This document shows positions 1 through 32,000 of a DNA stretch of 32,000 bases, in pieces. Location of the stretch: assembly GCA_900234795.1 (NCBI GenBank), contig LT962688.1, forward strand, positions 870,001 through 902,000, in the 5' to 3' direction. The position numbers and the translations under genes were made by a program. The notes under the pieces were generated by a model. It saw nothing but the letters and a program-made list of their open reading frames with translations. It did no database searches and was not told the origin of the DNA. Numbering within the stretch: position 1 is the first letter of the stretch; every line of letters starts with the position of its first letter. The DNA comes from Methylorubrum extorquens. Its GTDB lineage: Bacteria; Pseudomonadota; Alphaproteobacteria; Rhizobiales; Beijerinckiaceae.

Positions 1-30
1 GCTCGATGGCAGGAGCGGGACGGCAGAGGA

Positions 31-780
31 ATGGCGATGAGTGATCGGGTTGCGGTCGTGACCGGGGCGGGCTCCGGCATCGGGCGGGCGGTGGCGCTGG
101 GATTGGCGCAGGCCGGGTGGCGGCTGGTGCTCACCGGGCGGCGGGGCGAGGCGCTGGAGCGAGTCGCGGCAGAACTGCCGGGCCCTTCGTTATGCGTGCC
201 GACCGACGTGTCCGATCCGCGCGCCGTCGAGGCCCTGTTCGCCGCGGTGGGCGAGCGCTTCGGGCGGCTTGACCTGCTGTTCAACAATGCCGGGATCTTC
301 ACCCCCGCCGCGACGGTGGACGAGATCGCGGTCGAGGATTGGCTCGCCAGCGTCAACGTCAACCTCACGGGCACCTTCCTCTGCACCCGCGCCGCCTTCG
401 GGATGATGCGCAAGCAGGACCCGAGGGGAGGGCGCATCATCAACAACGGCTCGATCGCGGCCTACGCGCCACGGCCGATGTCGGCGCCCTACAGCGCGAC
501 CAAACACGCCATCACCGGTCTCACCCGCGCCACCGCGCTGGACGGGCGCCCCTTCGACATCGCCTGCGGGCAGATCGACGTCGGCAATGCCGAGACCGAG
601 ATGACGCAAAGCTTCGGGCAGGGCGCGCGGCAGGCCGACGGCTCGATCCGGCCCGAGCCCTATATGGAGGCGACGCATGTCGCCGAGGCCGTCGTCTACA
701 TGGCCGGGCTGCCGCTCTCGGCCAACGTGCTGTTCATGACCGTGATGGCGACGAACATGCCCTTCGTCGGGCGAGGGTAG
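31..780 (+). CDS. SDR family NAD(P)-dependent oxidoreductase
   Basis: 249-aa ORF with an N-terminal Rossmann motif ([11 protein letters not shown]), an NNAG motif and a catalytic YSATK (YxxxK). Third-position GC is strongly biased. Confidence 0.9.
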
Positions 781-877
781 GGGAGTCGGCTTTGCGTAGG
801 CGGCGCGGAACGCGTAGAGAGCGGAACACCGCCCGGTCCCCCTTCGAGACGAGCGGCCGACCGCCCCGCGGCGGCCG

Positions 878-2506
<1,629 letters not shown>

Positions 2507-2539
2507 GCGGCGTCTCCCGACCCCGCCATCCCGCTCTTT

Positions 2540-2640
2540 CCCCATCCTGAGATGCCGCGGAGCGGCCTCGAAGGAGGGTTCCGGACATCGCGCGATCCCT
2601 GGAGCCCTCTTCGAGGGCGATACTTCGGGATGCGGGAGTG
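2540..2640. repeat. imperfect palindromic intergenic element downstream of prfC
   Basis: The inner arm gcctcgaaggagggttccgg (about 2566-2585) pairs imperfectly with ccctggagccctcttcgagggc (about 2598-2619). The outer arms are weaker. Confidence 0.4.
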
Positions 2641-2703
2641 GGTTGGGCAGGCCGTCGGATAGAAGCGCTCGGTGCTGAAGCTCGATCGGCCCTTCGAGCC
2701 AGC

Positions 2704-2895
2704 TCAGTCGTAGTCGAAATCCAGCGAGCGCTCGAAGGCGATGGCGCTCATCTCGCGCCCCTTCGGGTCAGCGACGGAGATGTTGCGAAAGCCGCGTCCG
2801 GCCAGCTCCCAGGTCTTCTCGAGAGCCTGCTCGTCCGTGCCGCAGGCGAAGGCCAGCGTGCGGCCGGCGGGATCTGTGCCGATTACCTTGTACAT
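2704..2895 (-). CDS. hypothetical small protein (63 aa)
   Basis: ATG start preceded by a GGAG-containing RBS (caggagcgcggcc ATG on the minus strand). GC3 codon bias is strong. I recognise no family. Confidence 0.55.
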   Translation of the reverse strand: MYKVIGTDPAGRTLAFACGTDEQALEKTWELAGRGFRNISVADPKGREMSAIAFERSLDFDYD

Positions 2896-2962
2896 GGCCG
2901 CGCTCCTGTCCGAGCCGTGAAGTATAGGCTAGGTGCCGTCCGAGAGAAGGGGTTGGTCCGAG

Positions 2963-3005
2963 CATCGTCTTTTCCGAAAGCCGGTGACCACCTTTCGGGA
3001 CGATG
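2963..3005 (+). repeat. REP-like hairpin repeat, copy 1
   Basis: catcgtcttttccgaaagccggtgaccacctttcgggacgatg. The arms cgtc..ccgaaag / ctttcgg..gacg can pair. Near-identical copies lie at 26791-26828 and 28018-28055 in the same orientation. Confidence 0.6.
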
Positions 3006-3034
3006 TTGAGAGCGGGGCGCTCCCGCGCAGCGGC

Positions 3035-3469
3035 TCAGACGAGCAGCGCCGCCTTGTCCACGTCGAGCGCCCGGGCCAGTTCGTCGAGCACCGCGTGCTC
3101 GCTCTCGGTGATGCCGCCCTTGTCGGCCACGTCCGCCGCGATCAGGAAGACGTGTTGGCGCTGCTCCAACGGACGGTCGGCGATGGCCGCGACGTGCTGG
3201 CTGTTCTCCAGGCGCCCGGCGCGCAGCTCCGCACGGGCGAGCGCCTCGAACAGCGCCTGCTCCAGGGTGAGCGTGTCGTAGGATTTCTGAAGGATCGGGT
3301 TGGCCCGCATACTGACGAGAGCCGCCTCGATCTCCTCGTCATCGGTGTCGCCGTCGGCAACGATCACGTTGGCCGCGGCGGAGACCGCCGCCTGCATGAA
3401 AACGGAATCGCCGGCGTAGGACATCACCACCCGGTTGAAACGGATAAGGGCGTCCTGAAAAAACCCCAT
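3035..3469 (-). CDS. TerB-family (tellurite-resistance TerB-like) protein
   Basis: 144 aa. Two acidic helical repeats (ADGDTDDEEIEAAL ... ADKGGITESEHAVLDELARAL) are typical of the TerB fold. Confidence 0.7.
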   Translation of the reverse strand: MGFFQDALIRFNRVVMSYAGDSVFMQAAVSAAANVIVADGDTDDEEIEAALVSMRANPILQKSYDTLTLEQALFEALARAELRAGRLENSQHVAAIADRPLEQRQHVFLIAADVADKGGITESEHAVLDELARALDVDKAALLV

Positions 3470-3581
3470 CTTGCAATCCCCCAGGCGCCCGGCCCCAAAC
3501 GCACGACCCTGCGCACCACCCTAGCCCCGATGGTTCCAACGCAGGCAGAGAACCGTCAAGATGGCAAGCTTGACGGATCCC

Positions 3582-4343
3582 TCACAGTTCCGCCGAGCGC
3601 CGCGATAGTTCCGCCCGCAGGTGGCGCGCCGCCTCGACCAGGGCCGCGTCCCGGCGCTGGCGCGGGCGGGGCGGCGCGAGGGTGACATCCGCCGCGATCC
3701 GGCCGGGGCTGCCCGCCAGCACCACGACCCGGTCGGCGAGGTAGACCGCCTCGTCGATGTCGTGGGTGACGAACAGCACCGTCTTGCCCGTCTGCGCCTT
3801 GATGCGCTGGATCTCGTCCTGAAGGCCCTCGCGGGTGAAGCTGTCGAGCGCCGAGAACGGCTCATCCATCAGCAGCACCTCGGGCTCGACCGCGAGGGCG
3901 CGGGCGATGGCGACGCGCTGGCGCTGGCCGCCGGAGAGCTGGTGCGGCCAACGGCCGGCGAGATCGGACAACCCGACGAGCTTGAGCATCGCCGCCGCCC
4001 GCTCGCGGCGCTCGGGCTTCGACAAGCCGTGCCGCTCCAGGCCGAAGGCGACGTTGTCGATCACCCGCCGCCAGGGGAGCAGCCGCGCGTCCTGGAACAC
4101 CAGCGCCATCGGCGTGCGGGTTTTCTGGGGATCGGTGCCGAGATGGACCGTGCCGCCGCTGGGTTTGGCCAGATCGATCAGCACGCGCAGGAGCGTCGAT
4201 TTGCCGACGCCCGATTCGCCGACGATGACGAGGAACTGCCCCCGCGGCACCGCGAGATCGAGGGCGGACAGGATCTCGGTGCGCCGTCCGTCACGCTCGT
4301 AGGCGAGGCTCAAGCCCCGGATGTCGATGATGGGACCACTCAT
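3582..4343 (-). CDS. ABC transporter ATP-binding protein (nitrate/sulfonate/taurine NitT/TauT type)
   Basis: Walker A GESGVGKST, signature LSGGQRQR, Walker B LLMDEPF. The real start is the ATG at 4341-4343 (MSGPIIDIRGL), which overlaps the permease stop as ATGA. The 483-aa track ORF is an out-of-context upstream extension. Confidence 0.9.
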   Translation of the reverse strand: MSGPIIDIRGLSLAYERDGRRTEILSALDLAVPRGQFLVIVGESGVGKSTLLRVLIDLAKPSGGTVHLGTDPQKTRTPMALVFQDARLLPWRRVIDNVAFGLERHGLSKPERRERAAAMLKLVGLSDLAGRWPHQLSGGQRQRVAIARALAVEPEVLLMDEPFSALDSFTREGLQDEIQRIKAQTGKTVLFVTHDIDEAVYLADRVVVLAGSPGRIAADVTLAPPRPRQRRDAALVEAARHLRAELSRRSAEL

Positions 4344-5092
4344 GCGCGCCACCGCAGCAGCCAGCCCTGCAGGGCGACGAAGCCGGTATCGAACAGGCCG
4401 TACAGCCCGGCCATGGTGAGCATGTAGACCACGACGATGTCGGTGGAGAGGAGCGAGGAGGCCTGCATCATCCGCGCGCCGATGCCGGGCACGCCGAAGA
4501 TCTCGGCGGCGACCACCGCCATCCAGGCCTGTCCCAACGCCGTGCGCAGGCCGACGAGGATGCCCGGCGTGGCGGCGGGCAGGAGGATCTTGGTGAGCCG
4601 CGCAAGGGGTCCGCGGAAACCGAAGGCCTGGGCCACCTCGATCAGGTCGCGATCGACGTGGCGCACGGCGCCTTGGGTGGCAAAGAACACGATCCAAAAC
4701 ACGCCGATGGCGATGATGAACACAGCGGCCGAGGGCTGGACGCCGAACCAGATGATGGCGAAGGGCACCCAGGCGAGGCCGGGAATGGGGCGCAGCAGCC
4801 GCACGATCCCCGCGGTCAGGCTGTCGAACCAAGCGAACATGCCCGTGGCCAGCCCGAGGGCGACGCCCGCGAGCGCGCCCGCGCCGAGCCCGACCACGTA
4901 GTGGCTCAGGCTCTCGACGACCGCGGTCAGCCAGGCGCCGTTGGCGATCTCCCGGGCGAAGGCCGCCGGGATGGAAGAGGGCGGCGGCAGGAAGGCCGGG
5001 TTGATGAGGTCGAGCCGGGGTGCGGCCTCCCACAGGGCGAGGAAGGCGGCAAGCCCGACGACTGCCAGGGCGGCCGAGCGGAACGAGGTCAT
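4340..5092 (-). CDS. ABC transporter permease (SsuC/TauC/NrtB-like)
   Basis: 250-aa multi-TM protein of the BPD-transporter type, with the EAA-like region EVAQAFGFRGPLARLTKILLPAATPG. It is translationally coupled to the ATPase. Confidence 0.88.
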   Translation of the reverse strand: MTSFRSAALAVVGLAAFLALWEAAPRLDLINPAFLPPPSSIPAAFAREIANGAWLTAVVESLSHYVVGLGAGALAGVALGLATGMFAWFDSLTAGIVRLLRPIPGLAWVPFAIIWFGVQPSAAVFIIAIGVFWIVFFATQGAVRHVDRDLIEVAQAFGFRGPLARLTKILLPAATPGILVGLRTALGQAWMAVVAAEIFGVPGIGARMMQASSLLSTDIVVVYMLTMAGLYGLFDTGFVALQGWLLRWRA

Positions 5093-5111
5093 GGCGTCAG
5101 GATCGTGGAAA

Positions 5112-6139
5112 TCAGGGCTTCTTGACCGCGTCGAACGGCTTGGCGTCGAACAGGCCGTCGGTCGGCGCCTCCTTGTCGAGGGTGCCGATCGAGACCTGAT
5201 AGGCCTGCATCTTCTTCGTTGCCTCGATGATCGTGCGCGGGTCGGCGACGAACTTCGCAGCCGGCGAGGAGAGCGCCTTCTGGATCGTGGCGACGTCGGT
5301 GATGCCCTTGCCGAGTGCCGCCTCGACCGGCGGCGTGGCGCGCGCCGGATCGGTCTTCAAGAGGTCGGTCGCCTTGACCAACGCCGAGACGAGGCCCTCG
5401 ACCGCCTTCGGGTTGGCATCGGCGAACTTGCCGTAGACGGCCACCACGGTGCCCGGCTGATCGGGGAACATCTCCCCCGCCGGTGGCGATCAGCGTGATC
5501 TTCGGGTTGCGGCCCTGGACGATGGTAAGCGCCGGCTCGCGGATCGAGGCGCCATCGACGGCGCCGGCCAGCAGCGCTTGCTGGGTCGCGTCGATTCCCA
5601 TGGCGACGATCTCGACATCGGCCTTGTCGGCCTTCACCACCTGCCAGAGCCAGTGCTGGAGGGTAGTGTTCGGCACCGAGCCCGGCGGCTGCGTGGCGAG
5701 CCGGGCGGGGCGGCCCTCCTTGGCCTTGAACTGCTTGAAGGCCTCGGCCTTGCTCGGGGCAGACGCGAAGTAGGGGGCGAGCTTGGGGGGCTGCCACGAA
5801 CACCATCTCCTCGATGGCGGTGGCGGCCACGACCCGCACGTCAATGCCCTTGGTGCGGGCGACTGCGAGCGGCGCGATGCCGGCGACGTAGACGTCGATG
5901 GTGCCGGACGCCAGCGCCTGGATCATGTTGGGGCCGGATTCGAAGGTGGTGAAGGCCGGCGCCAGCCCGGCTTCCTTGAGCCATCCCTCGCCGTTGGCCA
6001 CGAAGACGGGTGCCGCGCCGATCACCGGAATGACACCGATGCGCACGGGCACGGTCTGGGCGGCGAGCGGGACCGCGAAGGGCACGGGAAGGGCGAGAAG
6101 CCCCGCGATCAGGCCGAAGGCCTTGAACAGATTGCGCAT
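5112..6139 (-). pseudogene. NMT1/SsuA-like periplasmic substrate-binding protein, disrupted by two +1 frameshifts
   Basis: One continuous SBP-like protein (signal peptide MRNLFKAFGLIAGLLALP...) is split over three minus-strand frames: 6139->~5790, ~5790->~5478 and ~5478->5112. The frame changes occur at a G6 run (5785-5790) and a C5 run (5474-5478). Removing one base at each restores ...VFVAAPKLAPYFASAPS... and ...IATGGEMFPDQPGTVV... Confidence 0.75.
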
Positions 6140-6350
6140 CGAAACGGGTTCCAGGGGTGCCGGATGGCGTCCCCCATGGCACAGCGGGCGCCATCTTCCA
6201 ATCGCGCTTCCACACCAGCGTCACGCGGCAGCAGCACGCCGGGCGACGAAGCTTTGCCGGCCTGCGACGGAACGGCCCCGTTCCTCCTGCCGTTTACCCA
6301 GCCGAAAGCGGCATCCACGCCGCGGGACAGACGACAGGACACCCTACGCC

Positions 6351-6779
6351 ATGAGCCTTCTCGGCAGCATCGTCAGCAAGATCCTCAACCCGTTCGGCTC
6401 GTCGGAGGCGAAGGCCAGCGAGTCGTCCGCCAAGCCCTCCGAGACGCAGGCCCAGCCGTCCTCCGGCGGCGGCAGCGCCCCGGCCTCCACGCCCACCAGC
6501 GGCGGAACGTCGTCGGGCGGACAGGTCGATGTCGAGGCCGTGCTCAACGACCTCGCCGCGAAGAACTCACAGAAGCTGAACTGGCGCAGCTCGATCGTCG
6601 ATCTGATGAAGCTGCTCGACCTCGATTCGAGCCTGCACGCCCGCCAGCAGCTCGCCGACGAGCTGCACTACACCGGCGACAAGAACGACTCGGCCTCGAT
6701 GAACATCTGGCTGCACAAGCAGGTCATCAAGAAGCTCGAAGAGAACGGCGGCAAGGTCCCGGCCGACCTCAAGGACTGA
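6351..6779 (+). CDS. DUF3597 domain-containing protein
   Basis: 142 aa with a low-complexity Ser/Gly/Pro N-terminal half. The conserved C-terminus NWRSSIVDLMKLLDLDSSLHARQQLADELHYTGDKNDSASMNIWLHKQVIKKLEENGGKVP is characteristic of DUF3597. ATG at 6351. Confidence 0.8.
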   Translation: MSLLGSIVSKILNPFGSSEAKASESSAKPSETQAQPSSGGGSAPASTPTSGGTSSGGQVDVEAVLNDLAAKNSQKLNWRSSIVDLMKLLDLDSSLHARQQLADELHYTGDKNDSASMNIWLHKQVIKKLEENGGKVPADLKD

Positions 6780-6826
6780 GAAGACCGATAGCGGTCACGT
6801 CGGCACCCTCGCCGGCATCAGAAAGT

Positions 6827-6866
6827 GGGTGGCGGGAGAGAACTCCCGCCACCCCTTTTCGTTTTC
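6827..6866 (+). terminator. rho-independent terminator after the DUF3597 gene
   Basis: Stem gggtggcgggag / ctcccgccaccc with an agaa loop, followed by cttttcgttttc. Confidence 0.7.
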
Positions 6867-6974
6867 GAGGCCGCTCGAAGGCGTGATTTCCGGCGGATTT
6901 TCCAGAAGCCGATCAAAACCGGCACAGCGCGATCTGCCAGCGCGCCGCCAGGGCGAAGCGAACCCTTCAGGCAA

Positions 6975-7009
6975 GAAAAAATCCCGCACCCTTCAGCAAG
7001 GTACGGGAT
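6975..7009 (-). terminator. rho-independent terminator (minus strand), probably the displaced native terminator of tRNA-Leu
   Basis: The minus strand reads ATCCCGTACC-ttgctgaag-GGTGCGGGAT followed by TTTTTTCTTG (one G-U pair in the stem). It lies 42 nt beyond the tRNA-like 3' fragment at 7052. Confidence 0.6.
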
Positions 7010-7051
7010 GAAATTTAGAAGACCAAGGATCTCGATGGGTCAGAGATCAAT

Positions 7052-7070
7052 TGGTGCCCGGGAGAGGATT
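7052..7070 (-). other. tRNA-Leu 3'-end-like fragment (putative distal att direct repeat)
   Basis: TGGTGCCCGGGAGAGGATT versus the tRNA-Leu 3' end TGGTGCCCAGGAAAGGACT (22964-22982): 16/19 identical in the same orientation. All three mismatches are transitions, and similarity ends in the T-loop. Confidence 0.5.
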
Positions 7071-7128
7071 GCCCACTTTCCCAACAAAATCTAGCAAATG
7101 CAGAAGCTTAGACTGCGCGCCTCGGCAA

Positions 7129-7141
7129 CGTTTGTACCACC
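7129..7141 (+). repeat. candidate integrase arm-type site (left end)
   Basis: cgtttgtaccacc is identical to 22888-22900. It lies 59 nt inside the left att-like core. Confidence 0.35.
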
Positions 7142-7233
7142 GTCGATGCAGAATTCATTCGACGGTAGGGTCGCTGGTCATTCGCCAATGTCGATCTAAA
7201 GCTGCAGCGGCTGAGTGCAGCAAACAGCACCGA

Positions 7234-8064
7234 TCAGTCCTCGCGGGAAGCAGGCGAAGGCGCATCACCGAGCCCGGGTTCTGGCGGTTGAATCGGGGCA
7301 GCGGCCTTTCGCGCTTCCGTCACAAGCGTGTCGAGAATCGCTTGCGCCCTCTGGGTAATGATCGGCCCTGCCGCGGCCGGACTTCCTGCCTCGAACGGCG
7401 GCTTGGGCGCATATTCGGCGACGAGTTGTGCCGTTCGTGCATAATCCTCGCCACGCAGGCGGGCGGCGAGTGCCAGGGCGAAGTCGAGCCCAGCCGAGAC
7501 GCCGGCGGCGGTCACCCGGTTGCCGTCAAAGACGACCCGATCATCAACCGGGATCGCCCCGAGGAGCGGAAGAACAGTATCGCGAGCACACCAGTGTGAG
7601 GTCGCGCGATAGCCCTTCAAGAGCCCGGCTGCTCCGAGGATCAGCGATCCGGTACAGACACTCGTCACCCAGCGCGCCCGGCTGGCCCGATCCCGCAGAA
7701 AGGCCAGCGTGGCAGCGTCGCGCATTTGAGCGGCTGTGCCATCGCCTCCCGGCACGAAGAGCACATCCAGTTCGGTGGGACAGTCGGCAAAGCTCGTCGT
7801 GGCAACGAGGCTGAGGCCGGTGTCGCTTGAGACGGGTCCGACGGACCGAGCGACGAGGTGAAGGGTGTCGGGTGCAAGTCCCGCCAGCAGCCCTTGTGGG
7901 CCAACCACATCGAGGGCCGTCATACCGGGATAGAGCAGCATGGCGATGCGAACTGGCGTCATCCTCACGGATGGCCTGGTTGCATCAAGCGCCTGTGACG
8001 GTCGAGCCGCCAGGAGGGCAGCAGCGGCCAGCGCAGCCGCCCCGATCTCACGCCGGTTCGCCAC
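7234..8064 (-). CDS. DJ-1/PfpI family protein with N-terminal export signal
   Basis: 276 aa with a GTG start. The N-terminus MANRREIGAAALAAAALLAARPSQA looks like a Tat/Sec signal. A nucleophile elbow SVCTGS is followed by the class-I glutamine amidotransferase-like fold motif LLKGYRATSHW. Confidence 0.85.
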   Translation of the reverse strand: MANRREIGAAALAAAALLAARPSQALDATRPSVRMTPVRIAMLLYPGMTALDVVGPQGLLAGLAPDTLHLVARSVGPVSSDTGLSLVATTSFADCPTELDVLFVPGGDGTAAQMRDAATLAFLRDRASRARWVTSVCTGSLILGAAGLLKGYRATSHWCARDTVLPLLGAIPVDDRVVFDGNRVTAAGVSAGLDFALALAARLRGEDYARTAQLVAEYAPKPPFEAGSPAAAGPIITQRAQAILDTLVTEARKAAAPIQPPEPGLGDAPSPASRED

Positions 8065-8267
8065 AGCTGTTGGCCTTCAAGTTGCGGTTCTTTCGTCCGA
8101 AAAGCGCCAATTCGGGACCTTCGTTCCAAGGCAACGGAATGGCCGCTTGTCACGTAACGGCCAACGTTGACGCGGGAGGCAGCCGCGCTTGCGGTCATCG
8201 CGGCCGGTGCTCAGACAAGAAGGCCACGACGCTTGTCCCGCCCGATGCCCGACCTCACCTCCCTCTC

Positions 8268-9530
8268 ATGGAAAGTGCGTTCGACGTCATCATCGTAGGG
8301 GGAGGCGCCGCCGGCATCGGCGCCGCGCGACGGCTGGCAGCACACGGGCTGACTGTGCTGATGCTTGAGGCGTCCTCGCGGCTCGGGGGGCGTGCATTCA
8401 CGCAGGATCTTGGTGGGTATCCGCTCGACCTCGGTTGCGAGTGGCTCCATTCGGGTGAACGCAACGCCTGGGTCGCCATCGCCGAAGCGTCCGGCTTCTC
8501 GGTCGACCGAAGCGAACCGCCATGGGCCAAAGCGCATCCCGGCATCGTCCCGGACGAGCAGGAGGCGGCGCAAAGGGCGTTCCAGGACTGGAACGAGCGG
8601 CTTCCTCACGTCGCGCAGGGCAGCGATCACGCGAGCGATGCCCTTGAGCCCGGGGGCAAGTGGAACGCCTACGTGCGGGCCATCGCCGGCTTCATGAGCG
8701 GAGTGGCGCCCGAGCGAATATCCGCCGCCGACTACATGGCCTACGACACGGCCTCGACCGGTCGGAACTGGAGCGTGCCACTTGGATACGGCACGCTCGT
8801 TGCCGCCAGCCTACCGTCCGCGGTGGCGCTGCGCCTAGCGACCCCTGCTGAGCGGATCGACCTGACGGCGGACGGCGTCGCTGTTACAACGCGGGCCGGC
8901 ACTGTCCGCGCCGGGATCGCCATCCTCACGGTCTCGACCGCAGTCCTGGCCGGCGACGCAATCCGCCTACCCTCCGGGACCGAAGCCTGGCGCGAAGCGG
9001 CCGCCGTCCTGCCGCTCGGGCGCAACGAGAAGGTCTTCCTAGAGATCGGGCGCGATACCGCTTTCGAGCCGGATTCGCACGCCTACGGCAACCTGCGCGA
9101 CGTGAGGTCGGCCGCGTACTCGATCCGGCCTAACGGCTGGCCGGTCATCGAGGCGTTCCTCGGCGGCGAGGGGGCCCGCATTGTGGAGGAGGAGGGCCCA
9201 GCCGCCGGCTTCGCCCATGTGTCCACCGAGTTGATCGCCCTGTTCGGCAGCGACGTGGCATCAGCCCTTCGCCCGCTCGCGGCCACGTCGTGGAGCCGTA
9301 TGGCGTTCATCGGGGGCGCCTATAGCTGCGCCCTGCCGGGGCAGTCGTTCGCGAGGGCGCGGCTGGCCCAGCCGTTCGAGGATCGGCTGTTCTTCGCCGG
9401 CGAGGCGACGCACCCGTTCGACTTCACCACCGCCCATGGAGCCCACGATAGTGGGGTGCGCGCCGCCGACGAGGCGTTGGCCGCGCTTCGGGCGAAACGT
9501 CCTGCCTTCCGGCGCGCCCTGCTTTCGTGA
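8268..9530 (+). CDS. flavin-containing amine oxidase family protein (FAD-dependent)
   Basis: Starts MESAFDVIIVGGGAAGIGAARRL (GxGxxG), followed by LEASSRLGGR, which is typical of the amine oxidase/monoamine oxidase fold. The C-terminal motif is FFAGEAT. The track ORF from 7827 is an upstream extension. Confidence 0.85.
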   Translation: MESAFDVIIVGGGAAGIGAARRLAAHGLTVLMLEASSRLGGRAFTQDLGGYPLDLGCEWLHSGERNAWVAIAEASGFSVDRSEPPWAKAHPGIVPDEQEAAQRAFQDWNERLPHVAQGSDHASDALEPGGKWNAYVRAIAGFMSGVAPERISAADYMAYDTASTGRNWSVPLGYGTLVAASLPSAVALRLATPAERIDLTADGVAVTTRAGTVRAGIAILTVSTAVLAGDAIRLPSGTEAWREAAAVLPLGRNEKVFLEIGRDTAFEPDSHAYGNLRDVRSAAYSIRPNGWPVIEAFLGGEGARIVEEEGPAAGFAHVSTELIALFGSDVASALRPLAATSWSRMAFIGGAYSCALPGQSFARARLAQPFEDRLFFAGEATHPFDFTTAHGAHDSGVRAADEALAALRAKRPAFRRALLS

Positions 9531-9710
9531 GAGCCGTCACGCGGGCGAACGGCGGGCGTCTTACCGCAAGGCGTCCACGCGACCTACGGCGACCACTTCG
9601 TCGCGAACCGGTCTTGAGCGTGTCCAGGCCCTTTCGCCGAGAACGGGGTCGTGGGAGGCCGCCGGCGGCCAACGACGGGGGTTCGAGTGTTCCACCGGCG
9701 CCGCGCAGAG

Positions 9711-10289
9711 TCATGCGGTCCGTTCCGTCGCTCCCTTCCGGGCCTGCGCCACGGTCAACCACACGGCCGAGACCAGGAAGTAGAAGGCGCCGAACGCGGC
9801 GTAGGGAGCGATGTCCGTGACCCCGGGCGTCGAGGCACCATTCGCCTTGAAGATAAAGTGGGCGCCCGCGAGGGCCGACTGGGCTCCGCTCAGCACCATC
9901 GCCCACTGAGCACCTGCATTCCAGCGCCGCACGCCGGTCGCAAGCTGCAGCAGGCCGGAGAGGATAGCCCAGCCCCCGAACACTGCCAGCACCGCGTGCT
10001 GGCTCCACCCCAGTGCGACGGCGACCGCGAGGGCGACGACGGTGCTAGCAGCCGCGTTGAGCGCCTGGCTGGGATTGGCGGCCAAGCCGCCACTGCGCCG
10101 CGCGTCGATAACATTGGCGACGGCGTCCCAGGCGGGATAGGCGACCAGGAGCGCCGCCGCGGCCGGCGGCATGGCCCTTCCGATGGTGAAGGCGGCCGCA
10201 ACCCAACCGACGGACACTCCGGCACGGAGGAAGTAATAGGAGCTCAGCCAGCCGGAAGCGTCACGGGCGGGTTGTTGGACGGTTGTCAT
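9711..10289 (-). CDS. DUF308/HdeD-like integral membrane protein
   Basis: About 192 aa from MTTVQQPARD with six hydrophobic segments. The family call rests only on overall resemblance. Confidence 0.5.
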   Translation of the reverse strand: MTTVQQPARDASGWLSSYYFLRAGVSVGWVAAAFTIGRAMPPAAAALLVAYPAWDAVANVIDARRSGGLAANPSQALNAAASTVVALAVAVALGWSQHAVLAVFGGWAILSGLLQLATGVRRWNAGAQWAMVLSGAQSALAGAHFIFKANGASTPGVTDIAPYAAFGAFYFLVSAVWLTVAQARKGATERTA

Positions 10290-10443
10290 TGACGTTCCCT
10301 TCGGGTGCGCGACGCAGCGGAGGATCGGGACGACGGGCAATCACGCGGCAGCCTCGGCAACCGAAACGCCAGGCTTCGTGAAAGCGGTGTCTTTTCAGAG
10401 AGATACGCGTCGCTTCGGAAGGTAGGCTTACAATCGGACGCCG

Positions 10444-11352
10444 ATGGCACCCATGACCGGATCACTGGAAAACTTGACCGTTCTTCCGGACGGCGGACCG
10501 GGCGTCTCCGGCGACCTGCTCTCGCACGTACTGGCGCAGATCCGGCTCACTGGGGACCATGTCCGATCACACGAAGTCGCGTGGTCGAACGTCTTGGACC
10601 TGGAAGCCGGAGCCGCCCATGTCCTGGTGGTCGCCGACGGCTCGCTCGACGTCGAGGACGATGGCGGGGAGCGCGTCGTGATTGACACGGGCGATCTCGT
10701 GCTTCTGCCCCGCGGGCTCGGAGGGTCCAGGCTGGTGGCGTCCGCCTCGCACGCATCGGTGATCATCTGCCGGTTCTCGTTCGATCCCCACAGCCTTCGC
10801 GGCATGATCTCAGCCCTGCCCGGGCGCATCCACATCCGGCGCGCCGAAGGAGCCGGGTGGCTTGACGGCATCGTACCCTTCCTGATGGTCGAGGTGACTG
10901 ACGACGAGCCCGGCGCGGCCCTAATGATCTCACGGATCATCGACGTCATCGTCATCCGCACCTTGCGGACCTGGGTGCAGCGCGGGCACACCACTGGATG
11001 GCTGGGGGGGTTGTCCGACGCCCGCATCGCCCGAGCGTTGAAGGTCATACACGAGCGACCACTGCAGCGCTGGAGCGTCGACACCCTGGCCGACGCGGCC
11101 GGCATGTCCCGGTCGAGCTTCTGCGAACGTTTCGCCGCGCTCGTCGGGCGCTCGCCACTGCGCTACCAGAACGAGTGGCGGCTCACGCTCGCCCGGAACA
11201 TGCTCGTCGCCCGCGAGGCACGTGTCGGCGAGGTCGCACTACGGGTCGGCTATGAGTCCGAAGCAGCGTTCAGCCGTGCTTACAAGGCGATGTTCGGCCA
11301 TCCACCGAGGGACGAGCCGGCACTGCCGAGCGAGAAGAGATTGCAAAAGTGA
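10444..11352 (+). CDS. AraC family transcriptional regulator (cupin-type N-terminal domain)
   Basis: The C-terminal double HTH reads SVDTLADAAGMSRSSFCERFAALVGRSPLRYQNEWRLTLARNML ... VGEVALRVGYESEAAFSRAYKAMFGHPP. Confidence 0.88.
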   Translation: MAPMTGSLENLTVLPDGGPGVSGDLLSHVLAQIRLTGDHVRSHEVAWSNVLDLEAGAAHVLVVADGSLDVEDDGGERVVIDTGDLVLLPRGLGGSRLVASASHASVIICRFSFDPHSLRGMISALPGRIHIRRAEGAGWLDGIVPFLMVEVTDDEPGAALMISRIIDVIVIRTLRTWVQRGHTTGWLGGLSDARIARALKVIHERPLQRWSVDTLADAAGMSRSSFCERFAALVGRSPLRYQNEWRLTLARNMLVAREARVGEVALRVGYESEAAFSRAYKAMFGHPPRDEPALPSEKRLQK

Positions 11353-11417
11353 GCCGTTTGCTTGGAACGGCAGGGGCGTAATGAACCACGATCTGCTGAT
11401 GTCGTGACCGCCGCTCA

Positions 11418-11566
11418 AAGGTCCGCTTCTTCCTGCCGAGCGGACGTTTCGGCCGGTAGGCTTGAAGGTCTGCAAGGGGTCAGGAGTTCGCACGCCGATG
11501 GTTCTGCTGTGCGCCACAACCGGACCGTGGCCTTGGGTCCAGAAGCGGCCCTTCGGCTTTGCGCCC
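11418..11566 (+). repeat. dispersed ~150-nt repeat, copy A
   Basis: The core 11461-11504 matches 16644-16687 at 38/44 positions. Flanking blocks (aaggtcc ... cggac.tt.cgg ... ccttcggctt.gcgc) recur at the same offsets. Both copies have the same orientation. Confidence 0.55.
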
Positions 11567-11755
11567 GTCTCAATCATTCGGCAACAGTCGCGAGCATCAC
11601 CGAAGCAGAGGTCGGCTCAGGCCGGGTTGCACGTTCTGGGAGCGCCACCCCAGACCTGCAGCTTCGACCATGCATACGCTCGCGCGCAGGACTTGCCTAC
11701 CGAAGCTCAGCCACTGATGCTGCGCCGAAGCGGATGACCTGCGAGGGGGCGACCC

Positions 11756-13372
11756 ATGGAAACGATCGGCCGTGATCTGCGCGAGATGCAGCGCATCCCC
11801 TTGGCCGAATCGCATGTCGCCGCGCTTCGGGCGATCGGAGCCGAGAAGCACTACCCGGCCGGTACATTTCTCGTCCATGCCGGTGATCCAGCCGACCGCT
11901 TCGTCTATGTCGAGGCCGGCGAGATCGAGGTGGTCAACCCTTTCACAAATGAGCGCCATCTGCCGTCTACCCTCGGACCGACCCAGTTCATGGGCGAGAT
12001 CTCGTTCCTGAACGGCGGGGTCTGGTCGATGCCCATGCGGGCGAGTGCGGATACCATCGTCACCGAGGTGCCGCGCCCGGAGATGCTGCGACTGATGTCC
12101 GAAGTCCCGGAGATGTCGGACATCATCATCACGGTCCTGGCCGCACGGCGGCGGCGGCAGCTCGACTCGCACGACGGCACGCTGGTTCTCCTCGGCGAGG
12201 ACGACGACCGGAGCGTCCGGCGGATTGCCGAGTTCGCGAGCCGGAACCGCCTTCCTTACAGGTCCTATCCGCTGGGCAGCCCGGAGGCGGCGAGCGTCGC
12301 CAGGAGTTGCTCAATCTCGTCCGAACGGCCGGCTGTGATCTTCGGGCGGGATATCGTCGTGACCGAACCGACACCCGCCAAGGTCGCGCGGCTGCTCGGC
12401 CTCGACTACAACCTCGTCGACGACGAGGCCTTCGACGTCCTTATCGTGGGCGGCGGACCGGCCGGGGTGGCAGCGGGCGTCTATGCGGGCGCGGAGGGGC
12501 TTCGCGCGCTGGTCATCGAGGATGTGGCGATCGGCGGTCAGGCCGGCACATCGAGCCGGATCGAGAACTATATGGGCTTCCCGACCGGGATCTCGGGCGC
12601 CGACCTCGTCTGGCGCGGCGAGGTCCAGGCGATGAAGTTCGGCACGCGGTTCGCGATGCCGCGGCGCGTGGCGAAGCTGGAACGGCTTGAGGACGGATCG
12701 TTCTGTGCAACGTTCGACAACGGCCGGCGCGTTCGGGGACAGGCCGTCGTTGTCGCGACCGGCGTCCAGTACCGAAGATTGCCGATCGAACGCCTCGAGG
12801 CGTTCGAGGGTGCAGGCATCTACTACGCTGCGACGGAGATCGAGGCACGCTACTGCAGGAATGCCGAGACGATCATCATCGGCGGCGGCAACTCAGCCGG
12901 CCAGGCGGCGATGTATCTCAGCCGCTCAGCCCGACACGTTCGCCTTCTCGTGCGTGGGCAATCGCTTGCGACGTCCATGTCGAACTACCTGTCGAGCCGG
13001 CTGGAGGCCGACCCGGGGATCACGATCGAGTACGGGGCCGAAATCACCGCCCTCCACGGCGACGATCACCTCGATGCGGTGACGATCCGCAACGTCGCCG
13101 ACGGCACGATGCGCACGATCTCGACCTGTGCCGTTTTCGTCATGGTGGGCGCCGCCCCCAACACCGGCTGGCTCTCGGGGCTCGTCGAACTCGATGGCCA
13201 CGGCTTCGTGCTGACCGGGGACGCGATCGGCGCGCGTTCACCCTATGCGACGTCGCATCCGGGAATCTTCGCGGTCGGCGACGTGCGAGCCAACTCCGTC
13301 AAGCGTGTCGCAGCCTCGGTCGGCGAGGGTTCGGTCGTCATCTCCAAGGTGTGGGAGCACGTTCGGACGTAG
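11756..13372 (+). CDS. cyclic-nucleotide-binding domain fused to a thioredoxin-reductase-like FAD/NAD(P) oxidoreductase
   Basis: The N-terminal cNMP-binding fold contains FMGEISFLNG...MRASA. The C-terminal two-dinucleotide-fold region contains DVLIVGGGPAGVAAG, IIIGGGNSAGQAA and GIFAVGDVR. A good RBS (GAGGGGG) lies 6 nt upstream of the ATG. Confidence 0.85.
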   Translation: METIGRDLREMQRIPLAESHVAALRAIGAEKHYPAGTFLVHAGDPADRFVYVEAGEIEVVNPFTNERHLPSTLGPTQFMGEISFLNGGVWSMPMRASADTIVTEVPRPEMLRLMSEVPEMSDIIITVLAARRRRQLDSHDGTLVLLGEDDDRSVRRIAEFASRNRLPYRSYPLGSPEAASVARSCSISSERPAVIFGRDIVVTEPTPAKVARLLGLDYNLVDDEAFDVLIVGGGPAGVAAGVYAGAEGLRALVIEDVAIGGQAGTSSRIENYMGFPTGISGADLVWRGEVQAMKFGTRFAMPRRVAKLERLEDGSFCATFDNGRRVRGQAVVVATGVQYRRLPIERLEAFEGAGIYYAATEIEARYCRNAETIIIGGGNSAGQAAMYLSRSARHVRLLVRGQSLATSMSNYLSSRLEADPGITIEYGAEITALHGDDHLDAVTIRNVADGTMRTISTCAVFVMVGAAPNTGWLSGLVELDGHGFVLTGDAIGARSPYATSHPGIFAVGDVRANSVKRVAASVGEGSVVISKVWEHVRT

Positions 13373-13592
13373 ATCGCCCCCCTGCCACGTCCGACGGGGG
13401 CGCTGACTCTATCGACGACCGGGCCCGCGCTCCTGCCGTTTCAGCCGGCGCTGCGACGGCTTGGGCGATCCGGATCAGTCTCGACGATCCCGCGATGGCC
13501 AAGCGCAGCGCGGAGATCGCCAAGGCGGCGTATCCATGGGTGCCAGTCCTGGCCCGCTTCACCGACTCGGGCCACGCGCCTACATACCCGGC

Positions 13593-14279
13593 ATGCCGGT
13601 CCTCGTAGCGCTCGGAGCCGCCCTCCTGTTCGGCCTCGTGTTCGGCCCTCAGTGGTGGGTGCGCCGGGCGATGCAGCAACACGCCACCGAGCGGCCGGAC
13701 TTACCCGGGACCGGGGGAGAGCTCGCGCGCCATCTGCTCGACCAAGCACGACTCGAGCACGTTCCCGTCGAGGTCGCGCCGGCCGACCACTTTGACCCGG
13801 TCGCGAACGTCGTGCGCTTGTCGCCGCAGAACCATGACGGCCGCTCGATCACGGCGGTCGCGGTCGCGGCGCACGAGGTCTCCCACGCGCTCCAGCACGC
13901 GGCGGGGGACCGGCTGCTCGCGGCACGGGTGAGGTTCGCCCCGGTCGTGCAGGGCTTCGAGTTCGCCGCGGCCGTGGTGACGATGACCGCGCCCTTGATG
14001 CTCGCCATCCTCAAGTCGCCTGTCCTGCTCGCCCTGCAGGTGGGGGTCGGCATCGCGCTCCTCGGTGCGCGCCTCGTGTTCCACCTCTTGACGCTGCCCG
14101 TCGAGCTTGACGCGAGCTTTCGCCGGGCTCTGCCTATCCTGGAAACGGGTCGCTTCCTCGAGGCTGACGATATGCTTGGCGCCCGCACCGTACTGCGCGC
14201 TGCGGCTCTCACCTACGTCGCTTCGTCCCTCGTGTCGCTCGTGAACATCGCCCGCTTTCGGCGGCTCCTGCCATTCTGA
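13593..14279 (+). CDS. membrane zinc metallopeptidase (YugP/Zn_peptidase_2-like)
   Basis: Has an N-terminal TM segment, a ...DHFDP... motif, HExxH (AAHEVSHALQH) and C-terminal TM helices. Starts at ATG 13593. Confidence 0.75.
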   Translation: MPVLVALGAALLFGLVFGPQWWVRRAMQQHATERPDLPGTGGELARHLLDQARLEHVPVEVAPADHFDPVANVVRLSPQNHDGRSITAVAVAAHEVSHALQHAAGDRLLAARVRFAPVVQGFEFAAAVVTMTAPLMLAILKSPVLLALQVGVGIALLGARLVFHLLTLPVELDASFRRALPILETGRFLEADDMLGARTVLRAAALTYVASSLVSLVNIARFRRLLPF

Positions 14280-14416
14280 GACCGATGAGGCGCGCGTCCG
14301 ATTTCCTGCTGCGCTCCATGCAGGCGGACCGTCTCTGATCGGCCAGCACCGGCCAACACGCAGCGCTCGCCTCAGCGTCTCAGATGGATGGTTTCCTGCC
14401 TGTCCGGTTCCAGAAA

Positions 14417-14481
14417 GCAAAAAACAAGAAGCGGACGTTTGCTCGGGGAGCGGAGGTTGGCCGCTACGCTCGACGTCCGCT
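14417..14481 (-). terminator. candidate rho-independent terminator (minus strand)
   Basis: On the minus strand, AGCGGACG ... CGTCCGCT forms an outer stem around a nested AGCGG/CCGCT stem, followed by TCTTGTTTTTTGCTTTC. Confidence 0.45.
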
Positions 14482-14523
14482 CATGGCCGGGCACTGGTGG
14501 CGCTTCCGGCAGGCTCCCTCCTG

Positions 14524-14696
14524 TCAGAGGCTCGCGTGCAGGCCGCGGACCGGGCTCACGCCCTCCAGCAGGCCGCGTGGAGGATCGTGGTCTCCGCCTG
14601 CCAGCTGCCCACCAGCTGCACGTTGATCGGCAGACCCTCGCGGCTCGTCCCGAAGCGCGTCGACAGGCCGGTCACGTTGAGGGGCACGGTCGCACC
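14524..14696 (-). pseudogene. amidase C-terminal fragment
   Basis: The minus strand reads GATVPLNVTGLSTRFGTSREGLPINVQLVGSWQAETTILHAA..LLEGVSPV. This resembles the conserved amidase C-terminus (N.TG.P..S.P.G....GLP.G.QLVG). It has a frameshift near the end and nothing upstream. Confidence 0.55.
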
Positions 14697-14925
14697 TTAC
14701 CCGCACGCCGGGCGAATCGGGCGGCGGTGAGTCGGCGGCCATCGCGGCGGGCATGTCGCCGCTGGGCCTCGGCACCGACCTCGCCATCTCTGTGCGCGGT
14801 CCGGCCGCACAGACTGGCATCGTCTCACTGAAGGCCACCCACAGGCGTGTGCCGATGACCGGCATCTGGCCGCGGGCGCCCCGCCGCTTCTGGCACGTCG
14901 GCCCGATCCCGGGGGGCGCCTGCGT
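14681..14925 (+). pseudogene. amidase signature-region fragment
   Basis: The plus strand reads LTRTPGESGGGESAAIAAGMSPLGLGTDLAISVRGPAAQTGIVSLKATHRRVPMTGIWP...HVGP. This is a degenerate amidase signature (GGSSGGSAAAVAAG...GTD.GGSIR.PAA..G..GLKPT.GRV). A stop opens it at 14678 and it runs into the next gene's 3' end. Confidence 0.6.
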
Positions 14926-14927
14926 CC

Positions 14928-15614
14928 TCAGCGGTTCGCGAGGTGGGCGACGAGACGCTCGGCGGCGGGACCGGAGGAGGCCGGGTTCTGGCCGGTAATG
15001 AGCAGGCCGTCCGTCACGACGAAGGGCTCCCAATCGGCACGCTTGGCGTAGAGGCCTCCGTTTCGCTTCAGCTCATCCTCGACCAGGAAGGGAACCACCT
15101 CGGTCAGGCCCACGGCCTCCTCCTCGGTGTTGGTGAAGCCGGTGACCTTCCGGCCTTCGACGAGGGGCTTCCCGTCCGGAGCCTTGGCATGGCGGAGGAC
15201 GCCGGGGGCGTGACAAACCAGGGCAAGGGGCTTGCCGGCGCCGAGAGTCGTCTCGATCAGTCTGATCGAAGCCCGGTCCTCGGCGAGATCCCAGAGGGGG
15301 CCGTGCCCGCCGGGATAGAAGACGGCATCGAAGCCCTCGTGCCCGACGGCATCAAGCCGGCCCGTCTCAGCCAGCACTGCCATAGCCGCAGCGTCGGCTT
15401 CGAAGCGGCGCGTCGTGTCAGTCTGGAAGCTCGGCTCGGCACTCTTCGGATCGAGCGGTGGGCGGCCACCCTCCGGTGACACCAGGACCACCTCCGCACC
15501 TGCATCCTTGAACACGTAGTAGGGGGCCGCGAGTTCCTCGAGCCAGAAGCCGGTCTTCCGGCCGGTGTCGCCGAGCTGGTCGTGCGAGGTCAGCACCATC
15601 AGGATCTTCATCAT
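14928..15614 (-). CDS. type 1 glutamine amidotransferase-like DJ-1/PfpI family protein
   Basis: 228 aa. Starts MKILMVLTSHDQLGDTGRKTGFWLEELAAPYYVF and has a nucleophile elbow LALVCHAPG, typical of the cytosolic DJ-1/Hsp31-like subgroup. Confidence 0.88.
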   Translation of the reverse strand: MMKILMVLTSHDQLGDTGRKTGFWLEELAAPYYVFKDAGAEVVLVSPEGGRPPLDPKSAEPSFQTDTTRRFEADAAAMAVLAETGRLDAVGHEGFDAVFYPGGHGPLWDLAEDRASIRLIETTLGAGKPLALVCHAPGVLRHAKAPDGKPLVEGRKVTGFTNTEEEAVGLTEVVPFLVEDELKRNGGLYAKRADWEPFVVTDGLLITGQNPASSGPAAERLVAHLANR

Positions 15615-15722
15615 TGCTCTCCGAGTTTTTCGCTTGGGTGAGGGGACAGTCTTGATTTCTGAGGCGTTCGCGCGGGTCGCGCTTGCGCCGGCTCAGGGAA
15701 GGTAATTGGCTTCAGCTCACAG

Positions 15723-15737
15723 TAGACCGGTCGTCTC
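15723..15737. promoter_or_regulatory. candidate TetR operator upstream of the DJ-1/PfpI gene
   Basis: TAGACCGGTCGTCTc shares 14 nt with the palindrome at 16411-16425. It lies 109-123 nt upstream of the 15614 start. Confidence 0.45.
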
Positions 15738-15787
15738 GAATTTATCCGTGATAAGTTGGGTTTTCGGCAACGTTGGACCGCGGTGGA

Positions 15788-16390
15788 TCAGTGTGACGTG
15801 AGGGCGAGGATGCGCCGGGTTGTCCCTATAGCAGCCTTGAATGGGGCTTCGGTCCGGACGATCTTGGCCATCAAGCTCGCACCGAGCCAGACGTGATACA
15901 GATCCTCGGCGGTCGTCTGTGGCTCGCTCTCGACCGTGAGCGAGCCCTCCGCCACGCCCGCCGCGATGGATCGCGCCAGCCGTTCTATGATCGCGGCAGT
16001 GCCGCTCTTAAGGGCGAGCCGCATAGGCTCGGATAAGTCCGAGACTTCCGCCGCAAGCTTCACCGCAAGGCATTTGCGCTGGTCGTCGATGCTCCCTTGC
16101 GTGGCCTGCCATTTGCGCCAGTAGTTCATCAGGCGCTCGGCATGGCTCAGCCCAGGCTCGGCGAGTGTCGTGTCGAGGTCGGCGAGATAGCTCTCGAAGT
16201 AGTCCGCCAAGAGGGCCTCGCCGAAAGCCTCCTTGGAGCCGAAGTAGTGGTAGAATGACCCCTTTGGCACACCAGCCGAGGTTAGGATCTCGTTGAGCCC
16301 GACGCCAGAGAACCCCTTCGCGCCGACCAGGCCGTAGGCTGAGTCGAGGATTTCCTGTCGGGTGTCGGTCTGTGCAGCGAGGCGTGCCAT
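15788..16390 (-). CDS. TetR/AcrR family transcriptional regulator
   Basis: The HTH region reads RQEILDSAYGLVGAKGFSGVGLNEILTSAGVPKGSFYHYFGSKEAF. The likely start is the ATG at 16388-16390 (MARLAAQ), giving 200 aa. Confidence 0.88.
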   Translation of the reverse strand: MARLAAQTDTRQEILDSAYGLVGAKGFSGVGLNEILTSAGVPKGSFYHYFGSKEAFGEALLADYFESYLADLDTTLAEPGLSHAERLMNYWRKWQATQGSIDDQRKCLAVKLAAEVSDLSEPMRLALKSGTAAIIERLARSIAAGVAEGSLTVESEPQTTAEDLYHVWLGASLMAKIVRTEAPFKAAIGTTRRILALTSH

Positions 16391-16410
16391 GAGGATGAGA
16401 TAGACTGAAT

Positions 16411-16425
16411 TAGACCGGTCGTCTA
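16411..16425. promoter_or_regulatory. candidate TetR autoregulatory operator
   Basis: TAGAC-CGGTC-GTCTA has perfect 5-bp inverted arms and lies 21-35 nt upstream of the tetR start. An extra TAGAC half-site sits at 16401-16405. Confidence 0.5.
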
Positions 16426-16601
16426 GAGGCGTTTTGCATTTTTTGTCGGAGGGATCACGCAAGTTCGCCGAGCCGTTTTCGCAGCCTGCGGACGTCACCG
16501 CGGAATGTCGTATCGCTGGTGTCCGCTTTCAGGAAGCGGGCACGTCGCCTGCTTCGACCCAATCGGGTCGGAGGTGGAACGTCTGGTTCCAGGCGAAAGA
16601 C

Positions 16602-16750
16602 TAAGGTCCAGTTTCCAACCAATCCGGACCTTCGGCGGCAGCGCCTTGAATGTCCGCGAGGGGTCAGGAGTTCGCGCGCCAATAGTTCGACGATCCGCTA
16701 GCAGCGATCCTTGGACCAGCTTCGGGAGGTGGACCTTCGGCTTCGCGCTC
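16602..16750 (+). repeat. dispersed ~150-nt repeat, copy B
   Basis: See copy A. The core is 16644-16687 (cttgaatgtccgcgaggggtcaggagttcgcgcgccaatagttc). Confidence 0.55.
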
Positions 16751-16849
16751 ACGCCCGCCATGCGACCTGTGCGAGCGACGCCCTCGAAGGGCCATTCACA
16801 GCAGCCTCGACCGCCGAGCTCGATCGCTCGAACAAGGAGGTCGAAGCCG

Positions 16850-19800
16850 CTAGGCAGCGTGCTCGATGTCGCCTGGGCCGGTCATCGGCGCGCTTGCAGC
16901 GTGCTGCTTGAGCCGCGCGTTGCCGGAGAGGCTGCGCAGCAGGACGTAGAAGACCGGCGTCAGGAACAGGCCGAAAGCGGTCACGCCGATCATGCCGGAG
17001 AACACGGCGACGCCCATGGCGCTGCGCATCTCCGCTCCGGCCCCGGTCGCCATCACGAGCGGCAGGACGCCCATGATGAAGGCCATCGAGGTCATCAGGA
17101 TCGGGCGCAGGCGCAGGCGGCTCGCCTCGATCGCCGCCTGGATCGGGCTGCGACCGGCGAACTCCAGCTCGCGGGCGAATTCCACGATCAGGATCGCGTT
17201 CTTGGCCGAGAGGCCGACCAGGACGATCAGTCCGATCTGCGTGAAGACGTTGTTGTCGCCCGCGGACAGCCAGACCCCGAACATGGCCGCCAGCAACCCC
17301 ATCGGCACGATCAGCAGGATGGCGAGCGGCAGGGCGAGGCTCTCGTACTGCGCCGCCAGCACGAGGAAGACGAGCAGCAGCGCCAGCGGGAAAACCCAGA
17401 TCCCGGAATTGCCGGCGATGAATTCCTGGTAGGTGAGGTCGGTCCATTCGAAGGCGAAGCCGCGCGGCAGCGTCTCGGCGGCGATGCGCGCTGCCGCCGC
17501 TTGCGCTTGGCCCGACGAAAAGCCGGGGGCGGCCCCCGCGTTGATGTCGGCGGAGAGAAAGCCGTTGTAGCGCATGGCCCGCTCCGGTCCCGCGGTCTGG
17601 CGGACACGCAGCAAGGCCGAGAGCGGCACCATCTCGCCCGATCCGGCGCGGACCTTCAGCAGCCCGACATCGTCCTGACGAGCGCGGAACGGCGCGTCGG
17701 CCTGGACGCGCACCGAGTAGGTGCGGCCGAACCGGTTGAAGTCGTTGACGTAGAGGGAACCGAGATAAATCTGCAGCGTGTCAAAGACGTCGGTGACCGG
17801 GATGCGGAGCTGGCGCGCCTTGGTCCGATCGATATCGGCGAAGAGTTGCGGCACGTTCATCTGGAAGCTGGAGAACAGGCCGGTGAGTTCGGGCGCCTGT
17901 GCGGCTTTCGCCATGAACGCCTTGGTCGCCTCGTTCAGCGCCTCGTAGCCGAGGCCGGCGCGATCTTCGATCTGCAGCTTGAATCCGCCGATCGTGCCCA
18001 ATCCGTTGACGGGCGGGGGCGGGAACATCGCGATGAAAGCTTCCGGGATCGCGGCGAACTTCCTGTTCAAGGACTGCGCGATGGCGGCCCCGCTCAGCGC
18101 GGGATCCTTGCGCTCCGCGAAGGGCTTGAGCGTCGAGAATACGATTCCCGAGTTCGAGCTGTTGGTGAAGCCGTTGATCGAGAGCCCCGGGAAGGCGACG
18201 GCACTCTCGACGCCCGGCTCCTTCAAGGCGATCTCGCTCATCGTGCGGATCACCTCCTCGGTCCGGTCGAGGGTGGCGCCGTCGGGCAGCTGCGCAAAGC
18301 CGACGAGGTACTGCTTGTCCTGACCCGGTACGAAACCGCCGGGGATCTGGCGGAACAGCACCACGGTCACGCCGACGAGCACGAGGTAGAGGACCATCAT
18401 CGCGCCTTTTCGCGACACGACGGAGGCGACGCCGCGTCCGTAGCCTTCGGAGGCCCGTCCGAAGGCGCGGTTGAACCGGCGGAAGAACCAGCCGAGCAGG
18501 GTGTCGAGCGCGCGGGTCAGCCGGTCCTTCGGCGCGTGATGGTCTCGGAGTAGGAGCGCCGAGAGGGCTGGCGACAGGGTCAGCGAGTTGATCGCCGAGA
18601 TGACGGTCGAGATCGCGATGGTCAGGGCGAACTGCTTGTAGAACTGGCCGGTCAGGCCGCTGATGAAGGCGAGCGGCACGAACACCGCGACGAGCACCAG
18701 CGCGATGGCGATGATCGGCCCCGAGACCTCGCGCATCGCCTGGTAGCTGGCGTCCCGCGGTGACAGCCCCGCCTTGATGTTGCGCTCGACATTCTCCACC
18801 ACGACAATGGCGTCGTCGACGACGATGCCGATGGCGAGCACGAGGCCGAACAGGCTCAGCGCGTTGATCGAGAAGCCGAAGGCATGCATCACCGCGAAGG
18901 TGCCGATGATGGAGACCGGCACGGCCAAGAGCGGGATGATCGAGGCTCGCCAGGTCTGCAGGAACAGGATCACCACGAGAACGACGAGGGCGATCGCCTC
19001 CAGCAGCGTGTGAATGACGGCCTCGATCGAGGCGCGCACGAACTGCGTCGGATCGTAGACGATCTGGTAGTCGACCCCTTCCGGCATATTCTTCTTGATC
19101 TCGGCCATGGTCCGGCGGACCTCGTCCGAGATCTGGATCGCATTCGATCCCGGCGACTGAGAGATCGGGATCGCCACCGCCGACTTGTTGTCGAGGAGCG
19201 AGCGGAGCGCGTAGTCCGAGGCGCCGAGTTCGATCCGGGCGATGTCGCGAAGCCGCGTGATCTCGCCGTTCTCCCCGGTCTTCACGACGATGTCGCCGAA
19301 CTGCTCCTCGCTGGTGAGGCGCCCTTCCGCGTTGAGCGAGAGCTGCAGGTCGAGGCCGGGAACGGCCGGTGAAGCGCCGATGACGCCCGCGGCCGCCTCC
19401 ACGTTCTGCGCCTGAATCTCCCGCACCACGTCGCCTGCCGACAGGCCGTGCTCGGCCACCTTCTGAGGATCGAGCCAGATCCGCATCGCGTAGTCGCCGG
19501 AGCCGAACAGCTGCACCTGTCCCACGCCGTCGATGCGGGCGAGGCGGTCCTTGATGTTCAGCACGGCATAGTTGCGCAGATAGGTCATGTCGTAGCGCCC
19601 GTTGGGCGAGACGAGGTGAACGACCATGGTCAGGTCGGGCGAGGACTTTACCGTGACGATGCCGAGCTGGCGCACGATCGCCGGCAGGCGCGGTTCGGCC
19701 TGCGAGACACGATTCTGAACGAGCTGCTGCGCCTTGTCCGGATCGGTGCCGAGACGGAACGTGACGGTCAGGGTCATGACGCCGTCCGTCGTCGCTTGGC

Positions 19801-20044
19801 TCGACATGTAGAGCATGCCCTCGACACCGTTGATCTGCTCCTCGATCGGTGTCGCCACCGTTTCGACGATGACCTTGGGGTTGGCGCCCGGGAAGGTCGC
19901 CCGCACCACTACCGAGGGCGGCACAACGTCCGGATACTCGGAGATCGGCATCGCGAAGAGCGAGATGAGGCCGCCGATGAAGATGAGCACCGAGAGCACG
20001 CCCGCGAAGATCGGGCGGTCGATGAAGAACTTGGACAGGTTCAC
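16850..20044 (-). CDS. RND efflux transporter permease subunit (HAE1/AcrB-like)
   Basis: 1064 aa with a GTG start. The N-terminus MNLSKFFIDRPIFAGVLSVLIFIGG, the 12-TM/two-large-loop architecture and the motif VVDDAIVVVENVERN are all typical of this family. Confidence 0.95.
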   Translation of the reverse strand: MNLSKFFIDRPIFAGVLSVLIFIGGLISLFAMPISEYPDVVPPSVVVRATFPGANPKVIVETVATPIEEQINGVEGMLYMSSQATTDGVMTLTVTFRLGTDPDKAQQLVQNRVSQAEPRLPAIVRQLGIVTVKSSPDLTMVVHLVSPNGRYDMTYLRNYAVLNIKDRLARIDGVGQVQLFGSGDYAMRIWLDPQKVAEHGLSAGDVVREIQAQNVEAAAGVIGASPAVPGLDLQLSLNAEGRLTSEEQFGDIVVKTGENGEITRLRDIARIELGASDYALRSLLDNKSAVAIPISQSPGSNAIQISDEVRRTMAEIKKNMPEGVDYQIVYDPTQFVRASIEAVIHTLLEAIALVVLVVILFLQTWRASIIPLLAVPVSIIGTFAVMHAFGFSINALSLFGLVLAIGIVVDDAIVVVENVERNIKAGLSPRDASYQAMREVSGPIIAIALVLVAVFVPLAFISGLTGQFYKQFALTIAISTVISAINSLTLSPALSALLLRDHHAPKDRLTRALDTLLGWFFRRFNRAFGRASEGYGRGVASVVSRKGAMMVLYLVLVGVTVVLFRQIPGGFVPGQDKQYLVGFAQLPDGATLDRTEEVIRTMSEIALKEPGVESAVAFPGLSINGFTNSSNSGIVFSTLKPFAERKDPALSGAAIAQSLNRKFAAIPEAFIAMFPPPPVNGLGTIGGFKLQIEDRAGLGYEALNEATKAFMAKAAQAPELTGLFSSFQMNVPQLFADIDRTKARQLRIPVTDVFDTLQIYLGSLYVNDFNRFGRTYSVRVQADAPFRARQDDVGLLKVRAGSGEMVPLSALLRVRQTAGPERAMRYNGFLSADINAGAAPGFSSGQAQAAAARIAAETLPRGFAFEWTDLTYQEFIAGNSGIWVFPLALLLVFLVLAAQYESLALPLAILLIVPMGLLAAMFGVWLSAGDNNVFTQIGLIVLVGLSAKNAILIVEFARELEFAGRSPIQAAIEASRLRLRPILMTSMAFIMGVLPLVMATGAGAEMRSAMGVAVFSGMIGVTAFGLFLTPVFYVLLRSLSGNARLKQHAASAPMTGPGDIEHAA

Positions 20045-20143
20045 GTTCGCCCTCCGGGGTCGGGCATCAGGCGCAAGGCGTCGGGCGGCCGCCGAAAGGG
20101 CGGTCGCACGTGTCGGGTCGGGAATGGTCGAAGGGGCTGAAAG

Positions 20144-21409
20144 CTACGGGGCCTCGGCGCTGGCGAGCTCGCGCGCTCCGGCGGCACTGGGCGCACGCAC
20201 GCCCATCGCCACCCGCTCAGGGCGCAGAAGCGTGCCGGGGCGGATGCGCTGCAATCCGTTGACGACGATGCGCTCGCCGCCGGAGAGGCCCGCGGTCACG
20301 ACGCGCAGGCCCTCGACCGCCCGGCCGAGGGTGACGGCGCGGAACTCGGCGCGGTCGTCCGCTCCGACCACGAGCACGAACTTCTTGTCCTGATCGGTGC
20401 CGACGGCCCGTTCATCGACGAGGAGCAAGCGCTCGGGCGTGGCCTGACCGAGCCGCATCCGCGCAAACTGACCGGGAATGAGGTGGCCGTCGCCATTGGC
20501 GAAGGTGGCGCGCACCCGAACCGTGCCGCTGCGGGCATCGACCTTGTTATCGATGAACTGCAGATGCCCGCGGGCGCGAACCCCATCCGCCGTCACCATC
20601 TCGACGGGGATGCGGTCGAGCCTGCCGCGCCCGCCTGCGGGGCCGGCGATCGAGGCCAGCGCCTTCACAACAACGGTCTCGTCCGCGTCAAAGCTCGCGT
20701 AGACCGGATCGACCGAGACGAGGGTGGTGAGCACCGCGGCCCCCGCTCCCGTCGCCACGAGGTTGCCCGGCGTGATCTCCCGGCGTCCGACGCGTCCGCC
20801 CACCGCGGCCCGCACCTGGGTATAGCTGAGGTTCAGGCGCGCCGCCTCCAGCGCCGCCTTCGCCGCGTCGAGGCTCGCCTTCGCCTCCTTGAAGGCGTTG
20901 GCGCGCACGTCGAGGTCGCGCGCCGTGACGATCTGCTGGTCGGAGAGTCTGCGCCCGCGCTCCAGATCGCTCGACGTCAGGGCGACGCGCGCCTCGGCGC
21001 CGGCCACCTGGGCCTCCAGACGCTGGACCTCCGCCGCGTAGGGCGCCGGATCGATGGTCACGAGGAGATCGCCGGCCTCGACAAGCTCGCCTTCCACGAA
21101 GTGCGTGGACTGGATCGCGCCGCCGACGCGGGCCCGCACGTCGATTCGGTCGACGGCTTCGAGCCGGCCCGAAAACGCGTCCCAGAGGACGACGTCCCGC
21201 GGCTCGACGGTGGCGACCGAGGCCGGTGCGGCCTGCTCGGCTTGCGGCGTTGCGGCGACCGCCGCATCCCCCTTGAAGAGCGGTGCCGAGACGAACTGAT
21301 AGGAAGCACCCGCCAGCAAGGCGAGAGCGAGGCCGACCCCGGCGCTGCGCCGGAAGAGAAAATGGCCTAGGAACGTGTCGCGATGGGGGTGCACGGCCGG
21401 CTCCGACAT
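20144..21409 (-). CDS. RND efflux periplasmic adaptor (membrane fusion protein)
   Basis: Has an N-terminal TM anchor, a lipoyl-like motif (GELVEAGDLLVTIDP), a coiled-coil and a beta-barrel region. Starts at ATG 21407-21409. GTG at 21394 is an alternative and has a better RBS (GGAG 6 nt upstream). Confidence 0.9.
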   Translation of the reverse strand: MSEPAVHPHRDTFLGHFLFRRSAGVGLALALLAGASYQFVSAPLFKGDAAVAATPQAEQAAPASVATVEPRDVVLWDAFSGRLEAVDRIDVRARVGGAIQSTHFVEGELVEAGDLLVTIDPAPYAAEVQRLEAQVAGAEARVALTSSDLERGRRLSDQQIVTARDLDVRANAFKEAKASLDAAKAALEAARLNLSYTQVRAAVGGRVGRREITPGNLVATGAGAAVLTTLVSVDPVYASFDADETVVVKALASIAGPAGGRGRLDRIPVEMVTADGVRARGHLQFIDNKVDARSGTVRVRATFANGDGHLIPGQFARMRLGQATPERLLLVDERAVGTDQDKKFVLVVGADDRAEFRAVTLGRAVEGLRVVTAGLSGGERIVVNGLQRIRPGTLLRPERVAMGVRAPSAAGARELASAEAP

Positions 21410-21434
21410 CTGTATCGTGTGATACACATGTCGG
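21403..21434. promoter_or_regulatory. 32-bp near-perfect palindrome, candidate TetR operator of the RND operon
   Basis: CCGACATcTGTATCgt|gtGATACAcATGTCGG. The outer 7-bp and inner 6-bp arms are perfect. It lies in the divergent tetR/adaptor region and overlaps the adaptor's upstream ATG. Confidence 0.5.
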
Positions 21435-21497
21435 CATGGACGCGGCACGTCAAGAGACTTATCTACCACTCGATACAAAAGTTGGAGCTTGCGGACA

Positions 21498-22103
21498 ATG
21501 GCGATGGGGCGGCCCCGGTCGTTCGACACGGACAAGGCCCTTGATGATGCGATGGAGGTGTTCTGGCGCCATGGCTACGACGGCGCGAGCCTCGCGATGT
21601 TGACCAAGGCGATGGGTATCAAGCCGCCGAGCCTCTACGCGGCCTTTGGCAGCAAGGAGGGTCTGCTCAAGGCGGCCCTCGACCGCTATGCCCAGCGCCG
21701 GTCCGAGCACATGCGCTACGTGCTTGCGGGCCCCACCGCGCGCGACGTGGCCGAGCGCTTCCTGTTCAGCATCGTGGAGAGCCACACCGATCCGGCCAAC
21801 CCACCCGGCTGCCTGCTGGTCCAGGGGGGGCTCGCCTGCGGCGAAGGCTCGGAGAACATCCCGTTCGAGTTGGCATCGCGGCGCGCGCTGTCCGAGACGG
21901 AACTGCGCGAGCGTTTCGTTCAGGCTCAGCAGGACGGCGACCTTGCCGAGGCCGCCGATCCCGCGGCACTGGCGCGGTTTCTCTCGACGGTTGCCTCGGG
22001 CATGGGCGTCCTCGCGTCGTCCGGAGCCGATCGGGGGGCCTTACGGGAGGTCGCGCGCGTCTCGCTCAGCGCCTTCCCAGGGCCCGAGAAAGGCAATCAA
22101 TAA
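21498..22103 (+). CDS. TetR/AcrR family transcriptional regulator
   Basis: Starts MAMGRPRSFDTDKALDDAMEVFWRHGYDGASLAMLTKAMGIKPPSLYAAFGSKEGL. ATG at 21498 has GGAG 10 nt upstream. It is divergent from the RND operon. Confidence 0.88.
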   Translation: MAMGRPRSFDTDKALDDAMEVFWRHGYDGASLAMLTKAMGIKPPSLYAAFGSKEGLLKAALDRYAQRRSEHMRYVLAGPTARDVAERFLFSIVESHTDPANPPGCLLVQGGLACGEGSENIPFELASRRALSETELRERFVQAQQDGDLAEAADPAALARFLSTVASGMGVLASSGADRGALREVARVSLSAFPGPEKGNQ

Positions 22104-22877
22104 GTGGAAGGCGTGAGCGTACGCCGCGTGGGTCGAAACCGACTTGCCGGTCCGTTCGGCCTCAAGCTACCAAGCCTCGACCAGGGCACTCAGCTTTTCC
22201 GGCCGTAACGTGGTCGGTGCTGTGCCGTACGGCTGGGCAGCCATCGGCGACGACGAAAAGGTTTGAGGCGCAATAAGGTGTTGGCCGACGTCGAGGGATT
22301 CGCCCTGTGCCGCGGCCTTGCGGATGAGACTTGCCCGCTGCATCACCGCCGTGACAGCCCAGGCGAGTTTTCGACGGTCCGACTTATCGCCAACAACGCC
22401 GCGCTGCTTCAGCGCTGCTTCAGCACGGCATCAGCTTGGTCGGTGCACCCCTCCGCCATGTCTCGCCGAGCACCGACCGCTGGATCTGCCGCCTCCTTGA
22501 TGAGCGTGGCACCCAGGTTCGGTTGAAGCGACCAGCCAGGCGGGCGGCGCGGCCAGAGATGCTCGCCGAGATCAATTCGCCAGAAGGCCTGCTGACTCGG
22601 CTCATCACGATACTGGTCGATCCACCATGCGTAGAGCGGGGCGGCCATCTCGTTTACCTCGCGCGCGCTCAGCAGCTTTGGGCCTGCGCGGAGGTTCGTC
22701 CACCGGAACGAACGCATGGGCATGGAGGTTCTTGGCGCGAACCGGATCCTTCGTGCCAAGGCTGATCTTCTCTTCGCGCTTGCCGAGGCACGCGAGAAGG
22801 TCGGCTGGCACGGCTCGCTGCAGATAGTAGATGCCGGTTTTGGGATGCTTCCAGGGACGCGTCGTCATCAACGACAT
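22084..22877 (-). pseudogene. tyrosine integrase remnant (N-terminal part only, multiply disrupted)
   Basis: MSLMTTRPWKHPKTGIYYLQRAVPADL...GTKDPVRAK continues after a frameshift as ...RWTNLRAGPKLLSAREVNEMAAPLYAWWIDQYRDEPSQ.... It is then broken by an 11-bp tandem duplication (22401-22422) and an in-frame TAG (22167-22169). No catalytic C-terminal domain remains. It is adjacent to the tRNA-Leu 3' end. Confidence 0.7.
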
Positions 22878-22902
22878 TTGTACCACCCGTTTGTACCACC
22901 CG
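22877..22902 (+). repeat. perfect 13-bp tandem direct repeat (tttgtaccacccg x2), candidate integrase arm-type sites
   Basis: Units at 22877-22889 and 22890-22902 overlap the integrase start. They lie 62 nt from the tRNA 3' end, and the motif recurs at 7129-7141. Confidence 0.5.
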
Positions 22903-22963
22903 GGCAGTCCTAAGTCTCTGTTTTCACTGATTGCTTTTGCGGCTCAGCGGCTTAGCCAGCTGA

Positions 22964-23048
22964 TGGTGCCCAGGAAAGGACTCGAACCTTCACCTCTTGC
23001 AAGACTGGTACCTGAAACCAGCGCGTCTACCAATTCCGCCACCTGGGC
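22964..23048 (-). tRNA. tRNA-Leu(CAG)
   Basis: The reverse complement reads GCCCAGGTGGCGGAATTGGTAGACGCGCTGGTTTCAGGTACCAGTCTTGCAAGAGGTGAAGGTTCGAGTCCTTTCCTGGGCACCA. It is 85 nt with a long variable arm, the anticodon loop TTCAGGT, and an encoded CCA. Confidence 0.93.
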
Positions 23049-23078
23049 GCCGGACCGTTGCCGGTCGGCGATGGGGTT

Positions 23079-23107
23079 CGTTTAGGGGGCGGCGGCGAAG
23101 GCGTCAA
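23079..23107 (-). promoter_or_regulatory. candidate sigma70-type promoter for tRNA-Leu
   Basis: The minus strand reads TTGACG-17 nt-TAAACG, ending about 30 nt upstream of the mature tRNA 5' end. Confidence 0.3.
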
Positions 23108-23197
23108 TCGCTGTTTCGCCGCCGCCGGTCAAAAATCCCGAAGCGGGCTTTTCTCGCGGCGCGGAGGCAACACAAACCTGCCGCGCCGGAGCAACGC

Positions 23198-24607
23198 TCA
23201 GCCGCGCCACTCGCGGATGTCGACGAAGCGGCCGGCCACCGCCGCCGCTGCCGCCATCGCCGGGGAGACGAGGTGGGTGCGGCCGCGTGGGCCCTGGCGG
23301 CCCTCGAAGTTGCGGTTCGAGGTCGAGGCACAGCGCTCGCCCGGCCGCAGCTTGTCCGGGTTCATGCCGAGGCACATCGAACAGCCAGGCTCGCGCCAAT
23401 CGAATCCGGCATCCTTCAGGATGCGGTCGATCCCCTCGGCTTCGGCCTGCGCCTTCACGAGGCCGGAGCCCGGCACCACCATCGCCGAGACGCTGTCATG
23501 CACCTTGCGGCCCTCGACCATCTTGGCAACGATCCGCAGATCCTCGATGCGGCCATTGGTGCAGGAGCCGATGAACACCCGGTCGAGGGTGACGTCGGTC
23601 ATCCGGGTTCCCGGCGTCAGGCCCATATAGGCCAGCGCCTTCTCCTTGGACTGGCGCTTGTTCTCATCCGCGATCTGGGCCGGATCGGGCACCGTGCCGA
23701 GGATCGAGACGATGTCCTCAGGGCTCGTGCCCCAAGAGACCAGCGGAGGGAGGTTGGCGGCGTCGAGACGGATCTCGCGATCGAAATGCGCGCCCTCGTC
23801 CGTGGCCAGGCTCTCCCAGTAGCGGCGGGCCGCGTCGAACGCCGCACCCTTCGGCGCCTTCGGGCGGCCGTTGACGTAGGCGTAGGTGGTCTCGTCAGGC
23901 GCGACCATGCCGGCGCGGGCACCGCCCTCGATCGACATGTTGCAGATCGTCATCCGGCCCTCCATCGAGAGGGCGCGGATTGCCTCGCCGGCATACTCGA
24001 TGACGTGGCCGGTGCCGCCGGCGGTGCCGATCTCGCCGATGATGGCGAGCACGATGTCCTTGGCGCTGACGCCCCGCGGCAGGGTGCCGTCGACCGTCAC
24101 CCGCATGTTCTTGGCCTTGCGCTGGATCAGCGTCTGCGTGGCGAGCACGTGCTCGACCTCCGACGTGCCGATGCCGTGGGCCAGCGCGCCGAAGGCGCCG
24201 TGGGTCGAGGTGTGGGAATCGCCGCACACGATCGTTTGGCCCGGCAGGGTGAAGCCCTGCTCCGGCCCGATGATGTGGACGATGCCCTGGCGCTGGTCGA
24301 GGGCATCGTAGAACTCGATGCCGAAGTCGCGCACGTTCTCAGCGAGCGCCTCGAGCTGGGTGCGGCTCTCGGGATCCTCGATACCCTTGGAGCGGTCCGA
24401 GGTCTGAACGTTGTGATCGACGACGGCCAGCGTCTTGTGCGGCGCGCGCACCGTGCGGCCGGCGACGCGAAGCCCCTCGAACGCCTGGGGGCTCGTCACC
24501 TCGTGCACGAGGTGGCGGTCGATGTAGAGGAGGGCGGAGCCATCCGGCTCGACATCGACGACGTGGTCGTCCCAGATCTTGTCGTAGAGGGTGCGCGGCG
24601 CGGTCAT
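23198..24607 (-). CDS. leuC: 3-isopropylmalate dehydratase large subunit
   Basis: Starts [17 protein letters not shown]...[15 protein letters not shown] and contains the aconitase-family Fe-S ligand motifs [14 protein letters not shown] and IGSCTNGR. 469 aa. Confidence 0.95.
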
Positions 24608-24881
24608 GATGCAGCTATTCTGACGGGTTGAAGGCTCCATCGCGGAAAACGCCTCGACCGGGCCGCGGGAAACCATGCGGCCGGATCGTGGGGAGTATCC
24701 GGAAGACCTCTTGTGTAATGCTCCTCGGGCGATTTCGGAAGGGCGGCCGCGCACATGCGGCGCGCATGACACTTTTGCAGCCCGCTCGCCCCACCGGCTG
24801 GACCGGCGCGCGGCGCAGCGATACTCCCGGCCTATCCTTTGTTGACCTCTTCCTTGCCGACCTCTGGGAGGCCGTGAGCCG

Positions 24882-25856
24882 GTGCCACCAGCCGAGACGC
24901 CCGACATCCTCCTGATCCGGCAGACCCGTCCCGACGTGGCCGGGCGGCTCGCCGAGCGCTTCCGCCTGCACCGCTTGGAGGAGGCGCCCGACCGCGAGGC
25001 GTTCCTCGACGCGGTGGGACCGCGCATCCGCGGGCTCGCCGTCGGCGCGATGTGCCCGATCGATGCGAGGCTGTTCGACCGGCTGCCGCAGCTCGAGATC
25101 GTGGCGAGCTTCGGCGTCGGCTACGACACGATCGATGCGGGCGAGGCGCATCGCCGCGGCATCGTCGTCACCCACACGCCGGACGTGCTCTCCGACGAGG
25201 TGGCCGACCTCGCGCTGGGCCTCCTGCTCGCCACCCTCCGCCAGATCCCGCAGGCCGACCGCTATCTGCGCGCCGGACGCTGGCGGGAGGGTAGCTTCCC
25301 GCTCACCACGAGCCTGCGGGAGCGGCGGGTCGGCATCCTCGGGCTCGGTCGGATCGGGCGGGCGATCGCCCAGCGGCTCGAAGGGTTCGGCGTGACAATC
25401 GCCTATCACGGGCGCACGCCGCAGGCCGACGTCGCCTACACCTACCACGACAGCCTGCTCGGGCTGGCGCAGGCGGTCGATACGCTGATCGTGGCCGCAC
25501 CCGGCGGGCCGGGCACGAACGGGATCGTCGATGCCGAGGTGCTGGCGGCGCTCGGGGCTGACGGCATCGTCGTCAACATCGCCCGCGGCAGCGTCATCGA
25601 CGAGGCGGCTTTGATCGCCGCGCTTCAGGCGGGGACGATCCTCGGGGCGGGGCTCGACGTGTTCGCGAACGAGCCGCAGGTGCCGCAGGCGCTGATCGAT
25701 CTCGATCGAACCGTGCTGCTGCCGCATGTCGGCTCGGGCTCGCACTACACCCGTGCGGCGATGGGCCGGCTGCTCACCGACAATCTGTTTTCGTGGTTCG
25801 ACGGCAAGGGGCCGGTGACGCCGGTGCCGGAAACGCCCTGGACGGGCCAGCGATGA
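24882..25856 (+). CDS. D-isomer-specific 2-hydroxyacid dehydrogenase (glyoxylate/hydroxypyruvate reductase-like)
   Basis: Has the NAD motif [16 protein letters not shown], the catalytic region [13 protein letters not shown] and PHVGSGS. GTG start at 24882. Confidence 0.88.
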
Positions 25857-26764
25857 GGGGCCCGACGATGATGCGCATGGCATGGTCACGCGCTTGGGCA
25901 GGCGCTTTGGCCGGAGCGTTGGCCGCCGCCCTGGCGGCCCTGCCGCCGAGCGCGGCCTGGGCGCAGGAGGGTCCACCCGCCGCGGAGCCCGCGCCCGCGG
26001 TCATGCCGGCCGAGGGCGGAAGTGGCGCGCCGGCCGGGCTCGCGACCCTGCCCGAGACCCTGGCAGGAGCAGCGGGCACCTGGGATCTATCCCTGGAGGG
26101 CGGACGGCGGCGCTGCGTGCTGACCCTCGCCATGGAAACCGGCCCGAGCGGGCGCGCGGCGCGCTTTCCCGCCGGCTGCCGCCGGGCCCTGCCGCTCATG
26201 GCCGGGATCGGCGGCTGGCTGTTCACGGGGGAGGGCCTGCGCCTCGTGGACCGGAACCTGCGGCCGGTGCTCGCCTTCGCCAAGAACCCGGACGGGATGA
26301 GCCTCGGGGCCTCCGCCGAGAACGGCGAGCGCTACAACCTCGTGCCGCTGCAGATCGCGGCGATGCTGCCGCCCGCCGCCCCCGGCGCGGCCACCGTCAC
26401 GCCCGCGGCGAATGCGGTGGAGAGCGACGCGCCCGCTTCGGCCGCCGTGCCGGAGAAGCCGGCGGAGGGTCCGGCTCCGGGCCTCTACGCCCTCGACCGC
26501 GCCGAGCAGAAGGATGTCTGCCGCCTCGAATTCACGCTGCCCCCCGAAGCCGGGAAGGACACGGCACCCGTGCGGGTGCTGGCGGATTGCCGCGACAGTG
26601 GGATCACGGTGTTCGATCCGGTGAGCTGGCGCTTCGCCAACGGGCATCTGACGCTGAAGGCGCGGCGCGGCCACGCGGTGAGCCTCGTGGCGATCGGGGA
26701 GGGGCGCTGGCGCCGCGACCCCGAGATCGGCGTGCCCCTCGTGCTACGGAAGGTCGAGCCCTAG
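25853..26764 (+). CDS. secreted protein with two Inh/Omp19-like (protease-inhibitor fold) domains
   Basis: Signal peptide AWSRAWAGALAGALAAALAALPPSAAWA. Two modules of about 90 aa each carry a Cys pair and a W...G.L.L pattern (GTWDLSLEGGRRRCVLTL...AGC...GWLFTGEGLRLVD and CRLEFTL...ADC...SWRFANGHLTLK). The ATG overlaps the upstream stop as ATGA. Confidence 0.55.
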   Translation: MRGPTMMRMAWSRAWAGALAGALAAALAALPPSAAWAQEGPPAAEPAPAVMPAEGGSGAPAGLATLPETLAGAAGTWDLSLEGGRRRCVLTLAMETGPSGRAARFPAGCRRALPLMAGIGGWLFTGEGLRLVDRNLRPVLAFAKNPDGMSLGASAENGERYNLVPLQIAAMLPPAAPGAATVTPAANAVESDAPASAAVPEKPAEGPAPGLYALDRAEQKDVCRLEFTLPPEAGKDTAPVRVLADCRDSGITVFDPVSWRFANGHLTLKARRGHAVSLVAIGEGRWRRDPEIGVPLVLRKVEP

Positions 26765-26790
26765 GGCGCAGCGCGCTGAGCTTTCCGCCT

Positions 26791-26828
26791 CGTCTTTTCC
26801 CGAAAGCCAGCCACCACGGTTCGGGACG
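26791..26828 (+). repeat. REP-like hairpin repeat, copy 2
   Basis: cgtcttttcccgaaagccagccaccacggttcgggacg, in the same orientation and architecture as copies 1 and 3. Confidence 0.6.
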
Positions 26829-26833
26829 ACGCT

Positions 26834-27586
26834 TCAGAACAGCGGCCGCAGGACGAGATGGAGCCCGAGGCCCAGCAGGCCGACGAAGAAGCAGCGGCGG
26901 AACACCCGCTCGCTGACGCGCCCCCGCACCCAGCCGCCGAGCGCCATGCCGAGCAGGGCCGGCACGAGGGCGATGAGGGAGGTGCCCGCGACGCTGAGCG
27001 AGAGGGCGCCGCCACCGGTCAGGGCGATGGCGAGCGCGACGGTGGAGACGGTGAAGGAGAGCCCCAGCGCCTGGATCAGGTCCTCCTTGGTCAGGCCCAG
27101 CGCTCCGAGATAGGGCGCGGAGGGGAACGACGACACGGCGGTGGCCGCCGTCACCAACCCCGTCGCCGCGCCGATGAGCGGCCCGAGCCAGCGTTCCATG
27201 CCCGGCGGAACGTGGAGCCGCAGGGCGGCGAGGCCGATCACGGCGTAGGCGATCAAAGCGAGGCCGAGGAAGACCGTGGCTTCCGCGCCGTAATTCCCAT
27301 GAAGGATCCCCGCCGCAACCAGGGTGCCGACGACGCTCGCCGCCAGCATCGGCCAGAGCCGGCGCAGCAGCGTGCCGAAGCGCGGGCCCGCGGCGAGCTG
27401 CCAGACATTGGTGACGAAGGCGGGCACCACGAGCAGGGCCGCGGCCTGGACCGGCGCCATGACGAGACTGAGCAAGCCCATGGCGACGGGCGGCAGGCCG
27501 AGCCCGACCATACCCTTGACGAAGCCCGCAAGGAGGAAGGCCGACGCCGCCACAGCGAGGGGGAGGGGGTCCATGGAAAACGTCAT
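26834..27586 (-). CDS. sulfite exporter TauE/SafE family membrane protein
   Basis: Multi-TM protein with the motif AGFVKGMVGLGLPPVAMGLL. ATG at 27584-27586; the track ORF begins two codons earlier at a GTG (27592). Confidence 0.8.
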   Translation of the reverse strand: MTFSMDPLPLAVAASAFLLAGFVKGMVGLGLPPVAMGLLSLVMAPVQAAALLVVPAFVTNVWQLAAGPRFGTLLRRLWPMLAASVVGTLVAAGILHGNYGAEATVFLGLALIAYAVIGLAALRLHVPPGMERWLGPLIGAATGLVTAATAVSSFPSAPYLGALGLTKEDLIQALGLSFTVSTVALAIALTGGGALSLSVAGTSLIALVPALLGMALGGWVRGRVSERVFRRCFFVGLLGLGLHLVLRPLF

Positions 27587-27640
27587 GAGCACGTTCTGAT
27601 CGGGGGAAGGGGCAAAAGGGTCAGTAGGGGTCGGTCAGAG

Positions 27641-27889
27641 TCAGTCGTGGAGCCGCATGTCGCGCAGGATCGCCTGCCGCGCGGCTTCCGCCTCGGCCTC
27701 CTTCGTAGAAAGCGGCGCGGCTTCCGGCATGGGCCGGGCGACCGCGACCGGCGGCGCGCCGGTGCAGGCGCGCGGGCCGGGATCGGAACGGGCGATGGCA
27801 ACCAGCGCGGTGAACCCCGCGAGGAGAAGGGCCGCCGTTTCGAGCCGGGCGGCGCCCGAGCGGATCGTTGTCTGTGCGTCGCGTGGCAT
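27641..27889 (-). CDS. hypothetical small membrane-anchored protein (82 aa)
   Basis: Shows strong GC3 bias and one hydrophobic segment (AALLLAGFTALVAIA). I recognise no family. Confidence 0.4.
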   Translation of the reverse strand: MPRDAQTTIRSGAARLETAALLLAGFTALVAIARSDPGPRACTGAPPVAVARPMPEAAPLSTKEAEAEAARQAILRDMRLHD

Positions 27890-28017
27890 AGCCTGAGTTT
27901 CGCAGCGCGAGGGCGTGCGACAATGCGGAAGTGGCCCGTATCAGCCTTCGGCTGAGCCGAAGCCCTTGCCGCGGGATGCGGCCTCGCCGACGAGGCTCTG
28001 GCTTTTCGTCCCTGCAT

Positions 28018-28055
28018 CGTCTTCTTCCGAAAGCCGACGACCACCTTTCGCGACG
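28018..28055 (+). repeat. REP-like hairpin repeat, copy 3
   Basis: cgtcttcttccgaaagccgacgaccacctttcgcgacg, ending 7 nt upstream of the lysR-type start codon. Confidence 0.6.
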
Positions 28056-28062
28056 ATGCTCA

Positions 28063-29016
28063 ATGCGCTTCGATCTGACCGACCTGCGCCTGTTCCTCCA
28101 TGTCGTCGAGGCGGAGAGCATCACCCGTGGCGCCGAGCGGGCCGGGCTGGCGCTTGCCTCGGCGAGCGAGCGCATCCGCGGCATGGAGGCGGATGGCGGC
28201 GTGCCGCTCTTGGAGCGCCATGCCCGCGGGGTGCGCCCGACGCCGGCGGGCCTCGCCGTGGTGCATCACGCCCGGCTCGTGCTCGGCCAGCTCGAACAGA
28301 TGCGCGGCGAACTCGGCCAGTACGCGAGGGGCCTGCGCGGTCATGTCAGGCTGCTGTCGATCACCGCGGCGGTCGCCGCCTTCCTGCCCGATGCGCTGTC
28401 CGGTTTCCTTGCGGCCTATCCCAGCGTCGACATCGATCTCGAGGAGCGCACCAGCCGCGAGACCGTCGATGCTCTGGCGGGTGGGCTTGCCGATCTCGGC
28501 ATCGTCGCCGACACGACCGATCTCGGCGCGCTCGAAACCCGGCCGCTCCTTCTCGATCGGATCGTGCTCGCCGTGCCGGCGGGCCATGCCCTGGCGCAGC
28601 GGAGCGGCGTCGCGTTCCGGGAGGTGCTGGACGAGCCTTTGGTCGGCCTCAGCCACGGCCGGGCGCTGCAGGCGCATCTCGCGACCCACGCTGCCCGCGC
28701 CGGCCGTCCGTTCAAGCTGCGGGTGCGCCTGAACGGGCTCGATGCGGTCTGCCGCATGGTCGAGCGGGGCGTCGGCGTGGCGATCGTGCCCGAGGCGGCG
28801 GCGCAGCGCGCGGCGGAGACGCTGGCGATCCGCGCGATTCCAATCGACGAGCCCTGGGCCGTGCGCCAGCTCAGGCTCTGCGCCCGCAGCTTCGCAGCGC
28901 TTCCCCCGCACGCCCGCCAACTCGCCGAGCACTTGGTGGCGCATCTCGGCGCAGCTGAGAGTCCGGCTTTCGAAAGGACAAACCCTTTCGCGGCTCCAGG
29001 GCAGAGCCCTGGCTGA
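28063..29016 (+). CDS. LysR family transcriptional regulator
   Basis: Starts MRFDLTDLRLFLHVVEAESITRGAERAGLALASASERIRGMEADGGVPLLERHARGVRPTPAG (winged HTH), followed by a LysR substrate-binding domain. ATG at 28063. Confidence 0.9.
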   Translation: MRFDLTDLRLFLHVVEAESITRGAERAGLALASASERIRGMEADGGVPLLERHARGVRPTPAGLAVVHHARLVLGQLEQMRGELGQYARGLRGHVRLLSITAAVAAFLPDALSGFLAAYPSVDIDLEERTSRETVDALAGGLADLGIVADTTDLGALETRPLLLDRIVLAVPAGHALAQRSGVAFREVLDEPLVGLSHGRALQAHLATHAARAGRPFKLRVRLNGLDAVCRMVERGVGVAIVPEAAAQRAAETLAIRAIPIDEPWAVRQLRLCARSFAALPPHARQLAEHLVAHLGAAESPAFERTNPFAAPGQSPG

Positions 29017-29044
29017 CATCCGTGATCGACGTCAGCGATCGCGA

Positions 29045-30055
29045 TCAGGCGAGGCGCTCGACCGATACGGGATGCCGCGGAACGCCCTGCTTCTCGAAGC
29101 AGGACAGGTTCTCGATGGTGGTCGCGGCAATCGCCGCCAGCGCCTCGGCGGTGAAGAAGGCCTGATGCCCCGTCACGATCACGTTCGGGAAGGTCAGCAG
29201 GCGCGAGAAGACGTCGTCCCGGATGATCTGGTTCGACAGATCCTCGAAGAAGAGGCCGCCTTCCTCCTCGTAGACGTCGAGACCGAGATCGCCGATCACC
29301 CCTGATTTCAAACCCTCGATCAGCGCCGCGGTATCGACGAGCGCCCCGCGCCCCGTATTGATCAGCATCACGCCGCGCTTCATCCGCGCCAGCGCGGCAC
29401 GGTCGATCATGTGATGCGTGTCGGGCGTCAGCGGGCAGTGCAAGGAGACGATGTCCGCCTCGGCCAAAAGCCGGTCGAGGCCCACCGCCTCCGCGCCGAA
29501 GCCGGCGAGTTCGGCCGAGGGCATGGGATCATAGGCTAGCACGCGGCAGCCGAAGCCGGCGAGGATGCGCGCGACCGCGCGACCGATCTTGCCGGTTCCG
29601 ACGATGCCGACCGTGCGTCCCTTGAGATCGAAGCCCAGCAACCCCTCGAGCGCGAAGTTTCCCTCGCGGACGCGGGCATAGGCCCGGTGGGTCTTGCGAT
29701 TGAGCGCGAGGATCAGGGCCACCGTATGCTCGGCGACCGCGTCCGGCGAATAGGCCGGGACGCGGCCGACCGCGATGCCGAGTTCCGCGGCGGCGGGAAG
29801 ATCGACATTGTTGAAGCCGGCGCTGCGCAGGGCCACCATCCGCGTCCCGGAGACGGCCAGCACCTCCAGAACGGGCCGGTCGAGCACGTCGTTGACGAAG
29901 GCACACACGGCCCGCGCTCCCTGCGTCAGCGGCGCGCTCTCATGGGTCAACCGGGCTTCGAGATAGCGCAGCCGGTGCGGCTCTCCCGCCGCCGCGTTGG
30001 CCCCGTCCAGGAACCGCCGATCATAGGCCTTGGTGCTGAAGATCGTGACGTCCAT
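29045..30055 (-). CDS. ldhA: D-lactate dehydrogenase (fermentative LdhA-like 2-hydroxyacid dehydrogenase)
   Basis: Resembles enterobacterial LdhA end to end as I recall it: FSTKAYDRRFL, LRSAGFNNVDL, VPAYSPDAVAEH, GIVGTGKIG, SLHCPLTPDTHH, NTGRGALVD, LDVYEEE..LFFED and VTGHQAFFT. Confidence 0.88.
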   Translation of the reverse strand: MDVTIFSTKAYDRRFLDGANAAAGEPHRLRYLEARLTHESAPLTQGARAVCAFVNDVLDRPVLEVLAVSGTRMVALRSAGFNNVDLPAAAELGIAVGRVPAYSPDAVAEHTVALILALNRKTHRAYARVREGNFALEGLLGFDLKGRTVGIVGTGKIGRAVARILAGFGCRVLAYDPMPSAELAGFGAEAVGLDRLLAEADIVSLHCPLTPDTHHMIDRAALARMKRGVMLINTGRGALVDTAALIEGLKSGVIGDLGLDVYEEEGGLFFEDLSNQIIRDDVFSRLLTFPNVIVTGHQAFFTAEALAAIAATTIENLSCFEKQGVPRHPVSVERLA

Positions 30056-30330
30056 GCGACCTCATCTCGCACGCTGCGATCCGACCATGCGGTTGATCCT
30101 GCATGCCGGGCGCGCGGTGATCGCCGATGTCCGCGGCGCGCGCTGCCTCAAACAGCACATAACCGCTGCCGCCTTGCCCTGATGCCTCGCGGGCTGTGGA
30201 TCATGACTGGCACCGAGCCGCCTCGGAACCACGCTCCGCGCCGGTCATGCGGATCCACCCATACCGGGCGTCGTGCACCCTCGAAGCAGGAAGCGTGTTG
30301 CAGGACGAGCAGGCCCGCGGATGAGACGCC

Positions 30331-30368
30331 AGAAACAAAAAACCCGCCAAGTCACGGACCGGGCGGGC
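30331..30368 (-). terminator. rho-independent terminator downstream of the tRNA-Gln 3' end
   Basis: The minus strand reads CCCGCC-cggtccgtgactt-GGCGGG followed by TTTTTTGTTTCT. It begins about 10 nt past the CCA end. Confidence 0.6.
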
Positions 30369-30377
30369 GAAAACCGA

Positions 30378-30439
30378 TGGCTGGGGGACCTGGATTCGAA
30401 CCAGGACTAGCGGAGTCAGAGTCCGCACCAACCAACTGG
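30378..30439 (-). pseudogene. tRNA-Gln(CUG) 3' fragment (D-arm to CCA, no 5' acceptor arm), putative att repeat
   Basis: The reverse complement reads CCAGTTGGTTGGT-GCGGA-CTCTGAC-TCCGC-TAGT-CCTGG-TTCGAAT-CCAGG-TCCCCCA-G-CCA. The anticodon is CUG, and A72/G73 are typical of tRNA-Gln. The upstream 7-mer (GTAGCGT) cannot pair with TCCCCCA. Confidence 0.6.
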
Positions 30440-30479
30440 AAACGCTACGCTTTTCTCCCGAACAGAGGAAAAAGCAGTC

Positions 30480-30746
30480 ATGCAATATCAAAGGGTTACG
30501 AAGAGAAATCCGACCAAACCTGCCTCAAAAGGGTACGGAGAAAAGCAAAACGCCGCTGCGGGGGGTAGAGCCCGCAACGGCGCTAATCGGAAGGATTCAG
30601 GCAAAGGAACCAAGCGAAAGAATACCGCCCGGCGAAACCCGCTGACAAGCGCCTCGGTGGCCGCCCTCGACCGAGAAGTCATGGTCTCCGGCGTGTTCAG
30701 CAGTCGCACCGCTGCGCGCAGCTTTCTGCTGGGAGCCGCGGCATGA
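30480..30746 (+). CDS. possible small basic protein (88 aa), doubtful
   Basis: Its only support is the ATGA stop/start overlap with the next ORF. The N-terminal half is Lys/Arg/Asn-rich low complexity, and the start is uncertain. Confidence 0.2.
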   Translation: MQYQRVTKRNPTKPASKGYGEKQNAAAGGRARNGANRKDSGKGTKRKNTARRNPLTSASVAALDREVMVSGVFSSRTAARSFLLGAAA

Positions 30747-31018
30747 GCGAGCACCCTTACTACGGCACGCCCGAGGAACTGCGCGACTTTGTGCACGAGT
30801 GCCTGCACATGACCGCCTTCTATTCCGGCATGGCGGTCAGCTATGCTGAGGCCCATGACGACGCGGGCCTTGAGTATTCCACCCGGAAAGCCGCCACTGC
30901 CTTAAAGTCAGGCGTGACCGTGCTCGGTATGCTCAAGCAGGCCAACGCCAAACTGCTGAAGGAGCGGCTGAGAGCACGCGCCGAACGCGAGGGCGCCGAC
31001 TTGGCGCTCGGGCTGTGA
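30743..31018 (+). CDS. hypothetical protein (91 aa), mobile-element associated
   Basis: ATG start with good coding bias. It is followed 11 nt later by the primase gene, which has a strong RBS. I recognise no family. Confidence 0.55.
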   Translation: MSEHPYYGTPEELRDFVHECLHMTAFYSGMAVSYAEAHDDAGLEYSTRKAATALKSGVTVLGMLKQANAKLLKERLRARAEREGADLALGL

Positions 31019-31029
31019 GGGAGGAAGGC

Positions 31030-32000
31030 ATGAGAGACTTTCCCTCTTTCGACGCGGAGCTTGATGACCTCGGGCCAGAGCCAGAAAGCCGCTGGCCAGG
31101 GTACGGCAACGATGAGCCGGAGCCCAAGCGCAAGCTGAAGCTCGACCACGATGGCGAGCCGCTGAACCAGGACTCAGCGGCGCAGGCGTTTGCCCAGCGC
31201 TACGCTGGGCGCCTGCTGTACTGCCACGACTCGGCCAAGTGGTACGAGTGGACGGGCGCCGCTTGGGAGCCCAACCGCTGCGGCATCGCTTTCCAGTGGT
31301 CTCGTGAGCTTATCCGTGAGCTGTTTGCTGAGAAGAGCGATAGGACGCGCTACATCGCCAGCAAGGTGGAGTTCGCAGGCGGAGTCGAGAAGTACTGCCG
31401 GCATGATCCAGCCCTCGCCGTCACTATCGAGGGCTGGGACGCCGATCCGTGGCTGTTGGGCACGCCCGGCGGCACAGTGGACCTGCGCACGGGCGACCTG
31501 CATCCGGCGGACCCTGCTGAGCGCATCACGAAGCTGACGGCGGTGGCGCCAGCCGAAGCGCCGAACTGCCCGAACTGGCTGCGCTTCCTTAACGACGTGA
31601 CACAGGGCGATGCCGGCTACATCCGGTTTCTGCAGCAATGGGCCGGCTACTGCCTGACCGGCGACACCAGCGAGCAGGCCCTGTGCTTCGCCTTTGGTGG
31701 CGGCGGCAACGGCAAGGGCGTGCTGATCCACGTGCTGGCCGGCATCCTGAAGGACTACGCTGTCAACGCCGCGATGGAGACCTTCACCGCGTCCAAGCAC
31801 GACCGCCACCCGACTGAGATTGCAGCCTTGCGCGGCGCACGGCTGGTGACGGCTTCGGAGACAGAGCAAGGCCGCCAGTGGGCAGAGGCCCGGATCAAGC
31901 AGCTGACCGGCGGCGACACCATGCGCGCCCGTTACATGCGGCAGGACGAGTTCGAGTTCACGCCCGTCCTGAAGCTGCTCATCATCGGCAACAACAAGCC
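31030..32000 (+). CDS. phage/plasmid primase, P4 family (D5-like primase-helicase), 3'-partial
   Basis: RBS GGGAGGAAGG, then ATG at 31030. My own translation gives ...WDADPWLLGTPGGTVDLRTG...ITKLTAV...CPNWLRFLNDVTQGD...FLQQWAGYCLTG..SEQALCFAFGGGGNGKGVL (Walker A)...IAALRGARLVTASE...QLTGGDTMRARYMRQDEFEFTPVLKLLIIGNNKP. It is open to the window end and is not in the ORF track. Confidence 0.85.
   Translation, partial: MRDFPSFDAELDDLGPEPESRWPGYGNDEPEPKRKLKLDHDGEPLNQDSAAQAFAQRYAGRLLYCHDSAKWYEWTGAAWEPNRCGIAFQWSRELIRELFAEKSDRTRYIASKVEFAGGVEKYCRHDPALAVTIEGWDADPWLLGTPGGTVDLRTGDLHPADPAERITKLTAVAPAEAPNCPNWLRFLNDVTQGDAGYIRFLQQWAGYCLTGDTSEQALCFAFGGGGNGKGVLIHVLAGILKDYAVNAAMETFTASKHDRHPTEIAALRGARLVTASETEQGRQWAEARIKQLTGGDTMRARYMRQDEFEFTPVLKLLIIGNNK

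Follow-up and report, generated by a model that had tools for sequence, protein, structure and literature searches.

An ancient, probably immobilized genomic island at tRNA-Leu(CAG) of Methylorubrum extorquens with both ends still recognizable

A 15.9-kb block of the Methylorubrum extorquens chromosome (positions 7052-22963) is very likely a genomic island that was put into the 3' end of tRNA-Leu(CAG) by a DUF6538-family tyrosine integrase. Positions refer to the window, i.e., the whole stretch of 32,000 nt analyzed in this study (GCA_900234795.1, LT962688.1, 870,001-902,000 of the forward strand). The island is real, ancient, tRNA-linked, and by prediction immobilized, and represents the fossil of a mobile element of which both ends can still be recognized. 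The original prediction of an island at tRNA-Leu was supported, and all of its testable parts held. In relatives, the block was always linked to tRNA-Leu, its composition differed modestly but consistently from that of the flanks (GC3 of most genes), and the 19-mer at its distal end drifted among strains, which is not the behavior of a conserved element.

The two ends of the island

The features of the two ends and of the adjacent left flank were as follows.

6351-6779, plus strand: DUF3597 gene (142 aa, Pfam), the last gene of the left flank
6975-7009, minus strand: intrinsic terminator with a hairpin fold, outside the island and 42 nt beyond the relic
7052-7070, minus strand: decayed displaced tRNA fragment (putative attR core), with a 16/19 match (15/17 when restricted to the part that fresh insertions duplicate)
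7131-7141, minus strand: distal arm-type-like site GGTGGTACAAA, exactly 60 nt inside the core relic, with like motifs in the related loci L091 and L094
22082-22868, minus strand: integrase pseudogene, residues 1-262 of an approximately 542-aa integrase (Pfam DUF6538; tblastn/blastn against the intact L110 integrase)
22869-22963, minus strand: tRNA-proximal (P') arm of the island (motif statistics; same layout in other DUF6538 loci)
22964-23048, minus strand: intact tRNA-Leu(CAG), the integration target (ARAGORN; Rfam RF00005, 55 bits)

The intact minus-strand tRNA-Leu(CAG) at 22964-23048 that had been predicted was the sole tRNA call in the window by both ARAGORN and Rfam, and its sequence was 100% identical to those of DM4 and PA1. 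Across the window, Rfam returned tRNA only, and sub-threshold matches on two hairpins were noise. The final 17-19 nt of this gene (22964-22982) are the attL core. Immediately past the tRNA, the P' arm contains a hairpin with a CTAAG loop (22944-22963), followed by two arm-type-like repeats (GGTGGTACAAA; 22890-22900 and 22877-22887 in the minus-strand reading), which lie 63 nt inside attL and abut the integrase start. The motif TTTGTACCACC was found in three copies in the window (0.04 expected), two at the integrase start and one at the distal end, exactly 60 nt inside the 19-mer at 7052-7070, and had no occurrences in the 89 loci searched.

At the distal end, TGGTGCCCGGGAGAGGATT (7052-7070) matched the 3' end of tRNA-Leu, TGGTGCCCAGGAAAGGACT, at 16 of 19 positions in the same orientation, with all three differences being transitions, and apart from the tRNA itself nothing else in the window came within three mismatches. 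The chance of such a match had been roughly put below 0.01, and the expectation per window was indeed 0.01 by shuffles and 0.007 by base composition. Additionally, in approximately 350 kb of related loci, sites with four or fewer mismatches were found only at tRNA-Leu genes, island junctions, and the distal relic. The distal core carried two to three mismatches that differed by strain, and the distal arm site of CM4 was split by a 13-nt insertion.

The minus-strand hairpin and U-tract expected 42 nt past the 19-mer were also identified, the stem having 12 bp (7009..6981) and the tract being U6 (82 nt fold, -27.3 kcal/mol, z = -3.97). This terminator was kept in all loci of the M. extorquens group and is probably the original terminator of tRNA-Leu, now located downstream of a DJ-1 gene. 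The distal junction was AT-richer, as had been noted, with a GC content of 0.61 at 6501-7500 versus 0.66-0.70 on either side. The neighboring DUF3597 gene has its own hairpin (6827-6854), and exact copies of its 142-aa protein were found in many M. extorquens genomes. A 293-aa form of this ORF was over-extended, and a homologue search with it gave only distant DUF3597 proteins. Elsewhere in the window, a tRNA-Gln fragment at 30378-30426 retains its own terminator, providing a parallel case.

Newer insertions were observed directly in two strains. L091 and L094 each contained a newer element, unrelated to the island, between tRNA-Leu and the island, and these insertions were independent. The newer junctions kept 19 nt (L091) and 17 nt (L094) of the tRNA end, and a motif similar to the arm site was found exactly 60 nt upstream of the junction (GGTGATACACA in L091, CATGGTACACA in L094). 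The distal repeat at 7052-7070 has the same length (17-19 nt) and register as these fresh junctions. These results indicate that tRNA-Leu remains a usable attB, at which a newer element has been inserted in tandem in some strains.

The integrase relic and its family

An integrase N-terminal remnant had been proposed 86 nt past the tRNA end, and its ATG (22878) and DUF6538 domain (Pfam, E = 7e-13) were confirmed; the family-typical start (MTTRPW) lies at 22868. The remnant, including the post-tRNA arm, shared 90% DNA identity with the intact L110 gene over 22082-22988 (tblastn, blastn), but it is frameshifted: compared with the intact gene, it lacks 11 nt near 22707 and has 11 extra nt near 22424. 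Homology extended no more than the first few residues into the SAM-like core-binding region, leaving only DUF6538 and approximately 200 further residues without the SAM-like core-binding and catalytic domains, and the downstream pseudogene frames gave no Pfam match even at E = 10. Judging from its sequence, the window copy is a relic of a DUF6538-type member and not a functional one, and the island is predicted to be inactive because the catalytic domain is deleted.

Intact relatives have the domain order DUF6538, SAM-like, and Phage_integrase. These intact integrases of 510-542 aa were located approximately 100 nt past tRNA-Leu(CAG), tRNA-Phe(GAA), or tRNA-Ser(CGA), behind paired TGGTACA repeats. 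At least 13 independent DUF6538 loci, intact or truncated, showed the order tRNA, hairpin, paired TGGTACA repeats, and integrase start. This layout, which was derived in the present analysis and has no published definition, was found at 22869-22963 of the window as well as in L110-L133. A literature search returned no paper on DUF6538. The present data outline for the first time how att sites are arranged in this uncharacterized integrase family and which tRNAs it targets (Leu-CAG, Phe-GAA, and Ser-CGA), an outline that could improve island finders for Alphaproteobacteria.

An AF2 model of DUF6538 (pLDDT 86) had the order strand-strand-helix-strand-helix. The N-domains of lambda Int and Tn916 Int have a fold of a three-stranded sheet plus a helix. 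A Foldseek search of the model against the PDB gave no match at E < 1, an AP2-DNA complex appearing only at E of approximately 6, and the sequence of the intact integrase had no match in the PDB. As no PDB neighbor was significant, DUF6538 is a putative arm-binding domain.

Truncated DUF6538 fragments with their TGGTACA repeats may be retained for a function instead of being plain debris, for example as an arm-site-binding protein controlling the use of the tRNA-Leu attB by related incomers, or because the tRNA cannot do without the arm on its 3' side. This idea, which we regard as very improbable, is favored by the ten closest homologues of the integrase fragment, all of which were short (59-151 aa), and by the far better conservation of the arm and the first 40 codons: the P' arm was 98.9% identical to those of DM4 and PA1 and 96.8% identical to that of the intact L110 element, and the first 40 codons of the remnant were 95.8% identical, versus 91.3% for the rest of the pseudogene. 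Against it, strains differed in the frameshifts of the fragment. Moreover, the survival of the tRNA-proximal end can be explained without a function, because deletions reaching the tRNA would be lethal.

Cargo, distribution, and history

The island harbored the following cargo.

7234-8064, minus strand: DJ-1/PfpI family protein (Pfam PF01965), the gene nearest the distal end, with the lowest GC3 in the window (0.68)
8268-9530, plus strand: flavin amine oxidase (Pfam Amino_oxidase; 420 aa in relatives' calls; raw ORF from 7827)
9711-10340, minus strand: DUF308 membrane protein (Pfam PF03729; called 192 aa in relatives)
10444-11352, plus strand: AraC-family regulator with a cupin domain (Pfam Cupin_6, HTH_18)
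11756-13372, plus strand: fusion of a cyclic-nucleotide-binding domain and a thioredoxin-reductase-like flavoprotein (Pfam cNMP_binding, Pyr_redox_2)
13461-14279, plus strand: Zn-metallopeptidase (Pfam Zn_peptidase_2, E = 5e-57)
14527-14908, no single strand: amidase relic (tblastn with the intact 469-aa amidase of CM4, L107)
14928-15614, minus strand: DJ-1/PfpI family protein (Pfam PF01965)
15788-16498, minus strand: second TetR-family regulator (Pfam TetR_N, TetR_C_13; called 200 aa in relatives)
16850-21535, minus strand: RND efflux pair (Pfam ACR_tran, 1199 bits; HlyD_D23)
16850-20044, minus strand: AcrB-type pump of the RND pair (1064 aa)
20144-21535, minus strand: membrane-fusion protein (MFP) of the RND pair (called 421 aa in relatives)
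21489-22103, plus strand: TetR-family regulator (Pfam TetR_N, TetR_C_13; 98% aa identity to DM4/PA1)

Pfam confirmed the accessory-type cargo that the original prediction had listed (two DJ-1/PfpI proteins, amine oxidase, AraC, cNMP-TrxR-like protein, Zn-peptidase, TetR, and RND). The suspected amidase debris was likewise recovered with the intact CM4 amidase, as residues 409-469 on the minus strand (14527-14696) and residues 148-218 inverted on the plus strand (14696-14908). The DUF308 membrane protein is an additional cargo gene, absent from that list. Orthologues of the RND pair were found in L090-L093. No mobility genes besides the integrase, including a recombination directionality factor, remain in the island.

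The GC content was 0.669 in the island versus 0.688 in the flanks, the 32-kb window being a small baseline. On the same small baseline, GC3 was 0.68-0.83 in 8 of 11 cargo genes versus approximately 0.91 in flank genes; most island genes had values of 0.79-0.83, and the RND and MFP genes were core-like (0.87-0.91).

In every M. extorquens-group context retrieved, including AM1, CM4, DM4, and PA1, the island was present, colinear, and approximately 97% identical, as were the flanks. Identity to DM4 was 97.3% for the island, 96.8-98.1% for the flanks, 92.8% for the integrase relic, and 95.1% for the distal relic, and the distal relic was 85% identical to that of CM4. The rate of divergence was two- to threefold higher at the relic ends than in the cargo. 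Strain-specific changes were also found inside the island: L099 has a DDE transposase gene in place of the RND pump, and the amidase is intact only in CM4.

The block was confined to the M. extorquens group. It was absent past tRNA-Leu in M. populi and M. zatmanii, which have other DNA there; in M. zatmanii, homology ended exactly at the tRNA-Leu 3' end. M. populi shared 39 nt after tRNA-Leu with the window and had its own very decayed DUF6538-like start and none of the cargo, and therefore part of the tRNA-proximal relic may predate the cargo. Synteny of the left flank extended throughout the genus (including L001-L007) but ended at the DUF3597 stop codon, and the DNA past DUF3597 in other Methylobacterium/Methylorubrum species differed from lineage to lineage. 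Both synteny breaks with other species were at the predicted ends of the island.

The empty site that had been predicted (tRNA-Leu, terminator, DUF3597) had no counterpart in any genome examined, i.e., in 80 genome loci from a DUF3597 protein scan, the M. populi and M. zatmanii loci, and one metagenome scan. Among the 80 loci, the syntenic ones lost homology at the stop codon and had no tRNA-Leu nearby. In the leuC-tRNA-Leu loci of M. populi and M. zatmanii, 10 kb past tRNA-Leu had no similarity to the left flank of the window, and the predicted junction GGGCACCAATTGATCTCTGA had no exact match in the metagenome scan. The best leuC match (P0001) was rejected, its context being unrelated. Because the post-tRNA DNA of M. 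populi and M. zatmanii is unlike the left flank and the post-DUF3597 DNA of the other species varies by lineage, none of the loci compared shows the two flanks side by side; given the limited reach of the search, the missing empty site is absence of evidence only.

If there were no 15.9-kb island, the tRNA would be accompanied only by a small integrase remnant, the block would be ancestral chromosome, and the 19-mer would be a chance match. The fixation of the block throughout the M. extorquens group, its flank-like divergence, the small composition contrast, and the lack of an empty site in the loci searched are compatible with this reading. However, it is rendered extremely unlikely by the low chance expectation of the 19-mer, by the independent 11-mer arm motif at the same 60-nt distance as at the L091 and L094 ends, and by the two synteny breaks.

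A mosaic origin, in which the 15.9 kb were built by at least two events (tandem islands with an erased inner junction, or later insertions) and the integrase relic and distal att relic perhaps came from different elements, is unlikely. GC3 differs by module (0.68-0.83 on the left, from DJ-1 to TetR, versus 0.87-0.91 in RND/MFP), and where the modules meet (15.5-16.5 kb) the GC content drops to 0.61. Tandem accretion at tRNA-Leu in L091 and L094, the cargo-free decayed integrase start of M. populi, and the strain-specific changes within the island point in the same direction. On the other hand, the whole block was colinear in all sampled strains, and the island has no second integrase relic, no internal TGGTACA motif, and no internal att core. 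A candidate internal att site at 16584 was rejected: this best internal match (13/19) was equaled outside the island, did not exceed the background, and had no arm motif.

In the history that we propose for the island at tRNA-Leu, the element would have been acquired in a single event, when its attP core, identical to the terminal 17-19 nt of the tRNA, recombined with the tRNA-Leu gene. The tRNA would have been rebuilt at attL (22964-22982), and the displaced chromosomal copy would have been left at attR (7052-7070), just ahead of the original terminator (7009..6981). Probable binding sites of the integrase are the TGGTACA-type arm repeats, one inside attR and two inside attL, the latter overlapping the integrase start and promoter region. 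The insertion probably predates the divergence of the sampled M. extorquens-group strains (AM1, PA1, DM4, and CM4 among them). Subsequently, the 280 C-terminal residues of the integrase were lost, the catalytic domain with them, and frameshifts arose, changes that would have fixed the island in place. The cargo has probably since been inherited vertically under purifying selection, with att and int decaying at about the neutral rate.

Excision in trans by an intact DUF6538 integrase from a related element is conceivable because the tRNA-proximal arm is well preserved, both between strains (98.9% versus 91.3% for the adjacent pseudogene) and relative to the intact L110 arm, and related elements do enter the tRNA-Leu site. 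Nevertheless, an island that is not fully dead is very improbable: the distal core has strain-variable mismatches, the distal arm site is interrupted in CM4, every sampled genome has retained the island, and the arm may equally well be conserved because it adjoins the 3' end of an essential tRNA.

Comparison with known systems

The island at tRNA-Leu is an ordinary case of a well-known process and leaves the understanding of how tRNA-integrating elements work unchanged. Its recognition marks 16 kb of the "core" common to AM1, PA1, DM4, and CM4 as DNA that was acquired horizontally and later domesticated. Among the genes concerned are an RND efflux system with its regulators and a set for redox and detoxification functions. 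The island also provides a worked example of recognition after destruction of the integrase, through a 15/17 core and an arm motif at a constant distance of 60 nt.

ICEMlSymR7A, said to have been reported by Sullivan and Ronson in 1998, is reportedly a Mesorhizobium symbiosis island at tRNA-Phe with a tRNA-end duplication of approximately 17 nt and its integrase gene beside the tRNA. It is also said to be a 500-kb conjugative ICE with a P4-type integrase that still excises. Both are alphaproteobacterial elements in a tRNA 3' end with a short tRNA-end duplication and a tRNA-adjacent integrase gene; in contrast, the window island is of the DUF6538 type, 16 kb long, without transfer genes, and fixed.

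Islander islands have a tyrosine integrase by a regenerated tRNA and a same-orientation displaced 3' tRNA fragment at the far end, and tandem arrays at one tRNA are a recognized outcome (Hudson, Lau and Williams 2015, PMC4383910). The window island follows the same plan of an integrase by the tRNA and a displaced fragment, but with a truncated integrase pseudogene and a degenerate 16/19 fragment, so the Islander integrase filter could reject it, as could fragment matching if stringent. In KplE1/IntS-type modules, attL overlaps the integrase promoter, with integrase sites at the integrase start, and this overlap, linked to negative autoregulation, has been predicted for the majority of integrase genes associated with tRNAs (Panis et al. 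2010, PMC2951348). By analogy, the two TGGTACA repeats abutting the integrase start are candidate sites, although the window element differs in its integrase family and repeat sequence.

In the study of M. extorquens AM1 and DM4 by Vuilleumier et al. (2009, PMC2680597), many islands have a tRNA and an integrase on their flanks, and islands are defined as present in one strain and absent from the other. A term search of the article found neither tRNA-Leu nor a matching region. The organisms are the same, but compared with the islands described there, the window island is common to AM1 and DM4.

Ends and content of the island at tRNA-Leu

The original prediction had described a decayed 15.9-kb island running from tRNA-Leu(CAG) to a displaced copy of the tRNA 3' end, and this observation was confirmed in all details. 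The island ends are marked by the following features.

22964-23048, minus strand: tRNA-Leu(CAG), the sole tRNA in the window (ARAGORN and Rfam)
7052-7070, same orientation as the tRNA: TGGTGCCCGGGAGAGGATT, the only other window site within three mismatches of the tRNA-Leu 3' 19 nt
7009..6981, minus strand: terminator, a 12-bp hairpin followed by U6, 42 nt past the 7052-7070 fragment
7131-7141: third copy of GGTGGTACAAA, exactly 60 nt inside the distal 19-mer

In plus-strand reading, the final 19 nt of tRNA-Leu(CAG) are TGGTGCCCAGGAAAGGACT, from which the distal fragment differs by three transitions. Such a 19-mer match is expected by chance at about 0.01 (shuffles) or 0.007 (base composition, both strands), which supports its identification as a copy of the tRNA-Leu 3' end. 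The hairpin and U-tract noted beyond it also held up, the 82 nt from the fragment through the U-tract folding at -27.3 kcal/mol (z = -3.97), and the GC content drops to 0.61 over 6.5-7.5 kb, in agreement with an AT-richer left junction.

Additionally, the motif TTTGTACCACC (tRNA-strand reading GGTGGTACAAA) has three copies in the window, where 0.04 would be expected, and it was absent from a set of 89 other loci. Two copies, 13 nt apart, lie 63 nt past the tRNA-Leu end and extend up to where the integrase begins. A circular form would read one site, 60 nt, core, 63 nt, two sites, and the integrase gene; arm-type sites usually flank an attP core in such a manner. The motif is a second signature of the island ends, independent of the 19-mer.

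All accessory cargo items named in the prediction were identified by Pfam, and the amidase debris by homology to a 469-aa amidase; Pfam also revealed a DUF308 membrane protein that had not been listed. The amidase relic (14527-14908) consists of two pieces, with residues 148-218 inverted on the plus strand and adjoining residues 409-469 on the minus strand, and is not a simple deletion. The GC content of the island was 0.669 versus 0.688 in the flanks, the window being a small baseline. GC3 was 0.68 in the outermost DJ-1 gene, 0.79-0.83 in most cargo genes, and about 0.91 in flank genes, while the RND pump and its partner were core-like (0.87-0.91). This composition signal is modest, in line with a long residence of the island.

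The integrase relic and the DUF6538 family

The ORF starting directly past tRNA-Leu contains Pfam DUF6538 (E = 7e-13), which confirms the integrase N-terminal remnant. A metagenome scan using an alignment of DUF6538-type N-termini as the query recovered 28 loci. The frame continues from the match for 510-542 codons in 12 of these, and a 13th reaches 448 codons at its contig end. These 13 long-frame genes begin about 100 nt past a tRNA gene, namely Leu(CAG) (n = 6), Phe(GAA) (n = 3), or Ser(CGA) (n = 3) for the 12 full-frame genes and Leu(CAG) for the one cut by the contig end. The metagenomic DUF6538 integrases (L110-L133) form groups at the same three tRNAs. All four long proteins scanned combined DUF6538 with the Phage_integrase catalytic domain, and two of them also had the SAM-like core-binding domain. 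Paired repeats ahead of the integrase start were present in every family member examined, regardless of the tRNA, as was, immediately 3' of the tRNA, a hairpin whose loop reads CTAAG. We infer that DUF6538 is the arm-binding domain of the integrase. Its AlphaFold model is of good confidence (pLDDT 86) and has the order strand, strand, helix, strand, helix; a Foldseek search of the PDB with this model returned no significant neighbour, and a literature search for DUF6538 found no paper mentioning the domain.

The closest intact integrase, L110, lies at tRNA-Phe(GAA), whose 3' end has CCTGGGCACCA in common with tRNA-Leu(CAG). It shares 90% DNA identity with 22082-22988 of the window, and its first 53 residues are 91% identical to the relic. 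Given this likeness and the shared CCTGGGCACCA, a single DUF6538 integrase lineage seems able to use both tRNA-Leu and tRNA-Phe. With L110 as the reference, the window copy corresponds to residues 1-262 of 542, has two 11-nt indels (a deletion near 22707 and an insertion near 22424), and ends at 22082, the start of the TetR gene region. The catalytic domain is lost, and therefore the element is unable to move by itself.

In the 95-nt spacer that separates tRNA-Leu from the integrase start (22869-22963), a single position differs from DM4 and PA1, and the adjoining pseudogene body is 91.3% identical. The likely reason for this conservation is constraint, acting on the tRNA 3' flank or on the arm sites, or else homogenisation of the spacer by related elements entering the site.

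Distribution, age, and origin of the block

Identity of the window to M. extorquens DM4 and PA1 is about 96.8%, and to CP021054.1 it reaches 99.9%. The order leuC, tRNA-Leu, integrase relic, TetR, MFP, and RND was found in these sequences as well. The exact 142-aa DUF3597 protein is recorded in many genomes of the M. extorquens group, and all ten contexts shown (including AM1, CM4, and DM4) have the order DUF3597, DJ-1, amine oxidase, DUF308, AraC, cNMP-TrxR, Zn-peptidase, DJ-1, and TetR; CM4 is the only one of these ten with an intact amidase. M. populi and M. zatmanii retain the leuC-tRNA-Leu flank at 84-86% DNA identity, and their genes past the tRNA are wholly different from those of the window. 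Synteny of the left flank (prfC through DUF3597) extends to seven further Methylobacterium/Methylorubrum species; homology stops at the DUF3597 stop codon in all four species aligned, and the DNA beyond varies by lineage. Genome and metagenome scans, together with the M. populi and M. zatmanii loci, yielded no genome with tRNA-Leu followed by the 7009..6981 terminator and then DUF3597.

DNA identity to M. extorquens DM4 by region
Island: 97.3%
Flanks: 96.8-98.1%
Integrase relic region: 92.8%
Distal relic, 7052-7233: 95.1%

Against CM4, identity over the distal relic falls to 85%, and the distal 19-mer varies among strains, with CM4 keeping the tRNA-like A where the window has G; the CM4 arm motif is interrupted by a 13-nt insertion. 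This pattern is what an insertion predating the strain split should look like, in which the cargo would be under selection and the recombination sites would be drifting.

Two loci, L091 (GCA_036880645.1) and the JGI metagenome contig L094, match the window from the island to a point inside the tRNA, where the homology stops, and no tRNA is present at that point in either. Upstream lies unrelated DNA with DUF927 and other genes in L091, and Ros/MucR in L094. The junctions hold remnants of the tRNA end, 19 nt long in L091 (AGTCCTTTCCTGGGCACCA) and 17 nt plus one in L094 (AATCCTTTCCTGGGCACCA). They are the far ends of younger elements that entered between the tRNA and the older island, i.e., tandem accretion. 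Exactly 60 nt upstream of the junction are GGTGATACACA in L091 and CATGGTACACA in L094, the position that GGTGGTACAAA takes in the window. The duplicated stretch equals the window 19-mer in length and register, and the G-to-A change at its second position is already present in L094; therefore, the window relic is best scored as 15/17 across the duplicated part.

M. populi shares 39 nt past the tRNA with the window and has its own badly decayed DUF6538-like start; a copy of the core fragment, the arm, and the beginning of the integrase is also present elsewhere in M. populi, at an unrelated locus without a tRNA. At this locus (L095-L098), CCTTTCCTGGGCACTA, the same spacer, and arm repeats with a 72-aa DUF6538 fragment lie past an FAD-oxidase gene with no tRNA nearby. 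CCTTTCCTGGGCACTA precedes the DUF6538 gene by about 105 nt, and the two long loci (L095 and L096) carry a repABC cassette 4-8 kb upstream. The same attL-type relic is present here in a displaced copy, at a locus that is not a tRNA gene. Because of the shared 39 nt, the decayed start, and the displaced copy, the tRNA-proximal relic could be older than part of the cargo. A multi-step origin of the 15.9 kb, which draws on the same M. populi observations, is considered improbable.

Within the tRNA-Leu island, a 104-nt direct repeat (72% identity) was observed at two intergenic sites, 11461-11564 upstream of the cNMP-TrxR gene and 16645-16748 between the TetR gene and the RND pump gene 3' end. Possible explanations are a small repeated element and a regulatory region common to both sites.

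Flanking features and comparison with known systems

The minus strand at 30378-30426 carries the 3' 49 nt of tRNA-Gln(CTG), covering the anticodon stem through the 3' end, together with the gene's terminator; in place of the 5' half there is unrelated DNA of lower GC content, onward to 32000. This tRNA-Gln is intact in the PA1-like L092, and about 25 nt of it are left in DM4. The right end of the window is therefore the margin of another tRNA-linked island, distinct from the first and with its crossover in the anticodon loop.

In the left flank, the NMT1-type ABC substrate-binding gene (5112-6139, minus strand) is spread over three reading frames in the window, and all ten related genomes have it as one gene of 341 aa. 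It has two indels even against the 99.9%-identical CP021054.1, and represents either a recent pseudogene or sequencing errors. The 293-aa DUF3597 ORF starting at 5898 was rejected as an over-extension, the real protein being 142 aa (6351-6779). The tblastn matches from other species cover the full 293-residue ORF, including the upstream part; 5898-6350 had no Rfam match and may be an unrecognised leader or regulatory element.

Islands in the AM1/DM4 genome paper are defined as strain-specific regions (PMC2680597), and a term search of its text found neither tRNA-Leu nor a matching region. Unlike those islands, the present one is common to AM1 and DM4. In KplE1, integrase-binding sites overlap the integrase promoter at attL, and tRNA-associated integrases in general are predicted to share this arrangement (PMC2951348). 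The anatomy of the island is of the textbook type on which the Islander method is built, in which the regenerated tRNA gene and a displaced fragment mark the two ends and tandem arrays are recognised (PMC4383910). The finding is the right reading of an ordinary phenomenon in a previously unlisted island, and as a by-product it offers an initial outline of how the att sites of DUF6538 integrases are arranged.

Follow-up and report, generated by a model that had tools for sequence, protein, structure and literature searches.

A 49-nt tRNA-Gln(CUG) fragment marks the junction of a cfPICI-like island, probably degraded, in Methylorubrum extorquens

What is the tRNA-like stretch at the right-hand end of a 32,000-nt segment of the Methylorubrum extorquens genome (assembly GCA_900234795.1, contig LT962688.1, positions 870,001 to 902,000; hereafter the window), and to what kind of element does the DNA beyond it belong? 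The explanation that we consider probable is the integrase-distal junction, at tRNA-Gln, of an element from a cfPICI-like family, present here as a degraded or mosaic copy. The features that bear on the question are these:

30331 to 30360, minus strand: native intrinsic terminator of the chromosomal tRNA-Gln(CUG) (terminator scan; same sequence in the empty sites L101 and L124)
30378 to 30426, minus strand: att core, the 3' 49 nt of tRNA-Gln(CUG) (exact match to 30 loci; no ARAGORN call; empty-site homology stops here)
30427 to 30479, no strand assigned: element-side att arm, A-rich (conserved motif; GC 53-57%)
30480 to 30746, plus strand: ORF88, a small basic protein of 88 aa, first gene of a rightward operon and conserved in the family
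30539 to 30648, minus strand: candidate antisense sRNA of ~75 nt, inside ORF88 on the opposite strand (promoter-like sequence, hairpin and U-run)
30743 to 31018, plus strand: ORF91, a predicted two-helix hairpin protein of 91 aa (ATGA overlap with ORF88; AlphaFold pLDDT 93)
31030 to 32000, plus strand: SF3 helicase (D5_N and DUF5906; Pfam, NCBIfam), N-terminal 323 of 485 aa, the gene being cut by the window end

The minus strand of 30378-30426 is exactly the 3' 49 nt of an intact tRNA-Gln(CUG) gene, from the 5' strand of the anticodon stem to the CCA. From 30 metagenome loci we recovered the intact gene, which consists of tgggggatagtttaacggtagaacc followed directly by GCGGACTCTGACTCCGCTAGTCCTGGTTCGAATCCAGGTCCCCCAGCCA, and only the 3' part, 49 of 74 nt, is present in the window. 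A preliminary description of this DNA had drawn the tRNA stretch from 30378 to 30439 and had seen a D-arm in it; the 3' fragment is real, but it spans 49 rather than 62 nt and includes no D-arm. The 13 nt at 30427-30439 that had been read as that arm do not match the D-arm of the real tRNA, TAGTTTAACGGTAGAAC, and we reject them as such; they are element DNA. ARAGORN called no tRNA at 30378-30460, and the Rfam tRNA model scored the fragment at 22.9 bits, below its gathering score of 29, and left three of the seven acceptor pairs broken, so the expectation of a nonfunctional tRNA without a call held. A functional tRNA gene folds into a full cloverleaf, its acceptor stem paired and its D-arm present, which 30378-30426 does not. 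The fragment is the att core, a direct repeat at the integrase-distal junction, and not a functional tRNA. Beside it a hairpin (30341-30360) and T-run on the minus strand form the chromosomal-type terminator noted earlier; the empty site L101 has the same sequence 3' of its intact tRNA, a comparison by which the terminator at 30331-30360 is chromosomal rather than element DNA. The tRNA-Gln 5' part and chromosomal flank seen in L101 and L136 read GCGGTTCTACCGTTAAACTATCCCCCACCGGAGCCGTCACCGG.

Was foreign DNA inserted at this point? Two unoccupied sites are available: a metagenome contig (L101; 99.84% identity over window positions 28539-30426) and M. extorquens GCA_024169945.1 (L124; 95.6% identity). 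An intact tRNA-Gln adjoins the same terminator and ldhA flank in both, and their homology to the window breaks exactly at 30426/30427. Because these unoccupied sites break at the end of the 49-nt core, the reading as an insertion is settled: sequence comparison places it in the 3' end of tRNA-Gln(CUG) in this Methylorubrum extorquens strain, and the earlier view of the fragment as a displaced att copy at the distal end of an element at this tRNA is borne out. The locus thus has two of the marks of a tRNA-integrated island of the tyrosine-integrase type, namely a junction repeat that is the 3' part of the target tRNA and an unoccupied site in close relatives with its breakpoint at the repeat; the third mark, an integrase gene beside an intact copy of the tRNA at the opposite end, is present in the sister genome (L136) and in relatives. 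One could instead suppose that nothing was inserted and that the fragment is a tRNA pseudogene left by local duplication or decay, or an assembly chimera at the repeat. Short-read contigs of other samples do break inside the 49-nt repeat, and most of them therefore cannot confirm the junction. The empty-site breakpoints already contradict this alternative, however, as do the order of fragment, leader, and ORF88, which is kept in several genomes and species, and contig L002, whose fragment carries two substitutions, so that this contig spans the junction by itself and includes 5 nt of flank on the ldhA side; we give this alternative almost no probability.

From the known action of this class of integrase, the element would have entered the chromosomal tRNA-Gln(CUG) gene at its 3' end through a tyrosine integrase. 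Recombination at the 49-nt core common to element and tRNA would restore a complete tRNA at the integrase end, to the right of the window, and leave the original 3' 49 nt and the native terminator stranded beside ldhA. Like other tRNA-targeting islands in tandem arrays, those at this locus have a repeat that is the tRNA 3' end, an intact tRNA on the integrase side, a displaced fragment on the far side, several unrelated islands per tRNA, and tandem occupancy. The junction is a textbook case of such islands and in no way unusual.

What does the element carry inside the window? The preliminary description had reported an AT-richer leader, and GC content is indeed 53-59% at 30300-30700 vs. 63-70% on both sides. 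The att arm holds a motif (..TTGAAA..ACTGCGCTTTTTCTCCGA..GGAG.AAAGC) that occurs at the same position in loci L019, L024, L117, and L139. Small ORFs with overlapping or closely spaced stops and starts, also described before, are present at 30480-30746 (88 aa) and 30743-31018 (91 aa), joined by the ATGA overlap. Members of the ORF88 family have the same length and 47% identity; substitutions between L092 and L090 number 14, 10, and 31 at the first, second, and third codon positions, and because they fall mainly on third positions we take ORF88 to be coding. ORF91 is modeled with high confidence as a plain helical hairpin of two long helices (pLDDT 93), and the predicted structure has no significant fold match in the PDB. 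It has ~25 distant relatives of 70-110 aa, and its slot in close relatives holds a 127-aa ORF and a Prim-Pol/PriCT_1 gene. ORF88, ORF91, and a 78-aa ORF had no match in Pfam, NCBIfam, PHROG, or PADLOC.

The third gene does follow these small ORFs, with its start at 31030 rather than 31031, and the Walker A motif GGGGNGKG that had been pointed out is encoded at 31696-31719. The gene is 100% identical to those of L001 and P0001, and its end in identical copies would map to ~32487. It matches D5_N and DUF5906 (Pfam), NF011296 (752 bits), and TIGR01613 (274 bits). Both its NCBI name, "phage/plasmid primase, P4 family," and the TIGR01613 name, "phage/plasmid primase, P4 family, C-terminal domain," speak of a primase; the latter denotes the SF3 helicase part. 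PHROG phage primases align to the protein through their C-terminal halves only, from about residue 330 onward, and neither Pfam, NCBIfam, nor the PHROG comparison finds a primase domain in the window's helicase. Of the "P4-type primase-helicase" described earlier, then, the SF3 helicase stands (D5_N/DUF5906/TIGR01613) and the primase does not. Relatives with 77-81% identical helicases have Prim-Pol/PriCT_1 upstream and capsid and protease genes downstream, and L001 and L002 are without them. The window's copy is missing its primase. This does not prove inactivity, because helicase-only modules could use a primase of the host or a helper. An alpha-type protein with primase and helicase domains, as in P4-like satellites, is absent, while the SF3 helicase is of the kind found in the primase/replicase module of cfPICIs.

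To what family, then, does the element belong? Complete relatives at the tRNA-Gln locus are ~11 kb long and run from the fragment through leader, replication genes, HNH, TerL, capsid, protease, and portal to integrase and tRNA. In L138-L140, a 47-48-nt repeat and leader are followed by a Toprim primase, AAA_25 helicase, HNH, TerL, capsid, S78 protease, and portal, with integrase and tRNA-Gln at the far end; L117/L104 likewise has a 49-nt repeat, an integrase, and tRNA-Gln, and such repeats of 47-49 nt flank the complete elements in L139 and L117/L104. The same layout recurs at tRNA-Lys in L129-L134, with a D5_N/DUF5906 primase-helicase. At seven more distant loci the helicase has an intact tRNA on its right and, on its left, a 19-60-nt repeat of the 3' end of that tRNA (integrase confirmed in four of the seven). 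Integrase and intact tRNA stand at the far right of complete relatives, as the layout proposed in the preliminary description predicts; complete relatives include CP088247.1 (4760470-4781519) and ERZ contigs. For replication, relatives pair Prim-Pol with a helicase or Toprim with AAA_25, or have a fused 762-aa protein; L129-L134 and L138-L140 alike carry genes for capsid, protease, portal, HNH, and TerL. In L129 and L139, small ORFs without annotation separate TerL from the capsid gene, and no tail or lysis Pfam family matched the called genes of these two. L104 appears prophage-like, because it carries a tape-measure gene.

The family has one layout in common: an att fragment and an A-rich leader, then a small ORF and an exchangeable replication module, next HNH/TerL and capsid/protease/portal, and finally a small Xis-like ORF, integrase, and tRNA. 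The window's left module is a member of this family, which we describe as compact, satellite-like (cfPICI-like) islands of ~11 kb that encode a capsid and occur in Methylobacteriaceae. At least four island types, this family among them, use the tRNA-Gln(CUG) of M. extorquens, which is thus a hot spot.

How might the element continue beyond the window? Positions 30376-32000 are 100% identical to contig L001 of GCA_001423025.1, in which a different, L127-type island directly adjoins the fragment on its left, forming a tandem array. The integrase of that left-hand island is of a different island type, and tblastn with it against the other loci returned nothing. A separate contig of the same genome (L136), unconnected to the one with the helicase, carries an intact tRNA-Gln beside the chromosomal flank expected there and 40 bp from a 349-aa Phage_integrase gene. 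This L136 integrase recurs together with its neighbors (ROS/MucR, PIN_10) in L135, whose chromosome is not among the identical-helicase contigs, and it may come from a distinct island that arrived later. None of the best 120 homologs of the family integrase is tied to the window's genome, and it is from proxies in other strains that an integrase for this element would be expected.

Over the 2-5 kb past the window, the proxies L001 and L002 complete the helicase gene and go on with a DEDDh exonuclease, after which come divergent sequence and IS elements; the two part from each other 3347 bp beyond the junction, and each later reaches IS elements. Short-read contigs likewise end at the 49-nt repeat or at IS elements. 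Neither has capsid, protease, portal, HNH, or TerL within 2.3-5.3 kb past the window, so on these proxies, and provisionally, the element lacks the packaging genes that a cfPICI carries. There is no second 49-nt fragment in the 6.9 kb of L001 right of the junction. The exonuclease is of plasmid type and shares ~82% identity with genes that small plasmids of Methylobacterium carry; it is not established as conserved family cargo, because the RNase_T gene of L092 is not homologous to it. Matches in a plasmid collection comprised the exonuclease gene and, at the helicase, a chromosome-sized M. bullatum replicon (79.5%); the 49-nt repeat was found there on the AM1 megaplasmid. A phage collection yielded no match to the 3.3-kb block, and an exact-pattern search of viral contigs with the right-end sequence of L002 yielded none either; an IMG/VR relative (L144) is without the att end. 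Defense-system searches matched nothing save one generic DEDDh hit. The suggestion that the remainder would hold novel cargo is thus not supported by these ~2-5 kb, which show the helicase rest, exonuclease, and IS elements.

Is this copy, then, a working element? The window's DNA keeps the leader, ORF88, an unrelated ORF91, and the SF3 helicase without a primase gene, and the 100%-identical copies suggest that it runs on into the plasmid-type exonuclease and IS elements, not packaging genes. For these two reasons, we regard it as most likely a degraded or mosaic remnant in an island hot spot rather than an autonomous element, a view of its degradation and right-end content that draws on other strains. 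A complete, functional P4-type or satellite island, with integrase, intact tRNA-Gln, and perhaps novel cargo, that still excises and replicates would have exactly the architecture of the family; the sister genome GCA_001423025.1 does have an integrase and an intact tRNA-Gln, and 100% identity over 1.6-3.3 kb among strains and ~20 samples suggests recent spread. We nevertheless think such an island unlikely, as a primase domain or gene is absent here, unlike in all close relatives, two proxy lineages are without packaging genes in the 2-5 kb past the helicase, and no P4 hallmark genes were seen among the Pfam-annotated genes of proxies and relatives, nor any defense match but the generic DEDDh. 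Somewhat less doubtful, though still short of an even chance, is that the helicase block remains from an earlier satellite in a tandem array, in which a later, unrelated island supplies the integrase proximal to the tRNA. The hot spot with its several island types, the demonstrable tandem in L001, and the recurrence in L135 of the L136 integrase with ROS/MucR and PIN_10, away from the identical helicase, all point that way, but the 6.9 kb of L001 without another 49-nt fragment speak against it.

How does the probable cfPICI-like family compare with described satellites? As in cfPICIs (PMC10085698), the relatives at tRNA-Gln (L138-L140) and tRNA-Lys (L129-L134) are ~11 kb long, with integrase, primase/replicase, HNH, and TerL; they carry an HK97-type capsid, prohead protease, and portal, and no match to tail or lysis Pfam families. 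Replication modules are swapped between otherwise similar elements, an exchange described for PICIs and cfPICIs (PMC10085698). Unlike cfPICIs, the window's copy shows the replication-side end only and, by proxy, no packaging genes. Further differences lie in the relatives, in which a head-tail adaptor/connector and TerS were not identified and the genes run in the opposite order to that classically described (integrase last, beside the portal, with replication genes at the far end), and in the related, prophage-like island L104 with its tape-measure gene.

P4-like satellites share with this element tyrosine-integrase integration into a tRNA 3' end and a helicase matching TIGR01613 and D5_N. 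The P4 alpha protein, however, is a primase-helicase, whereas the window's helicase has no primase domain and relatives supply a separate Prim-Pol/PriCT_1; the relatives, unlike P4, also have capsid genes of their own. Among the Pfam-annotated neighbors at the examined loci, none is annotated as psu, delta, sid, or epsilon, and L090/L091 gave only weak HTH_17 (AlpA-like) matches. The earlier assignment to the P4 family thus gives way to a cfPICI-like one. For annotation, the result marks the true island boundary, turns the tRNA-like stretch into a 49-nt att scar, and replaces the "P4 primase" label with that of a helicase lacking a primase domain. A further outcome is the record of a ~11-kb capsid-encoding, satellite-like family in Methylobacteriaceae; a 2023 satellite survey (PMC10085698) does not mention Alphaproteobacteria and reports no satellites from Methylobacteriaceae. 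Mobile-element specialists should find little surprise in what is a common kind of genomic island.

Could the leader also encode a regulator? Within ORF88, the minus strand carries conserved promoter-like sequences (-35 TTGTCA and -10 TATTCT at 30648-30619), a 14-bp hairpin at 30584-30549, and then a U-run to ~30539. In the stem alignment 98% of cells are paired and 5 of 14 pairs show changes on both sides, a covariation score reached by none of 500 shuffles; the G-U pairs of the hairpin form on the minus strand only. The best Rfam match, ctRNA_pGA1 (RF00236), scores 16.5 bits against a threshold of 45, which leaves the hairpin outside any known sRNA or ctRNA family at gathering threshold. Like plasmid countertranscript RNAs, the candidate is a short unit with promoter, hairpin, and U-run that lies opposite the 5' region of a replication operon, with a conserved promoter, stem covariation, and weak Rfam resemblance to ctRNA_pGA1; unlike them, it scores far under the family threshold and lies in an integrative island rather than a plasmid. 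We tentatively propose, as a possibility that we would not yet favor, that the A-rich leader encodes an undescribed ~75-nt antisense sRNA, expected from about 30612 to 30540, acting as a countertranscript on ORF88 and the replication operon in the control of copy number or induction. If so, alphaproteobacterial cfPICI-like satellites would have plasmid-style control of copy number or induction, whichever replication module they carry, and the antisense hairpin with its promoter offers a small, testable lead on how replication of such elements may be regulated.

Is the boundary at 30426/30427 the edge of an integrated element? Two unoccupied sites bear directly on this question. In one of them, the metagenome contig L101, window 28539-30426 is matched at 99.84% identity; next come the 25 nt of the tRNA that the window lacks, and then unrelated chromosomal flank. 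The same arrangement is found, at 95.6% identity to the window, in M. extorquens GCA_024169945.1 (L124), where the order is glycosyltransferase-like gene, intact tRNA-Gln, terminator, ldhA, LysR. Because both sites cease to align with the window at 30426/30427, all DNA to the right of 30426 is inserted, and the terminator at 30331-30360 is native to the tRNA gene. The preliminary description had proposed a displaced att copy of an element inserted in tRNA-Gln, and the unoccupied sites bear this out: the junction was rightly interpreted as a true att junction of a tRNA-integrated island, of a known kind. The relevant features of the window are as follows.

Features of the window (coordinates, strand, description)
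22605-22886 and 22409-22759, minus: putative integrase ORFs, identified by eye
30360-30341, minus: terminator hairpin and T-run beside the tRNA fragment, from a terminator scan
30378-30426, minus: displaced 3' part of tRNA-Gln(CUG)
30480-30746, plus: ORF88, overlapping the next ORF
30539-30648, minus: candidate antisense unit (promoter-like boxes, hairpin, U-run) inside ORF88
30743-31018, plus: ORF91, overlapping ORF88
31030-32000, plus: helicase gene, cut by the window end, with a Walker A motif (GGGGNGKG) encoded at 31696-31719

The tRNA fragment is real and runs to the CCA end, as previously described, but its length is 49 nt rather than 62, and it lacks a D-arm. An ARAGORN scan of the window called tRNA-Leu(CAG) at 22964-23048 as the sole tRNA and nothing at 30378-30460. 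Against the Rfam tRNA model, minus-strand 30382-30459 scored 22.9 bits, under the gathering score of 29, with the D-arm replaced by a 21-nt insertion and three of seven acceptor pairs broken; the segment is thus not a complete tRNA, as anticipated. An exact search of metagenome contigs placed the 49 nt of 30378-30426 at 31 loci, 30 of which carry the intact 74-nt tRNA-Gln(CUG), tgggggatagtttaacggtagaacc-GCGGACTCTGACTCCGCTAGTCCTGGTTCGAATCCAGGTCCCCCAGCCA; the window therefore holds exactly its 3'-terminal 49 nt, which begin with the anticodon stem's 5' strand and end with CCA. The D-arm reading of the 13 nt at 30427-30439 was rejected, as they have no resemblance to the D-arm of the real tRNA-Gln(CUG). 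In sample ERR2849808 (L002, positions 1-60), the stranded fragment has two T-stem substitutions (CCTGG to CCCAG), consistent with a fragment free to decay. An exact copy of the 49-nt segment also lies on the 1.26-Mb megaplasmid of M. extorquens AM1 (NC_012811.1, 1162507-1162555).

What does the inserted DNA encode? The AT-richer leader (GC 53-59% at 30300-30700), the small overlapping ORFs and the Walker A motif reported earlier were all recovered. Of a 485-aa protein carrying D5_N and DUF5906 domains, the window encodes residues 1-323; the protein matches NF011296 (752 bits) and TIGR01613 "primase C-terminal" (274 bits). It had been called a P4-type primase-helicase; the helicase half of that name holds, but PHROG primase families align to it over their C-terminal halves only, and the protein is an SF3 helicase that lacks a primase domain. 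ORF88 appears to be coding: substitutions between two variant loci (L092 and L090) are in excess at third codon positions (14/10/31). Together with about 25 distant relatives of comparable length (70-110 aa), ORF91 forms a small, unannotated family with the motif GTP..LRE..E...DD.GL.Y..RR. Its AlphaFold model is a confident two-helix hairpin (pLDDT 93) with no significant match in the PDB.

Antisense to ORF88, a 14-bp hairpin (30584-30549, minus strand) is followed by a U-run and preceded, at 30648-30619, by a promoter-like TTGTCA-18-TATTCT, whose −35 and −10 boxes are both kept in six family variants. With a covariance model, the hairpin was located at the corresponding point of the leader in elements that carry other replication modules (L139, L131, L025, L028). 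Across an alignment of seven variants, pairing holds in 98% of cells (41-60% in slid registers), five pairs are changed on both sides, and the covariation score of 0.425 (shuffled mean 0.18) was reached by 0 of 500 shuffles. The three G-U pairs occur on the minus strand only. Rfam holds no matching family for the unit; the best hit, ctRNA_pGA1, scores 16.5 bits where the threshold is 45. Judged from sequence, the unit can reasonably be read as a candidate countertranscript sRNA that would act on the replication operon.

In M. extorquens and relatives, tRNA-Gln(CUG) serves as a hot spot for integration, with at least four unrelated island types: the helicase element (window and L001); an island with integrase, AlpA-like and PriCT_2 genes (L125); a DUF6538-integrase island with SIR2 (SIR2_2) and type I restriction-modification genes (L127/L128); and a Toprim-type capsid element (L138-L140). 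Tandem arrays occur there in L001 and L135. L001, contig LMNQ01000007.1 of GCA_001423025.1, is 100% identical to window 30376-32000. To the left of its fragment, in place of ldhA, lies a frameshifted integrase of DUF6538 type that belongs to another island. The latter is 71-86% identical to the island beside the intact tRNA-Gln of L127/L128, which makes L001 a tandem array in which the two islands share the fragment as att site.

L019/L090, L024, L091, L092, L117 and L138-L140 have the tRNA-Gln fragment and leader in the same position. Helicases 77-81% identical to that of the window were found in M. bullatum, Leaf108 and a Logan contig, all with the order 88-aa ORF, 127-aa ORF, Prim-Pol/PriCT_1, helicase, small ORFs. 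An HK97 capsid gene follows further on in two of the three (M. bullatum, with Peptidase_S78 besides, and the Logan contig). ORF88 is common to these relatives and the window (47% identity, equal length), and the unrelated 91-aa ORF91 stands where they have the 127-aa ORF and Prim-Pol. At seven loci with more distant helicases, an intact tRNA stands 8-10 kb to the right of the helicase, and its 3' end recurs to the left as a 19-60-nt repeat; integrases were confirmed beside four of these tRNAs.

Complete elements at the window's own chromosomal locus were found in Methylorubrum sp. B1-46 and two metagenomes (L138-L140). After a 47-48-nt repeat and leader at the left end come a Toprim primase, AAA_25 helicase, HNH, TerL, capsid, S78 protease, portal, 62-aa ORF and 349-aa integrase; the intact tRNA-Gln starts 40 bp past the integrase, and the whole element is ~11 kb. 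At tRNA-Lys(CTT), elements with this same body carry a fused D5_N/DUF5906 protein of 762 aa. The gene set of these complete relatives is a better match to cfPICI, as defined by de Sousa et al. (PMC10085698), than to P4. A more prophage-like island of ~20 kb, bounded by a 49-nt repeat, with an integrase and intact tRNA-Gln, lies on one metagenome contig (L117/L104). That contig comes from a related species whose tRNA-Gln site is likewise occupied by an island (L117 1-2002 against window 27314-30523), and there ldhA (window 29105-30336) is absent between LysR and the terminator.

The sequence to the right of 32000 was judged from proxies: L001, L002-L004 and ~20 short-read samples. In L001 and the short-read samples, the helicase is followed on the opposite strand by a 296-aa DEDDh 3'-5' exonuclease (L001 11971-12861), ~82% identical to genes on several small Methylobacterium plasmids of 33-50 kb, including pMOC3 (L143 3988-4884), which points to a putative plasmid-derived patch within the island. 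The L001 and L002-L004 lineages part 3347 bp from the junction. Past that point, L001 has a PAS-GAF-GGDEF gene and, where the contig ends, an IS1182-family transposase; L002-L004 have a 78-aa ORF and the beginning of a putative IS. No packaging genes, primase or integrase were found in these stretches past the helicase, and the novel cargo once expected in the remainder finds no support in their contents (exonuclease, PAS-GAF-GGDEF gene, 78-aa ORF, IS). In GCA_001423025.1, the intact tRNA-Gln lies on a separate contig (L136), 40 bp from a 349-aa integrase, and adjoins the expected chromosomal flank (98.8% identical to L101). The genes to the left of that integrase (ROS/MucR, PIN_10, hypotheticals) also occur in L135, a genome without this helicase; the integrase may therefore be part of a separate island. 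By these proxies, the copy of the element in the window looks incomplete and is probably a remnant, degraded or mosaic, within the hot spot.

Beside tRNA-Leu(CAG), 22409-22886 (minus strand) holds by eye a putative frameshifted, truncated N-terminus of a DUF6538-type integrase. Homology to L124 ends at 22889, where that genome has DUF6538 and integrase genes. This stretch is a putative decayed island at tRNA-Leu, and it is probably the "first" element of the preliminary description.
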